From Candidatus Aenigmatarchaeota archaeon (GTDB lineage Archaea > Aenigmatarchaeota > Aenigmatarchaeia > CG10238-14 > SCSR01): a stretch of DNA of 64,000 bases. This document shows, one piece after another, positions 1 to 64,000 of the stretch (positions are counted from its first letter, which is position 1; the number at the start of each line of letters is the position of its first letter). The stretch is taken from the NCBI GenBank assembly GCA_038999725.1, contig JAWBWS010000001.1, forward strand, positions 96,001-160,000, read 5' to 3'. The position numbers and the translations under genes were made by a program. The notes below the pieces were generated by a model, which saw nothing but the letters and a program-made list of their open reading frames with translations, searched no databases and was not told the origin of the DNA.

Positions 1-2
1 AT

Positions 3-461
3 AGAAAATTAGCTAACATTGGTTGTGCTGGAACTAGAAATGGTCTTAAAACCACCTTAGATAAAGCTTTTGAATGGTTTCTTGAGGAAACTGGTGCTAA
101 ACCCTTAGTCATCATGAAGTATCCTGTGACTATGTACAATAAAATCAGCAATTTGATTTACAGAGATGGAGATAAAATTGTGGTTAAAGTTGGGGAGAGG
201 GCTGGTCTTGTTAACCCGCTGACCGGAGAGGGAATTTATCATGCGATAAGAAGTTCAGAAATATTGAGTGAATGTATAGGGGACGATATTTTTTCATACC
301 AGAAAAAGGTTGAGGATGAATTTAGAAAAGAACTCACGATTTCCAAATTCTTGGTCGGTTCTTTTCCAATAATACCAAATTCTCTAAAAATTTTTTTATT
401 AAAACACACCGTGAAAATTATGTTCCCGTCTACTAAAATCATTGAAGAGTCTAGAAATTAA
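3..461 (+). CDS. Geranylgeranyl reductase-family FAD-dependent oxidoreductase, 5'-truncated by the window edge
   Basis: Frame is open from position 3 (RKLANIGCAG...). VGERAGLVNPLTGEGIYHAI matches the GD(A)AG-xxP-xxGeGI motif of this family. Confidence 0.75.
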   Translation, partial: RKLANIGCAGTRNGLKTTLDKAFEWFLEETGAKPLVIMKYPVTMYNKISNLIYRDGDKIVVKVGERAGLVNPLTGEGIYHAIRSSEILSECIGDDIFSYQKKVEDEFRKELTISKFLVGSFPIIPNSLKIFLLKHTVKIMFPSTKIIEESRN

Positions 462-462
462 A

Positions 463-1107
463 TTATTTTTCTATCAATTCAACAAAAACCACTGGTCCCA
501 AATTTTTCTTGATTATTCTTCCGTCTTTAGCTTTTTCCAGACAAATCAAATCTTGTTTGTAAGTTGGCCCCAAAGGTGTGACTAAAATTCCTCCCGGCTT
601 AAGCTGATCAATCCAAGCTTTTGGTATTCTTTCCTTGGGAGCAGCACTTGAAACTATTTTATCAAATGGAGCATACTTTGGTAAGCCTTTTGAACCATCT
701 CCCAAGATAAGCTTGACTTTGTCCCAATATCCTGTTCTCTTCAAATTTTTCTTTGCAAACTCGTAGGTTTCTGGGATTATTTCTATTCCATAAACTTCCC
801 CCTTTTCACCAACAATTTCTTTCATGTAAGCTAATAAAATTCCTGAACCAGCACCAATCTCAAGGACTTTTTCTCCAGGCTTGAGCTTTAAGGCCGAAAG
901 GAAGATTGCATGTATATGCTCTGCCGAAATTGTAACATTCCCCGGAATTGGTAGAGGTGTGTTTGAATAGGTTTGATCTCTATATTCTGGAGGAACAAAA
1001 TCTTCCCTTTTAACCTTAAGCATTGCCCTCTTAACAGCAGGATATTTTATGTAGCCACAATTCTCCAAGAATTGAATCATCTCCTTTCTCTGTTTATCCA
1101 AGTCCAC
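463..1107 (-). CDS. pcm: Protein-L-isoaspartate O-methyltransferase
   Basis: VKREDFVP, TISA, VLEIGAGSG SAM motif, GDGSKG..APFD, QLKPGG, VVFVEL. Probable GTG start at 1107 (track start 1137). Confidence 0.93.
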   Translation of the reverse strand: MDLDKQRKEMIQFLENCGYIKYPAVKRAMLKVKREDFVPPEYRDQTYSNTPLPIPGNVTISAEHIHAIFLSALKLKPGEKVLEIGAGSGILLAYMKEIVGEKGEVYGIEIIPETYEFAKKNLKRTGYWDKVKLILGDGSKGLPKYAPFDKIVSSAAPKERIPKAWIDQLKPGGILVTPLGPTYKQDLICLEKAKDGRIIKKNLGPVVFVELIEK

Positions 1108-1139
1108 ATTTATTATTTGGAAAAAAATAAATTTCATTT

Positions 1140-1958
1140 ATGCAGAGCCCTGAGCAAGTTGTTAACAGAATAAAGTCTGTCCAAGTTCAAGGTGCAAAAG
1201 AAATAGCTCTTTATTCTTTAAGATATTTAAGAAAGTTTTGTGAAAAATATGGTTTTGGATTGAAGTTTGAAGTCGTTGCTATGATGCTTGAAAATGCTAG
1301 ACCAACCGCTGTTGTTTTACACAATTGCTTAGAAATTCTCAAAAAAGAGAGGAAACTTAGAACAATCGACAAGCTTATAAAAGAATTACAAGAATCCACA
1401 AAAAAAATAGCAAAGATTGGACAAAAAATAGTAAAGAATAATCAAAAAATTTTGACTCATTGCCACTCGGGAGAAGCCTTATCTATAATAAAAGAAGCTG
1501 CAAGACTTGGTAAAAAAATCTCTGTTTATGCAACAATTACAGAACCTTTAAAGCAAGGTATCAAAACAGCCCGAGAGCTGGCAAGAGAAAAAATTCCTGT
1601 AACTTTGGGTGAAGACATAGCTGTAGGTCATTTGATGTATTATGCTGATATTATAATCGTGGGCTCTGACGCCATCAGGAAAGAAGGTTTTGTCAATAAA
1701 GTTGGTACTTGGTTAATAGCAGAAGAAGCTAAAAGACATAAAAAACCTTTTTATGTGGTCGGGAGCCATTTCAAGTTCGACTCTAGAAAGAAGCTTGTAC
1801 TTGAAGAAAGACCTGCTTCTGAAATTTTACCAAAACCGATAAGAGGGGTGAAGGTTAGAAATCCTGCTTTTGATCTTGTACCTTGGAGTTATGTCACAGC
1901 TGTAATAACTGATAAAGGGATTTTTAAACCGGAAAAAATAAAAGAGATGATAAGATGA
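1140..1958 (+). CDS. Ribose-1,5-bisphosphate isomerase (eIF2B alpha/beta/delta family)
   Basis: VQGA, ARPTAV, LTHCHS, NKVGT, NPAFD motifs; co-operonic with RuBisCO and AMP phosphorylase. Confidence 0.9.
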   Translation: MQSPEQVVNRIKSVQVQGAKEIALYSLRYLRKFCEKYGFGLKFEVVAMMLENARPTAVVLHNCLEILKKERKLRTIDKLIKELQESTKKIAKIGQKIVKNNQKILTHCHSGEALSIIKEAARLGKKISVYATITEPLKQGIKTARELAREKIPVTLGEDIAVGHLMYYADIIIVGSDAIRKEGFVNKVGTWLIAEEAKRHKKPFYVVGSHFKFDSRKKLVLEERPASEILPKPIRGVKVRNPAFDLVPWSYVTAVITDKGIFKPEKIKEMIR

Positions 1959-3175
1959 AATATTCAGACTATCTGGACTTCAAATATAAGCCTGGAAAAA
2001 ATGATTTGATTTGTTGTTTTAGAGTTGAACCTGAAAAGGGAGAAAGTATAAAAGAGGTGGCAGGAGCTATTGCTGCTGAAAGTAGCATAGGAACTTGGAC
2101 TGAAGTTTCAACAAAACCATATGTAAAGAAATTAGCTGCAAGAGTTTTTGAAATAAAAGAAGATTTTGTGAAAATAGCTTACCCGCTTGACTTGTTTGAA
2201 CCAGGAAACTTACCAAGCATCTTGAGTGGAATTGCTGGGAATATTTTTGGTATGAAGCATCTGAAAAATTTAAAGTTGGTTGATGTGAAATTTCCAGAAA
2301 AAATTTTAAAAAGTTTTAAAGGACCTAAGTATGGGATAGAAGGAATAAGAAAGATTTTAAAAGTGAGGGGAAGACCATTGATAGGAACTATAATCAAGCC
2401 TAAGATTGGTCTTAAAAGTGACGATCATGCAAAAGTTGCTTACGAAGCTTGGGTTGGTGGTTGTGATCTTGTCAAGGATGATGAAAATTTGAGCTCTCAA
2501 AAATTCAATAAATTTGAAGAGAGGTTGAAAAAGACTTTTAAGATGAAGGAAAAAGCAGAAAGAGAAACTGGAGAAAAGAAGGCTTACATGATAAACATAA
2601 CAGCTGAAACTGAAGAAATGATCAAAAGGGCAAAAATTGTTGAAGAAATTGGAAATGAATATGTGATGATTGACGTTATTACAGTTGGGTGGTCTGCCTT
2701 ACAGACTTTAAGAAATAAAGATTTTGATCTTGTGCTTCACGGTCATAGAGCTGGACATGCTATCATAACAAAAAACCCAAAACATGGGATTTCTATGAAG
2801 GTTTTGGCAAAGCTTATGAGGATTATTGGCATTGATCAATTACATGTTGGTACTGGAGTTGGAAAGATGTTTGAAAGTAAAGAAGAAGTGTTGGAAAATT
2901 GTAGGGTTTTGAAAGAAAAGATGTGGAAATTTAAGCCTGTGATGCCTGTTGCTTCTGGTGGTCTTCATCCTGCCTTAATTCCAAAAATTGTTGAAATTTT
3001 TGGAAAAAATGTTGTTATTCAAGCTGGTGGTGGAATACATGGTCACAAGCTCGGTACAAGAGCAGGGGCGATTGCCATGAGACAAGCAATTGATGCTGTA
3101 GAAAGAGGAATTCCTTTGAAAAAATATGCGGCAAGCCATAAAGAGCTTAAAGTTGCCTTAGAGGGGTTTAAATGA
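1955..3175 (+). CDS. rbcL: Form III RuBisCO large subunit
   Basis: AAESSIGTWT, IKPKIGL, GGCDLVKDDENL (catalytic KDDE), HRAGH, loop-6 GKM, SGGLHP, GGGIHGH. Confidence 0.97.
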   Translation: MKYSDYLDFKYKPGKNDLICCFRVEPEKGESIKEVAGAIAAESSIGTWTEVSTKPYVKKLAARVFEIKEDFVKIAYPLDLFEPGNLPSILSGIAGNIFGMKHLKNLKLVDVKFPEKILKSFKGPKYGIEGIRKILKVRGRPLIGTIIKPKIGLKSDDHAKVAYEAWVGGCDLVKDDENLSSQKFNKFEERLKKTFKMKEKAERETGEKKAYMINITAETEEMIKRAKIVEEIGNEYVMIDVITVGWSALQTLRNKDFDLVLHGHRAGHAIITKNPKHGISMKVLAKLMRIIGIDQLHVGTGVGKMFESKEEVLENCRVLKEKMWKFKPVMPVASGGLHPALIPKIVEIFGKNVVIQAGGGIHGHKLGTRAGAIAMRQAIDAVERGIPLKKYAASHKELKVALEGFK

Positions 3176-3450
3176 AAAAACATCTATTTATATTGGTGTT
3201 ACTTTTTGTGTCGGCTTTTTCAGTTATAGTTTTCCATAAACTAACAAAAAATATTTGTGTTTTTGACTTGGAGTGTAAGTGGAAAATAACAAATTGCTGC
3301 CCTGAGAGTATGGGAGCAAAATGGGAATGTGTAAACATAAAATCTTTTAATGAACTTGAATGCCCAAAATATGTGATTTGCCCGCAATTTTTATCTCCAA
3401 AACCAAATTTATCTTGTAAGTGTGAAAGGGGAGGTTGTGTGGTAAGATGA
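3172..3450 (+). CDS. Small membrane-anchored protein with 10 Cys, function unknown
   Basis: N-terminal hydrophobic helix followed by 10 Cys; ATGA overlaps with both neighbours. Confidence 0.75.
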   Translation: MKKHLFILVLLFVSAFSVIVFHKLTKNICVFDLECKWKITNCCPESMGAKWECVNIKSFNELECPKYVICPQFLSPKPNLSCKCERGGCVVR

Positions 3451-4988
3451 AAGTGAAGGTAAAAATCTTGGAGCTTGAAACAGGTGGCAAACCCATACTC
3501 ATAGTTAACAAGGAAGATGCTGAAGAGTTGGGGATAAGAAGCTTGTCTAGAGTTGTGATAAAAAAGGGGGGAAGAAAGTTAACTGGAATAGTCAACATAA
3601 CCACAAAACTTGTTGATCAAGGGAAGATTGGTGTTAGTGAAAGTGTTGCCAAAAATTTGAATTTAACCAACAGGGATGAAGTAGAAATTGAAGTTGCAAG
3701 ATTTCCCTCTTCCCTCCAACACATTAAAAATAAACTCAAGGGAAAAAAGTTGAGTTATGAAGAAATTTTTGAAATAGTTAGGGATGTTGTTGAAGGAAAT
3801 TTGAGTGAAGCTGAAATTGCCTCTTTTGTTGTTGCTTTGGAAACAAAAGGTTTAGATTTGGATGAAGCAGCAAGCTTATCTTTAGCAATGGTTGAAACTG
3901 GAAGAAAGCTTGAACTTAAGAAGAAAGTTATAGTTGATAAACATAGCATAGGGGGGATTGCTGGGGATAAAACTACTCTGCTTGTTGTGCCTATTGTTGC
4001 AGCTGCTGGCTTAACTATACCGAAGACTTCCTCTCGAGCTATAACAGGAGCTGCTGGAACTGCTGATAGGGCTGAATGTTTGATGCCTGTCAATTTAAGC
4101 ATAGAGGAGATGAAGAAGGTTATCGAAAAAACAAATGGTTGTATAGCTTGGGGTGGAGCTCTGCATTTAGCTCCTGCTGATGATGTGTTCATCCAAGCAG
4201 AATATTCTTTAACCATAGACCCATTACTTTTACCTTCTATAATGGCAAAGAAAAAGGCTGTTGGCGCCAAATTCTTGGTTGTTGACATACCAACAGGAAG
4301 AGGAGCAAAGATGAAAACCATAGGGGATGCTAGCTTGCTTGCAAAAGACTTCATCGAGCTTGGTAAACGATTGGAAATAAAAACTAGATGTGCTATAACA
4401 GATGGTGAGCAACCTCTAGGCTATGCAATTGGTCCTGCCTTGGAAGCAAAAGAAGCTCTAGAAGTTTTAATGGGAAGAAAAGTTCAAGATCTTGTAGATA
4501 AAGCTGCTCACCTAGCAGGAATTTTGTTTGAGATGGTTGGGAAGAAAAATGGTTATAAGTTAGCTCTTGAAATCTTGAAATCTGGAAAAGCTGAAAGAAA
4601 GATGAGGGAAATAATTGCAGTTCAAGGAGGGAATGAAAATATAAAACCAGAGGAAATTCAGGTAGGAGCAAACAAACTTGATATAATAGCTGAAAAAAGT
4701 GGTATAGTCCTTTGGCTTAATAATGCTGGAATAAATGAAGTTGCAAGAGCTGCAGGATCACCAAAAGATAAAGGTGCTGGCATATTGCTTTATAAGAAGC
4801 TGAATGACAAAGTCTCTAAAGGCGAAAAATTGTTGACAATATATGCAGAAAAATCAAGAAAGCTGGAGAGGGCGAGAGAAGTTTTTGAAGAGGGGAATGT
4901 AATTGGTATTGGTGATAGGAGAGAAATGTTAATTCAACAAATAGAAGAAATTCCAGTACACAAAAAGACTTTCATCCTTGAAAGATAA
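3447..4988 (+). CDS. deoA: AMP phosphorylase
   Basis: DKHSIGG, KTSSRAITGAAGTAD, IMAKKKAVG, GPALEA, plus the N-terminal beta domain. ATG at 3447 overlaps the upstream stop. Confidence 0.95.
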   Translation: MKVKVKILELETGGKPILIVNKEDAEELGIRSLSRVVIKKGGRKLTGIVNITTKLVDQGKIGVSESVAKNLNLTNRDEVEIEVARFPSSLQHIKNKLKGKKLSYEEIFEIVRDVVEGNLSEAEIASFVVALETKGLDLDEAASLSLAMVETGRKLELKKKVIVDKHSIGGIAGDKTTLLVVPIVAAAGLTIPKTSSRAITGAAGTADRAECLMPVNLSIEEMKKVIEKTNGCIAWGGALHLAPADDVFIQAEYSLTIDPLLLPSIMAKKKAVGAKFLVVDIPTGRGAKMKTIGDASLLAKDFIELGKRLEIKTRCAITDGEQPLGYAIGPALEAKEALEVLMGRKVQDLVDKAAHLAGILFEMVGKKNGYKLALEILKSGKAERKMREIIAVQGGNENIKPEEIQVGANKLDIIAEKSGIVLWLNNAGINEVARAAGSPKDKGAGILLYKKLNDKVSKGEKLLTIYAEKSRKLERAREVFEEGNVIGIGDRREMLIQQIEEIPVHKKTFILER

Positions 4989-5006
4989 AAAAAGAAAGGG
5001 AAAAGC

Positions 5007-5288
5007 TTACTTTGCAAGAGTTATTGTTATTGTTGAAACATTGATCTTCGTCTTGTCTTCAAGCTCCTTTTCTTCAGTCCCTATTTCAATGTGTTTGACT
5101 TTTGCATCTGGAACAAATCTCTTGGTAACAATCTCTGCTACATCCACTGCTCTAGAAATAGCCTTTCCTCTTGCTTTTACCTGTACTTCCTTCTTGCCGT
5201 TGTTGAACTGGGTTATCACAGCCAACACATAAGCCATGGAAGGCTTCTTACCGACGAAGATCACATTGTCTTCTGACTTTTCTGCCAT
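5007..5288 (-). CDS. albA: DNA/RNA-binding protein Alba
   Basis: [33 protein letters not shown]. Confidence 0.97.
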
Positions 5289-5295
5289 TCAATCA

Positions 5296-5302
5296 CACCT
5301 CC
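5296..5302 (-). promoter_or_regulatory. Shine-Dalgarno site of albA
   Basis: GGAGGTG on the minus strand, 7 nt upstream of the ATG. Confidence 0.75.
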
Positions 5303-5360
5303 TGTTTTTGAGAGTTGTTTATTTAGGTTAATTAAATTTAGTTTAGAAATATTTAAAAGC

Positions 5361-6608
5361 TTATTCACAACCTGTACACCAATCTCCATGTGGGCATATA
5401 CAATTACCATTGGACTCTATGCAAGATGTTTCCTTATAACAGTTACTTGACTTTAGCTTAACCATAGCGTGAACGCTGAAAGTCAAATGTCTGTCACCTG
5501 AAACTGAAAGCAAATATTTATTATCGGTGCAAGAGAAAACTGCCTCCATTGAGCCTTTTGTCTCGGCCCAAGCTTTACACTTTTTGTTCGAACAAATGTC
5601 AGAAAAATAAATTTGGCTTTTCGGTTTTTGGAAGAAAGAAATTGATAATGGGATATAACCTAAGCTCTTACTCTCCCTCATTCCAAAGAGAATGGATTTA
5701 GAGCATAGTTCTCCTGATGCTTCTACAAAACAATTGTTGCAAGCAGGTGCATCTTCCCAATTCATGCATCCAAATGTGGTAGAACAAGGTACAAGCTCAT
5801 GATAGCAACCTATCAGATTTGTTGTACATTTAACATACTCATCAAAAGAATCTTGCAAAATTTTTCTCGCATCTTCAATCACATTCTCCAAACATAACTG
5901 AAATTCTGGGCAAGTTGATGAGCAAAATGCACAACCTCCAATATAATTAGAATTTCCACAAGCACATATTTCTGAAAGACAGTTACACACACCTCTAACC
6001 AAAATTTCTGACCCAAGAGGTAACCACTCCCTAAATTTCCTGTACATGTACCAAAACCTGTTCTGTGCTATTTGCTCATAAACCTCATTTGAAGATGTGA
6101 CAGAATTTTCTTCAAGTGTTATGTTAATTTTACTGCCGTAAGCACCAACACTAAATTTTTCATCATTATCTCCAGAAAGCACAGAAATTTCATTTACATC
6201 ATAATCAACACAAGTTGAGCTTGTTATGTTTATGACTGGTAAATCTTGAAGCTTAAAATTTCTCAGGTATTCATTTAAACTCCTCCTTGTTTCTTCTGAA
6301 AGGAAAAATCTTACTTCATCCACTTTTGGCGAAACATCACCATTGCAGATCCAACTTCTTGGAAAGCCTGAACTGCTTGTCTGTCCACCTTGACCTGCAA
6401 CATATTTTGTCTCAGCATAGACAGCAAAGATAAGGGCATTTCTCGTGAATCCCTTAACATAATCCAGATATTTTGAAATTTTGGAAAGTATTGTCTCTTG
6501 AATAATCCTTTGGGATGAAGTTGTGGTAGAAAATGTTGATATCAACCAAAAGATGAAAAAAACTGCTACAAGAAAAACCAAAACTAACAGACTCGATTGA
6601 GATTTCAT
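5361..6608 (-). CDS. Pilin-like protein with Cys-rich C-terminal domain
   Basis: MKS|QSS plus hydrophobic helix (class III-like signal peptide); many Cys in the C-terminal half; last gene of the pilin operon. Confidence 0.65.
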   Translation of the reverse strand: MKSQSSLLVLVFLVAVFFIFWLISTFSTTTSSQRIIQETILSKISKYLDYVKGFTRNALIFAVYAETKYVAGQGGQTSSSGFPRSWICNGDVSPKVDEVRFFLSEETRRSLNEYLRNFKLQDLPVINITSSTCVDYDVNEISVLSGDNDEKFSVGAYGSKINITLEENSVTSSNEVYEQIAQNRFWYMYRKFREWLPLGSEILVRGVCNCLSEICACGNSNYIGGCAFCSSTCPEFQLCLENVIEDARKILQDSFDEYVKCTTNLIGCYHELVPCSTTFGCMNWEDAPACNNCFVEASGELCSKSILFGMRESKSLGYIPLSISFFQKPKSQIYFSDICSNKKCKAWAETKGSMEAVFSCTDNKYLLSVSGDRHLTFSVHAMVKLKSSNCYKETSCIESNGNCICPHGDWCTGCE

Positions 6609-6609
6609 C

Positions 6610-8142
6610 TCACCACACCTTTAAATGTAAGTAAATTATTTCTCCTCTCCAACTTGGTATTGGGATTGGGGCGAAAAATGTTGTAATCCTGTCTGTAGGC
6701 TTTGGTTTATAGCCAAACTCAACACTCTTTCCTGTTGTTATTGGAGGAGTATTGTAACTAGTGAAAAAGTTGTAAACATAGTGCCCTGAACCAAATTTAT
6801 TACTTATTTCAAGTTTAAGGTTCCTATCAAATCTTTGAATCTCGGTATTTAAACATGTAACCCAAATTTTGCCCAAGATGTCTATCCCCACCCCCGTTGG
6901 TTCTCTGCAAGTTTTGCTCCTGTCCAATTCATTACCATCTTTATCATATTTCACTATCAAGTCTTTTTCTGAAGAAACTGCATAGATGTTTTCCTCACCA
7001 TCTACCATTACTCCTCTACCTTTCCTTAATTCTGGTTTTTCTAGATTAAAGATGACTGAGCCTGTAGTTGTGTTGAGTTTTATTAGTCTTGAATCAGTCC
7101 AAGAATTAATTACAATACAATCTTCAGAATAGCATGGTGCTATTCCATACACCATATACCCTATATCTATTGGCTTAAAAATCTCAGTTGAAGGATTAAA
7201 CCCAAGTAATTTTTTTTGGTTAACAGCAGAAATCCAAACTATTCCATCTTTATCAACAAAACAACCATAAGGATTGACCCAAAGCTGAGCTAAATCCCAT
7301 TCATCTAAAATTTTACCGTCAATCGAAACTTTGAAGAATTTTTTCTCTCTATACAAACCAACATAAACAACATTTTCTTTTTCACTGAAACAAACTGCTC
7401 TAACACCTTCTGCCCCGAAATTTCCATAATCATTGCCCCCTAAAAAAACTTCTGCCAAAAGACATTCGTCCTCACCAAAGGGAAGAACCTCATTATCATC
7501 TATGATGCCATTGTTATTCAAATCTTCTGAAGTTTCAATTTTTCCATCACCATTCCTATCAACACATTGACCATTCTCTTTTAGACCAATCTTCACCAAA
7601 GTTCTTGTTCCTCTGTTACCAACCCACACATTCCCCTCTTTGTCTATAGATACTCTAGAGGGATTGCCATTTTTACCTTTTGGTACAGTATAATATCTCC
7701 CAAGCTCTCTTCCGTCAAGAATAGAAACTTTTGAAACAGAGTTACCAGAATCGGAATTTGGTATCCAGAGTACATGAAAAACTTCGGTCTTTGCTGTAAG
7801 ATTTAAGTTCCACTTATCTTGAAAGTGGAAATCGAAATACTCGTAAATCAATTTTGTCACATTTATTCCACCGTATTTTTCCCCGTAATTCACAATATCT
7901 TCTCCACCGTTAACAATCATATCACCAAGCATTTGGCCATAAGTTTTGTCGAATTTTGGAATTTTTATGTAAAAGAAGTTTCTTACAGCTTCAACCACCC
8001 TTTCATATTGGTATTGGGCGGAAACCATAGCCATAGATTCTTGACTCCTTGAAGAAGAAAAAAAGTAAGTGATGAAAAATAAGATTGAAACACCAACAAC
8101 TAAAATTAATAGATCCATTAATTCTGTGGTCTGGGCTTTCAC
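6610..8142 (-). CDS. Pilin-like protein with inserted beta-propeller (NHL/Vgb-like) and Dx[DN]xDG Ca-binding loops
   Basis: GTG start at 8142 (GTGA overlap, GGTGA upstream) gives MKA|QTTE plus helix. Blade repeats (IDKEGNVWV, VDKDGIVWI, VDGEENIYA, IDILGKIWV) and DRNGDGKIETSEDLNNNGIID. Confidence 0.75.
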   Translation of the reverse strand: MKAQTTELMDLLILVVGVSILFFITYFFSSSRSQESMAMVSAQYQYERVVEAVRNFFYIKIPKFDKTYGQMLGDMIVNGGEDIVNYGEKYGGINVTKLIYEYFDFHFQDKWNLNLTAKTEVFHVLWIPNSDSGNSVSKVSILDGRELGRYYTVPKGKNGNPSRVSIDKEGNVWVGNRGTRTLVKIGLKENGQCVDRNGDGKIETSEDLNNNGIIDDNEVLPFGEDECLLAEVFLGGNDYGNFGAEGVRAVCFSEKENVVYVGLYREKKFFKVSIDGKILDEWDLAQLWVNPYGCFVDKDGIVWISAVNQKKLLGFNPSTEIFKPIDIGYMVYGIAPCYSEDCIVINSWTDSRLIKLNTTTGSVIFNLEKPELRKGRGVMVDGEENIYAVSSEKDLIVKYDKDGNELDRSKTCREPTGVGIDILGKIWVTCLNTEIQRFDRNLKLEISNKFGSGHYVYNFFTSYNTPPITTGKSVEFGYKPKPTDRITTFFAPIPIPSWRGEIIYLHLKVW

Positions 8143-9536
8143 ACAATCACCTTTAAAGTATCGTCTTGATTTTTGGTGTAAACCTTGTATTTCCCAGGCG
8201 AAAGATTGAAAGATTCTATTTTTTTGTTGCAACCAAGTCTTTGGCAAATTTTCTTTCCCCCAATTTCTAGACATATTTTATTTACAGAAGATTCAAAAGA
8301 AAGTGGATAATGAAAGGTGAATGTATCTTGAAAATCTGTGTTTGTTAAACAACTCTTGTCTAAGAAACCTCTGAACTCTTCTAGCTCTCCGTCCACAATT
8401 GTTATAGTTATCTTTCCGGGGATTATCGTTGTTTCATCGACTAGAACATTTATTGGAGAGGAAATCGAAATAACTTGCCTTAAAGCTTCCTTTTCTGAAA
8501 ATTCCTCATCACCAAAACTCCATATCATGGGGGGAATTTCCACATCAAGATATTCTTTTGATTTTGAGACAAGCTCTTCACATGTTCTTGCATCAAAGAA
8601 TTGGCCATTGGTTAGTGATGCTATTTCTTCTAGTATTACCACATCCGCATCTGAACCATATGCAACTGTGTAAACTGGAATACCTGTGAATATATAGCTC
8701 TTCGAAACTTGGATGCTCGAGCCACATATGTTTTCTATTCCGTCAGTGAGCAAAACTATGGCTTGACCGCCATTTGATGTAGCATATTCGAACCCCTTTT
8801 TAAGGCCAGAAGCCATGGGCGTGGAATCGAGGGGATTGAGTGAAGAAATTTTAGCTTTAAGACTATTCCTTATTTGCAAGTTATTCAATTTTGTGAAGGG
8901 GAAAAGCAATTTTGGATTACAACTATTTTCATCTCCATAAGGAATTACGGCAATTTCACTTTCATCACTCATTTTTTCAATAAAGCCATACATGAAAAGT
9001 TTTAAACAACAGATTTTTGTGTCTTTAAGCACATCAGCATCACATTTACCACCAAAGTCAAACATACTTCCCGAGACATCTAGAACAAAAACCACTTTTT
9101 TACCATCTATTAGAGAAAATAATTTTTTGAAGACAGCTCCCTCGAAATTACTCCCTCTTATAAGTTCAAAAGAACTTATGTTTAAAGGAAGTGTCTCTAT
9201 TTTAACCTTATACCCAAACTCAAAATCCCTTGCACATGTGGGTTGCATGTCTTTGAATTTCAAGAAGTAGTCGAGTTTTTCCTTATCTAAAATTCTATGG
9301 GAACTAAGGTTTATTGCTCTTTTCTCCACACCACCTTTTTCCTTGTAGGCTAAGCAATTGATATTGCCTGTAAGAATATCCAACAATCTATTTGCCCTTT
9401 CTGTGAGCAACAGGCTCTTTTCTTGTTTAACAGAAATGAGGTTGGAGTAAAAAATTTCGTTGAGAAAAATTGCTATGGTAACTAAAACCAAAATAATGTA
9501 AATTCCCTTTATGAGCAAACTTGTTTGACCCCTCAT
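8139..9536 (-). CDS. Pilin-like protein with inserted von Willebrand factor A domain
   Basis: MRG|QTS plus helix; MIDAS residues FVLDVSGSM, STPM, VLLTDG; PVYTVAYG; IASLTNGQFF. Confidence 0.85.
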   Translation of the reverse strand: MRGQTSLLIKGIYIILVLVTIAIFLNEIFYSNLISVKQEKSLLLTERANRLLDILTGNINCLAYKEKGGVEKRAINLSSHRILDKEKLDYFLKFKDMQPTCARDFEFGYKVKIETLPLNISSFELIRGSNFEGAVFKKLFSLIDGKKVVFVLDVSGSMFDFGGKCDADVLKDTKICCLKLFMYGFIEKMSDESEIAVIPYGDENSCNPKLLFPFTKLNNLQIRNSLKAKISSLNPLDSTPMASGLKKGFEYATSNGGQAIVLLTDGIENICGSSIQVSKSYIFTGIPVYTVAYGSDADVVILEEIASLTNGQFFDARTCEELVSKSKEYLDVEIPPMIWSFGDEEFSEKEALRQVISISSPINVLVDETTIIPGKITITIVDGELEEFRGFLDKSCLTNTDFQDTFTFHYPLSFESSVNKICLEIGGKKICQRLGCNKKIESFNLSPGKYKVYTKNQDDTLKVIV

Positions 9537-10105
9537 CTCACAACCTTTATCTTATACATAAGAAAAATTATTAGCACAGCCATACTGCCAATAAGAATCA
9601 AGTATAGGTAAGTTGGAGTTGTTGGTGAAGAAGGAGTTGTAATGGAGCAATCATCTCTACAGTTTAAAAAGGTTTCTCCTCTCCATGGCTCACAGACGCT
9701 ATTAAAATTGCAAATTTTGATGGAAAAAATCAAACTATCACCATGATAAATTTCTATTCTCTCCGCCTCTTCAAAATAAGGTAAACGTATGTTGATTAAG
9801 ATTTTCTCAAGATCTTTTGGTTCTTCTGCGAATGTTTGATAATGGATTGTAAATGATATTCCCAAATTAGATTTGAACAACCTTTCATTTTTGTAAGAAA
9901 TGATTTGGATGTAATAGCCAGTATCGGTGGAGGGGAAATGGCTTTGCATCCCAACCTCTACAGAAAATTTTTCTAAAACTACAGTATCGTTCTTGAAAAT
10001 TATGAGTAGTAGAGAATAGATTTTTTCTTCTTTTATTTCTTGAGCTTTGATTGTGGAAAAAATGATTAGAAAGCTTAACACTAACACAATAAAGTTAAAT
10101 CTCAA
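9533..10105 (-). CDS. Secreted, C-terminally anchored protein with small Cys motif
   Basis: Class I-like signal peptide (IKA|QE), CNFNSVCEPWRGETFLNCRDDC, Thr/Pro linker, C-terminal TM helix; TTG start after GGTGA. Confidence 0.7.
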   Translation of the reverse strand: MRFNFIVLVLSFLIIFSTIKAQEIKEEKIYSLLLIIFKNDTVVLEKFSVEVGMQSHFPSTDTGYYIQIISYKNERLFKSNLGISFTIHYQTFAEEPKDLEKILINIRLPYFEEAERIEIYHGDSLIFSIKICNFNSVCEPWRGETFLNCRDDCSITTPSSPTTPTYLYLILIGSMAVLIIFLMYKIKVVR

Positions 10106-10109
10106 GTTA

Positions 10110-11381
10110 TCACCTACAATAATTACTTAACTCTCTCTCTAAATGAGCATAACTAGTTTGCCCAAATCTATTACCATAGCTACATCCTCTACCACAGTAA
10201 TCAAAACTGCACATTATGCTATTTTGTTCTGGTGTATTTGGACAACAATGTCCTACACCAGAACAACCAAATCTGCCTGTGTTACAAATGGTTGAAGGGC
10301 AGTTTGGACATAAAGAGTTGCCATATCCTTCGTCACACAAACCAAATGTATGTCCAAGCTCATGGCTACATACTTCTTCAATATTGCTGTCTGTCGTTAC
10401 AACAATTTCATAATTTTTTAAGGTATATCCAAGTACTCCACACACAGAAGACCCATGTTTAACACCAACTATCCTCGTGTATTTTCCACCATACCCCCAT
10501 TTATCTACACATTTTAGTAAATATTCAAAAGCGTTACATTCATCAGCTCTACAAATTTTATCTTCTATTGCTATTGCCTCAACATTCCATGGACATTTAG
10601 AAAGTGGTGTGAGAGAAACCCAAGCATTTTTACATTTTTGTGCCAATGAGTTGAAATTTGGAACTTGGGTATTCATTTGAACAAATAAGATGACAAATGT
10701 CGCTTTTTTACACCCAACATTCTCATCATTATATTCAATTTCACTCATACACCTTGGTTTACCCTCTTTTGGAGCTTCGCACCACTTTGGTTTATCAAGA
10801 GGGCAGCAATGTCCTTTGGTACAAATTGGTGTCTCAAATGGACAACATTCTCTCCCCAAAGAATCTTTTTTAACTTCTTGTGCCCCCACACAAATTCTCT
10901 CGCTAGGACAAATTGGTGCTTCCTCACATTTTTTGCTAGTTTGGTTACAATAGCCTGAACAACAAAGTAAGGAATCTGCACAAAATTCTCCAAATTCTAA
11001 ACATTTACACATTAAAACTATCTTTCCATCTTTTTTTAACAAAAGGATTTTTTCACAATCTTCAAATCGATTTTCCACAATCTCAAGAGCTCTTGAGAAA
11101 CTACTTTGCTTTCCAGAAATTTTATCAAAAAGTTTAACCACATTATTCTCAATTTCAATCCTGTATTGTTTTATGCTCGGATAATAAACAAAGGCTACAT
11201 CACCTGTTGTTGCTATAGCTCTATCAACTATAGCTTCCAAATCTTTTGCAAAAGATGAAACAACTTCTTCTTCACCTAGCTCTTGTTGAGCGATGTAAAT
11301 TCCTCTCAATTGAAAAACTGTAATACCAACTGCAATCAAAACTCCAATACTCAAAATTATTTCTGTTGCTATAGCTTTCAC
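10110..11381 (-). CDS. Pilin-like protein fused to a Cys-rich linker and a metzincin-type zinc metalloprotease
   Basis: MKA|IATE plus helix; HELGHTFGLCD (HExxHxxGxxD, 10332-10364); downstream SIM Met-turn. Confidence 0.8.
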   Translation of the reverse strand: MKAIATEIILSIGVLIAVGITVFQLRGIYIAQQELGEEEVVSSFAKDLEAIVDRAIATTGDVAFVYYPSIKQYRIEIENNVVKLFDKISGKQSSFSRALEIVENRFEDCEKILLLKKDGKIVLMCKCLEFGEFCADSLLCCSGYCNQTSKKCEEAPICPSERICVGAQEVKKDSLGRECCPFETPICTKGHCCPLDKPKWCEAPKEGKPRCMSEIEYNDENVGCKKATFVILFVQMNTQVPNFNSLAQKCKNAWVSLTPLSKCPWNVEAIAIEDKICRADECNAFEYLLKCVDKWGYGGKYTRIVGVKHGSSVCGVLGYTLKNYEIVVTTDSNIEEVCSHELGHTFGLCDEGYGNSLCPNCPSTICNTGRFGCSGVGHCCPNTPEQNSIMCSFDYCGRGCSYGNRFGQTSYAHLERELSNYCR

Positions 11382-11409
11382 AAATATATGTTGGAAATCA
11401 GATAAAAAA

Positions 11410-11931
11410 TCAAGTGATTGTAATTAAAACTTCATCTCCAAAGCTCTTATTTATCAAAACTTCATAATCTCTTCTTGGTGATCTTCCCAAAATTTTGTTC
11501 ACAGCAACAAAAATATCTTCATGCTCAGGCAAAACTCCCAAATAAGGCATTTGAATCTTACAAGGAAAGTGTTTTGGTGGTTCTTGACAACATCTTAAAT
11601 ATTGTTCATCTTTAAATTGCAAACAAATATTCTTTCCATAACTAACCTCTTGATTTTTTATTTTACCTAAGACAGTTGGTAAGATGTTGTTGACATCTTC
11701 TGTTGCATAAATTACCCTTACCGCCATTGGGAAACTATATTTTTTGGTCAAAGAATTTCCCAATTCTTGAACACAAACTACATTCACACTATAGCATAAA
11801 TCTGAAAATTGTGTTAAAGCATCTTGCCTTTGAGAATAGTTTATTGTGTTAGAAAGTAAAGTGTAACCAATTACCATAGCAAGAACAGCAACTACTATTC
11901 CACCAAAAACATAAACCCACATTTCAGGCAT
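11410..11931 (-). CDS. Pilin-like protein without a basic leader
   Basis: MPEMW plus hydrophobic helix, amphipathic continuation, Cys pairs; lies in the pilin operon. Confidence 0.6.
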   Translation of the reverse strand: MPEMWVYVFGGIVVAVLAMVIGYTLLSNTINYSQRQDALTQFSDLCYSVNVVCVQELGNSLTKKYSFPMAVRVIYATEDVNNILPTVLGKIKNQEVSYGKNICLQFKDEQYLRCCQEPPKHFPCKIQMPYLGVLPEHEDIFVAVNKILGRSPRRDYEVLINKSFGDEVLITIT

Positions 11932-11956
11932 AAATAAGAATTGTATTTGTTAAAAC

Positions 11957-12475
11957 TTATTTTCCCCACTTCTTGTATAGCTCTTCATAAGATTTCTTTT
12001 TACCTCCTTTTTTCAAAAAGAAAAAGTAGGATAAAAAGAGAATTACCAATATCAATATTACAACTAAGATTATTAGTGTATAATCAACCCCACCTCCCTC
12101 GCTAGTTGGTGTGGGTTTAGTGGTTGTGGTTGGAAGTGTTGTTGTTGGTTTAGTGGTTGTGGTTGTTTCTTCAGCCATTCTTACTGTTATTAAAGTACAG
12201 TCTGATTGTGTTTTACCATCTTCACATAGAGCTTTTAAGTAATAGCTTCTTGCAGACTCTGGACTCCATTTCAAGTAGCCATTAGAAAATACAAACTCGT
12301 AGTCTGGCATCATGGTACACGTTGCTGAGGAAAAAATATCTACAATACCAGAATCACAATCAGTTATTGTACATCTACATTCTCCAACAAAGCAATTTTT
12401 GCAAATTACCTCTGCATAGACTAGAGGTTGTGATAGAAGAATTGTTATCAAAAATATGATGCTAATCTTTTTCAT
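11957..12475 (-). CDS. Cell-surface protein with Cys module, Thr-rich linker and C-terminal anchor
   Basis: Signal peptide (VYA|E), CKNCFVGECRCTITDC, TTTTTKPTTTLPTTTTKP, TM helix and basic tail. Confidence 0.75.
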   Translation of the reverse strand: MKKISIIFLITILLSQPLVYAEVICKNCFVGECRCTITDCDSGIVDIFSSATCTMMPDYEFVFSNGYLKWSPESARSYYLKALCEDGKTQSDCTLITVRMAEETTTTTKPTTTLPTTTTKPTPTSEGGGVDYTLIILVVILILVILFLSYFFFLKKGGKKKSYEELYKKWGK

Positions 12476-15400
12476 CAACATGTTATATTCCTCATTTCTC
12501 CTAGTTTAGACCAAAGAATTGGGTTTTTTGTATCCGAGGCTTTGAAAGCTTTCCAAGAAATCAAATATTTACCTGAACCCAATTCTTTACAATCTATAAG
12601 ATAACTTGCAGTACCCTCACCAATCGGTGCTACATACTTTTTGTTCACAGCTTTACCATTTTTGTTTAAAGTGAGAACAATTACTACTTCCTCTTCAAAT
12701 TTGTTTGAATAATCTAACTTGATTCTGTAAGAACTATCTAAACTGGTTAAGTGGAAATTGCTTAAAGAAAAGGTTTTTCTTGGCTCGATTTTTCCTCCTA
12801 TCACAATTTCTCTTTCTACATGAACTACTGGATTGTAACACACAACACTCACCTCAACAACTCCTGTCTTATCTGAAATAAAAGATGTGGCGAAATCTTT
12901 GGTATCTATCTTTTCTCTCCATTTGAGTAATGTAGTACCCAAAACAGCACTAAATCTACCATCACTACAACCTCTTACTCTACATGTACATGGTTTAAGA
13001 ACTTCACAATTTTTATCACACTCAAGGAAAGGTTCTTTGACCTCTAGCGTGTATTGGGTTGTTTCTATTTTGGAATCTTTAAAACATAGTGCTGTGATTA
13101 AAATTTTTCCAGAAGCATTTGGCTCAAATTGTATGGTAGTTGGGGGGAGCTGAAGGGTTATTGTGGAGCTTAAAGGTTTTGCTTCTTTGTTCTGTAGCAT
13201 CCACAAACCGTTCTGACAAGCTGTAGTTAATGTACATTCACATTCTGATCTTGCATAACACTCTTCACATTGAATTCCTGTAGGTAATGTGGGTGCAGTG
13301 GTGGTTGTGGTTGGGAGTGTTGTTGTGATAGGACAACTAACAGAAAGTTTTACACTTCTTTCTTGATTACCATAACAAGCATAATAAGTTCCTGCATTAC
13401 TGTTTGAAGTAACAACAAAAGTGGTTGAACTTGATGTTGAACCATCGGAAGTAGAAATTGTGGCAACTTCTTGGCCAGAGCAACTATTCATCCTTATCGA
13501 AACTACTTGAGAACCACAGTTAGAGCTAGAATAGGTTATTGAAGCTTTTATGGTTGAAGGGCAAGTTGAAACAGAATCTGGAGTCAAAGAAAAGGAATTA
13601 AGCGAGAATGTACATGAAGGTGGTGGAGATGTTATGACAATATAACTGCCAGTAGATTCTCCATAGTAACTTGTTGCTTCGCTATTTGTTACTTTTACCT
13701 TGAATGTATAAGTTCCTGGTGAAGTTGTGGGGATGGAAGTAACACTTATAGTTAAAGAATTTGTTGAACCAGGAGAAATAGTTAGTGAAGAACTACTTAA
13801 GCTACAACTCCATCCTGAAGGACAATATGTCACTAATAAATCGAAGGAGGAAGAGCCACAAATAGAATTATCATTATTTTTTACACTAACAGTATAAGTT
13901 AAAGTTTTACCAGCCGAGCTCGATTGGGATGAGGGAGTAATTGAAATTGAAGGGTTAGCTCTACCACAATCGAGAAAGTTGGCTATCTCATTTATTGGAT
14001 TGTTTATAGTTATTGTAGCTGAACTTAATGTGCCTGAATAACATCCTGAACCAGAACAAGTCCAACCACTAAAAATATAACCTGGGTTGGGAGTAGCGGA
14101 TATTGTAATGCTTGACCCCATATCATACCATCCTGACTGGGGGGATGTTTTTCCTCCCATGGATGGGTTTACCGACATTTGTAAGTAATACTGAGTTTTG
14201 TAACTTGCTATTTTATTATCGCTTGAGCTTAATGAGCCGGAGCAGCTTGCTGTGCATATGTATTGAGTGCCTGTTGTATTGCTAACGATAGAGTCATATT
14301 CATAATTGACAACCCCGCTTAATCCTGAAACTGTTATACTTGAAGATGTGGATGTATATCTAATTCCCCCCACTTTTACGCCCCACAATACACCGAAAGG
14401 TATGCCTGATTGAGAGAATGTCACTGAATATGAAGGTGGTGGGGCAATTGTATAGCTTTCTATATTTCCCTTTTTAGTCTCATAGCCTGATTTTGAACAT
14501 AAACAGTACCAATCATATGTGCCTGGAGATAAAGTAGATGTTTGATATCTGTATGAAGGTTTTTCTAATTCAGAAATATAGTTTGTAGGGTATGGGATGT
14601 TATTAATATACACCTTACAATCTGCATCTCCTATTCCTTTTCCAGTTATCTTATCATAGTAACTGCAATAAAAACTAATTAGTGTTCCTTGTTGTGATGG
14701 ACTTTGGGGTTCTACCCATTGAGAAAGAGTTGTTGGATAACCAGAACTACTACAAATAAGTTGGCCCGATGATCCATATTTAACACCATCAACAAACACA
14801 TCGTAATTGTAACTTCCTATTGATACTTCCCAATTTTTTCTCATGGATAAAGGAGTGAAACTAGAAAACTTAATCTCACCAGTTTTGGTATCTTTAACTT
14901 CAATTTTTCTACCCTCACAATTGGAACTCGCTTCAAAAAATATCTCACAAGTATCCATACCACTTAAGATAAAGTTATAGGAGATTGAGCACGGCACAAC
15001 TCCTCTTTCTGGATCACAGAAATTGTACTTGGGATCATAACATTCATATTGTTTAACAGATTCTTGAGAATATGAGCAACATTTTTCTCCACTTGAACAA
15101 ACCTTTCCACCACAATATATTTCTTTACAACTTCCTCTTTCACATGTGCATTCTTCCACAGCTACACATATCCCTGGATTACCATATAAATAACAACACT
15201 TGGAGTAAGACCCTGTTTTACAATCGCTTTCACTTAATATTCTACAATACTCACTAAAACTTTTATAACATGTACAAGGCCAACTACAATAACCTCCCTC
15301 AAAACAACCTTTGTTCATCCAGCATTCATACCACCAACATCCTGCACCAATACAAGAAAAAGCATCGGCGTAGCCGCTACAAGTGGTAAAAGTTTGGCCG

Positions 15401-15537
15401 CCGGTTATAGTATATGGAATTGAGGGAAACAATAAATTTTTTAGCCAGTCAATTAGTGATTGTGCCTTAGCTTCTTTTGTAAAAACAAGTAGAATTAGTA
15501 TGAATAAAAATGGGAGCAAAGTTCGCTTTTTCCACAT
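12475..15537 (-). CDS. 1020-aa secreted mosaic adhesin-like protein
   Basis: Signal peptide (AKA|Q), Cys-rich N-terminus, Ig-like segments (YSVTFSQSGIP; ISATPNPGYIFSGW; TLTYTVSVKNND..CPSGWS), Thr-rich linker and two Cys modules. Confidence 0.75.
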   Translation of the reverse strand: MWKKRTLLPFLFILILLVFTKEAKAQSLIDWLKNLLFPSIPYTITGGQTFTTCSGYADAFSCIGAGCWWYECWMNKGCFEGGYCSWPCTCYKSFSEYCRILSESDCKTGSYSKCCYLYGNPGICVAVEECTCERGSCKEIYCGGKVCSSGEKCCSYSQESVKQYECYDPKYNFCDPERGVVPCSISYNFILSGMDTCEIFFEASSNCEGRKIEVKDTKTGEIKFSSFTPLSMRKNWEVSIGSYNYDVFVDGVKYGSSGQLICSSSGYPTTLSQWVEPQSPSQQGTLISFYCSYYDKITGKGIGDADCKVYINNIPYPTNYISELEKPSYRYQTSTLSPGTYDWYCLCSKSGYETKKGNIESYTIAPPPSYSVTFSQSGIPFGVLWGVKVGGIRYTSTSSSITVSGLSGVVNYEYDSIVSNTTGTQYICTASCSGSLSSSDNKIASYKTQYYLQMSVNPSMGGKTSPQSGWYDMGSSITISATPNPGYIFSGWTCSGSGCYSGTLSSATITINNPINEIANFLDCGRANPSISITPSSQSSSAGKTLTYTVSVKNNDNSICGSSSFDLLVTYCPSGWSCSLSSSSLTISPGSTNSLTISVTSIPTTSPGTYTFKVKVTNSEATSYYGESTGSYIVITSPPPSCTFSLNSFSLTPDSVSTCPSTIKASITYSSSNCGSQVVSIRMNSCSGQEVATISTSDGSTSSSTTFVVTSNSNAGTYYACYGNQERSVKLSVSCPITTTLPTTTTTAPTLPTGIQCEECYARSECECTLTTACQNGLWMLQNKEAKPLSSTITLQLPPTTIQFEPNASGKILITALCFKDSKIETTQYTLEVKEPFLECDKNCEVLKPCTCRVRGCSDGRFSAVLGTTLLKWREKIDTKDFATSFISDKTGVVEVSVVCYNPVVHVEREIVIGGKIEPRKTFSLSNFHLTSLDSSYRIKLDYSNKFEEEVVIVLTLNKNGKAVNKKYVAPIGEGTASYLIDCKELGSGKYLISWKAFKASDTKNPILWSKLGEMRNITC

Positions 15538-15568
15538 AATTAAAAATTTGAATTTTAAAAAATATAAA

Positions 15569-16471
15569 CTAACCTACAGAAAGCTCTACTGTTGACATCT
15601 CGTCCCCGCATACAAGAACAGCTGTGTAGCTTCCTGCTTCTACAGGACCAAAGATGTAGCTTCCTGTTGGTTTGTTTTCATCTTTGTAAAAACTTCCATC
15701 GCTCAAGAAAATGGTAACCTCACCTATCAAAGGACAACCAACCCAACTGCATTTGATATTTTTACCTTCTCCCACACAATTAAAGACAGTTGGACTTGTT
15801 ACCCCTCCTGTTACAGCTACTTTCTTCGCTATCTCCCCATATCCCGCACTCCACCACCACCAATCGGCAGGCAAGTTACATCCAGGTTCTTTACCGTATT
15901 TCCTACATTCATAATCACTTAGTTTGATTGGTGTATAACCTTCATAGAATTTCTTTCCCCATTTGGCAGGGTCTGGATCACATTGACCTGGGTTTACTTG
16001 GGTAACTATTATTTGATTTGCCGTATTTTCTAACAACCCCATTTGGTTTATGTAGTAATCTTTCATCAAAGCTAAGCATCGTTCGGCATTTAAGATGAAA
16101 GAACCACAACCACACTCTGTTATGTGAAAACAATAAAGGCCATCTTCGCAGTATGGAATTCCTGCTATCAAGCCACCATGCCCTTTCTCTCCAGCTCTAT
16201 AATTTCCATCTATGTCTATGTAAACTCTTTCTTGACAAAAGGAAACTGCCCTCGATAAATCAACACAGCCGCTTCCTGTGTAAGAAGAGCATAAGTTGTT
16301 GCATTTGCTTTTTTCCCTATCATAATTATAAGTTGATTTAAAATCGTCTATTTTGGGCAAAGATTCTGGTGTAACTTTAGAGGTAAAAAGATTTATCACA
16401 ACCAATGTTACAACAATGAGAATAAACATAGCAAAAACTATCTCCAGTGCACTCATCCCCTTTTTGCTCAT
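15569..16471 (-). CDS. Pilin-like protein (class III signal peptide)
   Basis: MSKKG|MSALE with Glu at +5, hydrophobic helix, Cys-rich domain. Confidence 0.8.
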   Translation of the reverse strand: MSKKGMSALEIVFAMFILIVVTLVVINLFTSKVTPESLPKIDDFKSTYNYDREKSKCNNLCSSYTGSGCVDLSRAVSFCQERVYIDIDGNYRAGEKGHGGLIAGIPYCEDGLYCFHITECGCGSFILNAERCLALMKDYYINQMGLLENTANQIIVTQVNPGQCDPDPAKWGKKFYEGYTPIKLSDYECRKYGKEPGCNLPADWWWWSAGYGEIAKKVAVTGGVTSPTVFNCVGEGKNIKCSWVGCPLIGEVTIFLSDGSFYKDENKPTGSYIFGPVEAGSYTAVLVCGDEMSTVELSVG

Positions 16472-16476
16472 TTTAA

Positions 16477-16923
16477 TTACCCACAAATTAGAACATCACT
16501 ATTTTTAATTTCTCTCCTTGTAATATTAATGCTTTCACCCGTCAAGAAAGAGTTGTCACAGCAAATATAAACTGAATGTGTGTTTGTTTCTAAGAATTTG
16601 CATTCGGTAAGCTTAATCAGGTTTATCCCTTTATCAATTTCTTTTACAACTCTTTCTATATCTTCAAAGGTAACATCTTGACTTAAAGTGGAATGAAAAT
16701 TGTTGCATTGATCTGTCAAAAAACCATAAAGAACTACTTTAAGATTTTCTAAATTTATTTTACTGTTATTGTATTGGGAGCAAGTGTATTTAGCGTTAGT
16801 AAAATCTTTTGGTCTCAATATGAACTCTGGTTTGATTATACCTGTGATGAAAGCAATTGAAATACAAATCACAAAAACTGTTATGGTTATAGCAGAAATA
16901 TATTCTAAAGCTATCCCTTTCAT
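16477..16923 (-). CDS. Pilin-like protein
   Basis: MKG|IALEY plus hydrophobic helix. Confidence 0.8.
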   Translation of the reverse strand: MKGIALEYISAITITVFVICISIAFITGIIKPEFILRPKDFTNAKYTCSQYNNSKINLENLKVVLYGFLTDQCNNFHSTLSQDVTFEDIERVVKEIDKGINLIKLTECKFLETNTHSVYICCDNSFLTGESINITRREIKNSDVLICG

Positions 16924-16924
16924 C

Positions 16925-17329
16925 TCAACACTCTATGAAAATTTTTTTCATTAAATGACTATAAGAAAAAATCAAACTTGTGGCCATTTTATTGCATTTC
17001 AAAATACAATAATCGCTTAGAGTGAATTGAGTTGGAGAAAAGTCCCCACTCACGACATAGCAAATACAATCATCTTTATAATTTTTTGCTCCAGTTTTTT
17101 GCCAGCAAAATCCACAATATTTTTCAATCACGCTTTCTGTTAAACTTTTTTCGCTTGCCTGAATTGTTGTACATTCTTTAGTAGCACATCCCCCTGGTAA
17201 ATACTCACAAAGATGAAAATAAGATAAAATTTCATCTCTGAAATGGATTATCAAACTTATGATAACCAAAACCACCACTAAATACAAAAACAGTTTGAAA
17301 ATAAATTCTAATGCAAGTCCCTTCATCAA
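16925..17329 (-). CDS. Pilin-like protein
   Basis: MMKG|LALEF plus helix; CW...CY motif. Confidence 0.8.
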   Translation of the reverse strand: MMKGLALEFIFKLFLYLVVVLVIISLIIHFRDEILSYFHLCEYLPGGCATKECTTIQASEKSLTESVIEKYCGFCWQKTGAKNYKDDCICYVVSGDFSPTQFTLSDYCILKCNKMATSLIFSYSHLMKKIFIEC

Positions 17330-17820
17330 ACCACCATAATTAATTTACTCGTTGAATTGTAAAAGATTCCAATTGATTTTGGGGTTGTTATCTCATTTGC
17401 CTTCCATTCCATAATTTGCTTGTAATCTCTTGGTAATTGAGATTTGACGCTACTTTCATTAACACTTCCCTCAATCCTTTTGATAACAAGCTCATAACAA
17501 TTTATATTCTGACCCACATTTATTTTTCCTGTAATTTCCCAACAAGCCATCACATAACTTGCTATATCAAATGAGATTTTTTCCGGGTTTGAACTCTCTA
17601 TGTAAACTAAATTTTGAGTTGGAGATTGTCTGCAAAAGGGTGGTAAAGAAGGTCTGAAAGTCGCTGATAAAGGTAAAAAACCGATAAGGCCTTGCACAAT
17701 TGAACAATAGCTCTCTTTTAAAGCATTTGGTATATTGCTTCCAACAAAAGAAATTAAAACCGTGATTGAAACTATTGCTATCAAGAATAAAGCTATTGTT
17801 GAAAGGGCTATACCCTTCAT
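17326..17820 (-). CDS. Pilin-like protein
   Basis: MKG|IALST plus helix (ATG at 17820); CW...CY motif. Confidence 0.8.
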   Translation of the reverse strand: MKGIALSTIALFLIAIVSITVLISFVGSNIPNALKESYCSIVQGLIGFLPLSATFRPSLPPFCRQSPTQNLVYIESSNPEKISFDIASYVMACWEITGKINVGQNINCYELVIKRIEGSVNESSVKSQLPRDYKQIMEWKANEITTPKSIGIFYNSTSKLIMVV

Positions 17821-17851
17821 ATTTTTCATTTCTCTTTTGCTTAGTAAATAA

Positions 17852-18244
17852 TTAAGCTGGTTTCTCAAACAAAATCAAACTTATTTCTTTTCCTGTTGAA
17901 TTATATCTGATTTTTATTCCATAAACAACACTCGGTTCTAAAGAATCAAAGTAAACTTTTGTCTCACCTCCAAAGAAGCTCTCCATTTCATCTTTTGTTA
18001 TTCTTGTGCTGGAATTCACTTTAACCAAATAACAATCATCAGAATAGATATCTTGACCAAAATTGTGTTTTGACCAGCAGAGCTTTATACAATTTGATAA
18101 AGAACCTAAAACTGAAAATTTTGTTCCTGTTATTTCTTCCTTACATTCTGAAATAAACTTGGCAGAAAGGGAAATGTATACAATCACTGCCACTATTGGA
18201 ATCACAACAAACAAGACATAATTCAACATTTTTCCTACTTCCAT
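17852..18244 (-). CDS. Pilin-like protein without a basic leader
   Basis: MEVGKM plus helix; shares the CW...CY and YNST motifs with the next pilin; first gene after the platform gene. Confidence 0.65.
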   Translation of the reverse strand: MEVGKMLNYVLFVVIPIVAVIVYISLSAKFISECKEEITGTKFSVLGSLSNCIKLCWSKHNFGQDIYSDDCYLVKVNSSTRITKDEMESFFGGETKVYFDSLEPSVVYGIKIRYNSTGKEISLILFEKPA

Positions 18245-18252
18245 TTTCGCAC

Positions 18253-20367
18253 CTAAGCTTGTGTAATTGTTATTCTCAACCCCCAAAAGACTAGAAGAGC
18301 AAGTAAGTTAACAAAACCGTATACTATTATAGCCTTTATGAGATTTTGGGAAATCTCCCAGTCTCTTGCAGTCTTATCAAAACCATTTTCTATTCCACTC
18401 AAAAGTAGGGAGAATAAAGTTACTGCTTCTACTGTGTAAATTCCTATAGCTGCTTGAAGAACTGTTAATGGCATTATATTTTCAAAACCACCGACCAAAA
18501 TGTCTATGAATGATTTTGCTCCTTCTCCGACACCTCCTGGAAAGAGTGAAGCTCCAAACATTTTTTCTATTTCCCCAAGTTTTTCAGCAAGTATCCTTAA
18601 CATTTCAAGGATGAAGATTGCTAGAGCACCTATAATTCCCGTTATCATCGGAACTATAAAACTTGCTTGTAATTTAAGTGAAGACCTTGTCTCTTCTAGC
18701 AGCTCTCTTATCTTTTCTTCAATTGCGTAAACATTCTCAAGGTATCCAGCTATAGTTTTTGCAATCATGCCCAAAAGTACCGCACTTTTCTCAGACGCAT
18801 CAGCAAGAATTTTCATTATATCATCTATGAGAACTGAAGGATAGAACTTGAGTATTCCTTCTTTCTTATCAAACAAAGCTCTTTTAAATGTCATACCAAA
18901 ATTCTTGATGTTAAGATAAAGTGTGTGAAAGAAGAAATAAGTTGGTCTTTTTTGCATCCCAAGTTTCTCATATTCTTCCAAAGTCTTCTCTATTCCAACC
19001 TCTATGGGATAACCTTCAGAAAGATAATTGCCTAAAGAGAAGAGGCCGAGCCTAAATTCCTCTTCTATATTCTTAATCTCATTCCTTATCTTGATTCTTT
19101 GAAAGCTTCTTAAGTAGAAATAAAGAATGCTTATTGCAGCAAAACCTGCTGTTATTGAAAATGTGGCAAAAAGATTTTCTGGACTCATCTTAGCTTCATT
19201 CATCAGAACACATTTCTTTGGCGATACTCCTGTTGGACAACCAAGCTTAAAGATCAAATCTGGAGGGGGGTAATTTAGGTTTATTATAAGGTCTATAAAG
19301 TGGAAAATTCCTGGTAGCATCACCAAAAAGCCTATGAGAATTGATAAGATGATTATGGGCATCCACAATTTTGCTTTACCTATACTTACTTCAAAATAAT
19401 TTTCTGGTGGCAATTTCGGATGTTTACTTATATCTGGAACCATGAAAGCTCCTGGTCTTTTGTGAAGAATTCTATTGATTAAGAAGTAGTTGAAAAGGGG
19501 TAAAATGAAGATGTAGCCTAGAATTAGTTGAGGTGTGCTAATCTGTTGGTGGAGAAAGATTGAAAGCATGGGGAACATTATCAGCCCCATCACAGGCAAT
19601 AACAAGCCCATAACATGTAAGAGCATGATTGGTGATGTTATCTCTTCTACATACTTTTTCATCTTCCCATGGGTGGATTCAAGTATGAAACTTAAAGCCT
19701 TCCTCAAAATTTCTTCTCTTCCTTTTTCTGTTGGCTCTATCAACACACCATAAATCAAGCTCAAAGCTCTCACAAAATCTTCATTCCACCAAACCCATTT
19801 TTGTGTGTATTGTCCTAAAGCATCCTCCACTGTCCTATATTTTCCAATCTGTAAATCCCACATTGCTTTTTTGATATCTTCTGTTATTGGGCCCTTTGAA
19901 TGTTGAACTGCAAAGTTGATTGCATTTTCTAAGCTTGGGTTTAACTTTAAGTAAATTGCCATATAAAGAATGATTTTTATGGCTTCATCCCCTGCTTGTA
20001 CTCTTAACACATTAGCTTTAAAAGAAGGGTAAGTATAAACGTACCAGGCCAAACCAAGAGGAATTAGAAGTAAAAAGGCAGTTGCTGAAATATCGTTAAG
20101 GTAAATAATTAAAGGTAAAATAGAAAGGAGAGAAAGAAGAAAGATAAGAATAGTTGCAGAAAAAACTCCTGTTGGAGAAACATTTAAAGAAGAAAAAACT
20201 ATGTGGAATTTCAATTTTTCTTCCATTGATTTTGATGGTGTTATTCCCAAACTTTCAGCAAACTTACAAAATTTTTCGTAAAAGCTTTTAAATCCTCTTG
20301 TTCTTTGCTCTTGAAGAAGGAATTCAAGGTATTCTTTCGAGATTCTTTTTTTCAACTTTTCTTCCAT
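18253..20367 (-). CDS. Type IV pilus membrane platform protein, copy 1 (fused TadB/TadC, ArlJ-like)
   Basis: Two TM-plus-cytoplasmic repeats (YMAIYLKLNPSLENA; YLSEGYPIE); clearly paralogous to 34232-36262. Confidence 0.8.
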   Translation of the reverse strand: MEEKLKKRISKEYLEFLLQEQRTRGFKSFYEKFCKFAESLGITPSKSMEEKLKFHIVFSSLNVSPTGVFSATILIFLLSLLSILPLIIYLNDISATAFLLLIPLGLAWYVYTYPSFKANVLRVQAGDEAIKIILYMAIYLKLNPSLENAINFAVQHSKGPITEDIKKAMWDLQIGKYRTVEDALGQYTQKWVWWNEDFVRALSLIYGVLIEPTEKGREEILRKALSFILESTHGKMKKYVEEITSPIMLLHVMGLLLPVMGLIMFPMLSIFLHQQISTPQLILGYIFILPLFNYFLINRILHKRPGAFMVPDISKHPKLPPENYFEVSIGKAKLWMPIIILSILIGFLVMLPGIFHFIDLIINLNYPPPDLIFKLGCPTGVSPKKCVLMNEAKMSPENLFATFSITAGFAAISILYFYLRSFQRIKIRNEIKNIEEEFRLGLFSLGNYLSEGYPIEVGIEKTLEEYEKLGMQKRPTYFFFHTLYLNIKNFGMTFKRALFDKKEGILKFYPSVLIDDIMKILADASEKSAVLLGMIAKTIAGYLENVYAIEEKIRELLEETRSSLKLQASFIVPMITGIIGALAIFILEMLRILAEKLGEIEKMFGASLFPGGVGEGAKSFIDILVGGFENIMPLTVLQAAIGIYTVEAVTLFSLLLSGIENGFDKTARDWEISQNLIKAIIVYGFVNLLALLVFWGLRITITQA

Positions 20368-20400
20368 AATCTAATCTTTACTTTCTAGAGAAATAAGCAC

Positions 20401-21294
20401 TTATAACTGCTTTTTTAAATCTTTGACAGCTTGGTTGATGTAATTTTGGGCTTGTTTTACATCAGCTTGCTGTATAGCTTCTGACAATAGAGCCCCTGTA
20501 GAAGATGGAATTACATCAGCAAACCTTTGTAGAATAGATGGTGCTTGGTTTTTAATTGTGTTAAGATCTGCATTTTGTAGTGCCTCAACTTCTTTTAGTG
20601 CATCTTTCAATCTCTCCCTTCTTATATCTGTCAGCTTTTTAAGTGCTGCTTCTTCTTTTACAACAATACCAGCCCCACGCAATAAAGCTCCAAGAATAAA
20701 AGTTGCTGTGAATATTACAACAGACCAAATACCCATAAAACTGAAAAGTATCCAAACTATTTTCACAAACCACCCTAAGGGAATTGTCATGAATGCTATT
20801 ATAAGGGCAAGAATTCTATCCACTCTTCCCAATCCTTCAAAAATCTTAAGTGAATTTAGGGAAGACCAAACAAGTGTATAAATTGCAGCAAAGGGTAAAA
20901 TGAAAAGGTAAATTATCGCCGGTACATAACCCCACTCTTCTGGTAGACCAATAAGCTTCAATACATCTATAGCTGCTTTTGGCAATGGTTGATATTTAAA
21001 ACTTTCTGGAGTTTCCATATATTCTGGAAACGGAATATATTGTGGTATAATGAACATGAGTACTATCAGAATAAGAAAAAGTATAGTAGCAATCGATAAC
21101 CTGCCGCTTGGTCTTGGCAACACTCCACCCATCATGAGTAAAATCCATATGAAGATGAGGATAAAAATCACACCAACAAATTGTGAGAGAAGTGAAGATA
21201 TTTGAGAAACTATCTGAGAAGCAACATCTTGAGCAAGAACTGGGTTGCTAAAAATAAGTATGAATAACCAAAACAAAAAGATTTTTTTCATCAT
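20401..21294 (-). CDS. Multi-pass membrane protein (LPF..Y family) with C-terminal coiled coil
   Basis: Several TM helices; FILPFAAIYTLVW...IF...ILALIIAF. Confidence 0.7.
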   Translation of the reverse strand: MMKKIFLFWLFILIFSNPVLAQDVASQIVSQISSLLSQFVGVIFILIFIWILLMMGGVLPRPSGRLSIATILFLILIVLMFIIPQYIPFPEYMETPESFKYQPLPKAAIDVLKLIGLPEEWGYVPAIIYLFILPFAAIYTLVWSSLNSLKIFEGLGRVDRILALIIAFMTIPLGWFVKIVWILFSFMGIWSVVIFTATFILGALLRGAGIVVKEEAALKKLTDIRRERLKDALKEVEALQNADLNTIKNQAPSILQRFADVIPSSTGALLSEAIQQADVKQAQNYINQAVKDLKKQL

Positions 21295-21344
21295 AAATTT
21301 TACTTGAACTTTCATGAATATAAGTTTAATTTATTATTTATCTT

Positions 21345-21593
21345 TTAGATCTTTTTTCTAGAAAAGTACAATAGAGCTAGGGAAAAAATGATAAAAAGGA
21401 AAATAAATAGAAACGCTAGAACTTGTACAAGACTCTCAAAATAATAAATAGAAGCAAAAAGTACGTAAAAAGCTGTTAGAAATGATATTATAAAGCTCAC
21501 ATTAGATTGAAAAATCTTAATTTTTCTCAACAATCCATAAAAAAGTAAAAATGAAAGAAGGGGGAGTAAAAATTGAAAGATTGTTTTGATCAT
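21345..21593 (-). CDS. Small membrane protein (LPF..YGLLRK family)
   Basis: LLPLLSFLLFYGLLRKIKIF; ATGA overlap with the upstream gene. Confidence 0.7.
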   Translation of the reverse strand: MIKTIFQFLLPLLSFLLFYGLLRKIKIFQSNVSFIISFLTAFYVLFASIYYFESLVQVLAFLFIFLFIIFSLALLYFSRKKI

Positions 21594-22126
21594 TGGCTTC
21601 TACCTATCCCACCCATGGTTTCTTCATATTTTTTATACCACTCATAATCATGAAGATTTATACCTAACTTTTCGGCTATTGGTTTAATCTTCTCAACCTC
21701 GTTTTTCATCTCTCCTAATAACATTAATTTCTTATTAATATCTTTTTCTGATTCAAATCTTTCCCATATTTTCTTACAATTTTCTACTCCTTCCTCAAAT
21801 TTTTTCTTATCTCCTTTTACTTCCTCTTCATAAAAAGCTACTTTCTTTAGAGCATAATTACCTATACCATATACATACACTAATAAGAAGCTTGCGATAG
21901 TTAAGAAGGTTGCGAGGAAAGGAAGCCATGTTGTAAGGCCCATATAATATAAAGAGGAGATGCTTAAGGCGGAAATGACTAAAGCCAAAAGCAAGTTAAG
22001 TCTTTCAGTTTTTTCTCCAAAAATACTTGATTTTCTTAACAAAGCATAAATCAGTAGAGAAAAAAATAGATATGGTAGGAATATTGAAAAAACAACAGTT
22101 TGGATGGAAAGTCCAAATACTTCCAT
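21590..22126 (-). CDS. Membrane protein (LPY..YALLRKS family) with charged C-terminus
   Basis: LPYLFFSLLIYALLRKSSIFG; probable ATG at 22126. Confidence 0.7.
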   Translation of the reverse strand: MEVFGLSIQTVVFSIFLPYLFFSLLIYALLRKSSIFGEKTERLNLLLALVISALSISSLYYMGLTTWLPFLATFLTIASFLLVYVYGIGNYALKKVAFYEEEVKGDKKKFEEGVENCKKIWERFESEKDINKKLMLLGEMKNEVEKIKPIAEKLGINLHDYEWYKKYEETMGGIGRSQ

Positions 22127-22486
22127 AAAATGTATTTGTGAGAAAGGATAAAAATTGACTTTTGATTGAGACTCCAAAGTTAAAATAATTACTTAAAGTG
22201 TTTTCTGGTATTGAAAAAGTAAGAACACTTGTAAGAAAAATAGTGGCCAAAAAGATTATTTTATTCAGCAACTGGAATGTGGTGTTAATGAATATCAAAT
22301 TCTTTTTCAATCAGCCTTTTATTTCTTCTTTTCTAAAACTTAGTTTAAGCCATTAATAACCCAACTGTTTTTATTTCTCTTCAATATTTACAAAAATTTT
22401 TGTTCATCTTAAACATAAAAGCCCCACAAAATCTAGTTGACAACACAGAAAAGTTTAAATAGTTAACGTTTTAATTTTTTACCAAG

Positions 22487-23503
22487 GTGGAAAAAATGAA
22501 AAGAATGGGTAAAAAGAGTGGGGAAGTATCTGGTGAGAATAATATAACTTTCACAACAGGTACAGAAAACTTGGTAGTTTCCTTCCCACTTCAAGTAGAA
22601 AGAAAACCTTACATGGCCTATAAAATTGATGGTGCATATCTTCTTCTGGAAGAGAGTATCGCTCCTCAAGTAATACCACAAGAATTTTCTGTAACTATAA
22701 AAGAAATTAAAGAAAAGATTTCAAACCTAGAAACAACTCTTTATAAAATATTTCCCTCAGAACTTATAAAGTCGAGTGAAAAAACAAATTCCAGAAAAAA
22801 CAAAAGTAATAATAAAGAATCCTTTCTTGAGATTTATATTAGGAGGATAGTTAAAGAAGAATTGGGAAAATATCTTCAAGAACAGAATAAAATACTTAGT
22901 GAGTATCAAGTGCGATTATCCGAACTTGAGAGAAAAATAATGGAACTACCAAATATAGTTCTCAAAACGTTAGAAGATAGAATGAAACCGAAGATAGAAA
23001 ATGAAGATAAACAAAAAAAAGCAAAAACTCCTCCACAACCTATTTTACAACCCATTTCACAACTCAAATTTGTTACCCCACCAATGAAAAAGATGAACAT
23101 TTCAATCACACAAGAAATGGCAACAGAATTTGATGAGTTGCTCAAACGATATACCACGCCTAAGAAGTATTTCTCTGAAGGAAGTTTATCAGATGATACC
23201 TTACTGGAGATATGGAAATTAAGTTACGAGCTTCTAGAAAAAGATAGAAACAAAGAAATAAAAGGCCCTCTACTTATTTGGTATGCTCGTGGATTTAAAG
23301 GCTATCCAAGAAACTACGTACCTCTTGTGGTTTATCAACGTATGTTCACATACTTCCCAAATGAAGGCCCATTTGAATACACAGGAATAACTGAAGATGA
23401 AAAGAAAGTTTGGGAAGAATTTTTATGTAAATTTACACCTGAGCAATCTCAAAAATATATAAAAAATATAATAGTTGGAGCGGCTCCTCCCGAAGACAAC
23501 TAA
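22487..23503 (+). CDS. Hypothetical soluble protein with coiled coil
   Basis: 338-aa open frame; no family recognised. Confidence 0.6.
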   Translation: MEKMKRMGKKSGEVSGENNITFTTGTENLVVSFPLQVERKPYMAYKIDGAYLLLEESIAPQVIPQEFSVTIKEIKEKISNLETTLYKIFPSELIKSSEKTNSRKNKSNNKESFLEIYIRRIVKEELGKYLQEQNKILSEYQVRLSELERKIMELPNIVLKTLEDRMKPKIENEDKQKKAKTPPQPILQPISQLKFVTPPMKKMNISITQEMATEFDELLKRYTTPKKYFSEGSLSDDTLLEIWKLSYELLEKDRNKEIKGPLLIWYARGFKGYPRNYVPLVVYQRMFTYFPNEGPFEYTGITEDEKKVWEEFLCKFTPEQSQKYIKNIIVGAAPPEDN

Positions 23504-23507
23504 GAAG

Positions 23508-24473
23508 TCAAAACTTTTTTAATACTTTATTTATTGCTTTATCACTAGGATTGGATATAAGATCTAAAATGATCCGCCTAACTCCTTCTCTTATAGCAGG
23601 TGAGAGTCGAGATAGGGGCGAGTCTGGGCTATTTGCTAAAGTAGTTAGTGCATCTCTTCTTGCAGATGGAGTTCCAAGCTTTTTAATCTCCTCCAATTTC
23701 ATCTTTATTTCTTTTATCACTTCTTTGTCTATACCCATTTCTATCATTACAGCTTTTCTTGTCTCTTCTGCCATTTGCTCGATACCGTACCAACCTTCCA
23801 TCATCTTTTGCACTCCTTTCGTGAATAAAATTGCTCCAAACACTCCTGCCAGTCCCCAAGCACCATACCCATAAAAATCGAGAAGGAAAAAACCAAAGAT
23901 TTGTCTGCTAGAAAACATAGCTATGATGAAAGATAAGACAACACTAACCCATTTCACATTAAAGAAGTCCTCAATTCCCACACCCTTCATCAAACCATAA
24001 AGGAATGTCCAAATAAACGCAAAAGGCAACAAGATGTAAAAGAGGAAGAATACATTCCATTCAAGACTTGAATAACTTTTGGGATATCGCCCAAGCGTTG
24101 TACATGACCATACCGCAAGTATATCCCATACTTCTGTTGGTTTTTCTTTGCTTCCAAAAAGACTTGTACAAATTTCTAAAGTAATTTCAATCGGTTTGTA
24201 TTCAACAAACACCATTTTTAAAATACCTAATTCTAAGATTATCACAAGAGTGAAAAGAAAGAAACAACTGAGCTCCCTGAATATTTTCCCCCATTTATAT
24301 GGAAGAAAGCCACTCACAAGAAGTGGTAATGAAGTAAGTAATATGACTGGCCAGATAAAAGGATAAAAATTTGGTGGTATTTGTATGTCTAGTGCTGGAA
24401 GAATAATAAAAGCTAATATCCAAAAGACAATTAGGAATACTACTCCAGTAAGTATCGGGGCAAATTTTACCAT
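23508..24473 (-). CDS. Multi-pass membrane protein (LPF..YG family)
   Basis: YILLPFAFIWTFLYGLM; architecture similar to 20401-21294. Confidence 0.7.
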   Translation of the reverse strand: MVKFAPILTGVVFLIVFWILAFIILPALDIQIPPNFYPFIWPVILLTSLPLLVSGFLPYKWGKIFRELSCFFLFTLVIILELGILKMVFVEYKPIEITLEICTSLFGSKEKPTEVWDILAVWSCTTLGRYPKSYSSLEWNVFFLFYILLPFAFIWTFLYGLMKGVGIEDFFNVKWVSVVLSFIIAMFSSRQIFGFFLLDFYGYGAWGLAGVFGAILFTKGVQKMMEGWYGIEQMAEETRKAVMIEMGIDKEVIKEIKMKLEEIKKLGTPSARRDALTTLANSPDSPLSRLSPAIREGVRRIILDLISNPSDKAINKVLKKF

Positions 24474-24518
24474 TAATTAATTATTAGAAGTTTGTAGTTA
24501 AATTATTAAAAAGAGTGG

Positions 24519-25739
24519 ATGTTTGATAGCTACAAGTCTTTTAAAGAATATATGAGATGGTCCATTCTCTCTCACTTAGATTCCATAGGAAAAATTAAAC
24601 ATGTTTTAGATTACGAAGTTGTTGTTAAAAACAAAATTTGTAGTGTAAGTAGCCTTGCAAACATGTATTGTATACTTGATGTCGATTTTACACTTACAAA
24701 AGATAGCAGTATATTTGAGGAATTTTATTACAATAGTCTGCCCGAAGTGAACAAAAACATAAAGAGAGATTTACAGATGATAAAAAAGATTATAAAGGAT
24801 ATTGGTAGCTCACCGTCAGATTTTAGTGAACCTCATGCAAAGTTGGATAAATTCCTTAGAAAATGTGAACTCACAAAAGAACAAGTTATAGAAGCTGCCG
24901 TGATGACGGGGGAAAGTAAAAATGTGAAAATAATTCCATATGCTTTTGAAGCTATAATCGAGCTTGAAAAAATAAATTGTAAAGTGGGGTTAAACACGGG
25001 TTCTGTTAAAGAAGTGGTAGAAGAAGTTTCAAGAAAAAAGATTGGGATTGAGACAAAAAATATTGCAGCAACAAGATTTTTTTATGATAAAAGGGGTGTT
25101 TTCTTAAAATCATGGCTAAATCTTGGAAAAAATAAAGAAATCAGCATGAGTAACTATTTCTTACCAGAAGCTTATTGTGATTTATCAATAACCACTCATC
25201 CAGAACTACCGAAAATTATTTATGTAGCTGATAAAACTCTTTCCCCCTTTGAAAGGTATGTTGCCGCAAAAGTTGGCTCATGTTTAGGGATTGTTTTGGA
25301 AGTTGGGGAGAACATTTACAAAAGAAATGAAGAATTTGAGTATGTGGTTAATGCAATAGAAATTAGAGAAGATTTGAGAAAAATTAAAGACTATGTACAA
25401 GCTTACAGGATAGCAACTATTTATCCTTTCCTTATAAAACCTGAAGAAGCTTATGAAGCAATAAAACTCGCGGAAGAAATAAACCTGTCGAACTTTAAGA
25501 ACTTTGAAGAACTTTTGTGTAAAATTCAAGATTTCATATCTTTAGAAATTTTGTTCCCAACTTTAACAACAAAAATCGATAAAAAATTGAGAGGGTTAAA
25601 AGAAAAACTAGGAATTGGTCTGAAAAGAGAAGATGTTGAAGAAATAGTGAATATTTTGAAATCTTTTGACTTTACATTTCATGTTAAAAAAGAGAGGAAG
25701 GAAGAACTTGAGTGGATTATTCACTCAGCCTATCAATGA
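24519..25739 (+). CDS. Divergent HAD-superfamily hydrolase
   Basis: ILDVDFTLT (DxDxT), LNTGS (motif II), GKNK (motif III), degenerate motif IV YVADK. Confidence 0.55.
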   Translation: MFDSYKSFKEYMRWSILSHLDSIGKIKHVLDYEVVVKNKICSVSSLANMYCILDVDFTLTKDSSIFEEFYYNSLPEVNKNIKRDLQMIKKIIKDIGSSPSDFSEPHAKLDKFLRKCELTKEQVIEAAVMTGESKNVKIIPYAFEAIIELEKINCKVGLNTGSVKEVVEEVSRKKIGIETKNIAATRFFYDKRGVFLKSWLNLGKNKEISMSNYFLPEAYCDLSITTHPELPKIIYVADKTLSPFERYVAAKVGSCLGIVLEVGENIYKRNEEFEYVVNAIEIREDLRKIKDYVQAYRIATIYPFLIKPEEAYEAIKLAEEINLSNFKNFEELLCKIQDFISLEILFPTLTTKIDKKLRGLKEKLGIGLKREDVEEIVNILKSFDFTFHVKKERKEELEWIIHSAYQ

Positions 25740-26667
25740 TTTTTTTCCTTATCCTCTCTATCCCTTTTTCTTTTTCATTCACATAGTCTATTATTTCCAT
25801 TGCTATTTTTTGGTATAAAAGCCTAAAACTTTCCTCACTTAATGGCAAATTTTCTTTACATATCTTATCTAGTTCTTCTGTTTTCAAAAGTGACTTATAG
25901 AATTCTTCTTGTGTAAGATTTGCTTCTTCTAGTTTTTCTTTCAATTTTTTCCTCTCCATTTTCAAATTTAAGTATGGTTCAAAAAGATTTCCCGCCATTT
26001 CTTTTAGTTTATTCGCATATTCTTTTATTTCCAAGTAAAGTTCTGGGAGCATTATTTCGACCTTTGGCTCCCATTTTTCTTTTCTTTTCTGTTTGAAAAT
26101 ATCAATAAAAACTTTTTTCTCATCAACTATTATTTCATAATTCGTTCTTAGTTTTGAAACACCAGGCAAAAACAAGAAATCTTTAGGATTAAAGGCTATG
26201 TAGATTTCAGAAGGATTGAATGAAGAAGTTAAAGGTACATATACTTCTATGCCTTTCGCCTTTAATTCGACGTCATAATATCTCACAATAACATCAAGCT
26301 CTATTGAAAGTCCATCAATATCTATGTTATAGAAACTAAACAAAAGTGGATGGAAACCAACCCAATTTTCTCTTACATCTTCTCTAATCAAGATTGTTTT
26401 ATTTTGAGTCTTTTCAAAAATTTCTTTCATGTAAGGATAAATCTTCTCTCTTATGTCTGTATAACTTATATCTGAAAAAATAGGTCCACCAAACTCTCTA
26501 AAAAACAGGCAATTTAAAATAACTTGGAGGTAGACATCAACCTCTTCTATACAGCTAGGGGCATCTTCAAAAACCGATAGCCTTTCTAAAAGAAGCTTGG
26601 GATTCTCATAATATTTTGCTATGATTTCAAGTATTTTTGAAATCCTTTCCAGTTTTAAATTACTCAT
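25717..26667 (-). CDS. Hypothetical protein
   Basis: 316-aa ORF; no recognised motif. Confidence 0.6.
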   Translation of the reverse strand: MSNLKLERISKILEIIAKYYENPKLLLERLSVFEDAPSCIEEVDVYLQVILNCLFFREFGGPIFSDISYTDIREKIYPYMKEIFEKTQNKTILIREDVRENWVGFHPLLFSFYNIDIDGLSIELDVIVRYYDVELKAKGIEVYVPLTSSFNPSEIYIAFNPKDFLFLPGVSKLRTNYEIIVDEKKVFIDIFKQKRKEKWEPKVEIMLPELYLEIKEYANKLKEMAGNLFEPYLNLKMERKKLKEKLEEANLTQEEFYKSLLKTEELDKICKENLPLSEESFRLLYQKIAMEIIDYVNEKEKGIERIRKKIIDRLSE

Positions 26668-26720
26668 AATAAAAATTCAAGGAAAATAAACATAAATTTT
26701 ATCCTAATAAATAAGTTATT

Positions 26721-27566
26721 ATGAAGGTTTGTCTGTTATTCTTATCGTTATTAATCATTGTTATATTTATTTCAGGTTGTATTTCTCAAGAAGAGAAAAA
26801 AGTAGCTGGCGTTGGTTTAAGCTCCACACTTACTGTTGATGTAAAAGAAGTAAAAGCTTCTACACCCATGAGCTTTATTTTGACAGTTAAAAATCTTGCT
26901 TCCGAAGCAGCAGAAGACATCTCGGTACATCTTACAAACTTAACTGATTGGAAGATAGAAAATGAGATTCAAAGATTAGAAAGCCTCCCTCCAAATGATT
27001 TGTATAAATTCTCTTGGGTGGCTTATGCTCCTCAACAAAATGGAATTTTTATTCCAACTTCAAACATTTTCTATTTCATGAAAACAAGAGCAAATTTAAA
27101 GATAAGAGTTTATGATAATGAGTATTTGAATACATTAAAACAAGAAGAAAGGGTAAAAATAAAAGAAAGATCTGCTGTGCTGTCTTATGTAGCAAGTAAA
27201 AACACACCAATAACCATACAAGTAAGTCTTCAACAACCTTTTATTTTAACGCGCTACAAGGAAACTTTTTCTTTTGTCTTGGAAATAAAAAATGTCGGTC
27301 TTGGTGAAGTTTATAGCGAGTTGAGCACTTACCCTCCTTATGATGGAAGTAAAGATTATTTAACTTTTGAATTCAATGGAAATGCTACAATAGAATGCGA
27401 TTATGAAAGCTATAGTTTGATAAAATTAAGTAACAATAGTAAAAACATTGTTTGTAGGGTTATAGTAACGAAAGACGAATTGGATAATTATGTAGATTTT
27501 TCCATTGATTTTGTGACAAGCTACAAGTACCTTGACAAAGCAACGACAAAAATTGAAGTTAAATAA
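26721..27566 (+). CDS. Putative lipoprotein with Ig-like/CARDB-like domains
   Basis: ISG|C lipobox-like motif; FILTVKN and FVLEIKNVGLG beta-strand motifs. Confidence 0.65.
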   Translation: MKVCLLFLSLLIIVIFISGCISQEEKKVAGVGLSSTLTVDVKEVKASTPMSFILTVKNLASEAAEDISVHLTNLTDWKIENEIQRLESLPPNDLYKFSWVAYAPQQNGIFIPTSNIFYFMKTRANLKIRVYDNEYLNTLKQEERVKIKERSAVLSYVASKNTPITIQVSLQQPFILTRYKETFSFVLEIKNVGLGEVYSELSTYPPYDGSKDYLTFEFNGNATIECDYESYSLIKLSNNSKNIVCRVIVTKDELDNYVDFSIDFVTSYKYLDKATTKIEVK

Positions 27567-27604
27567 ATCCTTGTTTTTTAAATTTGTAAAACCAACTTCA
27601 TTTT

Positions 27605-28591
27605 ATGGAAGATGTTAGCCTGGTGCTTGTTATTTGTCTAATAGCTGTTATTGTTATTGGCTGCTACTTAATTTATGAAAGTTTAAAAACCAAGGTTGTT
27701 ATCGAGGTTTCAAAGCCGAGCATACCAAAATTTGCTGATCTCAATTTCTTTTTTGGAACTGAAAGTGAAGAAGGTCTCCCCACACGATTTTTGGATATAA
27801 AAAAAGGATATTTTGAGTTTCCTTTCAATGTTAAAAATTTGTTCAACGAAAAAGTTAGGGTTAAAATCTGTCCAAAAATTGTTACTAAAAGTTTAGATTT
27901 GACATCTTCCATAGAAATTGATTGTTTAGAACTTGAATTGAATAAAGGTGAAGGTAAAAAATTGAATATAAAAATCCCATTCTCTGGAAAAGAAGAAGAA
28001 CTTTTAAATTCAACGAAAACTGTTTTAAGAGTAGAAGTGGAGTATACGGGCCTAATAAGCAGCTTCTGTGATTTGTATTTATTCGTTGGCTACCCATACT
28101 GTGAAGTTTCAGATTCAGCTTCCCTCAAAATATCACCAGACTTAAGACCTAACCCAATAAATTTGGATAAAGATGAAAAATTCTCTGTTTATCTAAAGAT
28201 AAGAAAATTTTCAGAATTCCTTGAACTTGAAAGGGTAGAAATCTTACCAATTGAAACCAAAGTCAGGATAATTTCTTATGGTAAAGAAAGGGTAGAAACA
28301 ATAACCCTTGAAGAAAATTATAGCTCTGAGTTATCTTATGTTGTTTCTTTGCCTGAAGACTACATCTTCTTACATGAGTTCAATGCCCCAAAGATAAGAG
28401 TCGAAGAAGGTGAAAAAAAAGAATACATAAATATAAGATGTGAAGATGAAGCCGTAAAGAAACTTAAGATTTGTGAGCTTAGATTTAAAGATGAAAAAGT
28501 CGATCAAGCATTCAGGAAACTTACCTTAGAATTAAAATTATTTTTCCTAAGCAAAAGATCAATAGAAGAGAATCTGCAGGTAACTAAGTAA
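27605..28591 (+). CDS. Membrane-anchored beta-rich surface protein
   Basis: N-terminal TM helix; FNVKN and VEVEY motifs resembling the upstream gene. Confidence 0.6.
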   Translation: MEDVSLVLVICLIAVIVIGCYLIYESLKTKVVIEVSKPSIPKFADLNFFFGTESEEGLPTRFLDIKKGYFEFPFNVKNLFNEKVRVKICPKIVTKSLDLTSSIEIDCLELELNKGEGKKLNIKIPFSGKEEELLNSTKTVLRVEVEYTGLISSFCDLYLFVGYPYCEVSDSASLKISPDLRPNPINLDKDEKFSVYLKIRKFSEFLELERVEILPIETKVRIISYGKERVETITLEENYSSELSYVVSLPEDYIFLHEFNAPKIRVEEGEKKEYINIRCEDEAVKKLKICELRFKDEKVDQAFRKLTLELKLFFLSKRSIEENLQVTK

Positions 28592-28940
28592 CTTGGCAGT
28601 TACAGCTCTTTAAACAAAGGTCAAAATTCTTGTACTCGAAGAATTCGCAAACTTCTCCAAATGTTGCTTTGTTTATATCAGCATTTCTGTTGTTCGGGTC
28701 TGGTAGCCTTTTGCCTATTTGATCATAAAAGATTCCGCTCTTTTCATATTCTAAGTTTGGCATGTAAGCGTTGATGCATCCTCTTACATTCATTTCTCTA
28801 CAAAGCTCTTGATGCCCTGTTATTCTAAATATCCAAGTTTTAAACGGCCCAAACTGACCGCCAAACAAAGCAATAACAGCTACTGCCACCACTATGATTA
28901 TTACAAGAGCTGCAACTATCCAAAAAGTTTGCTCAGCCAT
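28584..28940 (-). CDS. Pilin-like protein with 6-Cys domain, no basic leader
   Basis: MAEQTF plus helix; Cys pattern shared with 33018-33269. Confidence 0.65.
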   Translation of the reverse strand: MAEQTFWIVAALVIIIVVAVAVIALFGGQFGPFKTWIFRITGHQELCREMNVRGCINAYMPNLEYEKSGIFYDQIGKRLPDPNNRNADINKATFGEVCEFFEYKNFDLCLKSCNCQVT

Positions 28941-28990
28941 GAATAAATTTTAATTTTACTGTAATTTAAATTTAAATTTGTTTGATGAAT

Positions 28991-29404
28991 TTAAGGCGAA
29001 AACCTAAACTTCACAAACTTTGATAAATTTACCTCTTTTTCTAAATCCTTGTAATTATATGTTATCTTACCTTCAACTATGAAAAAATCATCTTCTTGAT
29101 AAGCATTCAAAAATTCAAAATGTGAATTAGAATTTTTTAAATTAAGGGTAATTGTTTTGGATATCTCTTTTACAATATCTCCGTACGAATAACCTCTCCC
29201 TCTACTTTCCAAGCATTCGTTTTCTAAATATTTCCTGAAATAGAATTGGGAATACTCCACTTCATTCACGATTTCAGAATATTTTCTAGATATTGTTGAA
29301 ATTTCTATCTCACTATCCAAAAGCTCACCTAAAAAGTAAAAACCTATAACCATCAAAATACAAACAATGAATATAGCAACTATATAGCCTATTACTCCTT
29401 TCAT
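28991..29404 (-). CDS. Pilin-like protein
   Basis: MKG|VIG plus helix. Confidence 0.75.
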   Translation of the reverse strand: MKGVIGYIVAIFIVCILMVIGFYFLGELLDSEIEISTISRKYSEIVNEVEYSQFYFRKYLENECLESRGRGYSYGDIVKEISKTITLNLKNSNSHFEFLNAYQEDDFFIVEGKITYNYKDLEKEVNLSKFVKFRFSP

Positions 29405-29790
29405 ACCATAACCTCTATTTTTATTTTTTTATTGTCTTCAACTAGTTCGAGAGATGTTTTTTCTTCAGAAACTAGCTTAGGATTTCCTAAAATCTTATCA
29501 GCTACTGTAATTTTATAAGAAGGTAGGACTTTATTTATCTCCGATTCTATTTCAGCTTTATCGATTTTCCCTTCTAAATAATCTAAAATTTTTTCACTCA
29601 TATCAGACTGGGCTATAGCTATAGAAAGTGCTTGGGATTTAAGTGGATTGTAAATTGGTTTATAGATTATGTCAACTTCTATCTTTATTTGTAAGAAAGA
29701 CATGATAACATACAATATGCTACAAAATATTATGAAAATCACTAGGAAAATCACAAAGTTAAATATTTTAGGCAAAAGCTGGCCCTTAAT
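29401..29790 (-). CDS. Pilin-like protein, probable ATT start
   Basis: Frame reads TAG GCT ATT AAG GGC CAG CTT TTG, i.e. (M)KG|QLLP. The track's TTG start at 29775 loses the leader. Confidence 0.7.
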   Translation of the reverse strand: MKGQLLPKIFNFVIFLVIFIIFCSILYVIMSFLQIKIEVDIIYKPIYNPLKSQALSIAIAQSDMSEKILDYLEGKIDKAEIESEINKVLPSYKITVADKILGNPKLVSEEKTSLELVEDNKKIKIEVMV

Positions 29791-30193
29791 AGCCTACCAC
29801 CATTTTCCCAAATTTGAATTTTCCATTTGAATAAATCGTAATTGGAAGTGTAATCTTAACTCTATTCTTTGATGATCCAAGCCTCCATATGGTTTTAAAA
29901 TCAGTTATTTCTACTTCAAAGTAATTTGAATCAAAGCAAAGATCTCCTCGATTCAATTTTTTTTCATCAAAAATGCCTCTGTAAAAATTTCCAGCCTCAT
30001 CTTCATATATCAAACATTTATTGCCCATGATTGAGTTAATTCCATCAAAAATTATTCTGTTATCAATGGTGTCCTTAATTTTTATGTTATAAACTGTAAA
30101 CAGTAAGAATAAACCAAGTAAAAAGGCTATTGTTAAAAGATTTTTAAGTATGTCTATCATTTCTTCCGGTATTATGAAAGCTTGTCCCTTCAT
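29786..30193 (-). CDS. Pilin-like protein
   Basis: MKG|QAF plus helix; ATGA overlap; paralogue of the vWA pilin scaffold. Confidence 0.8.
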   Translation of the reverse strand: MKGQAFIIPEEMIDILKNLLTIAFLLGLFLLFTVYNIKIKDTIDNRIIFDGINSIMGNKCLIYEDEAGNFYRGIFDEKKLNRGDLCFDSNYFEVEITDFKTIWRLGSSKNRVKITLPITIYSNGKFKFGKMVVGY

Positions 30194-30570
30194 TCTATCC
30201 AAACCTCATCTCCCACTTTCTTTATGGTTATAAATGTATTAGGACAATTTGAGCTGCTGTCCTTAATTTTGACATAATTTGGAGAAATTATTTCATTGGA
30301 ATAAGTGTCATCTCCTATTCTCACAATAACTTTACCTTCAGAAATTTTAACATCACAAGATTTTCCAACAAGAATTTTTGACGAAACATTAAAAGTTGAA
30401 GATGAAATGGAAGAAATTACACTTGCCAAGGTTTCTGAAAAAAGTTTACTGTTCATCCAATTCCTTTTGAATAGGGATAAACCAACAATGTAAGAAGAGT
30501 ATATTATTAACAAAAGAATAACAATGTTAGCAAAAAACTGTAAAAATTGGATTAACAAAGAGCCTTTCAT
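30190..30570 (-). CDS. Pilin-like protein
   Basis: MKG|SLL plus helix; resembles the N-terminal domain of the protease pilin. Confidence 0.75.
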   Translation of the reverse strand: MKGSLLIQFLQFFANIVILLLIIYSSYIVGLSLFKRNWMNSKLFSETLASVISSISSSTFNVSSKILVGKSCDVKISEGKVIVRIGDDTYSNEIISPNYVKIKDSSSNCPNTFITIKKVGDEVWIE

Positions 30571-30573
30571 AAT

Positions 30574-33015
30574 TTAATTTAGGCTTGATATTTTAAAGTC
30601 TATTAAAGTTGGGTTGTTTTTGTAAACATCCGGATAAATTAACTGTGTTTCTCTGTAGACATCTATGAGAAGCCCTACAAATCCTGAAACTACTGAGCAA
30701 AGGCCAGGGAATTTGGGTCCAAAGCCTAAACATGTTTTTATCACATCAGGAATGGTTAAAGGTGCGAGTGTTCCTCCTGAGAGAAGTGTTCCACCTACAG
30801 CACAAAGTGCTGAAGAAACACACCTTGACAAATATTCTCCGGCTTCTGTTCCAATATACCAGTTTACAAGACCGGCTGTTGCATAACAGTAATTCTTTTT
30901 GTTGTGAGCCTCCGGCATATAGGGCTCAACATATATAGTGCCCCCCTCTTGATAAATTCTAAGTTTTGCATAACATGGGCTTACCAAGTAAAATCTTGGG
31001 TCTGGTGCTACTATGCTACCTCTCTTCAACTTTATTGAATCTATGCCTTTAGCTTGACAAGCTTGTAATGGATAAGCCCTAACACAAGCACCTAATTGAA
31101 CACAAAGAGCTCCATCTTGGCAAGATGTTTGACAATAGCCTTCTGGTGGTTTCTCTCTAGACGGATAGCCATAATAAGAAAAATACCTATCCCAATAAGT
31201 TGCTCCTAATGGAGTATAAAGATCCTGAGTTCTAAGAATAGCATAGCCTAAAGTTCCTCTTGAAAATATTTCTACATCTTCTTTCAATCTTAATCTTTTT
31301 TCGTTAAGTAGATCCCATAATTTTTTAGCTTCTTCAGGATCTTTAAAAACATCATTATAATCCTCTTTAACAATATTTTCTGTTCTATAAGAAAGAATAT
31401 TGAGGAAATCCTCTCGACTTGGTAAAGGTCTCAAGAAGATATCTGACTCTATTAAAAGCTCTTCATATAAGTTCAGGGCCTCCTCGTCCAAACTGTCAAT
31501 CAACTTCTCTAATTTTGATCCTTTCTCCATAACTACAAAAAACAGGCCTTGACTCGCTTCTTCCTCCAATCTAGCCAACCTTAATGAGATTATTCTCAAT
31601 GCTTCTTCTTCATCAGCAACCTTAACCCCAGCACGTTTAAGAACATCTAATGCTTCACTTGGATTTTCTTCAAAATATTTTTTAAGATGCTTAGCCATAA
31701 TTGAAAATGAGTCAGAGTCTATAACTTTATCGCTCATTATCTTTTCTTCTAGCAAAGCAATTTTTTCCTCAAAAGGTAAAACAACTTTTTCTTTTAGTTT
31801 AGTTAATAGGCTTTTCTTATCAGCTATAACTTCTTTAATCCCGGTAATTTTATAATCTTCCCTCTCATATACAATCGTAAAAATTCCATCAACTCTATTC
31901 GGATATCCTTTTTCTTTAAGGTATTCTTCTAATGGATTTATTATGTTTTCTAACGCTTTTTTAGAATCTTTTTTAGCAATAATTTTCCCTGTTACTTCAT
32001 CAAACTCCCAGCCTTTTTCTTCTAACAATTCTTTAAGTTCAAAACTATCTTCTATTTCATCTTTAAAATAGCTCAAAATATGCTCTTTTATTTCACTAAT
32101 CTTCGTAGAAAATTTCATCTTAACTGTACCAATTTTATCTTTTAGGTAAGCATTAACCTTTGGTGTAACAAATTTTTGTAAAGTAACTTTAGCCACATCT
32201 GCGCCTATACCAACTATTACCCCATCTTTCAAACAATCTCCTAGAGTTTTATCTTGAGTTACTAAGCAAAACACAGTGTACCCGGCTGTAACTTTTCCTA
32301 TGAATTTCCCCTCGCTTATAACAAGTTTCCCTCCCTTTACCACAATTTTCTTAGCTTTTCCTAAATTTTCTACTATTTCATCAACATCATTTTCTAAAGC
32401 ATTCCATACTCTTCTCAATTTGGTAAGAGTTTGGGGAGAGATTGACTCTATTTTATCTTTAATCTTGTTAGCAATTTTTCTTCCAAGTGTAATAGTCCCT
32501 TTTTCTCCAGCTTCTGCTGCTGCCTTCAAGCCGAAAATATCCATACCCAAAAACATGGAATCTAAAGTAACAGTTAACAAAAAGTTAGAGCTCCAAGGCA
32601 AATCTTCCGACCAAGGAATGAAAATTGAGGTCGCTGTTCCTGTAACACCTTGGCCAAATTGGTATGGTGGTTCTGGAGGGAAATATTCCCAATAAACTTT
32701 ATAGTAAGGATCATTATACAACTGTATAGGAATTTCAAGATCTGGCCCGCCTAAACCAATTTTTTTCTTAACCCAATTTATTCCATTTTCAATCTCATCC
32801 TTTAGGCTTGCTATTCTGTTCTGTTCAAGTTCAAATTTCAACTCTTTTTCTTGTCCAGTTTCACAAACATACTCTATAGCTTGATATAAATTGTAACCAT
32901 TTCTTTCAGCTATTTTATCACTTGAATTATGGATAAAAAACCACCAAATTCCAAACCCCACGATTATCGCTATTATTCCGCCTACGATTAAAAATCTTAA
33001 AGTGAATTCATTCAT
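30574..33015 (-). CDS. Giant (~813 aa) pilin-like protein with a long helical insert and Gly-rich hydrophobic segments
   Basis: N-terminal TM helix, central Lys/Glu-rich helical region, Cys-rich C-terminal domain, AVGGTLLSGGTLAP. Confidence 0.6.
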   Translation of the reverse strand: MNEFTLRFLIVGGIIAIIVGFGIWWFFIHNSSDKIAERNGYNLYQAIEYVCETGQEKELKFELEQNRIASLKDEIENGINWVKKKIGLGGPDLEIPIQLYNDPYYKVYWEYFPPEPPYQFGQGVTGTATSIFIPWSEDLPWSSNFLLTVTLDSMFLGMDIFGLKAAAEAGEKGTITLGRKIANKIKDKIESISPQTLTKLRRVWNALENDVDEIVENLGKAKKIVVKGGKLVISEGKFIGKVTAGYTVFCLVTQDKTLGDCLKDGVIVGIGADVAKVTLQKFVTPKVNAYLKDKIGTVKMKFSTKISEIKEHILSYFKDEIEDSFELKELLEEKGWEFDEVTGKIIAKKDSKKALENIINPLEEYLKEKGYPNRVDGIFTIVYEREDYKITGIKEVIADKKSLLTKLKEKVVLPFEEKIALLEEKIMSDKVIDSDSFSIMAKHLKKYFEENPSEALDVLKRAGVKVADEEEALRIISLRLARLEEEASQGLFFVVMEKGSKLEKLIDSLDEEALNLYEELLIESDIFLRPLPSREDFLNILSYRTENIVKEDYNDVFKDPEEAKKLWDLLNEKRLRLKEDVEIFSRGTLGYAILRTQDLYTPLGATYWDRYFSYYGYPSREKPPEGYCQTSCQDGALCVQLGACVRAYPLQACQAKGIDSIKLKRGSIVAPDPRFYLVSPCYAKLRIYQEGGTIYVEPYMPEAHNKKNYCYATAGLVNWYIGTEAGEYLSRCVSSALCAVGGTLLSGGTLAPLTIPDVIKTCLGFGPKFPGLCSVVSGFVGLLIDVYRETQLIYPDVYKNNPTLIDFKISSLN

Positions 33016-33017
33016 CT

Positions 33018-33269
33018 TTAACACCCACAAAATTTTTTGCAGTCATCCAACTTCAAGTTATTTCTCTCACAAATTTCTACAAAACTTTTTGAATTGATGA
33101 CAACTGCACCATCATCACAATAGTTTTTAATAAGTTCGAGGCAAGCTCTTTCCAATAATGTAGCTTTTTCATCCTGGCTATCGCTTATTATTTTTAAGAT
33201 AAAAACAACAGCTGCTATGATAACAAGTGAGAAAATTATCAAAACAATCAGGTATGGAATTTTTTCCAT
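33018..33269 (-). CDS. Small pilin-like protein with 6-Cys domain
   Basis: MEKIPY plus helix; C..C..C..CxxxCxC pattern. Confidence 0.7.
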   Translation of the reverse strand: MEKIPYLIVLIIFSLVIIAAVVFILKIISDSQDEKATLLERACLELIKNYCDDGAVVINSKSFVEICERNNLKLDDCKKFCGC

Positions 33270-33285
33270 AAAATAATTTTAGTTT

Positions 33286-33426
33286 TTAAAGTAAAAGATA
33301 TTGTTTAATGAGACCAAGCAGCTTCTCTTTACCTAGGGTTATGAAAAAGAACGCAAACAGAAGCAAAAAAACAAGCAAGATTATGTAAAATAAATATTTG
33401 AAAGGTAGGCTCACTCCTTTCATCAT
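33286..33426 (-). CDS. Mini-pilin, 46 aa (not in ORF track)
   Basis: Hand translation: MMKG|VSLPFKYLFYIILLVFLLLFAFFFITLGKEKLLGLIKQYLLL; ATGA overlap. Confidence 0.75.
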   Translation of the reverse strand: MMKGVSLPFKYLFYIILLVFLLLFAFFFITLGKEKLLGLIKQYLLL

Positions 33427-33560
33427 TTCCACGGTTTTGGAAGCTTAAAATTTAGTATAGCTTCTAAGAAATTAGTGTATTTAAACATGAAAAATATCAC
33501 GAAAATTATTATCGCAAGAATTATAATAGAAAGTATTTGTATCCATTCATCTTCACTCAC
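33423..33560 (-). CDS. Mini-pilin-like single-TM protein, 45 aa (not in ORF track)
   Basis: GTG start directly after the upstream TAA: MSEDEWIQILSIIILAIIIFVIFFMFKYTNFLEAILNFKLPKPWK. Confidence 0.7.
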   Translation of the reverse strand: MSEDEWIQILSIIILAIIIFVIFFMFKYTNFLEAILNFKLPKPWK

Positions 33561-33719
33561 TTAACCACCAAAAATTCTCTTCAAGAATTCTGGTATGTTC
33601 AAGATTTGTTCAAGTGTGTTAACTCCAGACTCTTTTATTTTCAAGTAAAAATAGATTACGACTAAAAGCATTAACACAACTATCACTATTATCACAATTG
33701 TATTAAATGGTAACTCCAT
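33561..33719 (-). CDS. Mini-pilin-like protein, 52 aa (not in ORF track)
   Basis: MELPFNTIVIIVIVVLMLLVVIYFYLKIKESGVNTLEQILNIPEFLKRIFGG. Confidence 0.75.
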   Translation of the reverse strand: MELPFNTIVIIVIVVLMLLVVIYFYLKIKESGVNTLEQILNIPEFLKRIFGG

Positions 33720-33738
33720 AATTCAATTTTTCGATTCT

Positions 33739-33933
33739 TTAAATAAATACTTCACAGAGCTCTGCCTTACCAAAAAGTTTACCTATGGTGAGTAAACATA
33801 TCTCCTTTGCTGTCAAACTAAAAACATTTGAATGAAACATTGATGAAAGCAAAATTACAGCTATTATTACGGTTAATATGATGGCTATGAGAATAACGAT
33901 CCAATTTAAAGTTAGTTCAATTGCACCTTTTAT
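33739..33933 (-). CDS. Mini-pilin, 64 aa, probable ATA start (not in ORF track)
   Basis: (M)KG|AIELTLNWIVILIAIILTVIIAVILLSSMF...CLLTIGKLFGKAELCEVFI. The ATA overlaps the upstream TAA, and an in-frame stop lies two codons earlier. Confidence 0.7.
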   Translation of the reverse strand: MKGAIELTLNWIVILIAIILTVIIAVILLSSMFHSNVFSLTAKEICLLTIGKLFGKAELCEVFI

Positions 33934-34112
33934 GGTTTACCACCTTTGATTACTCTTCTCAAAAATTCTTCGGTTGTATTCCATATTTTCCCAGATTTTA
34001 TATTTTCAATTAATTCTTTTGAAGTAAAAATTAGGATTCCTAAAATTACTATAGCAACGAGTAGGAAAAGGATTATTATGTAAATGTAGTCTATTGTACT
34101 GATTCCTTTCAT
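33930..34112 (-). CDS. Mini-pilin, 60 aa, Flp-like
   Basis: MKG|ISTIDY (D5-Y6, compare Flp E5-Y6) plus helix. Confidence 0.8.
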   Translation of the reverse strand: MKGISTIDYIYIIILFLLVAIVILGILIFTSKELIENIKSGKIWNTTEEFLRRVIKGGKP

Positions 34113-34231
34113 TTAAAAACGACCTCTACTGGAAATTTTTGAAGGTATGTGATCACGAAAAGTACTAAAATAAAAAAGATTATCAACCCTATAATTATTG
34201 AGAGCACGACTTTTGCTATCCTTTCTTCCAT
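34109..34231 (-). CDS. Mini-pilin-like single-TM protein, 40 aa (not in ORF track)
   Basis: MEERIAKVVLSIIIGLIIFFILVLFVITYLQKFPVEVVFK; starts right after the platform stop and overlaps the next gene by ATGA. Confidence 0.7.
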   Translation of the reverse strand: MEERIAKVVLSIIIGLIIFFILVLFVITYLQKFPVEVVFK

Positions 34232-36262
34232 TCACGACACTTCAAATATACTTATTATCATTCCAGAGAGTGAAACATAAATAATAATTGAAATTACTAC
34301 AAAAAGAATCGTCGATACCAACAAAATTTTAGAAGTTTTATCAAGCCAAACAACAAGATCAAAACCAGTTTCTAAACCAACTATTAAAATTCCAGAAATT
34401 ATTGAAACTTCTATTAGATAGATGCCAATGACCAACTGAAAAATTGCAGGCGATACCCTTGAAGCTTTCCAAATATCAAAAATTGGTAGGCCAATTGAAG
34501 GGATTCCAGAAACTTCTTCCGGAAGTATTACCCTACCTAAACTTAGAGAGAGTGAGATCAAAATCCCCATTATTATTAGACCAAGGGCTGTTGCTACACC
34601 AGTTACAATTGGGTTTAAGAAGAAACACATGAACTTGATTGTAGATACATTATCAGAAACTAGATCTTCTATTTTGTTTTGAAGTGAAGACAGTTTTTTC
34701 AAATATCTGGAAATGGTACTTAAAGCTTGAGAAAGATAAATAGAACCTCTTGATGATATATCAACTATTATCCTGAAAACTGATGTAAGCAAAACAGAAT
34801 TATATTTCCTAAGGATTCCTGTTTTCTTGTTAAACAATGCTGAATTCAAGCTTTCTCCAAGCAATATGCTATCTTTCAACTCTTTAAACAGCTCTTCTAT
34901 TTCAAAAACTTTTGATCTTGTAGAAAGGGAAATTATTGATTTTTCAAATGGCGCACCTATTTTCAAAGAATGTGAAATCTGAAGCAATACAGAATCTATC
35001 TCTGATTCTATTCTCCTTGTTTTTTTCATTTTCTCTATTATGCTGTTTGTATAAAAAATGATAGGTAGGGTGAAAATTAGGACAAGTGCAACCAGTAAGG
35101 TTGCACTCATAATAGCTGGTGTCTTCAAATCACTCATCAGTGAGCTACATTCTTGGGCATCCAAGTTTAATTTTTCTGGTTTCTTCTCAGGTTCAAATTT
35201 TTCGTTCATCCAATTCGAGCAAAGTTTAAAGTTCTCTGTATGAGAATATATTGGGGGAACAAAAATGATGGAAATTGTCAGCGCTAAAATCAAGAGTAGG
35301 GGAAAGATATTTGCTTGTTTGCCAAAAAAATTGAAAGTTAAGATCGGTTTATCCAACTCTATTGGTGAAGTCACCAAAGGTCTCCCGTTTATCACAAACA
35401 TTATCAATATCAGAAGAATTGTTGGTAAGAAAATATCATATATGAAAAACACTCCTATGATGTCAAGAAGTTCTGGCAAAAATATCGTCATTAACGGGAT
35501 TAAAGTAAGGCCAATAACAGGAAGCACTAACCCTAGAACCATTATAGCAGTTGTTGGGAGCTTTAATTCTCTCGCATATTTTTCCATTCTTTGGTAGCTG
35601 TCTTCTATGACCAAATTTGTAGCTTCATCTAATAGTCTCTCGCCTTGATAAGGGTTCTTTGAGTAAGATATTAAAAGCTTAAGTGCTTCGCTGAACTCTC
35701 TTGCCTCAACATACCATTTTTCGGCAACTTCATTTAGACCATCTTCAAAATTGTAAATTTTCTGTGAAATGAAATCATGTAGAATCTTGCCCAAATCTTC
35801 CCTTATAGGACCCTTTAGATTTTTGTAAGCTAAAAGCACTGCATTTTCAAGATTTGGAAGTTGAGAGAGGGAGATAACCATATAAGTTATACAATGTGCC
35901 ATCTCTGAGGATGCTTGAGCACGAACAATTTTCACTCTTAAGTATGGATAATAGTAAATCGAAAACGAGAAAAATCCAAACATGAAGAATAATGGGAAAA
36001 AATAGGAAAAGTTGATGAAAAAAGAGATTAGAAAAATTGCCAAAATGGAAAAAATGAAGAAGAGAATAGCTGCAGATATGTTGGAAGTTGGTGGTATCTT
36101 GAGTAGAGAGAATTTTATAATCCTCTCTTCTTCTTTCATTTTTCTTTCGGTCAATTTTATTCTTAAAATCTTGTAAGAAAAATCGCAAAATAACTCATAC
36201 AAACTCTTCTTTCTTTCTCTTTCAATCTCTTTATAGATTTCCAACACTTCTTTTGATACCAT
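34232..36262 (-). CDS. Type IV pilus membrane platform protein, copy 2 (fused TadB/TadC, ArlJ-like)
   Basis: Directly downstream of the ATPase; YMVISLSQLPNLENA and SLKIGAPFE repeats with TM clusters. Confidence 0.85.
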   Translation of the reverse strand: MVSKEVLEIYKEIERERKKSLYELFCDFSYKILRIKLTERKMKEEERIIKFSLLKIPPTSNISAAILFFIFSILAIFLISFFINFSYFFPLFFMFGFFSFSIYYYPYLRVKIVRAQASSEMAHCITYMVISLSQLPNLENAVLLAYKNLKGPIREDLGKILHDFISQKIYNFEDGLNEVAEKWYVEAREFSEALKLLISYSKNPYQGERLLDEATNLVIEDSYQRMEKYARELKLPTTAIMVLGLVLPVIGLTLIPLMTIFLPELLDIIGVFFIYDIFLPTILLILIMFVINGRPLVTSPIELDKPILTFNFFGKQANIFPLLLILALTISIIFVPPIYSHTENFKLCSNWMNEKFEPEKKPEKLNLDAQECSSLMSDLKTPAIMSATLLVALVLIFTLPIIFYTNSIIEKMKKTRRIESEIDSVLLQISHSLKIGAPFEKSIISLSTRSKVFEIEELFKELKDSILLGESLNSALFNKKTGILRKYNSVLLTSVFRIIVDISSRGSIYLSQALSTISRYLKKLSSLQNKIEDLVSDNVSTIKFMCFFLNPIVTGVATALGLIIMGILISLSLSLGRVILPEEVSGIPSIGLPIFDIWKASRVSPAIFQLVIGIYLIEVSIISGILIVGLETGFDLVVWLDKTSKILLVSTILFVVISIIIYVSLSGMIISIFEVS

Positions 36263-36266
36263 CCAA

Positions 36267-38504
36267 TCATCCTTTAATCTTTTCTTTAAACCAATTCAAC
36301 CACTTCTCGTAAATCATCTTTGAATCTAAACCACCAACTTCTTGCCTAACTTCCTCTGAAATTATGTGAAACATCTCATTGCTTTCAACCACAAAAGCAG
36401 CTTCAAGTACGTCGTCTCTGTTCAATTCCCTAGCAAAATCAACCATAGTTTGTTTTATCTTAGCCCTCAACAAAATATTGTCCCAAACTGCATCCCAATT
36501 ACCTCTCCATTCTCTCACACGCTTAGCGATTTCGTCCAAGACTTGACTCTCACCATTTATCAAGACATCAGTCGGCTTTAGCTTATCTTCTTTTGCCGAA
36601 TACTCCATTAGTGTGACAAAACCTCCTTCATCCATTGGGTCTTGTCTCCAATGCTTTCTCACTTCTGTAAGCTCTGTTACACGCCTAAACCTTCTCAAAC
36701 CATCTGGAGTCTTGAGCAAATTACAAATTGTTATCAAGTCTAAAGCCTTGAAACTTGTTGGTGGTACTTTCAAATCATTCACAACCCTATCAAAAACACC
36801 GTAAGCCGATTCACCGTGAATTGTGCCTGCAACCAAATTGGCTAGGGCGCCGATTCTCATTGCCTCAAATAAAGCTTGTGCTTCTATTGACCTTACTTCT
36901 CCTATAATCAAAACAGAATCACCAAGTCTCAAAGCAGTTCTTAAAGCCTCTTCTGCTGGGAGTTCAGCTTCAACTCTTGTTATAACTGAACGAGATTTTA
37001 GCCTTTCTATATTGTAGCCTAAATTCATCAACTGCACTGCAGGAAGCTCTAAAGTATCTTCCACAAGGCAAAGGCGGAACTTTTTCATAACCTCGACCAT
37101 TATTGCCCCTAACAAGCTTGTTTTACCAGAACCTCGACCACCAGCAACAAGCAAACTTCTTCCTCCGTCAATTATAAAACTCATAAGACCAGCATACAAA
37201 GGATCGAAAAACCCGACTTTGATGAAAAGTGGAAAAGTCCATGGTTTTTCCCTATGTCTTCTGAAAGCATAGCCTAACCCATAAGGAGATAAAGTTCTTG
37301 TTATCGCCGCAACTCTTGCCCTTCCTCCAGGTATCAAAAGTTCTGTGTCCAAAACAGGATTAGCTTCATCTAAAGGTCTTCCTGAGTAAAGTCTGAACCT
37401 TGTAGCCCAAGACTCCGCATCTTCTTTGGTTGGTATGAGGTTTGTCTCACATTCTTCAAACTCAGTATGATTTATGAAGACTGGAGTTGAGCCTATGGGT
37501 GAATTTATGTAAATATCTTGGATTTTTTCATCAGCAAGCAAAACTTCTAAAATACCAAAACCTGCTGTATATCTTGTTAAAATTTCTGCCAACTCTTCGA
37601 GCTCTTGAGAAGAAAGCTCAATCCCCCTACTTCTGGCTATATCCCTTATTAAATCTCTTCCTATGCTCATGAAGACTTCCCTTGCTTTTTCTGGTTCGGT
37701 GAATTCTCTTTCCGAAGGTTTATGCTCAGCAAGGTATCTTCTGGCTAGGTCTAAAATCATATATTTCTCTTCACTCAATGTGAACTCGGGTGGAACTATG
37801 TGGTAAACATATCTAACTTTCCCTGGAACTTTGAAAATTTCGACAGAAGTACTACCAACAAAATATTTTTGAATTGAAACCCCACCTTTTGGAGGTATGA
37901 GCATGTAACGTGTGAACATGAAATTTGGTCTTATTAGGGGGAAGAAAATCTTCCTATAGAAGCTTCTGTCTCCTGGTTTGAATTGTAAATTGCTTTGCTT
38001 AGCAATTTGAATTAAACTGCACTTTGATAAAATTTCTTCCATTGGTAATAGAACATTGTTTAAATATTCTGTGTGACAAGCCTTCATGTTTGATGCAGCT
38101 TTTTCTATCATCTCCTTTTCCCTAGCAATCATTTTCTGGAGCATGAAGTAAGCCCCTATCGGATCTTTCCTCAAGACCTGTGTTACTAAAAATTGAAGTT
38201 CAGAAAGTCTTTTTGGAAAGAGTTTCTCACATTGTTGAGGACCAAATTTGGCTATTGAGATAAGCTTATCTTCATTCAAGATCTTGTTATAAGCGACTGC
38301 TATTTCTTTGAGAAGTTTAACTTGCTCATAGTCATACTCCCTTTCCCTCGTCTCAACCAAGACAACTCTTTCAGCAGCTTTGGCTTCGAGCAAGATATCA
38401 ATAACAACAGCCATACAGGCTTCAGAATCTTCTATGCTTGGCTCTATTGCCCAATTCATTGCATTAATTCTAACCGTATTCTCAACAACTTCATATTCAA
38501 CCAT
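36267..38504 (-). CDS. Type IV pilus/secretion ATPase (TadA/VirB11/ArlI family)
   Basis: Walker A GGRGSGKTS, Asp box VEDTLEL, Walker B LIIGEVR, His box GTIHG. Confidence 0.95.
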   Translation of the reverse strand: MVEYEVVENTVRINAMNWAIEPSIEDSEACMAVVIDILLEAKAAERVVLVETREREYDYEQVKLLKEIAVAYNKILNEDKLISIAKFGPQQCEKLFPKRLSELQFLVTQVLRKDPIGAYFMLQKMIAREKEMIEKAASNMKACHTEYLNNVLLPMEEILSKCSLIQIAKQSNLQFKPGDRSFYRKIFFPLIRPNFMFTRYMLIPPKGGVSIQKYFVGSTSVEIFKVPGKVRYVYHIVPPEFTLSEEKYMILDLARRYLAEHKPSEREFTEPEKAREVFMSIGRDLIRDIARSRGIELSSQELEELAEILTRYTAGFGILEVLLADEKIQDIYINSPIGSTPVFINHTEFEECETNLIPTKEDAESWATRFRLYSGRPLDEANPVLDTELLIPGGRARVAAITRTLSPYGLGYAFRRHREKPWTFPLFIKVGFFDPLYAGLMSFIIDGGRSLLVAGGRGSGKTSLLGAIMVEVMKKFRLCLVEDTLELPAVQLMNLGYNIERLKSRSVITRVEAELPAEEALRTALRLGDSVLIIGEVRSIEAQALFEAMRIGALANLVAGTIHGESAYGVFDRVVNDLKVPPTSFKALDLITICNLLKTPDGLRRFRRVTELTEVRKHWRQDPMDEGGFVTLMEYSAKEDKLKPTDVLINGESQVLDEIAKRVREWRGNWDAVWDNILLRAKIKQTMVDFARELNRDDVLEAAFVVESNEMFHIISEEVRQEVGGLDSKMIYEKWLNWFKEKIKG

Positions 38505-38549
38505 ACAATTAATTTATCTATTCCACAAAACAAATGTTTATTGATAAGT

Positions 38550-38933
38550 ATGGTTACAAAAGAAGCTGAAATTGAGAGTTTTACAAGTGAAATTGTTAGA
38601 AGAATGAATGAGTATAGCAATAGAATAAAGAATGTCGAGTTGAGAGTAGAAAGAATGGAGAGTAGAATAACAAGTATAGAGGAGACGGTTCTCGCCCAGC
38701 TCAATAATTTGAAGCTGAGCTTAGAAAAACTATCACAAAAATTTTCCTCTATTTCAGAAAAATTGGGGAATATTGAAAGTGAAATCTTAAGGATAAATAA
38801 AGAGCTGAGCAAAACTGCACTGAAAAGTGACATTAAGAAAATAGAAGCTTTCATAGATGTTGTTAACCCCATAACCTCAAAGTTTGTTACAAAGGAGGAG
38901 TTAGAAAGAGCTTTGAAAGAAATGGAAAAGTGA
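38550..38933 (+). CDS. Coiled-coil protein divergent from the pilus ATPase
   Basis: ATG at 38550; heptad pattern. The track's upstream extension overlaps the ATPase and is unlikely. Confidence 0.7.
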   Translation: MVTKEAEIESFTSEIVRRMNEYSNRIKNVELRVERMESRITSIEETVLAQLNNLKLSLEKLSQKFSSISEKLGNIESEILRINKELSKTALKSDIKKIEAFIDVVNPITSKFVTKEELERALKEMEK

Positions 38934-38978
38934 GATAAATTTGTATTTAAAAACAGAAATTAATAATAAGGGGAAAAT

Positions 38979-39632
38979 ATGCCTTTACCTTTTTTACAAA
39001 AACCTGAAGTTGTGAAAAAAGGTGTGCCTATAGAGAGAATAAGGGAGCTTTCCTCAAGGGGTTTTTCAGAAGTTGAGATAATTGACATTTTAAGAAAAGA
39101 GGGCTATTCCCCCGAAGAAATAGATGCTGGTTTAACAGAAGCTTTGAAAGCGGGGGTTAGTGGCATATCCCCTCCAAAAGAAGGTCCTGTGAGCTTACCA
39201 AAGCTAGAGGAACTGCAACCAAAACAAACTCCAATAGAGGTTCCTGAGACTTCTTTGCCTCAAGACTACTTTTATTACACTTCCCCTGCTTATGCTTCAC
39301 AACAAGCATATCCTACAGAGGAATATATAGAATATATTGTAAAAGAAAGAGTTGCCGAGCTTGATGATAAATTGAAAGAATTCACAATAAAATATTCTGA
39401 ATTGGAAAAAAGATTTGCCGAACTTCATGAACAATTAAATGAGCTTACAAAAACCAAAACAACCACTGAGCAACTCATTCTCACCAGGTTGGATGAATTC
39501 AAATCTATTCTTGGTGATTTGGAAACAAGGATAGCTGGCTTAGAAAAAGCTTTCAAGGATGCTTTGCCTGCATTGATAGAGAGTGTGAGAGCTTTAAGCG
39601 ATGTTGTACAAAGGATGAAGAAACTTGTTTAA
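38979..39632 (+). CDS. Coiled-coil protein with small N-terminal helical domain and Pro-rich linker
   Basis: RGFSEVEIIDILRKEGYSPEEID followed by a C-terminal coiled coil. Confidence 0.7.
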   Translation: MPLPFLQKPEVVKKGVPIERIRELSSRGFSEVEIIDILRKEGYSPEEIDAGLTEALKAGVSGISPPKEGPVSLPKLEELQPKQTPIEVPETSLPQDYFYYTSPAYASQQAYPTEEYIEYIVKERVAELDDKLKEFTIKYSELEKRFAELHEQLNELTKTKTTTEQLILTRLDEFKSILGDLETRIAGLEKAFKDALPALIESVRALSDVVQRMKKLV

Positions 39633-39670
39633 ACTTAAATTTTTAGAAATTAAATAAAAAATTGGAGAGA

Positions 39671-40267
39671 ATGAATAGAATTTTCAATTTTTTGATCACC
39701 ACTCTTTTCTTCTTGATAGTATTTTCTTTTCCAGTTCTGGCACAAAACCCATTTCTTGACATGGTCAAAAGCTTCAGAATTAGTGGCGTCTTTGATATTT
39801 TCATATTCATCCTCTTCTTTGTCGCTTTCTATGCAATTTTGACAAAATCAAAAGTCCTTGGAAGCAACCCTGGAATAAATGGTATTGTTGCTCTGATTGC
39901 AGCCTTTTTCATTTCTCTTTATTCTACATTTACCGGCTTTAGTCTAATTGAGCCTCTCTCAAGATTTTTCACTCAAGCAAGTGTGATAGGAATTATGTTT
40001 ATCATGGCCCTTGTTATAGCAAGTGTTTTTTATCCAGATTTGCCAAAAATGCTTGGAGAATATATAAAGGGGCCAGTAATTCTTTATGTGTTGATTCCGT
40101 TGGCTCTAGCACTACTTATAACCTCTAGAACAATTTGGGTCCTTTGGGCCGGCTACAAAGTCACACCTGGAGCAGGATTAAGTGGTGATGTACCGATATT
40201 AATAATTGGTTTATTAATCTTTGGCGTCCTATTGATTATAGCAGGAATAATAGGAGGTAAGAAATAA
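39671..40267 (+). CDS. Membrane protein (YAILTKS family)
   Basis: FILFFVAFYAILTKSKVLG..NGIVALIAAF. Confidence 0.7.
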   Translation: MNRIFNFLITTLFFLIVFSFPVLAQNPFLDMVKSFRISGVFDIFIFILFFVAFYAILTKSKVLGSNPGINGIVALIAAFFISLYSTFTGFSLIEPLSRFFTQASVIGIMFIMALVIASVFYPDLPKMLGEYIKGPVILYVLIPLALALLITSRTIWVLWAGYKVTPGAGLSGDVPILIIGLLIFGVLLIIAGIIGGKK

Positions 40268-40824
40268 TGGAAAGCCCATTTGAGCTCATGATTTTGAGGT
40301 TGCAACAACTTGGTTTCTTCACATTTATACTCCCCTTCATTTTTATGTCAGCTGTCCTATATGGCTTATTAAGAAAATCTCAAATTTTTGGACCAGCAGA
40401 AAAAAATGTTGTAATAAATGCTGTTATAGCAATGACTGCAAGTTTCATGGTCTTGGCAGCTCCAGTAATAGCTGGAATAAACATTGAACAACAACTTGCC
40501 AAATTCTTCATTCAGAGCATGATAGTTGTTCTCGTGCTAGTTGTTGCTGTCCTTGCCGTTGGGATGTTTTTTGGACCAGATTTACCTAGCAAGATTCAAG
40601 AAAAACTTGGTAGCAAATATCTTGGTGGGTTGCTGATTGCTTCTATTCTCATTGGTTTAACCTTATTTGTCACAAGCGGTCTGATGAATGTGTTCTTTCC
40701 AGAAGGATTTGAGGGAATTGGAATCTCTGAAGATGTTGTGATTTCGATAGCGACAATAGTTTTTCTTATAGTAATAGTTGTGTTGATAGTAGTTTTCGTT
40801 AGTCGAGAGGAGAAGAAGAAATAA
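40267..40824 (+). CDS. Membrane protein (LPF..YGLLRKS family)
   Basis: ILPFIFMSAVLYGLLRKSQIFG..NAVIAM. Confidence 0.75.
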   Translation: MESPFELMILRLQQLGFFTFILPFIFMSAVLYGLLRKSQIFGPAEKNVVINAVIAMTASFMVLAAPVIAGINIEQQLAKFFIQSMIVVLVLVVAVLAVGMFFGPDLPSKIQEKLGSKYLGGLLIASILIGLTLFVTSGLMNVFFPEGFEGIGISEDVVISIATIVFLIVIVVLIVVFVSREEKKK

Positions 40825-41572
40825 TTTCAAGAAATTCTTTTTCTGTGAAGTGTAGTATTCCAGGAATTATTAAGACTGCTGGTAGTTCTATTTCCATTTC
40901 CATTAAATCTCTAAGCTGTTTGAAAAAAATTTTTGCTTCTTCACTCCCTGCTTTAGAAAAAGTGATAACTTTTTCATCCAAACTTATAATACCATCTCTT
41001 TTCATTTCTTCAAGCTTTAAGAGAATGTTGCAAGCCTCTTTAATACTCATGAATCTTTTCTCTTCGGTGTCTATATCTAGAAGACATAAGGTATGAAGCC
41101 CTCTATCTCTATTCATCTTTATAGTCTCATAAATCGACTCTGGGAGCTTGCCTTTTGTCTTCTCTGGTAGAGGAATTGTGACAGAAGCTCCAAACTTGTA
41201 AAGGTGAAGACCTGTTTCAGCTATCGCTGAAGCAATAGAAGAATTGTGTATGACCTTGGTCTTAATCCCTCTTTTCTTTGCATCCAGAAGTAAAGCTGAG
41301 TGTGTTGTAGCAACTAAAGGATCGCCACCAACAAAAATAACCACATTTCCTGTTTCAGCTTCTTTCAAAATTTCTGCAGAATTTTCTTCTAGATCTTTTC
41401 TCCTTAAAACTCTTATCTCTCTGCCTATAATTTCTTCCAATTTTTTAAAATCACCAAACCAAAGGGTTGTGTACAGCTCGATATAAACTTTGTCTGCCTT
41501 TTTAGCCTCTTCTATTCCTCTTAAAGTTAAGTCCTTTTCATCAAACAAACCTAAGCCTATAAGCACAAGCAT
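40799..41572 (-). CDS. dph5: Diphthine synthase
   Basis: LIGLGL, ELYT, GDPLVATTH, GLHLYKFG, GLHTLCLLDI, LHFTEKE. Confidence 0.95.
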   Translation of the reverse strand: MLVLIGLGLFDEKDLTLRGIEEAKKADKVYIELYTTLWFGDFKKLEEIIGREIRVLRRKDLEENSAEILKEAETGNVVIFVGGDPLVATTHSALLLDAKKRGIKTKVIHNSSIASAIAETGLHLYKFGASVTIPLPEKTKGKLPESIYETIKMNRDRGLHTLCLLDIDTEEKRFMSIKEACNILLKLEEMKRDGIISLDEKVITFSKAGSEEAKIFFKQLRDLMEMEIELPAVLIIPGILHFTEKEFLEIISSSPLD

Positions 41573-41599
41573 AATTCAATAATAGACTGAAAGATATTT

Positions 41600-42238
41600 A
41601 TGAAGATTTTATATTCAGGAAAGACTGTTCAAGGTAAAGATCATGAAGAAAATGAAGATAGCCTGCTCATGGAGCAAAATTTAAAGCTTTTTGCTGTCGC
41701 TGATGGTGTAAGCATACCTAAGGGTGGGAAAGAGGCAAGTCAAAAGATATTGAAATACTTAAAAGAGTTTTTTAAAGGAAATTTGAAAAAAGCAATAGAA
41801 AAAGCAAATGAGGTATTTGTAGAAGAAAAATCCAAAAAATTTTTTGAAGGTTATTCCACAATAGCAGCAGTTCATCTTAAAGAAAATTCTATGGAAGCTT
41901 GCAATGTTGGTGATAGTCCAATTTTCTTGATTAGGAAAAACAAAATTGAAAACCTTGCCTTTCTTGATAGGCTTTTCGGTACAAGCAGTTTAACCCAAGC
42001 AATAGGTGAAAATTTTATTAAAGTTCATTCTGTTGAAAAAGAAATTGAAGTTGGAGATATTGTGATGCTAGCAACTGATGGTATAACTGATGTTTTAAGC
42101 GAAGAAGAAATTGTTGAAGTTTTAAAAAAGCAAAGTGAATTAGAGAAGATTGTTGATGAAATCATACAAAAAGCTGAAAAAAAGCCAAGCTTTTATCAAG
42201 ATGACAAGACTTTGATTTTAATTAAGGTGATAGAGTGA
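41600..42238 (+). CDS. PP2C-family protein Ser/Thr phosphatase
   Basis: NEDS, FAVADG, NVGDS, LTQAIG, LATDGITD, DDKT. Confidence 0.9.
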   Translation: MKILYSGKTVQGKDHEENEDSLLMEQNLKLFAVADGVSIPKGGKEASQKILKYLKEFFKGNLKKAIEKANEVFVEEKSKKFFEGYSTIAAVHLKENSMEACNVGDSPIFLIRKNKIENLAFLDRLFGTSSLTQAIGENFIKVHSVEKEIEVGDIVMLATDGITDVLSEEEIVEVLKKQSELEKIVDEIIQKAEKKPSFYQDDKTLILIKVIE

Positions 42239-43002
42239 GTTTTGACATCATTGGCAATAGGGAGAAGGCGATAGCAATTGTTGAAATTAAAGAAGGAGAA
42301 GATGAGAAGAAAATAGCTGAAGAAATAATGAAGAAGCATAAAAATGTTAAATGTGTATTGAAGAAAATCTCTGGAAGGAAAGGCGAGCTAAGGCTCAGAG
42401 AATATAAGCTCATAGCAGGTGAGGAAAATACAGAAGTTGTTCACAAAGAATATGGTTATATTTTAAAACTTGATTTGCAAAAAGTGTATTTTTCTCCTAG
42501 AGAAGCTGGAGAAAGGCAAAGAATAGCCAAGCTAGTTAAACCTGGAGAAAAGGTTTTGGTGATGTTTTCTGGCATAGCACCAATAGCCATAGCTATAGCA
42601 AAAAAACAGTCAGAAGTTGATAAGATCTATTGTATAGAAAAAAATGAAGAAGCACATAAATATGCTGAAGAAAATGTGAGAAAGAATAAACTTTCTCATA
42701 AGATTTTTTTGATTTGTGGGGATGTAGAAGAAGAGGCCAAAAAATTGGGAATTGAGTTTGATAGGGTTATCATGCCTTTACCATTTGGTGCTAAGAACTT
42801 CCTTGAAATTGCTTTCGGTTGCTTGAAAGAAAATGGAATAATCCATTTCTATTCTGTTGGAGAAAATTGCTTGGAAATTTTAAATGAAATAAAAGCCAAA
42901 GCTGAAAGAAATGGAAAGAAAATAGAAGTTTTAAATATAAAAAAAGTTTCAGCCTATGCACCAAGGAAGTGGAAATTTTGCGTAGACTTTCAAGTGAGTT
43001 AA
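42235..43002 (+). CDS. Trm5/Tyw2-family SAM-dependent tRNA-modifying enzyme
   Basis: FDIIG, HKEYG..LDL.KVYFSPR..ER, MFSGIAP, DRVIMPLP. Confidence 0.88.
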   Translation: MSFDIIGNREKAIAIVEIKEGEDEKKIAEEIMKKHKNVKCVLKKISGRKGELRLREYKLIAGEENTEVVHKEYGYILKLDLQKVYFSPREAGERQRIAKLVKPGEKVLVMFSGIAPIAIAIAKKQSEVDKIYCIEKNEEAHKYAEENVRKNKLSHKIFLICGDVEEEAKKLGIEFDRVIMPLPFGAKNFLEIAFGCLKENGIIHFYSVGENCLEILNEIKAKAERNGKKIEVLNIKKVSAYAPRKWKFCVDFQVS

Positions 43003-43062
43003 TGGTTAAAAAAGCGAAAACATCTGAAAAAAGATAGATTTAAAAAAACAATTTTTTATCAA

Positions 43063-43148
43063 GCGGGGGTCGCGTAGCCTGGTCAATCGCGCGAGGTTCA
43101 GAACCTCGTGGCTTAGTGCCTTCGTGGGTTCGAATCCCACCTCCCGCA
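43063..43148 (+). tRNA. tRNA-Leu(CAG)
   Basis: Acceptor stem GCGGGGG/CTCCCGC, anticodon arm CGAGG-TTCAGAA-CCTCG, long variable arm, T arm GTGGG-TTCGAAT-CCCAC, discriminator A, no encoded CCA. Confidence 0.95.
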
Positions 43149-43243
43149 TGATTTAAATGTTAATTAATTTTAATCAAAACCTGCAATCCGAAACTATTTG
43201 CGAATAAATATTAATCTTCAATAGCTAAGTTTAATTAGAGGTT

Positions 43244-43981
43244 ATGGCAACTATCATCAAAACTAGTAAGAAGATAAAAAAAGTTTATAGGGATAAGGGA
43301 ATAAATGAAAAAATGTTAGAAAGTGTTGAGAAAGCATTATACTCTATTGATGGTGAAAACTACAGAAGTAAAATTTTGAAAATTACAGATGTGTTGAAAA
43401 GACGATTTGAAAAAAATGTAATTGATGAAGAAAAGTTGTATGTTGAATTTTTAAAGATATCTTATGGGGAAAATTGGCAAGCAGTATCAAAAGGATTAAG
43501 GCAGTATGGTAAGGGATTCTCACTCATCAATAAGGATGATCTCCCGATATTTCTAAATGTACTTTCAGATGAAATAGGTTATTGGGGAATAGAAATTGCT
43601 TCTCTTCTGACCTATGGTCCCCTTGATATATTAGAAATTGCTAAAACATTTAATGTAAAAGTAGATAAAGTACGAAGAATTCTGCACAAATTAGTTTCTA
43701 TTGGTGTAGTAGCGTATAAGAGTAAAGGAATACATGAAATTTATTCGCTTAATGAGTTGAACTTCAAACATTTGATTGAAAAACAAAAGAAGAAAATTGT
43801 GGAGAGAATAAATAATTTTATCGAAGAAGAAGAAAATTTAAATGTTGTTTGTAATTGTGGTTTTAGAACAACATTTGAAGAAGCCATTGATATGGGGTTC
43901 CGTTGCCTAAACTGTAAACGTATAATGGATTTAAAGAAAAATCATCAAATTCTTGATACTGATGTAGTTTTAGCTATGTAG
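43244..43981 (+). CDS. TFE (TFIIE-alpha)-like protein with ~100-aa N-terminal extension
   Basis: Winged helix (EIAKTFNVKVDKVRRILHKL..GVVAY) and Zn ribbon (VCNCGFRTTFEEAIDMGFRCLNC). Confidence 0.7.
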   Translation: MATIIKTSKKIKKVYRDKGINEKMLESVEKALYSIDGENYRSKILKITDVLKRRFEKNVIDEEKLYVEFLKISYGENWQAVSKGLRQYGKGFSLINKDDLPIFLNVLSDEIGYWGIEIASLLTYGPLDILEIAKTFNVKVDKVRRILHKLVSIGVVAYKSKGIHEIYSLNELNFKHLIEKQKKKIVERINNFIEEEENLNVVCNCGFRTTFEEAIDMGFRCLNCKRIMDLKKNHQILDTDVVLAM

Positions 43982-44239
43982 GTTACAAAATTGACATTTT
44001 CATGAAAAGCTTTAAATATCAATATAACCTAGTTATTTTAGGGTGTAAGAAGTGGGCGATGGTTTTTGCATTGATTAAAACTTTTTCCACTTTGAAAAAT
44101 AGAATTCCAAATCCTATTAACCCCATGAAATTTTACATATCAAATTTTTTAAGAACCAATAGGAGGAATGTTAACATCAAAGTGTCTCGATATTTTTCTT
44201 GCTCTAAAAACAAACCTAAAATAGAGTTAAAGTTACTAA

Positions 44240-44344
44240 GCCAGGGTGGCAGAATCAGGCTATGCAGTTCAGTTCAAATGAGTAGAATGGCCTGCAGAAG
44301 TTTGTTGGTAGCCACCTATGCGGGTTCAAATCCCGCCCCTGGCT
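44240..44344 (+). tRNA. tRNA-Cys(GCA) with two introns (about 44268-44287 and 44298-44309)
   Basis: Acceptor stem GCCAGGG/CCCTGGC, discriminator U, T arm GCGGG-TTCAAAT-CCCGC. Removing 20 nt and 12 nt gives a 73-nt cloverleaf with anticodon arm GTGGC-CTGCAGA-GCCAC. Confidence 0.85.
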
Positions 44345-44357
44345 CTTGGTGAGAGAA

Positions 44358-45767
44358 ATGCTTAAAGTCTTCAACACTCTCACAAGAAAAAAAGAGGTTT
44401 TCAGGCCCTTAGAGGACAAAAAGGTCAAGATGTTTGTTTGTGGTCCTACTGTTTATGATCTCTCTCATCTGGGACATGCAAAGACTTACATTCAGTTTGA
44501 TGTAATAGCAAGATATCTAAGGTTTAAAGGATACAAGGTTTTCTATCTCCAAAACATCACAGATTTAGATGATAAAATTATTGAGCGTGCAAAAAGGGAG
44601 GGTGTAGACCCACAAACCATAGCAAGAAAGTTTGAAGAAGAATACCACAAAGACATGAAAGCTTTGAATGTTATTTCGGTAGACAAACATGCTCGTGCTA
44701 CTGACTACATAAAAGAAATAATAAGTCAGGTTGAAAGATTGCTCAAAAAAGGATTTGCCTATGAGATAGAAGATGGAATTTACTATGATATAACAAAATT
44801 TGAAGAATATGGAAAGCTTTCAAGAAGAACTGCTTTAGAAGCTGAAGATGCTGTATCAAGGATTGATGAAAGTGTAAATAAAAGAAATAAAGGAGATTTT
44901 TGTTTGTGGAAGAGATCTAAGCTAGATGAACCAAAATGGTCTTCTCCTTGGTTTGAAGGTAGACCTGGATGGCATATAGAAGATACAGCAATTACAGAAG
45001 CTCATTTTGGCCCTCAATATGACATTCATGGTGGTGCAAGGGACTTAATTTTCCCTCACCATGAAGCAGAAATCGCTCAAATGGAAGCTATCTCTGGTAA
45101 AAAACCTTTTGTGAAGTATTGGCTACATACAGGCTTTCTCACAGTCAATGGAAGAAAAATGTCTAAATCCTTAGGAAATTTTGTGACCATAAGAGATGTT
45201 TTAAAGAAATATGATGCCGAAGTTATAAGACTCTTCTTCGTTTCTTCTCATTACAGAAGTCCTATAGACTACAGTGAGAAGAAATTAGAGCAAATGAAAA
45301 AAAATCTTGAAAAATTGTATACTACTTTACAAAACCTCCAAGAAGCCAAAAAAAGAAGAGAAAAAACAAAAACTGAGAAAGAGTTTGAAAAATTTTTAAA
45401 GAAATGTGAGAAAGAGTTTGAAAAATTCATGGATGATGATTTCAACACACCAAAAGCACTTCTTTCTTTATATCAACTTTCTAACAAAACTAACAGTCTA
45501 CTCGATAAACAAAATAATGAAATAAATGAAAGACTCGCAGAAAAAATAACTGAAACTTTCAGAAAGCTTGGTTACATTTTCGGCATACTGCAAAAAGAGG
45601 TGAAGAAAGAGAAAGTTCCAGAAGAAGTTAAAAAGTTGGTTGAAGAAAGAGAAAAATTGAGGAAGATGGGTGAATTTGAAAAGGCTGATGCCTTGAGAGA
45701 AAAGATAAAATCTTTGGGTTACCTAGTTGAGGACACAAAAGATGGACCAAAGTTAAAGAAAGCTTAG
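44358..45767 (+). CDS. cysS: Cysteine-tRNA ligase
   Basis: CGPTVY, HLGH, GRPGWHIE, HGGARDLIFPHHE, KMSKS; GGTGA upstream of the ATG at 44358. Confidence 0.97.
   Translation: MLKVFNTLTRKKEVFRPLEDKKVKMFVCGPTVYDLSHLGHAKTYIQFDVIARYLRFKGYKVFYLQNITDLDDKIIERAKREGVDPQTIARKFEEEYHKDMKALNVISVDKHARATDYIKEIISQVERLLKKGFAYEIEDGIYYDITKFEEYGKLSRRTALEAEDAVSRIDESVNKRNKGDFCLWKRSKLDEPKWSSPWFEGRPGWHIEDTAITEAHFGPQYDIHGGARDLIFPHHEAEIAQMEAISGKKPFVKYWLHTGFLTVNGRKMSKSLGNFVTIRDVLKKYDAEVIRLFFVSSHYRSPIDYSEKKLEQMKKNLEKLYTTLQNLQEAKKRREKTKTEKEFEKFLKKCEKEFEKFMDDDFNTPKALLSLYQLSNKTNSLLDKQNNEINERLAEKITETFRKLGYIFGILQKEVKKEKVPEEVKKLVEEREKLRKMGEFEKADALREKIKSLGYLVEDTKDGPKLKKA
45374..45427 (+). repeat. 21-bp direct repeat inside cysS
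   Basis: TGAGAAAGAGTTTGAAAAATT at 45374 and 45407 (EKEFEKF twice). Confidence 0.8.
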
Positions 45768-46321
45768 TATTGAATCCCTTTTGTTGTCACAAGTTCTTTC
45801 GGAGATTTCACTTCAATTATCTCATTGACAAAATCTGCCCTATCTATAAGCTCTTTTGGCGCATACCTTCCAGTTAAAACAACCTGAGTTCTTTTTGGAA
45901 CTTTTTCCAAAAGCTCAAGAACTTCTTCTACCTTCAAAAGACCTAAATACACTGCCAAGTTTATTTCATCCAAGACTAAAAGATGGGGTTTCTCCTCAAT
46001 CATTTTCTTCTCTGCAAACTTAAGGGCTCTCTTCGCAAGCTCTTTATCTAACTCCTCCACCGATCTTACCTTGAATTTCATTCCTCTATATTTTACTTCA
46101 TGTTTCCCATCAACTTTAAGCCAACCTGGTCTTCCAAACTGATAAATTTTGTAGTATCGCTTAAGCATATTTCTTATTCTATACTCACCTATATTCTTCC
46201 ACCACTTCAGGAATTGGATTATAATAACTTTCTGTCTATGACCAACTGCCCTTAAAGCAAGACCAAGAGCATTCGTTGTTTTACCGGCACCAGTTCCTGT
46301 GTAAAGATAAATGTAACCCAT
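45764..46321 (-). CDS. cobO: Cob(I)alamin adenosyltransferase (CobO/BtuR type)
   Basis: YTGTGAGKTTNALGLALRAVG, IQFLK, LVLDEIN, VLTGR, ADFVNEI, GIQY; ATG at 46321. Confidence 0.92.
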   Translation of the reverse strand: MGYIYLYTGTGAGKTTNALGLALRAVGHRQKVIIIQFLKWWKNIGEYRIRNMLKRYYKIYQFGRPGWLKVDGKHEVKYRGMKFKVRSVEELDKELAKRALKFAEKKMIEEKPHLLVLDEINLAVYLGLLKVEEVLELLEKVPKRTQVVLTGRYAPKELIDRADFVNEIIEVKSPKELVTTKGIQY

Positions 46322-46329
46322 ACTTTCAC

Positions 46330-48924
46330 TCAAGATATTACACAAGTACTCCATCCACAATCAAGACATTTTATACACCCACTTTCTTCAACTATCCTTG
46401 AAGAGCCACACTCAGGGCAAATGTCCCCCCTAAACTCTTTTATTTTCTTAGGACCCTCTTCAGTATTGTTCCAAAAATCATAAACCTCTATTCCAAAATT
46501 TTTCAAAATTTCTAAGGTTTTGTTTTTTATGAGTTTTATGACTTCTTTTTGTCTATTCTTAACTTCAGAAGGTGGAGAATAAAGAACTTGTCTTGTTTTT
46601 GAACCATCTCTATAGATAGTTATCCCTTTACATCCAAGTTTATAGGCAAATAAAAATGCATTTTTAACATCATCTGGAATTACCCAATTTGGCATGTTTA
46701 TTGTTTTACTTGTAGCTGCACAAACCCATTTAGTTATTTCGGCTTGAGCCCTCACATGATCCCACCAAGGTATGTCTAATGCTGTGACAAAAACTTTTCT
46801 TAGCTCTTCTGGAATTTCAGCCAAACCTTGGATACTCCCACCATTTTCTTTAATTTTCTTCAAAATGTAATCTTCATACAAACCCATAAGTTTTAATTGT
46901 CTTTCAAACTCTACATCGGTATAATAAAAGCTCCCTATCGTGACAATTTTTTCAAAAACCAAAGCATATTGAGGCTCTATACCAGAAGACACATCACAAA
47001 GCATTGATAAACTACCTGTCGGGGCAATTGTCGTAACTTCAGCATTTCTTATCCCATTCTCTTTAATCATCTCAACAACTTTATTCCAATCTTGAGTCCA
47101 GATGTTTCTTTGATAAAAACCTTCTATTGGCATTTCGTCTGGATAACTTGATTGAGAAAAGAGTGGGAAAACTCCTCTTTCTTTTGCTAACTCACTTGAT
47201 CTCAACATAGCATTGAAAGTTATGAATTCCATCACTCTGCTCATCATTTCAAAACCTTCTTCAGAGTTATAAGGTATTTTAAGTGCAAACAACATATCAG
47301 CAAGCCCCATAATACCTAAGCCTATTTTTCTACTCGCTTTAGTCTCTTTCTCTATTTTTTCAAGTGGGAACTTATTCACATCTATAACATTATCTAAAAA
47401 TTGAATCGCTATTCTTATGGTTTTCTTCAACTCATCCCAATCAAGAGTTCTGTTTCCCTCTCCATCATCCTTCAAGTGAGCATATAAGTTGATTGAACCT
47501 AAGTTACAAGATTCATAACTGTACAAAGGTTCTTCTCCACAAGGGTTGGTTGATCTTATTGGTCCTTTTGATTTTAACAAAACATTTCTTCTGTTCAAAT
47601 TATCGAAAAATATCATTCCTGGGTCACCTGTCTTCCATGCATTCATTGCTATTACATTCATGAGATGTCTTGCTTTAACTTTCTTCCAAACTTTTCCTGT
47701 TCTTGGGTTAACCAGTTCATAAGTTCCATCTTCTTCATAGGCTTTCATGAATTCCGGATAAACTAGAACTGAAATGTTAAAATTCTCTAACACACCTGCG
47801 GTTTCTTTTACAGAAATGAATTTTTCTACATCAGGATGGTTTATATCAAGAATTCCCATACACGCTCCTCTTCTTTTACCACCTTGTTTTATAACATCTG
47901 TGATTGTATCAATGATTTTCATAAAACTGATTGGGCCACTAGCTATTCCACCAGTAGAAGATACCACATCTCCCTCTGGCCTTAATTTAGACCAGTTTAC
48001 ACCTATCCCTCCACCAGATTGGAAGATGAGAGCCGCCTCTTTAGCTGTCTCCATTATCGACCTCATATCATCATTAACATCCAAAACAAAACAAGCTGAT
48101 AGTTGTGAAAGTCTTGTACCAGCATTGAAAAGGGTTGGTGAATTTGGCAAGAATTTTTTACTTGTCATCAATTCATAGTAGCTTATGTAATTTTGATAAT
48201 AAGTTTCGAAATCTTTTTTCTCAATCATCTCAAGAAGTTTTGACCAGGTGACTTTCATTTTACCTTCCCTATTTAACTCTTCGTATAAATTTTTCATCCT
48301 CTCAAGATGCCATCTATTCCATTTAAGCTCACCAATACCAATTTTCCCTTCATATACTTGTGGGTCGAAATCTTCTATAGGCTTAACCTCTTGTCCACCA
48401 CTTACATCAAAAACTTTTGGATCGTGTAATATGTCTGGTATAACTATTAGGGCAGCAACCCTTTGGAAAAGTTGTTTTGGTGATTCCACTATCCTGCCCT
48501 CTTCATCCCTAAGTAAATACCTGGAAGCCAAGATTTGAATTGCATTCAAAGAAAAAGCTTTATCAACTTCATCAACGAAATCTTTTTGCAAAATCTTTTT
48601 CTTTTCTTCCCTTATCAAAGTTTTTTCTTTCCTGTACAAGATATAGGCCTTGGCTGTTTTATAATGACCATGCTCAACTAAAACTTTTTCGACCAAATCC
48701 TGAACTTGTTCAACTGTAGGAATTTCTCCAGGTTTAAGTTGAGCTTTCAAGAGTTCTACAACCTTATCAGCAAGAAAGTAAGCCCTTTGTTTATCTTTGC
48801 CACCAACAGCCTGTGCCGCTTTCCAAATGGCTTCTGCAATTTTTATTTTATCAAAATCAACTACCCTTCCATCTCTTTTAATTATTTTAGAAATCTGAAC
48901 CTCATTGGTTTTTTCCTCGCCCAT
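46330..48924 (-). CDS. nrdJ: Class II (B12-dependent) ribonucleotide reductase with ATP cone
   Basis: IIKRDG ATP cone, PNSPTLFNAG, SACFV, NPCGEEPL, TIAPTGS, C-terminal CPEC..C..C..C. Confidence 0.95.
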   Translation of the reverse strand: MGEEKTNEVQISKIIKRDGRVVDFDKIKIAEAIWKAAQAVGGKDKQRAYFLADKVVELLKAQLKPGEIPTVEQVQDLVEKVLVEHGHYKTAKAYILYRKEKTLIREEKKKILQKDFVDEVDKAFSLNAIQILASRYLLRDEEGRIVESPKQLFQRVAALIVIPDILHDPKVFDVSGGQEVKPIEDFDPQVYEGKIGIGELKWNRWHLERMKNLYEELNREGKMKVTWSKLLEMIEKKDFETYYQNYISYYELMTSKKFLPNSPTLFNAGTRLSQLSACFVLDVNDDMRSIMETAKEAALIFQSGGGIGVNWSKLRPEGDVVSSTGGIASGPISFMKIIDTITDVIKQGGKRRGACMGILDINHPDVEKFISVKETAGVLENFNISVLVYPEFMKAYEEDGTYELVNPRTGKVWKKVKARHLMNVIAMNAWKTGDPGMIFFDNLNRRNVLLKSKGPIRSTNPCGEEPLYSYESCNLGSINLYAHLKDDGEGNRTLDWDELKKTIRIAIQFLDNVIDVNKFPLEKIEKETKASRKIGLGIMGLADMLFALKIPYNSEEGFEMMSRVMEFITFNAMLRSSELAKERGVFPLFSQSSYPDEMPIEGFYQRNIWTQDWNKVVEMIKENGIRNAEVTTIAPTGSLSMLCDVSSGIEPQYALVFEKIVTIGSFYYTDVEFERQLKLMGLYEDYILKKIKENGGSIQGLAEIPEELRKVFVTALDIPWWDHVRAQAEITKWVCAATSKTINMPNWVIPDDVKNAFLFAYKLGCKGITIYRDGSKTRQVLYSPPSEVKNRQKEVIKLIKNKTLEILKNFGIEVYDFWNNTEEGPKKIKEFRGDICPECGSSRIVEESGCIKCLDCGWSTCVIS

Positions 48925-49030
48925 TCAATTCACCGAGAAGCTAAATTTAAAATAAATTATCCTTCAAATATCCATTTCTCTATTGCAGAATTTATATCTA
49001 AAAATACAAATTTTTTTAAAAGTGAGAAAA

Positions 49031-50188
49031 ATGGATTTGTATTTTATTTCAGTTTTGATTTTTCTTTCAGTTTTGGTAATTTTAATCTATAGAGATAGGA
49101 AGAACATAGAATTTAACCACATCATCTTGATAAGAAGAACAAAAACTGGAATTAAAATTCTAGACAAATTGGCAAAACCCAAATTTTTTTGGAAATTTCT
49201 GGGAACTTTTGGTATTGTTGTTGTGTTTTTCTTGATGTTCAATGGACTTGCAAGTCTAATTGAATATGGCAAACTTTTGTTATCGGGAGAAGTGAAGACA
49301 CCTGGGCTAAGTTTTGTTTTTCCTTCAATAAAATCAGAAGTTGAAGCTGGTCCCGGATATTTGTTGCTACCATTTTGGTTTTGGTTTATAATCATAATTT
49401 CTGTGATAGTGCCTCATGAATTGTTACATGGAATTATGAGTAGAGTAGAAAAAATAAGAGTAAAAAGCGTCGGCCTTTTATTATTAATTGTTTTGCCTGG
49501 TGCTTTTGTCGAGCCAGATGAAAAACAATTGAAAAGAGCAAAATTTATCTCTAAACTCAGAGTTTTTGCTTCTGGTAGTTTAGCGAACTTTATTGTTTAT
49601 TTGATCGTCTTCAATCTCACCTCCAATCTTATATGGCCATACCTTTTTCCTGGGCCGATAGTTTTAAAAGAGGTAAACGCCAGTAGCCCCGCTGCCCAAG
49701 CTGGTTTAAAGCCTGGCATGATAATAAGTGAGATAAATTGTAAGCCTGTGAAACTAACTTATGAAGAATATTTAATTGGATCTAAATATCTTTTAGAAGA
49801 AACAAGGGGTGTAAAACCTGGGGATGAAATCAGCGTCATAGCCAATGGTACAGAATTTAAGATTAAGGTTGGTTCTAACCCTGAGAATGAAGCTCTCCCT
49901 TATTTTGGAATAATTTATTCTCCAATCACAAAGAATGAAAAAATGTTTCCAACTTTTCTCCTCCAATTACTTACTTGGATGTGGATTATAAACTATGCTG
50001 TCTCTGTTTTTAACATATTGCCCATATATCCTTTAGATGGTGGGATGGTCGTCCAAACAATTGCAGAAAAAATTAATAAAAAACATGTGAAAGGAATAAC
50101 TTTTGCGATAACAATAACGACTTTAACAATACTGCTATTTACTTTCATTGCTCCATTTCTTTTACAGATAATCTCTCTATCTTCCTAA
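49031..50188 (+). CDS. M50 site-2 protease with PDZ domain
   Basis: HELLHG, GAFVEPD, SPAAQAGLKPG, NILPIYPLDG. Confidence 0.92.
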   Translation: MDLYFISVLIFLSVLVILIYRDRKNIEFNHIILIRRTKTGIKILDKLAKPKFFWKFLGTFGIVVVFFLMFNGLASLIEYGKLLLSGEVKTPGLSFVFPSIKSEVEAGPGYLLLPFWFWFIIIISVIVPHELLHGIMSRVEKIRVKSVGLLLLIVLPGAFVEPDEKQLKRAKFISKLRVFASGSLANFIVYLIVFNLTSNLIWPYLFPGPIVLKEVNASSPAAQAGLKPGMIISEINCKPVKLTYEEYLIGSKYLLEETRGVKPGDEISVIANGTEFKIKVGSNPENEALPYFGIIYSPITKNEKMFPTFLLQLLTWMWIINYAVSVFNILPIYPLDGGMVVQTIAEKINKKHVKGITFAITITTLTILLFTFIAPFLLQIISLSS

Positions 50189-50720
50189 TTTCAAAATTTT
50201 TCACAGGATAAATTTTTTTCACTTCAGCTATTATCCTCATCTTTATTTCATCTGAAATTAAACTTCTTACAAAATCATCTAAATTCATACCCTCAATCTC
50301 TCTCTTGATCACCTCTTCTATTTTTTTGTGAATATTTTTTTGGACACTGCTTTTAGCTTTTCTTGAAACCACACATAAACTTTTTATTCTCAGTTTTACT
50401 TTATCCTTTGTCACAACATCTTGTATTACATCTATTCTTCTAACCCTTCTTACAACCATTCTCGAGATATAATCTTGAGTACATTCTGTGCCGTAAAATT
50501 CGGTAAACGCTTTATTACCTTCAACTCTGTTTATCCTGAATAAAATTTTTAAATAATATTTGTTCATATTGTCTGAAACTTCTAGCGCATTTATAATAAT
50601 TTTTCTACCTATGAGCAAATTCGGATCACTAACAAATGTTACACCTATTTCTTTCTCACCAAAAATTTTTGGTAAAATTATTGTATAAGTTTCCTTTGTT
50701 TTAGCTTTCTTTTTTACCAA
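50145..50720 (-). CDS. rps3ae: 30S ribosomal protein S3Ae (eS1)
   Basis: LIGRKI, DYISRMVVRRVRRID, KIYPV..EIRKIE; TTG start after GGTGA. Confidence 0.9.
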   Translation of the reverse strand: MVKKKAKTKETYTIILPKIFGEKEIGVTFVSDPNLLIGRKIIINALEVSDNMNKYYLKILFRINRVEGNKAFTEFYGTECTQDYISRMVVRRVRRIDVIQDVVTKDKVKLRIKSLCVVSRKAKSSVQKNIHKKIEEVIKREIEGMNLDDFVRSLISDEIKMRIIAEVKKIYPVKNFEIRKIERLSVKEMEQ

Positions 50721-52074
50721 ACATCTCACCCAATTTTTTATCTATAATATTAACAAAATCGTCTTGTAAGTTTTTATCTATTAATGCTCCTGCTGCATGG
50801 GCATGTCCACCTGCTTCACCCTTAAGTAATTTTGCTACATAACATAAAACCTCTCTCAAGTTTATATCAACATCTTTAGGCGCCCTAGCAGAAATTTTAA
50901 TAGCACCATCATCTGTTTCTGCAATCCCAAAAACAGGGTTTTTGTTGTTAAAAATATTTGAACTCAAAGCAATTGATGTTATCGTTCCAATCAAAGTGTC
51001 TTTAATCTTCTTTCCTGCTGAGATGAAATTAGCATTTTGTGTTGAAAAAATTATGTTACCCTCCCTCAAAAGTTTTATACTTTCGTTTATCTCTCTTCTG
51101 TATTCCTCCATTATTTCCCACACTTTGGTAATATTTGAATCTCCTAGACATAAGCTTATTCCAATATCAACATTGCCTGTTCTTCCACAAGCATTTAATA
51201 TAGTTGCAAACTCTCTTGCATCTTGTAGCTCTTCTTCTCTGTCTAAGAGAGTATAAATTTCGCCAAATATATCAATAGCATTTGGTTGTGAAAATTTAAG
51301 CCTCTCCAAAATTATTGCTGAAGCTAGTTTTTGTTGCTCTTCTATAGTCAAATCTTTGAGTTTCTTCCACTCATTATTTTCTTTAACAGGAATGTTAAGC
51401 TCGGATAGAAATTGAACTGCTTGTGATTCAGAACCACTTATTCCAGGAATAAATGGATCAAAGCTGTATTCTAAACACTTATGAATCGGTCTTATATTTC
51501 TACCATAAAGTCTTATGCCCTTGCTCACAACAATCTTACCAAGAATTTCGGCTTCCTCCAAAATTTTTCTAGCCATACCTTTTAATTTCCAACCTTCATC
51601 TTGTTCATCACCAAGTGCACCAACTATTGCCAAATCTATTAAGTCTGTGTTTTGAAATGAAATGTTTTTTGCAAACAAGTAGCAAATTATGGATGACGAA
51701 ACTTCTTCCTCATTAAACAAGAGTGGATTAAGATGAAAAAGATTAGCAGTATGAAAATCTTCTGGTTCATGATGATCCAAAATAAATACTTGTGTCTTTT
51801 TTAAAATTTCTTTCAAAAAAGTAACTTGTCCACTTCCTAAATCTGTAAAAATAAAAACATCTTCACCTCTAACTTTAATTTTTTCTATAATATTTTGTGT
51901 TAACTGTTTCACGATTCTCAACTCAAAATTCTGTCCACTCCTCAACAACATTTTCGAAACTATGGCAGCACTTACCAAACCGTCTGCATCTAGATGAGAA
52001 AATATCTTTACCACTTTTTGATTAACTATAGACTTAAAAATCTTGGATGCTCTCTCAATTTCTTCTAGGAACAA
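50701..52074 (-). CDS. RecJ/Cdc45-like DHH phosphoesterase
   Basis: HLDADG, TDLGS, LDHH, GGHAHAAG; sits in the conserved S15-DHH-S3Ae context. Confidence 0.9.
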   Translation of the reverse strand: MFLEEIERASKIFKSIVNQKVVKIFSHLDADGLVSAAIVSKMLLRSGQNFELRIVKQLTQNIIEKIKVRGEDVFIFTDLGSGQVTFLKEILKKTQVFILDHHEPEDFHTANLFHLNPLLFNEEEVSSSIICYLFAKNISFQNTDLIDLAIVGALGDEQDEGWKLKGMARKILEEAEILGKIVVSKGIRLYGRNIRPIHKCLEYSFDPFIPGISGSESQAVQFLSELNIPVKENNEWKKLKDLTIEEQQKLASAIILERLKFSQPNAIDIFGEIYTLLDREEELQDAREFATILNACGRTGNVDIGISLCLGDSNITKVWEIMEEYRREINESIKLLREGNIIFSTQNANFISAGKKIKDTLIGTITSIALSSNIFNNKNPVFGIAETDDGAIKISARAPKDVDINLREVLCYVAKLLKGEAGGHAHAAGALIDKNLQDDFVNIIDKKLGEMFGKKES

Positions 52075-52078
52075 GTTA

Positions 52079-52537
52079 TCACTTTTGTACTATTAGTCTT
52101 GCTTTCTCTGGAGAGTATTCCCAATCTTTGGGTAACATTCCTCTCTTAGAATAATATTTTCCAAGCCTTTTTATCTTAGATTCTAAATTTTGGAGCCCCC
52201 TTAAAGAATGTTTATCTTTTTTATGTTTTTCTAGATGAGCTCTCAAATTTACAGCTTTTCTCAACAAATTCATTAAATCTTCCGGAATTTCTGGATAAAC
52301 CCCCCTTTCCTTCATTATCTCAGATATATCTTTACCCACAATTGTTTTAACATCTGGAATTCCATATTGATCGCGCAAAATCATTCCTATTTGAGCTGAA
52401 GTTAATCTTTGTTTTGCAAGTTTTTCTATTAAATCCTCTATCTCTTCTTTCTTCAACTTCACCCATTTTGGCACAATTTTAACAGGAGGTTTATGGCTAC
52501 CTGCTCTTCCTCTTTTCCCAGAATACATCCTCGCCAT
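52079..52537 (-). CDS. rps15: 30S ribosomal protein S15 (uS15)
   Basis: [29 protein letters not shown]. Confidence 0.97.
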
Positions 52538-52577
52538 TAAAACCACTTAATTTATTTTTTAAATAATATTTATAAAT

Positions 52578-52802
52578 TCAATCGAAGAATTCTTTTAAAA
52601 GCCAGAGTAAAACTAAAACTACAGTTGAAATAAAACTTAAGAAACTTCCAACCATCAACAAAATTGCAGCCAAACCTTTGGGGTTAATTATTGATATTAA
52701 AAAGCCTATAAATAAGATACCTACACCAAAAACTATTCCAAGAATTGAAGAATTTTCTGCAGTTTCAAATTTGTTCTTACCTTTTACTTTTCCTATCAAC
52801 AT
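52578..52802 (-). CDS. Small two-TM membrane protein
   Basis: Two hydrophobic helices; fills the gap between bud32 and rps15; start uncertain. Confidence 0.6.
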   Translation of the reverse strand: MLIGKVKGKNKFETAENSSILGIVFGVGILFIGFLISIINPKGLAAILLMVGSFLSFISTVVLVLLWLLKEFFD

Positions 52803-53412
52803 ACCTAGCTCTAGCTTCAATCTCCTCCACCCTTTTTAAAACTTGTTCTGCATCTTTATATTCTTGTTTATATCCTTTAACTATATTTTCCCAACAGATA
52901 TCTAAAATTTTAAAATGTGTTGACTTCAAAGCCTCAAAAAGGAGATTCAAATCAACTCCTTTATCTTCCATTCTTTTTGAGAAAAACCCAAGACCAAAAT
53001 CTATGAAATAAATTTGATTATCTTTCAATATCATGTTTGAAGTTGTCAAATCTCCATGAATTATTCCAGCCGAATGAAGCTTGCCTATGAGCCTGCCAAC
53101 TTCAAAAGATATTCTTTTAATATCATCTTCGCAAGCTTTTGAAAAGAATTCTTTTAATCTCTCCCCTTCGATAAATTCCATTATTATCTTAAATTTCTTA
53201 TAATCAACATCGATGATTGTTGGTGTGGGCACGCCGACCTTCCTAGCTTCTGTCAAAAGCTTTACTTCTTCATTTGTCCTTTCTTTTCTAAGCTTGACAT
53301 CTATTTGTTCTATCCTGTAATTTTTCTTAATCCTCTCTTTGATAAGAACCTTTTTATCTTCAATTTCATCTAAGTAAAGAATTGCCTCAGCCCCCCGCTT
53401 CAAAATCTGCAT
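52777..53412 (-). CDS. bud32: KEOPS kinase Bud32
   Basis: GAEA, KNYR, HGDLTTSN, IDFGL, DKGVDL. Confidence 0.95.
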   Translation of the reverse strand: MQILKRGAEAILYLDEIEDKKVLIKERIKKNYRIEQIDVKLRKERTNEEVKLLTEARKVGVPTPTIIDVDYKKFKIIMEFIEGERLKEFFSKACEDDIKRISFEVGRLIGKLHSAGIIHGDLTTSNMILKDNQIYFIDFGLGFFSKRMEDKGVDLNLLFEALKSTHFKILDICWENIVKGYKQEYKDAEQVLKRVEEIEARARYVDRKSKR

Positions 53413-53445
53413 AAAAAGAAAATCATATGTTAAAAATAAATTCCT

Positions 53446-54399
53446 TTAAGGGTCTCTTATCCCCTCTTCAGTTATCTTAAATACAGCTTCACCCTCTGGC
53501 AATCCTGGAGAATCCACAAGCCTTGCTATCCTTGTTCCATCCTTCCCTCTTCTTAGGTATATCCTGTAAGTTGCCATGTGAGCCAAAATTGCTCCCCCTG
53601 AAGCTCTTACAGGATCACCAAACATTACCGAGGGATCCATCAGGACTTGGTTTGTAATGTAAACTGCAAGGTTGTATGCATCTGCCAACCTCTGTAACAT
53701 GTGTAGATGCTTGTTCAATTTTTGCTGTCTTGGAGCAAGTTCACCTCTTCCGGTAAAATCTGCTCTAAAGTGGGATGTTAGGCTGTCTATAACAATCAAT
53801 TTGATATTTTTCTCTTCTATTATTTCATTTGCTTTTTCCACAAGGAACATTTGATGCTCAGAATTGAAAGCTCTAGCAACATAGATGTTGGATAAAACTT
53901 TTTCTGGGTCTAGATTTAAACTCTTTGCTATTTGAAGTATTCTTTCTGGCCTAAATGTGTTTTCTGTATCAATATATAGAACATTCCCCCCCAAACCACC
54001 TTTTTCAGGAGGCAATTGAACATTAACAGCAAGTTGAAAAGCTAGTTGGGTCTTGCCTGAACCAAATTGACCATAAGTTTCTGTTATTGCTTGAGTTTCT
54101 ACTCCACCACCCAAAAGATTATCCAAATTTTTTGATCCAGTTGTTATTTTTGCAACTTTAAGTCTTCTCTCTAAAATTTTATCAGCGCTTTCATAGCCAA
54201 TTTCAAGTATTTCTCTTATAGCATTTATTATCTTCGCTGCCTGCCCTTCACCAATTTCAGCAATTGCTGCAAGCTCACTTGGTGAAGCAACAGCTATAGC
54301 CATGGGGTCTGTGTAACCAACTTCTCTTAATTTTTGTGCTGTTTTTTCTCCAATTCCAGGGATATCCTCAAGTACTATCTCTTTTTTCTTCAATTTCAA
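53446..54399 (-). CDS. radA: DNA repair and recombination protein RadA
   Basis: HhH N-terminal domain, [32 protein letters not shown]. Confidence 0.97.
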
Positions 54400-55390
54400 T
54401 CTCCCCTGCTAATCTTTTACTCTCTTCTATCACATTTAAATCTTTTGCTTCACTAACTATAAATTCTATCCTATTAAAAGCTATATTCTTTTTAACTCTA
54501 CCTGTGAGTTGTAATTCTCTGCCCAAAAGCCATTGTTTAATTACCTCATATCTTTTTTCCTCATCCATTTCTTCCAATTCTTTTGCTGAAACTTGCAGAA
54601 CTTTTTCAGCCTGATCTCTGAAAAAAACCGCCCTTATGTTTCCTGTTCCATCATCTACTATTGTTGTTATTAACAAGGCTTTTGAGGGTGAAACTTCACC
54701 ATGTTGAGGGCAAAGAAGTTTTTGGTCTTTTTTTACAAGTGTGTTCTCACATTCTGGACAAACATCAAAAAAGAATTTTCCCTTAAAGATATGAACTACT
54801 GTTGCAACAATTTCAGCTTTTCCTGGTCTAAGATCTTTTATTGCTACTCTATCAGTCTGCTGTAAATGTTTTTTTCTCAAATATTCAAGGCTTGGTAAAC
54901 TTTCACACTCAATTTTATTTATAAACCCGTATCTTCCTATCGAAACTTCAATCCCATATATTCCTTCTTTTGCCAAACCATTTGTCACTTGAACAGAATC
55001 ACCAAGCTTTAACTCACCTTCTTCCACAAGCTTTGCTTGATCATTCCATAATGGAATTCTCACAAAACCTGTATCATCACCAACAAAAATGTTAACAACC
55101 TTGCCAGAAGAGCCATCTTGCCTTTCAAAATTTATTATTGGGGTAATATTAAAAACTCTTCCAACAAAACTTACACTCTTCATTCCAGGCACTATGTTCT
55201 TAATTTCAAGTTCTCTTCTCCTCTTCTCAACCAAATCCAAACCAAGCTCATTTGCAACTAAATAGGCAGCACCCTCTTCTGTTAGCAAGTCTGAAAATTC
55301 TTCTCTTTTCTCCTTTATTTTTTTCATTAACTCTTCTCTACTTAAACCGGAAGACTTCTCCATCTCTAAAAGAAGCTCTTCTAAGCTCAT
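54368..55390 (-). CDS. rpa: Replication protein A (OB folds plus Zn finger)
   Basis: DDTG and DDGTG OB motifs; CPEC...CPQH. Confidence 0.9.
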
Positions 55391-55422
55391 AAAACTCTAA
55401 TAATGAATAGAAAGAATAAAAG

Positions 55423-55629
55423 TTAAATCTTTCTTCTCGCTAGCCTAATATCTTCATCAAGAATAGTTTTTCTGCCAGCATGTTTCGCAAGTAAAGCTGC
55501 CTCCTTTGCTATTTTGAATAACTCTTCTTCCATGATTTTTGCCATTTCGTCTAAAGCTGATTGAGAGACCCTCTTCGCACCTACTTTTTTAAAAATTCTT
55601 TCAAATGGTTGTTTTGGTAAAATAGACAT
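55423..55629 (-). CDS. Archaeal histone (HMf family)
   Basis: LPKQPFERI, GAKRVS, AKHAGRKTILDEDI. Confidence 0.95.
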   Translation of the reverse strand: MSILPKQPFERIFKKVGAKRVSQSALDEMAKIMEEELFKIAKEAALLAKHAGRKTILDEDIRLARRKI

Positions 55630-55660
55630 GATTAGATTTTGTCAGCTTGAATATAAAAAT

Positions 55661-58072
55661 TTAAAATTTAAGTTCAAAAATCTTTACTTCTGGATTTGAA
55701 TATTTGAGTTCAAAGTGCTTAAGTTTTGGTATGTCAAATTCTTCCACTCCATTGCCGTTGAAAAAGAACATGTTTGTGAATATCGCTCTCTCTATATTTT
55801 CATCCATGAAAATAACCACTCTAAAACTTGGGTCAACAAAAATTAGACCATTCAGCGTTGCATTCTCTATTCTTTGGTTTATTTGTTGACCTTGATAAAA
55901 GTATACCATATCTTTGATTATTGCATTTCTTATTCCTTGCCAAGGAATGTTTAGAATGGCTATAAGCTTGTTATCTTTTTGAAGTAGAGAAATTATTCCA
56001 TTACCATATTCCAAAATTCCTTTTTCCTGATTGTAATTTGTTAATCCTAGTTGAATGAAGTTTCTACCCTCACCCACCCCTTTTCTCTCATCATAACTAC
56101 CAAAGAAACTGAGCCAATAGTATTTTCCTATTAAATCCGAGCTTGCTATCACATACATTTTGTCTGCTGGCTTACAAGGGTCTTCTTTGAGAATGTTATC
56201 ATAGATTATATCACCAAAAGTTTCTTTAACCTTTTTACATTGTTCTGAAGAAAGAAGGGTGTATTTCTTAAGTATCGCTACCGCCTCGGTTTCGTTGCTT
56301 GTCGAAAAAACTCTGCCCATATCACTTATCCTAATATCGTGATTGTATATCACACAATCTTCTGCACAATGAGCACCATCCGCCATAACTTTAAATGGAT
56401 TCCCTTTGTAATAGCTATAGCCAGCTAAAATATGTCCAGGATCCCACCATGTTGCGACTATTGTGTCTTTATCACTATTGGCAACGAGCCAATCTAAAGC
56501 CTCATACCAATTGTTGCTTATTTCCATCCCACTTACTTGACCAAGTTGAATTGAATTGGAAATGAAAAATAAAAGCTGAAAAATAAAAAGGGAAAGAATT
56601 AAAACCTCCATCATCTTTTGCTCTTTCTTGTAGATGAGTAAAAAAGAAATCAAAGAAATTAATAGTAAAGCTGCTGTATCGATTATAGATTTAAGGAAAA
56701 ACTGTTGTAAGAAAATAAGAGCGAACAACAATATCAGAAGTGTGATTGACGGATATTTTTTATAATTTGCTATCATGTACCCACCTGCAACAGCTGCTAC
56801 AATTGAGAATTGTAAGCTAAACCTTACCCCCCTTGAAATGAGTAAAAACATGCTTAAAAGCCAGAAGAAAAAGAAAATTTCCTCTATAGAAATCTTCTCT
56901 TTCTTCCATATCTTATAAAAAGCTAGAGCAAAAATTCCGAAAGAGAGGGTTGTTGGTAAAAGGCCAATTCTACTTGCAACTGAAATAAAACCCTCTCTGC
57001 CCAAAATGTTTATTGGTTGAAGCTCAGCAACTGAGACATTCACTCTAAGAGGCTTCTCTGGAATAATCATAAAAGCAGAAAAGATGAAATAGAAGAATAA
57101 TAAAGAACCGAAAAAAGTAAGGGAAAAATAAAATCTTTTAGAAGCAGATGTTTGCCTCCTAACTAGATTGAAAAAATAACAAACAAAAACTCCATTCCAT
57201 ACTAACAAAACTAATAAAACAAACAACCTTATTACCAAACCCAAACCTGTGAAAGCTATTCCACCAAAGAAGGAAGTAAAAAGTGTGGAATTAAAAATGA
57301 AAAATGAAATGATGTTGGTAAGTAGGGAAATAAGAAATATTGGCCAACCTATTGTATGAATTTCTTCAAATAATTTTCTGATGTTTAATTTGAAAGAAAA
57401 AGAATGAACAAATTCCTCAAAAATGCGGAAAAATGGCAAAATAAATGTGAAGACTGTGAATAAAATCAAAGTTATCCAGCCACCGCCCCAATTCCATACA
57501 AACAGTAAATTAGCAAGAGTTGCGAACAGTATGTAAATTGGCTTTGGTTTTTTGAGAGCAAGCAAAGTAGCAAAAATCGAAAGAAAAAAGTAAAAAACAA
57601 CTGGAGCATCAGAATCACAATAGCCTGCCATGCTCACGCCAATAAAAGAAGGTGTTAAAACTGCAAATAATGCTGTAACTATTCCACCAAAATTATTGCT
57701 CAATAGTTTGCCAAGTAAAAAGGCTGGAATTGGTATTAGTGCTACCATTAACAGTGGGGAGAGAATTGCTGATTGCATAAAATCTGTTGGAGAAAAAATA
57801 TTCAAAAGCTTATGGAAAAAAACTATTGTGTAAGCCCAACCATGGAAAGGCGATACTGGTCTGCCTGGAAAAGAGAAACTTTGTATGTCCCACTTTGGCA
57901 ACTTTAAACTGTTATCCAAAATCATCTTGGCATATCTGTAGAACCACCAGGGATCGTAATCAAGAACTGTTGGTGTACCTAAGCTTGGAGATCTTATCCA
58001 AACAGCTAAATAAATAATTATGCACAAACTTGTTAAACAAAGAAGCATTTCTCCAAACTTATCTATTTTCAT
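55661..58072 (-). CDS. aglB: Oligosaccharyltransferase AglB (STT3 family)
   Basis: DYDPW, DSD, SVAELQP, WWDPGH, many TM helices. Confidence 0.92.
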   Translation of the reverse strand: MKIDKFGEMLLCLTSLCIIIYLAVWIRSPSLGTPTVLDYDPWWFYRYAKMILDNSLKLPKWDIQSFSFPGRPVSPFHGWAYTIVFFHKLLNIFSPTDFMQSAILSPLLMVALIPIPAFLLGKLLSNNFGGIVTALFAVLTPSFIGVSMAGYCDSDAPVVFYFFLSIFATLLALKKPKPIYILFATLANLLFVWNWGGGWITLILFTVFTFILPFFRIFEEFVHSFSFKLNIRKLFEEIHTIGWPIFLISLLTNIISFFIFNSTLFTSFFGGIAFTGLGLVIRLFVLLVLLVWNGVFVCYFFNLVRRQTSASKRFYFSLTFFGSLLFFYFIFSAFMIIPEKPLRVNVSVAELQPINILGREGFISVASRIGLLPTTLSFGIFALAFYKIWKKEKISIEEIFFFFWLLSMFLLISRGVRFSLQFSIVAAVAGGYMIANYKKYPSITLLILLFALIFLQQFFLKSIIDTAALLLISLISFLLIYKKEQKMMEVLILSLFIFQLLFFISNSIQLGQVSGMEISNNWYEALDWLVANSDKDTIVATWWDPGHILAGYSYYKGNPFKVMADGAHCAEDCVIYNHDIRISDMGRVFSTSNETEAVAILKKYTLLSSEQCKKVKETFGDIIYDNILKEDPCKPADKMYVIASSDLIGKYYWLSFFGSYDERKGVGEGRNFIQLGLTNYNQEKGILEYGNGIISLLQKDNKLIAILNIPWQGIRNAIIKDMVYFYQGQQINQRIENATLNGLIFVDPSFRVVIFMDENIERAIFTNMFFFNGNGVEEFDIPKLKHFELKYSNPEVKIFELKF

Positions 58073-58093
58073 ACCAATCAATTAGTATTTCAT

Positions 58094-59263
58094 CTATAAA
58101 GATTTTAATCTAAGCTTCTCGTAAACTTCTAAGTGTTTTTTTACAGAATTTTCCCATGTAAATTTTTTAGTGTATTTTGCCCCTTCTTTTCCCATTCTCT
58201 TAGCTTTTTTCTCATCTATGAGAAGATTAATAATAGCTTTTGCAAGAGCCTTTGAATTTCTAGGTGGAACTAATATGCCTGTCTTACCATCGATTATGAT
58301 TTCTGGGATGCTGCCAGCTTTTGTAGCAACTACTGCTTTACCACATCTTGAAGCTTCTGCATACATGAATCCAAAACCTTCTGCCACAGATGCACCTACC
58401 ACAATATCACACATGGCATAAAATTTTGGGACTTCATTAAATGGCCTTTTACCTGTATAGATAACATACTTTTCAATCCCTAGTTTTTTGATTATGGGTT
58501 TAAGTTCTTCAAAACCAGAACCGCCAAGAACTAATCTAGCATCTCTTAAATGCTGAATTACATATTTTGTTGCTTCCAATAATATGGGAATATTTTTTGA
58601 TTGTCCCACCCCTCTTATAGATAACCTTCCTGTGTATCCAAACAACCTATAATTTTCTAATTTCATTTTTTTTCTCAAATCACTTTTAACATTAGGGTGA
58701 AATAGTCTAAAGTCTATTCCATGTGGAATAACACTTATTCTCTCTTTTGGTGCACCGGCCTTAATCAAAGTTTCTTTAGAATAATTTGAAGGACAAGCAA
58801 ACCAATCATAAGGTAAGGTAGCAATAAACCTTTCTACAAGTGGATAAACTTCTCTTTCAAAAAAATTTCTACCTATTTTCTTCCACAAATCACCAAACAT
58901 TTCATGACACCAAAGTAAACAAGGTCTTTTAGAAAGTTTAGCAACAAACCAGCCAAATGTTCCAGCAACGAAAGTATTAAACTGCAAAACATCCATTTTT
59001 TTTGCTAATTTTATTGCTGAAATTAAACCAGTTAAAGGAAAAAGTTGACGACCAGGAAATAGATAATGTTTAGAAAACAAAATGGGTGTTCGATGAATAT
59101 GAATCCCTTGATAGATTTCATAACCTTTTGTATTTGGTAGTTTGCTTGTAAGCCAATGAACCTCGTGTCCAAGTTTTACTAGTCTAGAAGCTAAATTTAT
59201 TACATACGATTCCCCACCGCCTATGTAGGGTGGCGCTAAGTCAGAGCAAATCATTATTCGCAT
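58094..59263 (-). CDS. GT4-family glycosyltransferase
   Basis: GGGE, GHEVH, EGFGFMYAEA, GSIPEII. Confidence 0.92.
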   Translation of the reverse strand: MRIMICSDLAPPYIGGGESYVINLASRLVKLGHEVHWLTSKLPNTKGYEIYQGIHIHRTPILFSKHYLFPGRQLFPLTGLISAIKLAKKMDVLQFNTFVAGTFGWFVAKLSKRPCLLWCHEMFGDLWKKIGRNFFEREVYPLVERFIATLPYDWFACPSNYSKETLIKAGAPKERISVIPHGIDFRLFHPNVKSDLRKKMKLENYRLFGYTGRLSIRGVGQSKNIPILLEATKYVIQHLRDARLVLGGSGFEELKPIIKKLGIEKYVIYTGKRPFNEVPKFYAMCDIVVGASVAEGFGFMYAEASRCGKAVVATKAGSIPEIIIDGKTGILVPPRNSKALAKAIINLLIDEKKAKRMGKEGAKYTKKFTWENSVKKHLEVYEKLRLKSL

Positions 59264-59338
59264 TAATTAAACCCTAAAGAGTAAATGTATTTACCCATTA
59301 AAATTTATTCTTCTAAAGTTTTTTAATAAAAATTACAT

Positions 59339-59896
59339 TCATTTTATCGCCACACCTTTTATATGGGGGAATGAGATTTTTGCTGGGCAAAAAATTGAAA
59401 CTATTCTGGCAATAAAAACTAAAATTTTAAACAATACCTTGTTCTTAAGAGTTGTGGTCTTATCCTCAAACCACATGTAATCTGTTTTGATATTCTTAAA
59501 TCCAGCTGCCAACAAGTGGTTTTTCAAATGTAATGGTGTGTAGAGAGCATAATGTTTATCTAGAACGCCCTCTCTTATTGAATTTTCATAGTGTTGCCTA
59601 GAATACAAAAATTTAAGTGGAAAGTGAAAGACCCAACATCCAGCATTGTCTGTTATTATAACTATTTTTCCCCCCTTTTTTAATACTCTATGAACTTTTT
59701 TCAAAAAAATATTTGGATTTTTCAAATGCTCAAAAATGAATTTTGCATAAACTTCATCAAATGTGTTCTTCTTATATGGTAATTCATCTTCATCAACATT
59801 ACATTTGATTACATTTGGCCTTGAGGGATAAATGTCAATGAAATCTGTACCGTATGTATCATTCCCACAGCCTACATTTAGTATTCTTTTTCTCAT
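59339..59896 (-). CDS. Class I SAM-dependent methyltransferase
   Basis: ILNVGCG, LPYKKNTFD, FEHL, RVLKKGG; ATG at 59896. Confidence 0.85.
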   Translation of the reverse strand: MRKRILNVGCGNDTYGTDFIDIYPSRPNVIKCNVDEDELPYKKNTFDEVYAKFIFEHLKNPNIFLKKVHRVLKKGGKIVIITDNAGCWVFHFPLKFLYSRQHYENSIREGVLDKHYALYTPLHLKNHLLAAGFKNIKTDYMWFEDKTTTLKNKVLFKILVFIARIVSIFCPAKISFPHIKGVAIK

Positions 59897-59937
59897 AAAC
59901 TCAACAAATTTAATTATAAACTTAAAATAGTTATTAG

Positions 59938-61575
59938 TTGATACTTGTGGGAAGAGAAATAACCATAGAAATAAAACATTTTGAGCTGATGGTCTTAATA
60001 GCTTTTTCTCTACTAGTTTTAACTCTAAACCTTCAAGTTGTTTTAAAGACACCAATAAATTTTGGTGATGAAGGCTTCCATACATATCTTGCTCAAAAAA
60101 TTTGGGAAGAAAAAGAATATTTTGTCTGGGTGCCATTTGAAGGCACGAATTTGATTAAACAAGGTAATACACGTCCACCTTATTGGAATTTACTAGAAGC
60201 TGGTTTCTTCCTTATTTTCGGTTTTAGTGAAGGTGTAGTTAAGTTCTTGACACCATTCATTGCTATGCTTACTGGTATAGTTGTTTACCTTCTTGTCAAA
60301 AAACTTTTTGAGGAAAAAGTTGGCCTAATCTCGGCTATAATAGCAATAACAATCCCTTCTTTTGTCACTTATTCTGTCCTTTTCTACACAGATGTTCTCT
60401 TCACTTTCTTCACAACTTTGGCTTTTTTCCTTTTCTTGCTTTCGCAAAAAGAAAACAATAAAAAGTATTTCTGGCTTTCTGCAGTTTTTGCAGCTTTAGC
60501 TTTTTTAACAAAAATACCTGGAATCGCCTTTTATATTTTTTATGGTCTTGCTGCTTTGTATGAATTGGTAAAATTTAGGAAACCTTTAGAAACTTTTAAG
60601 AAATATTTGCCTGTTGTTGGTATTTTGTTGTTTGTGCCTGCAAGCTTCTTCATTAGAAATTACTATTACTTTGATACTCCATTTTGTTACAAAATCCCTT
60701 ACATAGGAGTTTTTGATGTTTCTGGTTGTAGCATAAACAAATTCAAGAACCAGTATGAGTTTGCGGGTAGAGTAGAGCAAACTGGAACAGAAGCAAGTGT
60801 GTACCAAATTGGAATAATAAGCTACTTAGATTTCGCTTATGGCTCTCTTTGGCTTGTGGTTCTTGGTACAATAGGTGGATTTTTGCTATTGTTTGAAAAA
60901 AGAGATGTAGTCAGTATTTACACCCTTTTATTCTTGCTCCTATTCTTCTTACTTTTCCCATTTGTTGTTGGGAGAGCAGAAGATACTGCAAGATATACTT
61001 TGGGTTGGGCTCCTCTATTTGCTTTTCTTGCTGGTATATGGTATTCTAAAACTTATGAGTTTCTGGAAAAAACTCAAAAATATCTTGGTTTTCTTGTTTT
61101 ACTTTTTGTCTTTTTCTTGAGTTACATGAATGCTTCAAACAAACTCAGTGTAATGGCTCAAGTTAAGCAGTTTTCACCAACTTTCTTTGAGGCTTGTAAT
61201 TGGGTAAAGACAAATCTTACAGAAAACGTGAGCTTGTATACAGTTTGGGCACATCGTGCCATTTACAATTGCCAAAGGAATGCTGTTGGTACTGGAACTG
61301 TGCCTGATATAGCTTTAAGTAAAGATTTGAATAAAACCTTAGAAGCTGCTAAAGCAAATGGTATAACCCATATTTTCATACAAAAGTTTAGTATTGACCC
61401 TGCCAATCAACACTATGTGGAAAGGTATGATTTGGGTTTCATCGAATTTTTAGAAGCTAACCCTGAACATTTTGTTAAAGTTTATGAGAATGGTGCTTCT
61501 CTTGAGGAATGTAAACAATACTGGCAAGCTGGATATTCTTGTGACGGAAACATAATTTATGAGATAAAGTGGTGA
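59938..61575 (+). CDS. GT-C membrane glycosyltransferase (ArnT/PMT-like)
   Basis: GDEGFH, RPP, YTD, LTK, RY motifs across many TM helices; extracellular C-terminal domain. Confidence 0.8.
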   Translation: MILVGREITIEIKHFELMVLIAFSLLVLTLNLQVVLKTPINFGDEGFHTYLAQKIWEEKEYFVWVPFEGTNLIKQGNTRPPYWNLLEAGFFLIFGFSEGVVKFLTPFIAMLTGIVVYLLVKKLFEEKVGLISAIIAITIPSFVTYSVLFYTDVLFTFFTTLAFFLFLLSQKENNKKYFWLSAVFAALAFLTKIPGIAFYIFYGLAALYELVKFRKPLETFKKYLPVVGILLFVPASFFIRNYYYFDTPFCYKIPYIGVFDVSGCSINKFKNQYEFAGRVEQTGTEASVYQIGIISYLDFAYGSLWLVVLGTIGGFLLLFEKRDVVSIYTLLFLLLFFLLFPFVVGRAEDTARYTLGWAPLFAFLAGIWYSKTYEFLEKTQKYLGFLVLLFVFFLSYMNASNKLSVMAQVKQFSPTFFEACNWVKTNLTENVSLYTVWAHRAIYNCQRNAVGTGTVPDIALSKDLNKTLEAAKANGITHIFIQKFSIDPANQHYVERYDLGFIEFLEANPEHFVKVYENGASLEECKQYWQAGYSCDGNIIYEIKW

Positions 61576-61671
61576 GATGATATTGTCGATTGATATTTAT
61601 TGATTTTTAGATAAAATTTTTGTTCTTCACTCTTTGTATCAGAATTAGATTGTTTTTTAAATGATAGTATA

Positions 61672-63180
61672 CTAAGTAAACCTTGAAATAAATTTAGCTA
61701 AAAATAATATTTGTTTTTTGAATAAAGGGGATTTTGAAGCAAAAAATTCTAGAATTATAACATCTTCTTTAATGTAAAATTTTAGTAGAATTAAAACTTC
61801 TATATAAATTAATCCAGCTATAATAGTTAAAAAAATTCCAGCTAATAAACCTGAAGTGAAACTAGTTGTTACATATAGAAAACTAAAAGAAATTAAGCTT
61901 GCCAAGATTAACTTTCCTATGCTTCCCCAAACCAATTTCACTTCTAGATTTTTTCTTATGTAATAAAAGCTAAGTAAAGTTAGAATTGTTGTTGCCAAAA
62001 TATAAGCTATAGCTAATCCTAAAGCCGAAAAAACCAAAATTAAAGGAACAGCAAAAATAAAAAATAAAAAAGTTGTGACAATTACTATATTTCTATTGAT
62101 CTTTATTTTTCCTATTGCATAGAGATTATAAAGAAAAACATTTCCTAAGCCATAGACTACAGAACTTAAAGCTAAAATTGGAAATAGTTGAGATGCTGGT
62201 AAATATTCTACTCTTGAAAAAATTAAAATTATTGGTTTAGAGAATAACATTAAAAATAAAGCTACTGGTAGAGCAAGAAATAAAGCATATCTGAAAACTA
62301 ATTCTATTAAGTGGCTTACTTTCTTCTTTGAGTTACGGTCAATAGAAAGTTGAGAGGTTATTGGTAGCAAAGCTGAAGTTAGGGTTTGAGGTATTACTGT
62401 TATAGGATATGTTAAAATCATTGCTATGGTAAAAATTCCAGTAGTTTCTGGGTTTTTAAGAATTGTTAGTAAAACGTATTGACCATTTAAAAATATTATC
62501 CAGGCTAAGTTCGCAATAAAAGTTGGTAAAGCATAGTCAAAGAAAATTTTTTTCTTGTTTATTTTTCCCAACATCCCTTTAAAAGGGATAAAGAAAAATC
62601 TAAGTAAAGTAATTACAAGAAATCCGATTAAAAATCCTACTAACGGTCCTAAATAGCCTAAACCAAAAAAAATTAGAATTGTGGATATCGAAACTTTAGC
62701 CAATTGCCCCCACCAATCTGTTTCTAAAAATATTTTCATATCTTGAAATCCGTAAATTATCGTCCCAAATTGAGTTGATAGGGAAATGATGAAAAGGGTT
62801 ATAGCCGTCAGCCAAATTGCAATTAAGGGAGTTTTTAGAATTGATTGAAAGAAAGATGAAAAAGAAAACAGAACTAAAACAAAAAATAAATTGGAAATTA
62901 ATATTACCTTAAGAGAGAACCTTATCAAAGAATTTATTTTTCCTTTTTGTTTTTTTGCTAAATATTCTGGTATTAATTTCCAGGTTGCGGTATTTAATCC
63001 AAGTAAACTAACACCAGATAAAACTATTGCCAAGTTAACAGAAGTTGAAACTATTCCGTATTCTTCTGGCAACAAAGTTTTTCCAGCTATAGACCAATAG
63101 AGAAATCCCATAGAAGTTAAAATAAGCCAATCTAGAAAAAGATAAACCGTGTTTGATATCAATTTTTCACTTACGCTCAT
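61672..63180 (-). CDS. Oligosaccharide flippase (MOP/Wzx-like)
   Basis: About 14 TM helices; LLPEEYG, TGIFTIA, LLPITS. Confidence 0.85.
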   Translation of the reverse strand: MSVSEKLISNTVYLFLDWLILTSMGFLYWSIAGKTLLPEEYGIVSTSVNLAIVLSGVSLLGLNTATWKLIPEYLAKKQKGKINSLIRFSLKVILISNLFFVLVLFSFSSFFQSILKTPLIAIWLTAITLFIISLSTQFGTIIYGFQDMKIFLETDWWGQLAKVSISTILIFFGLGYLGPLVGFLIGFLVITLLRFFFIPFKGMLGKINKKKIFFDYALPTFIANLAWIIFLNGQYVLLTILKNPETTGIFTIAMILTYPITVIPQTLTSALLPITSQLSIDRNSKKKVSHLIELVFRYALFLALPVALFLMLFSKPIILIFSRVEYLPASQLFPILALSSVVYGLGNVFLYNLYAIGKIKINRNIVIVTTFLFFIFAVPLILVFSALGLAIAYILATTILTLLSFYYIRKNLEVKLVWGSIGKLILASLISFSFLYVTTSFTSGLLAGIFLTIIAGLIYIEVLILLKFYIKEDVIILEFFASKSPLFKKQILFLAKFISRFT

Positions 63181-63193
63181 TTGTATCCCTTTA

Positions 63194-64000
63194 TTATATT
63201 TTTATGAAAAATATGAAAGATAGAAAACCTATGAAAAACTGGACCAGAAGTAAAATCTTTACGATTGTTTTTTCTTTCACTCTAAAATAATATGGTAATA
63301 TCCAATAAATTGTATAAGGGTTTGGTGGTTTAATGTATCCATTCTTATCAACATCAGCAAATTTTTTATATGGTTTGTGTTTTATTTGCCAATATACAAA
63401 TAGAAAAAAATTAATCAAGTAAAGGGAAGAAAGACTTAAAAGAAATTTTTCCATATTTCCTATTATTGCCATACTTACTAAAACTGTTCCTATTGTAAAC
63501 GTGCCTACATCGCCAGGAAAGACTTTTGCAGGATACCAATTGAATTTTAAAAAAGCAAGTAAAGAACCTAAAAGTATTAAAGAAGTGAAGAAAATTAATT
63601 CATTCCCTATTAAATGACTTACGATCAAAAACCAGAAAGCGTTAATAGCCCCCAAACCTGCTTCTAACCCATTATATCCAGCCAACATGTTTACCATATT
63701 TACTAAACCTACAACCCCAAGTGGTATTATCAAGAAAGTGTAAATATTACCCAAATCTATGGGCCCGAAAAAAGGAATATCAACTATAGTATAGCCAACC
63801 CTAGCTATCATTAAAGGAAGGGCAATAATTAAAGGAAGTATGAGTTTGTTCCTCCATCTTATTTCTATAAGCTGATCTTGAAGACCTAAAAGACCAGCAA
63901 TCAGAATCGAAGAAAAAATTGAAAAAAACTTTAAATTGGTGGTGGTGTTTTGTATGGTTAGCCACAAACCGTAAATTAACAAACAAATTATAATAGAAAA
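63194..64000 (-). CDS. UDP-GlcNAc:dolichyl-phosphate GlcNAc-1-P transferase (AglH/MraY family), 5'-truncated
   Basis: NMVNMLAGYNGLEAG, FNWYPAKVFPGDVGT; frame is open to the window end. Confidence 0.9.
   Translation of the reverse strand, partial: FSIIICLLIYGLWLTIQNTTTNLKFFSIFSSILIAGLLGLQDQLIEIRWRNKLILPLIIALPLMIARVGYTIVDIPFFGPIDLGNIYTFLIIPLGVVGLVNMVNMLAGYNGLEAGLGAINAFWFLIVSHLIGNELIFFTSLILLGSLLAFLKFNWYPAKVFPGDVGTFTIGTVLVSMAIIGNMEKFLLSLSSLYLINFFLFVYWQIKHKPYKKFADVDKNGYIKPPNPYTIYWILPYYFRVKEKTIVKILLLVQFFIGFLSFIFFIKI

Follow-up and report, generated by a model that had tools for sequence, protein, structure and literature searches.

Organization of the two loci

The analyzed window is a 64-kb stretch of DNA from a tiny hot-spring archaeon of the Aenigmatarchaeota (DPANN). 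Its best overall explanation, to which we give about an even chance of being right, is that it holds two type-IV-filament (T4F) loci, A and B. All eight cassette genes are real ORFs of the minus strand, located where an earlier, sequence-only reading of this DNA had placed them (Table 1). The data support the view that the A set (10110, 8139, 6610, and 5361) and the B set (30190, 29786, 29401, and 28991) are collinear, paralogous pilin-like genes: families 1, 2, and 3 follow the same order in both loci, and family 4 probably does so as well. The B set is bare, while the A set loads the same scaffolds with cargo. Of 55 A loci, 25 have the order 1-2-3-4 on a single strand and 34 have 2-3-4; of 34 B loci, 15 have 1-2-3-4 and 18 have 1-2-3. 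Many of the loci counted are cut by contig ends or 1.5-kb flanks.

Table 1. Features of loci A and B within the 64-kb window
Position	Strand	Feature	Remarks
5361..6608	-	Family 4A, 415 aa	Pilin-type N-terminus (MKS/QSS...); the conserved remainder is rich in Cys (26 residues)
6610..8142	-	Family 3, armed form, 510 aa	Start at GTG, 8142
6613-6729	-	6610 scaffold, C part	
6730-7785	-	6610 beta-propeller insert	
7786-8142	-	6610 scaffold, N part	
8139..9536	-	Family 2, armed form, 465 aa	VWA E=8.9e-13 (residues 148-321)
8142-8567	-	8139 scaffold C part and C-terminal beta domain	Residues 324-465
8568-9170	-	8139 vWA insert	Residues 123-323; MIDAS-type DVSGS at 153, DSTP near 237, TDG at 264
9171-9536	-	8139 scaffold, N part	Residues 1-122
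9533..10105	-	Interposed non-pilin gene, 190 aa	N-terminal Sec-like signal, PT-rich linker, C-terminal membrane anchor
10110..11381	-	Family 1, armed form, 423 aa	hhalign vs 30190 family 97/94 %
10113-10706	-	10110 metzincin-like domain	About residues 226-423; HELGHTFGLCDE at residue 340, NSIMCS at 387
11010-11381	-	10110 pilin-like module	Residues 1-124
11410..11931	-	Further pilin-like gene '0A', 173 aa	39 family members; lies ahead of the cassette in the majority of A loci
11957..15537	-	Pair of surface proteins, secreted or anchored	
15569..18286	-	Five small pilin-like genes of locus A, related to one another (17852, 17326, 16925, 16477, 15569)	KG/xxLE-type N-termini
18253..20367	-	TadC/FlaJ-like platform protein, locus A, 704 aa	T2SSF E=2.7e-5, 24.6 bits, just under cut-off 25.2
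28584..28940	-	Fifth small pilin-like gene, locus B, 118 aa	[KR][GA]/LTTxE N-termini in 8/12 relatives
28991..29404	-	Family 4B, 137 aa	Weak link to 5361
29401..29775	-	Family 3, plain form, 124 aa	hhalign vs 6610 scaffold 98/97 %
29786..30202	-	Family 2, plain form, 138 aa	MKGQ at residues 4-7
30190..30570	-	Family 1, plain form, 126 aa	Assigned by hhalign and jackhmmer
30574..33030	-	Membrane protein, 818 aa	Lies ahead of the B cassette at every B locus examined
34232..38504	-	Platform protein (676 aa; 34232-36262) and TadA/FlaI-type secretion ATPase (745 aa), locus B	

TadC-like platform genes adjoin both cassettes, and a TadA/FlaI-type ATPase gene adjoins that of locus B. The two platform proteins are paralogues (E=9.6e-64) and the only ones of this type in the genome, which also encodes a single A24 prepilin peptidase. 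The ATPase matched T2SSE in Pfam (1.9e-14) and the TadA-family and FlaI models of NCBIfam (3.6e-36 and 5.3e-35, respectively). No ATPase gene lies beside the platform gene of locus A, and for this reason even the existence of two pili is something we infer.

Among the accompanying genes, the interposed one is conserved beside the family-1 gene, and only three of its 33 family members have a pilin-type N-terminus; its Atlas model is similar to the beta-sandwich at the N-terminus of M64/M66 peptidases (TM 0.47-0.49), which we regard as a lead only. Of the two surface proteins, one has 174 aa, a linker rich in Thr and an anchor at its C-terminus; the other has 1020 aa, is rich in Cys, and contains an InlB B-repeat (Flg_new_2, 9.1e-12) and a NEW3 domain (NPCBM_assoc, 7.3e-6). 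The five small pilin-like genes of locus A match one another in hhalign (e.g., 16925 and 17326, 97 %, and 86 % without the helix), gave no match in Pfam, and are candidate filament subunits. The 818-aa membrane protein of locus B matched nothing in Pfam or NCBIfam.

Relationship between the A and B sets

The sequence-only reading had matched four small pilins with four large ones, in order. BLASTP among the 19 locus proteins supported none of these pairs (E of 1.3 for 29786/8139, 3.2 for 28991/5361, 9.2 for 30190/10110, and 9.7 for 29401/6610), and at the level of single sequences the resemblance within the pairs is not above chance. Family profiles were built from 100 related loci, the 8139 and 6610 families being represented by their scaffolds, and compared by hhalign in a grid of 6 A families by 5 B families, with and without the N-terminal helix. 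Three pairs stood out on the diagonal, i.e., 30190-10110 (97/94 % with/without the helix), 29786-8139 scaffold (98/98 %), and 29401-6610 scaffold (98/97 %), whereas the 26 combinations outside the four proposed pairs all gave at most 1 % without the helix. As these unpaired families reach up to 86 % when the helix is included, the helix-free control matters. The genes '0A' and 28584 had no partner in the opposite locus (for the latter, 0 % without the helix).

The alignments span the insertion point and cover the whole small protein. Iterative searches point the same way: jackhmmer seeded with 29786 pulled in the entire 8139 family, and that seeded with 10110 recruited two members of the 30190 family. 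Moreover, in other genera the third-position gene (153-197 aa) is of the same family as 29401 (E down to 6e-14), and its profile matched members of the 6610 family (E from 3e-6 to 8e-4). For the pair judged best by the earlier reading, 29786/8139, the motifs (CLxY, iLDxxKL, WxFG, and PVxI..GxmxI) were reproduced; the resemblance of 30190 to 10110 held as well, and the 29401/6610 pair, previously resting mainly on position and leader, gained the support of the profiles.

The fourth pair fared differently. The families of 28991 and 5361 are mutual best matches within the alpha-1 helix only (79/10 %), and a retest with 20 homologues added gave 86 % with the helix and 13 % without it over 33 columns; the proposed resemblance is thus unproven. 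Only 27 relatives of 28991 were found among 5.8 billion proteins, all the named ones being from Aenigmatarchaeota or Aenigmarchaeota.

Across the class, A-type and B-type scaffolds form separate clades (98* and 96*), which speaks against a recent duplication. Of the 'duplicated cassette' originally claimed, the collinear paralogous sets stand; judging by the scaffold phylogeny, they are ancient paralogues.

Insertion sites and cargo of the A set

In 8139 (AF2 model, pLDDT 91), family alignments placed the vWA domain directly before the WxFG motif, in agreement with the sequence-only reading, and the structures matched by the model included the vWA pilus adhesins PitA and SpaC (E about 2e-10). 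Orthologues of 252-300 aa that occupy this position in the locus lack the insert and align in one continuous stretch to residues 1-122 and 324-460, and other orthologues carry propeller, lectin or unknown modules at the vWA site. The plain-scaffold profile found matches in 69 of 370 genomes of the class; about 25 were contiguous (ORFs of 239-301 aa), and about 40, in ORFs of 406-874 aa, were split near model position 126/130. A search of 1.84 billion representative proteins with the family-2 scaffold yielded 196 matches, and among the best 150 of these, 47 are 225-320 aa and 84 at least 360 aa long. The 84 large proteins comprise 50 with VWA, four with a propeller, one with a Laminin_G_3 lectin and 29 without a Pfam match, which makes vWA with MIDAS residues the commonest cargo. 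On the scaffold tree (57 rows) the cargo changed state at least 11 times, and in one locus (L012) two tandem paralogues, identical at 112/114 and 135/143 scaffold residues, carry a vWA and a propeller, respectively.

The 6610 protein most likely starts at the GTG at 8142 (MKAQTTEL), and not at 8274. The propeller reported for it was recovered by Pfam (Mala_s_1-like, 2.3e-7; SGL, 1.8e-6), and orthologues of 154-156 aa match only residues 3-120 and 473-511, which supports a true insertion and, by these alignments, a second insertion site of the cassette.

In 10110, a long Cys-rich linker separates the pilin-like module from the C-terminal domain. The family profile matched solved metzincins in the PDB (E=6e-6), although the only Pfam match, Reprolysin_2, was sub-threshold (E=0.0033, 17.8 bits; cut-off 27); together with the motifs, this supports a pilin-like module fused to a metzincin-like domain, in line with the protease named by the earlier reading. 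The C-terminal enzyme changes between orthologues in related A loci: C25 protease (L006, L088), papain C1 (L100, L089, L069, L084; E down to 3e-43), SLT with M14 (L013, L067), M23 (L075) or Reprolysin_5 (L066), GH5 with M23 (L068), and Reprolysin_2 at E 7e-10 (L063), with no recognisable enzyme in 16 of the 32 orthologues examined. In the related genomes, cargo thus varies at both the family-1 and family-2 positions.

The Cys-rich part of 5361, also taken for a graft by the earlier reading, is not cargo, since it is conserved throughout the 51-member family (nine invariant and 18 nearly invariant columns, mostly Cys). No relative of 5361 was found in Pfam, NCBIfam or the PDB.

Pilin character of the scaffolds

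A [KR][GAS]/hydrophobic motif is present in 38/47, 44/57, 39/51, and 27/41 members of the four A families, compared with the 3/33 of the interposed non-pilin gene. In the 29786 family an acidic stretch lies between MKGQ and the hydrophobic helix, due to which only 3/33 members pass a crude signal-peptide rule. In the AF2 models, a helix of some 47-56 residues leads into a beta-sheet, and the order of elements in 29786 (pLDDT 84.9; helix 13-59, then six strands) is that of the 8139 scaffold. With the 29786 model, Foldseek returned no solved pilin (best match E 0.29), and neither did the VIA structure comparison, where the best match (Z 5.4) was a sensor domain. The scaffold profiles have no relative in the PDB, Pfam or NCBIfam, and so it is from the N-terminus, the predicted topology, and the genomic setting that the term 'pilin' derives. 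Pfam had no match for the four small B-set proteins, and DUF361 matched none of the locus proteins at E<=0.01.

Possible function of the cassettes

The explanation we prefer, with confidence evenly divided, is that both cassettes encode minor pilins of type IV filaments, one set bare and the other carrying swappable cargo at the distal pilus tip for use against partner cells, which the armed set would probably grip and open. Cleavage by the single A24 peptidase would follow [KR]-[GAS], and in most cases Gln would become residue +1, as it is in the EppA substrates of Methanococcus. Once processed, the four proteins would form a priming or tip complex of low abundance, comparable to GspHIJK or FimU-PilVWX. 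Such a complex would put the cargo at the distal end of a pilus made of the small locus-A pilins. There, the vWA and propeller would attach to the partner cell, whose envelope the enzyme would digest locally. Cargo would be swapped by recombination, tracking changing partners. Tip display and host attack are what we infer from this arrangement.

It is equally conceivable that no filament is involved and that the bulky cargo is exposed on the cell surface. In its full form, this account has the pilin-type N-terminus as a mere anchor, holding the protein either in the membrane or within a short pseudopilus at the cell surface that resembles the bindosome, with the cargo scavenging peptides and cell-wall debris for a metabolically poor cell rather than serving host attachment or attack; we consider it possible, but rather unlikely. 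Non-filament archaeal proteins with class III signal peptides are well known, e.g., the sugar-binding proteins of Sulfolobus and the bindosome (PMC13705601), the ATPase-less locus A and the models that matched no solved pilin would fit, and general proteases, GH5, and peptidoglycan hydrolases would also suit necromass digestion. However, four families kept in one order beside a platform gene and several small pilin genes fit a co-assembling set better than independent exoenzymes, and neither a substrate-binding-protein domain nor an ABC transporter was found in or beside either locus. The leading cargo is, moreover, an adhesion module, whose closest structural matches are pilus adhesins.

An improbable alternative is a secretion pseudopilus, acting as a T2SS-like piston, from which enzyme and adhesin domains are cleaved off their carriers and released to the medium. 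The four ordered minor-pilin-like genes may be likened to the GspH-I-J-K arrangement, and the Cys-rich linker of family 1 could be a cleavage region, but the vWA and propeller sit between scaffold strands, so their release would destroy the carrier, and no secretin or other T2SS-specific component was seen within the window. That small and large genes share only general pilin-like features and are paired in order by chance is very improbable: non-significant BLASTP and the high helix-driven scores of unrelated pilin families would agree with it, but it is refuted for three pairs by helix-free hhalign and by the merging of families in jackhmmer.

Comparison with known systems

The N-termini of the cassette proteins resemble those of the Epd pilus of Methanococcus maripaludis, 'system 1' of a 2026 census of archaeal T4F (PMC13705601). 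EppA substrates have a signal peptide ending in Gly, Gln at +1, and Glu at +5, and four minor pilins are needed (Nair et al. 2013, PMC3875500); in the cassettes, likewise, the predicted signal peptide ends in Gly/Ala/Ser, Gln occupies +1, an acidic residue comes shortly afterwards, and several minor pilins would be needed together. According to the census, pilins of the system-1 type occur in many DPANN genomes, ordered T4F loci are seldom found in this group, and archaea have 4397 candidate SPIII binding proteins; the words vWA, protease, hydrolase, and fused do not occur in its main text (PMC13705601). Epd pilins are small and bare, except for a galactose-binding SPIII protein in the census (PMC13705601), whereas the A-set carriers are loaded. 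In the Sulfolobus bindosome, as in the A set, a pilin-type N-terminus mounts a functional domain on a T4F-type machine (PMC13705601), but bindosome proteins are solute-binding and lie beside ABC transporters, while the A-set cargo consists of adhesins and hydrolases inside a T4F locus with no ABC transporter nearby.

SLT-type murein hydrolases link some family-1 orthologues with the large extracellular lytic-transglycosylase proteins (up to 3000 aa) of Pacearchaeota/Woesearchaeota, where such DPANN enzymes were taken as hinting at partners among the bacteria (Castelle et al. 2021, PMC8204110). In that text, where 'pili' has no occurrence, the proteins have no link to pili, whereas in L013, L066, L067, and L075 the family-1 carrier is fused to SLT combined with M14, M23 or a metzincin; the 10110 of the window, unlike these orthologues, bears a protease and no SLT.

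The GspH-I-J-K set of T2SS, with an extra domain within the beta-sheet of GspK, and the T4aP set FimU-PilV-W-X with the adhesin PilY1 (vWA and beta-propeller) are described in part in PMC8179133. They resemble the A set in four co-encoded minor pilins of fixed order, a domain inserted in the pilin beta-sheet, and a displayed vWA and beta-propeller. In the A set, as opposed to PilY1, vWA and propeller are built into two pilin scaffolds and not into a separate protein; no homology of the scaffolds to GspH-K or PilV-X was found in the Pfam, NCBIfam, and PDB searches.

The closest parallel is offered by bacterial modular type IV pilins, such as Streptococcus sanguinis PilB (pilin and vWA) and PilC (pilin and lectin) (Raynaud et al. 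2021, PMC8179133), the main text of which contains no occurrence of 'archaea'. In both cases a small pilin carrier presents a grafted module, vWA with MIDAS is the leading cargo, lectins and peptidases are among the others, and tip display has been proposed (PMC8179133). The bacterial proteins were found via IPR012902 and are mostly C-terminal fusions, whereas the A-set carriers are archaeal and have no Pfam/NCBIfam model. What further sets the A set apart is that two of its carriers take cargo at a fixed internal loop, and that three or four carriers form an ordered cassette, accompanied by a bare paralogous cassette in the same genome.

Two type IV filament loci in one genome

The genome containing the window (730 kb, 9 contigs) carries archaeal housekeeping genes, i.e., those for RadA, RPA, ribosomal proteins S3Ae and S15, AglB/STT3, and RuBisCO. 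Two type IV filament (T4F) loci, designated A and B, were distinguished in the window, and every gene of the finding is a real open reading frame of the minus strand. Genes of the two cassettes are named below after their lower window coordinate. A platform protein and a secretion ATPase are encoded alongside the cassettes, and a single A24 prepilin peptidase gene is present in the genome (Peptidase_A24, contig C3, E = 9.2e-10, above the cut-off). There are only two platform genes of this type in the genome and one ATPase gene of this type, adjoining locus B; locus A, the region 18253-22177 included, lacks an ATPase gene, and both cassettes may rely on one motor. Three further T2SSE ATPases (589-600 aa) are encoded on contig C2.

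The secreted Cys-rich protein of locus A, whose orthologues are 700-1015 aa long, is encoded between the small pilin-like genes and the armed cassette. In none of the six genes separating the loci was a Pfam family recognised at E ≤ 1e-4. At 1140-4988, on the plus strand, three genes lie side by side, which are presumably those of the archaeal AMP/nucleotide-salvage RuBisCO pathway. The sequencing runs containing this stretch are DNA runs labelled as hot springs metagenome, and no RNA run containing 5361-11381 was found among the runs listed. Contigs of four runs led to related strains only.

Coordinates of the features discussed (window positions, unless a related locus of another genome is named)
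Feature	Position	Strand	Remarks
IF-2B-like gene, RuBisCO large subunit, Glycos_transf_3/PYNP_C phosphorylase	1140-4988	+	side by side
Locus A	5361-22177	-	platform gene, five small pilin-like genes, 1020-aa protein, two small genes, large cassette
Large (armed) cassette		-	order 10110 > 9533 > 8139 > 6610 > 5361
Gene 9533, non-pilin	9533-10105	-	Sec-like signal, PT-rich linker, C-terminal anchor
Secreted Cys-rich protein, 1020 aa	12475-15537	-	58 cysteines; InlB B-repeat (9.1e-12); NEW3 domain (7.3e-6)
Five small, mutually related pilin-like genes	15569-18286	-	locus A
TadC-like platform gene	18253-20367	-	locus A
Six genes between the loci	22487-28591		281-406 aa
Locus B	28584-38504	-	ATPase, platform, 818-aa membrane protein, small cassette
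Small (plain) cassette		-	order 30190 > 29786 > 29401 > 28991 > 28584
Gene 28584	28584-28940	-	last gene of the small cassette
Platform gene	34232-36262	-	locus B; paralogue of the locus A platform gene
TadA/FlaI-type ATPase	36267-38504	-	locus B; T2SSE 1.9e-14; TadA family 3.6e-36
Tandem family-2 paralogues	L012:12231-13619, L012:14610-16454	+	vWA in one, propeller in the other
Third-clade protein	L031:2019-3569	-	NosD beta-helix and SLT lytic transglycosylase
Third-clade protein	L030:8947-9852	+	
Third-clade protein	L032:2193-2903	-	

Homology of the plain and the armed cassette

A sequence-only reading of this DNA had paired the four small pilins of locus B, in order, with the four large ones of locus A (30190/10110, 29786/8139, 29401/6610, and 28991/5361, here families 1 to 4) and had proposed that effector domains were grafted into the large set. 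In BLASTP comparisons of single sequences none of these pairs was significant (E from 1.3 to 9.7); family profiles were therefore constructed from related loci. Three sets of loci were gathered: 27 around homologues in 40 related genomes, 30 found by searching the class with the 29786 profile (matches in 87 of 370 genomes), and 40 around class-wide matches of the insert-free 8139 scaffold profile (69 of 370 genomes). The family alignments were drawn from 2131 ORFs, and six A families were compared with five B families by hhalign, each time with and without the N-terminal helix.

Three pairs stood out with and without the helix, the hhalign probabilities being 97% and 94%, respectively, for 30190-10110, 98% and 98% for 29786-8139, and 98% and 97% for 29401-6610. 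The other 26 combinations gave at most 1% without the helix, yet up to 86% with it, so the helix alone is misleading and the helix-free control is essential. For 28991-5361 the values were 79% with and 10% without the helix (86% and 13% after the addition of 20 more homologues, with every alternative at or below 1.1%), and the alignment comprises the alpha-1 helix only, which is exactly the segment on which the likeness had originally been based. The proposed pairing in order is therefore confirmed for three pairs and suggestive for the fourth.

For family 3, the shallow profiles (27 loci) yielded only 0.5-0.7%, compared with 4-5% for 28991/5361; the former pair climbed to 97-98% only once third-position B-cassette genes of other genera were included, and the latter did not climb. 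These third-position genes (153-197 aa) join 29401 with E down to 6e-14, the combined profile reaches members of the 6610 family at 3e-6 to 8e-4, and the 29401/6610 alignment extends end to end in both proteins, around the propeller site. Jackhmmer searches started with 29786 take in the entire 8139 family, including the window 8139, and those started with 10110 take in two 30190-family proteins as well as plain family-1 genes of 139-146 aa, which are localized directly upstream of plain 8139 orthologues. The 29786/8139 alignment recovered the motifs that had been noticed by eye and placed the insert immediately before W-x-F-G. A further relationship, in which the 8139 and 6610 families appeared as mutual closest relatives (98%), turned out to be an artefact of propeller-bearing 8139-scaffold proteins in the alignment; with the inserts excised, 87% was obtained, for the helix only, and this reading was dropped.

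The structural models agree with the pairing in family 2. The AF2 model of 29786 (pLDDT 84.9) consists of a helix (residues 13-59) and six strands, and that of 8139 (pLDDT 91) of a helix (residues 2-57) and strands; common to both is the order of elements: a long helix is followed by two strands, a short helix, and two more strands, and the last two strands, both long, come after the insertion point.

In a tree of the family-2 scaffold, A-type (57 rows, branch value 98*) and B-type (30 rows, 96*) proteins are placed on opposite sides of well-supported branches, which indicates that the duplication is old. As read from the result tables, 28 genomes were matched by both the 29786 profile and the insert-free 8139 profile. 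Among the 55 A loci, 25 show the order 1-2-3-4 on one strand and 34 the order 2-3-4; among the 34 B loci, 15 show 1-2-3-4 and 18 show 1-2-3. The remaining loci are mostly truncated, at contig ends or at the limits of the 1.5-kb flanks; one genome family (L012, L019, L020, L087, and L089) is rearranged. Such conservation of order is one feature of a minor-pilin tip or priming complex. A third clade of family-2-like, B-like proteins (236-516 aa) was also observed, and its relatives of about 244 aa occur in five genomes of the window's genus and are absent from the window's genome.

Fixed insertion sites and exchange of cargo

Both the vWA domain (PF00092, E = 8.9e-13, in 8139) and the propeller (2.3e-7, in 6610) named in the sequence-only reading are present. 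In the model of 8139 the vWA domain is looped out through a low-confidence linker (residues 125-132), an additional C-terminal beta domain follows the scaffold, and the model resembles vWA adhesins and the A3 domain of vWF. The insert displays the vWA fold with the MIDAS residues DxSxS...T...D (DVSGS at 153, DSTP near 237, and TDG at 264), and metal binding is predicted.

At the same syntenic position, orthologues of 8139 are bare (252-300 aa) or carry a vWA domain, a propeller or unrecognised inserts, and a propeller of the 6610 type is found at the same point of the orthologues in L012, L019, L020, and L086-L089. Among the 57 family members there are 19 with vWA (13 verified by Pfam and 6 called from end-to-end alignment with the window protein), 17 plain ones, 7 with a propeller, and 14 others. 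A search of 1.84 billion representative proteins with the scaffold profile gave 196 matches at E ≤ 0.001. The best 150 of these comprise 47 proteins of 225-320 aa, 84 of at least 360 aa, 16 shorter fragments, and 3 of intermediate length; the 84 large ones contain VWA (50), a propeller (4), a Laminin_G_3 lectin (1) or nothing recognisable (29). Split matches break near profile position 126/130.

On the tree based on scaffold columns only, at least 11 changes of cargo state are required (possible minimum 3, shuffled mean 30). The most striking case is a pair of tandem paralogues in L012, one with vWA and the other with a propeller, whose scaffolds are identical in 112 of 114 positions of the N-terminal part (98%) and 135 of 143 of the C-terminal part (94%), a pattern suggestive of very recent exchange of the cargo, or of duplication with a subsequent swap. 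The same carrier occurs with and without a module, and with different modules, and this is what defines a modular pilin.

A second insertion site was recognised in family 3: of the 47 members of the 6610 family, 25 do not exceed 200 aa, 7 bear a propeller, and 15 contain unknown inserts of 230-380 aa. In the 10110 family the first 125-160 residues (approximately) are kept and the C-terminus changes. The C-terminal domains found there are metzincin-like (strongest in L063, Reprolysin_2 7e-10; weak in the window), Peptidase_C25 (L006 and L088), papain C1 (L069, L084, L089, and L100; down to 3e-43), SLT with M14 (L013 and L067), SLT with Reprolysin_5 (L066), SLT with M23 (L075), and GH5 with M23 (L068); a Pfam match was absent in 16 of the 32 family-1 orthologues tested. 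Families 1, 2, and 3 all vary in cargo among related genomes.

The protease proposed for 10110 itself has a sub-threshold Pfam match (Reprolysin_2, E = 0.0033), together with a zinc site, HELGHTFGLCDE, at 340 and a Met-turn-like NSIMCS at 387. Both motifs are conserved in 17 orthologues, across which H340 and H344 are invariant and E341 is nearly so, and the family profile matches solved structures of adamalysin type and archaemetzincin (E = 6e-6 to 5e-3). By its HExxHxxGxxH/D and Met-turn motifs, the C-terminal domain of 10110 (about residues 226-423) is a putative metzincin.

The non-pilin gene 9533, which has 33 homologues in the related loci, lies between families 1 and 2 in most A loci; where the family-1 protein is bare (139-146 aa; L017, L093, and the second L018 copy), this gene is absent. 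As a lead only, its Atlas model is similar to the N-terminal beta-sandwich of M64/M66 metalloproteases and to hypothetical proteins of CPR bacteria (TM 0.47-0.49). The gene may encode an accessory domain that has become separate, or else a protein that partners or inhibits the enzyme cargo.

Family 4 is different. No Pfam match was found for 5361 or for the small proteins. The Cys-rich body of 5361, previously counted among the grafts, is conserved throughout the family and only the C-terminal extensions vary (up to 618-704 aa); judged by this conservation, it is not a variable graft. The initial interpretation as a whole is partly supported. As Atlas leads, relatives of 5361 were listed from Iainarchaeota, Aenigmatarchaeota, and Nanobdellota, together with one weak TadE-like structural match. 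VanY/Peptidase_M15 domains are present in a Nanobdellota cluster whose N-terminal part is similar to family 4A; armed carriers may therefore not be confined to Aenigmatarchaeota. Relatives of gene 28584 have a classic [KR]G|LTTxE pilin N-terminus with a Glu5-like residue, and the window copy starts with MAEQTF, without the K/R-G site, i.e., with an atypical or a miscalled start.

Pilin-like character of the carriers

Pilin N-termini were counted by a crude rule based on the archaeal class III pattern, in which M-[KR]-[GAS] precedes a hydrophobic helix. It was passed by 38 of 47 proteins of the 6610 family, 44 of 57 of 8139, 39 of 51 of 5361, and 27 of 41 of 10110, and, on the B side, by 11 of 15 of 28991, 11 of 20 of 30190, 14 of 23 of 29401, and 3 of 33 of 29786; the 9533 family, used as a control, passed in 3 of 33 only. 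The low count for 29786 is caused by an acidic stretch located after a conserved MKGQ and before the helix. In families 1A and 3A the residue at +1 is mostly Gln, usually with an acidic residue at one of the positions +4 to +6. They resemble in this the EppA substrates of Methanococcus, which are described as having Gly as the last leader residue, followed by Gln (+1) and, at +5, Glu (PMC3875500).

The models of 29786 and 8139 show the lollipop topology of a long N-terminal helix with a beta-sheet. Foldseek with the 29786 model revealed no solved pilin in PDB (best E 0.29), a VIA wide search revealed no pilin either (best Z 5.4, a sensor domain), and no PDB sequence matched the family profiles of 29786, plain 8139, and 5361. 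NCBIfam gave nothing for the small proteins, and pilin families of Pfam and NCBIfam were unmatched, the sole pilin-family traces being N-terminal (ComGD, E = 0.041; ComGE, E = 0.019). The class III N-termini, the pilin-like topology of the models, and the platform and ATPase neighbours give good support for regarding the proteins of both cassettes as pilin-like; this support is incomplete, as there is no curated family, no solved relative by sequence, no solved pilin by fold, and an acidic stretch in 29786.

Proposed function of the two cassettes

A functional proposal can build on two paralogous, ordered sets of carriers, fixed sites of insertion or fusion, rapid cargo exchange, a repertoire of adhesins and hydrolases, and a T4F context. 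The A24 peptidase of the genome would process the carriers, and the four of them would co-assemble as a priming or tip complex, so that vWA domain, propeller, and enzyme would be shown at the far end of a pilus composed of the small pilins of locus A. The envelope of a partner cell would be bound and then locally digested, and the bare B set would have an equivalent structural role, with no cargo attached. Cargo of this size points to a position at the tip and not along the shaft, an argument also made for bacterial modular pilins (PMC8179133). The chances of this tip-complex reading as a whole we consider to be about even.

The main rival explanation is surface display for scavenging, in which no filament tip is involved. 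In archaea, class III signal peptides are known from non-pilin cargo, namely solute-binding proteins (PMC13705601). Such bindosome-type SPIII substrate-binding proteins have a solute-binding domain and a linkage to ABC transporters, and loci A and B differ from them in that neither an SBP domain nor an ABC transporter gene was found in or beside either locus. We regard surface display as rather unlikely.

Developing the tip-complex reading further, we put forward a joint reading that is tentative and stays short of an even chance: Aenigmatarchaeota and, according to the Atlas leads, other DPANN lineages may hold an equivalent of the minor-pilin tip complex known from bacteria, a plug-and-play weapon mount on a four-part chassis. 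Its bare version would serve ordinary pilus priming. In the second one, adhesins would occupy fixed internal loops and one C-terminus would receive lytic enzymes. Recombination would swap the cargo on the time-scale of strains, in an arms race with partner cells. Some of these archaea would attach to bacteria and breach them, as implied by the murein hydrolases (SLT, M23, and M14) of orthologous carriers, and the protease-armed form found here would target proteinaceous archaeal envelopes.

The main interest of the locus is that it offers a concrete, testable candidate for a DPANN cell-contact apparatus, with conserved carriers, adhesion modules (vWA with MIDAS, propeller, and lectin), and envelope-degrading enzymes. 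Such an apparatus would bear on the way in which DPANN archaea recognise, hold, and open partner cells. Few of these organisms are in culture, and "hypothetical" genes make up most of their genomes. Variation of the modules among close relatives could report partner specificity, and murein hydrolases on orthologous carriers bear on the question of bacterial hosts for some DPANN.

Comparison with known systems

In the main text of a 2026 census of archaeal T4F, ordered loci are described as rare in DPANN, and vWA domains, proteases, hydrolases, and fusions are unmentioned (PMC13705601). Searches of the full-text literature turned up no account of this system; the census supplements (S10 Fig of DPANN loci, S4/S5 Tables) may list the loci. 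SLT proteins occur in other DPANN groups, where the passages describing them make no link to pili (PMC8204110).

Among bacterial proteins, PilB (vWA) and PilC (lectin) are established cases of a module grafted on a pilin carrier, and GspK is one of insertion into the pilin sheet (PMC8179133). Loci A and B share with GspHIJK and FimU-PilVWX the presence of several minor pilins in conserved order. The locus carries the modular-pilin principle over from bacteria to archaea, with two features that have no counterpart in the compared literature. One is the placing of cargo at fixed internal loops of the carriers, and the other is the co-occurrence, within one genome, of a bare paralogous cassette that shows the carriers in their unloaded state. 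New here are the collinear paralogy of the bare cassette with the loaded one, a second insertion site (family 3), the catalogue of family-1 enzymes, and the counts made class-wide and across 1.84 billion proteins.

Follow-up and report, generated by a model that had tools for sequence, protein, structure and literature searches.

Seven small conserved genes beside the platform gene of an Aenigmatarchaeota type IV filament locus: candidates for minimal pilin-like subunits

For DPANN archaea, which depend on physical host contact, type IV pilus-like loci are leading candidates for establishing it. In type II secretion (T2SS; GspE-F-G-H-I-J-K) and competence (ComGA-GG) operons, genes for an ATPase and a platform are followed by genes for major and minor (pseudo)pilins; these systems often build a short pseudopilus, not a long fibre. 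Bacterial Flp pilins have the processing and assembly motif G↓xxxxEY (here and below, the arrow marks the leader cut), and Class_IIIsignal is the N-terminal motif family of the Epd-like small pilins of methanogens. For the archaeal system 1/Epd, the accessible parts of two surveys (PMC13705601; PMC4858521) treat major pilins of small size (~70 aa) and without a head as accepted. The family arCOG06620 is present in some Aenigmarchaeota in the accessible portion of the PMC13705601 supplements, where the record prefixes of the relatives studied here were not found. Makarova et al. 2016 were unable to identify the cognate pilins of one clade of nanoarchaeal ATPases (PMC4858521, accessible part). 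The accessible text of Hamm et al. 2024 (PMC11291902) describes conserved type IV pilus-like loci, composed of CCP-CpaF-TadC, in cluster 2 DPANN archaea, with Aenigmarchaeota among the lineages.

Here we describe a locus in a stretch of 64,000 nucleotides (the window) from the ~730-kb (729,769 bases) genome of a hot-spring archaeon of the Aenigmatarchaeota (DPANN). A first-pass annotation of the window had claimed that the apparent gap after the platform gene is tiled by seven mostly stop/start-coupled minus-strand ORFs, each with one hydrophobic helix. All seven, here called s1 to s7, were present at the lengths and positions claimed (Table 1). The coupling was borne out by 0-nt abutments and 4-nt overlaps, with spacers before s4 and s7, and each product contained a single hydrophobic segment, 18-23 residues long. 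An ORF list restricted to ATG/GTG/TTG starts and a minimum of 60 aa would retain just two of them, those of 60 and 83 aa. The s4 and s7 start codons are each preceded, 21-27 nt upstream, by an AT-rich, TATA-like stretch.

Table 1. Features of the locus, in window positions, and their junctions with the preceding gene
Feature	Position	Strand	Product	Junction with preceding gene
Coiled-coil gene pair	38322..39632	plus	gene at 38979-39632 and ORF ending at 38933	divergent from ATPase gene
ATPase	36267..38504	minus	745 aa; TadA/FlaI/VirB11 superfamily secretion ATPase; operon's first gene	
Platform	34232..36262	minus	676 aa; TadC/FlaJ-like membrane protein	
Mini-ORFs s1-s7	33018-34231	minus	seven ORFs between platform gene and 813-aa gene	
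s1	34109-34231	minus	40 aa	0 nt; start abuts platform stop codon
s2	33930-34112	minus	60 aa	ATGA overlap, 4 nt
s3	33739-33933	minus	64 aa; ATA start, no ATG/GTG/TTG	ATAA overlap, 4 nt; ATA of s3 start inside
s4	33561-33719	minus	52 aa	spacer, 19 nt
s5	33423-33560	minus	45 aa; GTG start	0 nt
s6	33286-33426	minus	46 aa from first ATG; 48 aa from upstream GTG	ATGA overlap
s7	33018-33269	minus	83 aa	spacer, 16 nt
Large Cys-rich protein	30574..33015	minus	813 aa	2 nt; ATG 2 nt past s7 stop
Five medium pilin-like genes	28584..30570	minus	126, 138, 124, 137, 118 aa; N-terminal TM helix each	

The neighbouring genes confirm that the cassette lies within a type IV filament locus, with the ATPase and the TadC/FlaJ-like platform in the same operon. 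The ATPase matched the Pfam T2SSE model (E 1.9e-14) and, both under the curated cut-offs, the NCBIfam TadA-family (3.6e-36) and FlaI (5.3e-35) models. The platform gave a weak Pfam T2SSF match (0.0047, under the cut-off), and no relative of solved structure was found for it by sequence. Its full-length orthologues share 76-79% identity within the genus and 32-39% in other genera. The coiled-coil gene pair also adjoins the ATPase gene in two other loci (L027 and L037).

A lack of conservation and of codon-level constraint, named in the first-pass annotation as the outcome that would speak against it, is clearly not what we observed. All seven ORFs were intact and collinear in five of five same-genus loci, which amount to four distinct sequence sets (L001 is identical to L003). 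Pooled dN/dS was 0.09-0.14 (seven pairs, 378-380 codons). Between the window and L005, the codon-position differences were 55/30/128 and dN/dS was 0.08 for s1, 0.16 for s2 and 0.07 for s3; the values for s4, s5 and s6 were 0.10, 0.11 and 0.08. We also scanned the whole genome for ORFs of 35-95 aa that have a hydrophobic stretch (at least 14/18) and lie outside ORFs of at least 110 aa. Among the 31 found, runs of at least two same-strand neighbours occurred only twice, both times at this locus (four and two ORFs; s3 was missed because of its ATA start). The mini-ORF array exceeds chance expectation.

That s1-s7 are untranslated, their conservation stemming from a constrained non-coding region or RNA, is scarcely credible. 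It is true that s3 has no canonical start codon in this genome and that no RNA run covering the stretch was among the seven runs listed, all of which are hot-spring DNA contigs (three possibly the source of this DNA). However, the constraint is frame-specific and third-position changes dominate, all frames stay open even where platform identity falls to 30-39%, the motifs are conserved at the peptide level, and relatives are called as proteins by NCBI's pipeline. At the s3 start position all five relatives have ATG; the ATA is identical in contigs of X1-X3, which come from one study and possibly from the source DNA and so are not independent. On this comparative evidence, s1-s7 are established as genuine genes under constraint.

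Of 19 loci, 17 have an array of 4-8 mini-ORFs directly beside a platform gene of the same subtype, and two are truncated by contig ends. In family f5, too, the array neighbours the platform gene, but in convergent orientation on the opposite strand. Nine of 40 relatives encode a full-length platform at 32% identity or above, and the same nine give strong s3-family matches. Judged from these gene neighbourhoods, the linkage of the mini-gene cassette to the platform subtype is demonstrated, and in the genomes compared the type IV filament (T4F) machine with the cassette is found in one order of Aenigmatarchaeota. Within the genus the locus is patchy, being absent from G004, G005 and G007 (85-91% completeness). 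In 37 genomes outside the order, the N-terminal part of the s3 profile matched within ORFs of 70-210 aa, at 19-25 bits only. These matches are suggestive of ordinary pilin N-termini, and we left them out of the family.

Three KG leaders had been claimed for the array, and three were present: s2 (MKG↓ISTIDY), s3 ((ATA)KG↓AIELTLNW) and s6 (MMKG↓VSLPFKY) begin M(I)KG. This class III leader is absent in the window from s1 (MEERIAK), s4 (MELPFN), s5 (MSEDEW) and s7 (MEKIPY). The one TM helix is followed by a conserved KFPVEVVFK tail in s1, a basic amphipathic tail in s2, a tail bearing a pair of invariant Cys (14 residues apart) in s3, a conserved ILNIPEFLK.IFGG tail in s4, a basic tail ending KLPKPWK in s5 and a short basic tail in s6. 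In s7, a long helix leads into a conserved six-Cys head of ~35 residues that ends CKKFCGC (C43, C51, C81 and C83 invariant in 14 sequences). In the first-pass annotation's suggestion of a headless Flp-like filament, 'headless' is wrong for s7 in view of this head, and has to be further qualified for s3, with its conserved Cys...Cys tail. The AF2 model of s7 (mean pLDDT 80.2) has a helix at residues 4-48 and a small Cys-rich head; this predicted outline, one 45-residue N-terminal helix plus a small head, is pilin-like. The AF2 model of s3 has three helices (mean pLDDT 78.4).

We counted leaders by reading the cluster listing, which holds 124 members from the 19 loci. A prepilin-type leader ([KR][GAS] directly before the helix) was present in 55 members, absent in 68 and ambiguous in one. 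Examples are MKG↓VIELNW, MKA↓TIEL, MKS↓SVEI and MRG↓ISLPVN, the last of which, like MKG↓ISLPVN, begins s7 orthologues in other genera. Leadered and leaderless members numbered 5/11 for s1 (n=16; MKG leaders such as MKG↓VIESH against leaderless ME.. starts), 28/14 for s2+s3 (with the ambiguous one in addition), 10/21 for s4+s6, 12/8 for s7 and 0/14 for s5. Canonical archaeal class III leaders thus occur in orthologues of s1, s2/s3, s6 and s7. Among clustered members, s4-type and s5 proteins were never leadered, and the listing held no leadered mini-protein for the f5 (g21) loci L025, L026, L028 and L036. In leaderless forms the start Met lies approximately at the leader cut site, and most of them retain a Glu at 2-3 residues from the N-terminus: MEVNW, MIEFSLR and MPIELSLR match KG↓VIELNW, and MEERI and MEQST match KG↓VIESH. 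The genome encodes an A24 prepilin peptidase (PF01478; G000:C3:76942-77274; 38.2 bits, over the cut-off). As s1, s4, s5 and s7 have no leader in this window, the peptidase cannot process those four. Its presence is not specific evidence for this locus, because ordinary Pilin_N proteins are found elsewhere in the genome.

Comparison of the families by hhalign gave 95.5% for s3-s4, 95.7% for s4-s7, 88.0% for s3-s7, 86.8% for s4-s6 and 81.2% for s6-s3. The reversed-sequence controls for related pairs gave 1.0-15.4% (s3-s4, 3.5%; s4-s7, 15.4%; s4-s6, 1.1%). In contrast, s5 did not rise above its reversed controls (45.6% vs 52.9% with s4; 28.8% vs 29.2% with s7). The method is noisy on such hydrophobic peptides, since one reversed control (s1 vs reversed s6) reached 70.1%. 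Set against their controls, these scores show s3, s4, s6 and s7 to be mutually related paralogues at the level of sequence. By BLASTP clustering, s2 groups with the s3 family (cluster 0). We propose that s2, s3, s4, s6 and s7 at least would be diverged paralogues within a single family of minimal type-IV-pilin-like proteins, to which s1 probably also belongs. The first-pass annotation had offered a diversified set of subunits as one of two readings; the mutual relatedness of four families and the leaders in the orthologues named above fit this well.

The genes downstream of the array encode proteins with similar beginnings. The 813-aa protein has a pilin-like N-terminus (MNEFTLRFLIVGG...), and its orthologues (714-986 aa) were found in 13 further loci. 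Four of these large orthologues carry class III leaders, MKG↓LTISAQ in L027 and L037 and AAKG↓FTISAQ in L039 and L041. MKG leaders are present in three of the five medium proteins, and in L044 all five medium counterparts have [KR]G leaders. The last medium gene (28584-28940) falls in the Cys-rich s7 family (cluster 2). The large and medium proteins have the same N-termini as the mini-proteins, leadered in other genera. No Pfam or NCBIfam family matched the 813-aa protein and no Pfam family matched the five medium ones; the ESM Atlas returned nothing useful for the 813-aa protein (Atlas model pLDDT 0.35). By its sequence features, the 813-aa protein is a candidate giant pilin-like adhesin.

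Pfam searches with s1-s7 at E up to 10 gave weak hydrophobic matches only, and none to Pilin_N (PF07790), Class_IIIsignal (PF04021) or Flp_Fap (PF04964). None of these three models matched in this locus. Genome-wide, Pilin_N matched only on contig C2, no Class_IIIsignal match was over the cut-off, and Flp_Fap had no match at E up to 1, with a control match to the model obtained in Caulobacter. Membership of the bacterial Flp family is not borne out by these searches. The D5-Y6 pair reported for s2 is present (ISTIDY after the G), and its Flp-likeness amounts to a resemblance in two residues: positions 5-6 are DY in L005 and L008, and DH in L001, L002 and L003. Pfam gave no meaningful family for 36 s3-family and 14 s7-family members, and NCBIfam gave nothing above noise for the small, medium and large proteins. 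We rejected the weak Pfam matches (Insulin_TMD, Holin_BlyA, DUF7287, DUF7318, TadE at 0.36 and others), all under cut-offs, as hydrophobic-helix noise. Fold searches neither support nor exclude a pilin fold. Foldseek found no PDB match to the s3 model at E up to 10, the best PDB match to the s7 model had an E of 3.2, and VIA-align against 48,161 chains reached a best Z of 4.9, with generic long helices and coiled coils only. In the ESM Atlas, the clusters nearest s7 were Aenigmatarchaeota proteins at 0.86-0.88, which we treat as leads only.

We lean towards the view that the cassette supplies a DPANN T4F machine with a set of mini pilin-like subunits, for which we infer cleavage, extraction, filament formation, a division of roles and host attachment as follows. 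A single operon would provide the ATPase, the platform, the seven mini-proteins, the giant pilin-like protein and the five medium pilin-like proteins. Each mini-subunit would consist of a very short N-terminal segment, a long hydrophobic helix and a 10-45-residue tail or mini-head, and in most of them a Glu would lie 2-3 residues from the predicted mature end. The leadered s2, s3 and s6 would insert N-in and be cut after [KR][GAS] by the A24-type prepilin peptidase, and platform and ATPase would lift both the cut proteins and their leaderless paralogues out of the membrane. The product would be a short pseudopilus or thin pilus with a core of mini-subunits; the 813-aa and medium pilin-like proteins may form its tip or decorations, probably for host-cell attachment.

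Not every member of the cassette looks like a prepilin. The charges flanking the helix favour an N-out/C-in orientation for s5 (-3 on the N-side, +3 on the C-side) and, weakly, for s4 and s1, which is the opposite of a prepilin. M1, E3 and D4 are shared by all 15 s5 sequences compared, and from such features s5 is probably not a prepilin. It is possible, though we doubt it, that all the mini-proteins are accessory integral-membrane subunits that never leave the membrane, where they would encircle or stabilise the platform or link it to the envelope, the KG starts being incidental or vestigial. In role they would then resemble the single-pass proteins that serve for alignment or as stators in other type IV filament machines. 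By the positive-inside rule, the conserved basic or amphipathic C-tails of s5, s4 and s1 would be cytoplasmic, and the consistent lack of leaders in s5 and in the f5 mini-proteins listed, the strict platform linkage even in rearranged operons and the translational abutment of s1 on the platform gene all agree with such a role. Yet canonical leaders recur across genera in four of the families, the Cys pairs after the helix in s3 and s7 suggest an extracytoplasmic tail, s4 is related to s3, s6 and s7, and the N-terminal module is common to the large and medium pilin-like proteins. A complex prediction for platform (17-row alignment) and s5 (15-row alignment) scored 0.00, which is evidence neither way. 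Within the mini-pilin reading that we prefer, s5, with its acidic N-terminus and basic C-tail, would more likely be a membrane-resident small accessory subunit of the platform.

The mini-proteins might also be cargo, that is, hydrophobic peptides exported or presented by the T4F machine that insert into the host membrane, for example as a pore or fusion bridge. The organism belongs to the DPANN archaea and has a genome of 730 kb, the peptides barely exceed one membrane helix, and the locus is patchy, as accessory interaction genes often are; DPANN T4P-like loci have been proposed for host interaction (PMC11291902, accessible part). We nevertheless consider cargo very improbable: no similarity to a toxin, holin or bacteriocin family rose above noise, selection is uniformly and strongly purifying instead of diversifying, and 7-8 distinct families in fixed order fit stoichiometric assembly better.

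A bolder form of the mini-pilin reading, which we think rather unlikely, is that these are the first 'leaderless pilins'. In a lineage of DPANN archaea the start codon of mini-pilin genes would have been moved repeatedly onto the prepilin cut site, and the subunits, mature from birth, would need no peptidase to assemble into a thin, entirely helical filament or conduit that has no heads, carries the 813-aa adhesin as its cap and serves the symbiont for contact with, or bridging to, its host. Should such repeated, position-exact leader loss be confirmed, it would call into question the rule by which type IV filament subunits require prepilin processing. If this reading is true, the cassette would supply filament subunits that the surveys published on type IV pilus-like loci of DPANN archaea leave unnamed in their accessible parts. 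More generally, a cassette of 40-80-aa pilin-like genes beside the platform gene offers concrete candidates for DPANN filament subunits, and several of these genes are so small that common gene-calling thresholds can miss them. The accessible parts of PMC13705601, PMC4858521 and PMC11291902 do not describe such a cassette, and the terms 'leaderless pilin', 'headless pilin' and 'mini-pilin' were not found in the literature searched.

The CCP-CpaF-TadC loci likewise have coiled-coil genes beside the ATPase and a TadC-type platform (PMC11291902, accessible part); the likeness is one of gene arrangement. A figure legend in that source gives filament proteins (FlaF, PilA) for locus 1 only, of two DPANN loci. 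With T2SS and ComG the locus shares its operon logic and a translationally coupled row of different pilin-like genes with distinct conserved roles. However, the T2SS/ComG subunits are 100-350 aa long, have globular heads and all carry cleavable leaders, whereas those described here are 40-83 aa long, many are leaderless, and they are followed by the 813-aa and five medium proteins; a sequence relation between mini-proteins and T2SS/ComG pseudopilins was not detected. Bacterial Flp/type IVc (Tad) pilins are similar in being 40-80-aa one-helix precursors encoded in operons with TadA/TadB-C type motors, and the acidic-aromatic pair at +5/+6 of s2, alone among the seven, resembles the Flp motif. 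Unlike Flp, the present proteins have a 3-residue archaeal-type leader and belong to an archaeal multi-paralogue cassette, and the conserved acidic residue is at +2/+3 in most families, not at +5, with none in other families. The Epd/system 1 pilins (EpdE-type, arCOG06620, Methanococcus maripaludis) are also archaeal and no longer than ~70 aa; they have a class III leader, a single hydrophobic helix and little or no head, and a TadA/TadC-type ATPase and platform assemble them (PMC13705601; PMC4858521, accessible parts). In contrast to Epd-type pilins, over half of the members here are leaderless and Pfam Class_IIIsignal matches none of the mini-proteins. In the accessible parts of the same surveys (PMC13705601; PMC4858521), the major pilin genes of Epd typically stand alone and system 1 has a split platform, whereas here one 676-aa platform is followed by 7-8 different mini-genes.

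The genome that holds the window (729,769 bases, nine contigs) encodes a secretion ATPase of the TadA/FlaI/VirB11 superfamily, a TadC/FlaJ-like platform protein, seven small ORFs (s1 to s7; 40, 60, 64, 52, 45, 46 and 83 aa, the number and sizes reported in the first-pass annotation), a large protein and five medium-sized proteins in a single tight minus-strand row. Starting with the platform/s1 junction, the spacings are 0, −4, −4, +19, 0, −4 and +16 nt, followed by +2 nt before the large gene.

Coordinates of the pilus-type loci and neighbouring genes in the window
Feature	Position	Strand	Remarks
Secretion ATPase, 745 aa	36267-38504	-	Pfam T2SSE 1.9e-14; NCBIfam TadA-family 3.6e-36 and FlaI 5.3e-35 (both NCBIfam matches below cut-offs)
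Platform protein, 676 aa	34232-36262	-	Weak T2SSF match
Seven small ORFs, s1 to s7	33018-34231	-	
s2 stop/s3 start overlap	33930-33933	-	ATAA
Cys-rich protein, 813 aa	30574-33015	-	14 Cys; hydrophobic segments at the N-terminus and near the C-terminus
Five proteins of 118-138 aa	28584-30570	-	N-terminal hydrophobic helix each
Two coiled-coil proteins	38322-39632	+	Diverge from the ATPase gene
Polytopic membrane proteins	39662-40824; 20401-22177		Common ...Y(A/G)LLRK... segment
Second pilus-type locus	12475-20367	-	
Second, paralogous platform gene	18253-20367	-	30% identical to the first

The seven ORFs are genes, as the first-pass annotation had proposed. They were intact, collinear and of near-equal length in five of five same-genus loci (L001, L002, L003, L005 and L008; platform identity 76-79%); the L001 and L003 peptides are identical, so these loci amount to four distinct sequence sets. 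Codon-level constraint was evident: the pooled dN/dS of the seven ORFs was 0.09-0.14 in seven pairwise comparisons (Nei-Gojobori, 378-380 codons; dS was saturated in several of them), and individual ORFs gave 0.07-0.17 between the window and L005, where 55, 30 and 128 differences fell at codon positions 1, 2 and 3. The single high value (0.71, s7, L002 versus L001) was based on four changes. Genome-wide, only 31 ORFs of 35-95 aa outside long ORFs contained a strongly hydrophobic 18-residue window, and at least two of these were same-strand neighbours in the s1-s7 locus only. Relatives of the mini-ORFs are annotated as 'hypothetical protein' by the NCBI pipeline; thus, the genes are hidden from an ORF track with a 60-aa limit, not from all annotation. 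A search for RNA data returned none.

Six of the seven ORFs start with ATG or GTG. s3 lacks ATG, GTG and TTG, leaving ATA as its sole possible start. The s2/s3 junction is ATGA in three of five relatives (L001, L002 and L008) and a 2-nt gap in L005. Judged from these sequences, one G-to-A change at the junction would have retained the s2 stop (TGA to TAA) while giving s3 its ATA start. The frame of s3 remains intact and constrained (dN/dS 0.07 versus L005). The same letter was found at this start in contigs from three runs, possibly the source of the window DNA.

The distribution of the genes follows that of the platform. The s3-family profile A2, built from 36 sequences, matched 48 clusters in a collection of 5.8 billion proteins; all named ones were 'hypothetical protein, Ca. 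Aenigmatarchaeota', and none of the 48 carried a Pfam domain. Only 30 representatives among 1.84 billion matched it at E ≤ 0.001. At this threshold 57 of 370 genomes of the phylum matched, of which only 20, all from three families (f1, f4 and f5) of the window's order, gave strong full-length matches (46-85 bits); the remaining 37 gave 19-25-bit matches confined to the N-terminal portion of A2. Of 40 relatives, nine had a full-length platform at ≥ 32% identity, and these are the nine with strong s3 matches. Within the genus, three of seven other genomes (G004, G005 and G007; 85-91% complete) had neither, indicating that the locus is accessory and that cassette and platform subtype travel together. 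An array of four to eight mini-ORFs directly adjoined the platform gene in 17 of 19 loci (11 further ones included), the other two being cut by contig ends. This adjacency is kept in genus g21 of family f5, where the seven mini genes run towards the platform 3' end from the opposite strand, the ATPase gene is not adjacent, and the large and medium genes point away from the platform gene. At the f5 locus L025, where the array forms a separate convergent operon, a 102-aa protein is encoded ahead of it (9291-9599, minus strand), which may be a small DNA-binding regulator, given its Cys-x2-Cys ... Cys-x2-Cys near the C-terminus.

The small proteins of these 19 loci, compared all together by BLASTP, fell into five clusters. 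We scored as a leader any [KR][GAS] immediately before the hydrophobic helix, as read from the clustered sequences. By this criterion, 55 of 124 members had a leader, 68 had none and one was ambiguous (with/without: s1, 5/11; s2 and s3, 28/14, plus the ambiguous one; s4 and s6, 10/21; s7 and the last medium gene, 12/8; s5, 0/14). In the window, s2, s3 and s6 are leadered; s1, s4, s5 and s7 are not. The leadered N-termini (MKG/VIELNW, MKA/TIELS, MKS/SVEIS, MRG/ISLPVN and MKG/VIESH; slash, predicted cut) are, in sequence, textbook archaeal class III signals. Leaderless relatives start no more than about one residue from the predicted cut and retain the nearby Glu: compare MEVNW, MIEFSLR, MPIELSLR and MPLEISLK with KG/VIELNW, MEERIAK and MEQSTIK with KG/VIESH, and MELPFN with KG/VSLPFK. 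An A24 prepilin peptidase is encoded in the genome. Over half of the clustered proteins cannot serve as peptidase substrates.

Profile-profile comparison supports a common ancestry of s3, s4, s6 and s7 (probability 81-96%, versus 1-15% for reversed-sequence controls of the same pairs). A value of 70% for one reversed control shows that such comparisons are noisy for peptides of this kind. s1 was borderline (52-70%), and s5 did not rise above the reversed-sequence controls. The flanking charge of s5 (N-side −3, C-side +3) is the reverse of that of a prepilin, and s4 and s1 lean likewise. In s3 the helix is followed by two invariant Cys with a spacing of 14 residues, and the predicted structure has three helices (mean pLDDT 78.4). 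Four Cys are invariant in s7, which ends in C..CGC and is predicted as a 45-residue helix with a small head (mean pLDDT 80.2). Fold searches returned generic helices only.

The 813-aa protein and its orthologues (714-986 aa) begin with an N-terminus of the mini-protein kind, leadered in four of them (MKG/LTISAQ and AAKG/FTISAQ); at locus L044 all medium proteins are leadered. We found no known domain in the 813-aa protein, and its Atlas model was poor (pLDDT 0.35).

At the second locus, the platform gene is followed by ordinary-sized pilin-like genes (144, 180, 134, 148 and 305 aa), four of five with KG/xALE-type leaders (the 144-aa gene has none), and then by one encoding a Cys-rich secreted protein of 1020 aa; a mini-ORF array and an adjacent ATPase gene are absent. 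The ...Y(A/G)LLRK... proteins adjoin both window loci and occur near the cassette in an f5 genome (L028, 10690-11219), and look like a recurring unnamed neighbour family. The coiled-coil gene pair has the same position in another genus (L027, 2491-3729).

ATPase-platform-pilin gene rows occur in other type IV filament operons. The best-supported reading of the sequences is that the cassette encodes minimal, diverged type-IV-pilin-like subunits belonging to this type IV filament machine; s5 is probably an accessory component that stays in the membrane. If the row works as those others do, a pseudopilus or thin pilus would have the mini subunits as its core or base and would carry the large and medium pilin-like proteins at its tip or as decorations. 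The first-pass annotation had suggested a headless Flp-like filament or a diversified subunit set. This is partly supported: a diversified set of pilin-like subunits fits the data, s3, s4, s6 and s7 being related to one another; the likeness to Flp does not extend to the Flp and Pfam pilin families, as the Pilin_N, Class_IIIsignal and Flp_Fap models gave no match to s1-s7 or elsewhere in the locus.

The terms 'leaderless pilin', 'headless pilin' and 'mini-pilin' were not found in the literature searched, and such a cassette is not described in the portions seen of the 2016 (PMC4858521) and 2026 (PMC13705601) surveys, with supplements covered by name only. The arrangement of coiled-coil protein, ATPase and TadC-type platform genes resembles that described for DPANN archaea by Hamm et al. 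2024 (PMC11291902), and our coiled-coil proteins may correspond to those of these published pilus-like loci; the figure legend there names filament proteins for one DPANN locus only. The mini-proteins would work like the headless Epd/Flp-type pilins described in PMC13705601 and PMC4858521. Unlike Epd/Flp-type pilins, the cassette is a fixed multi-paralogue set with frequent, position-exact leader loss, and it is of genuine interest to the cell biology of DPANN archaea.
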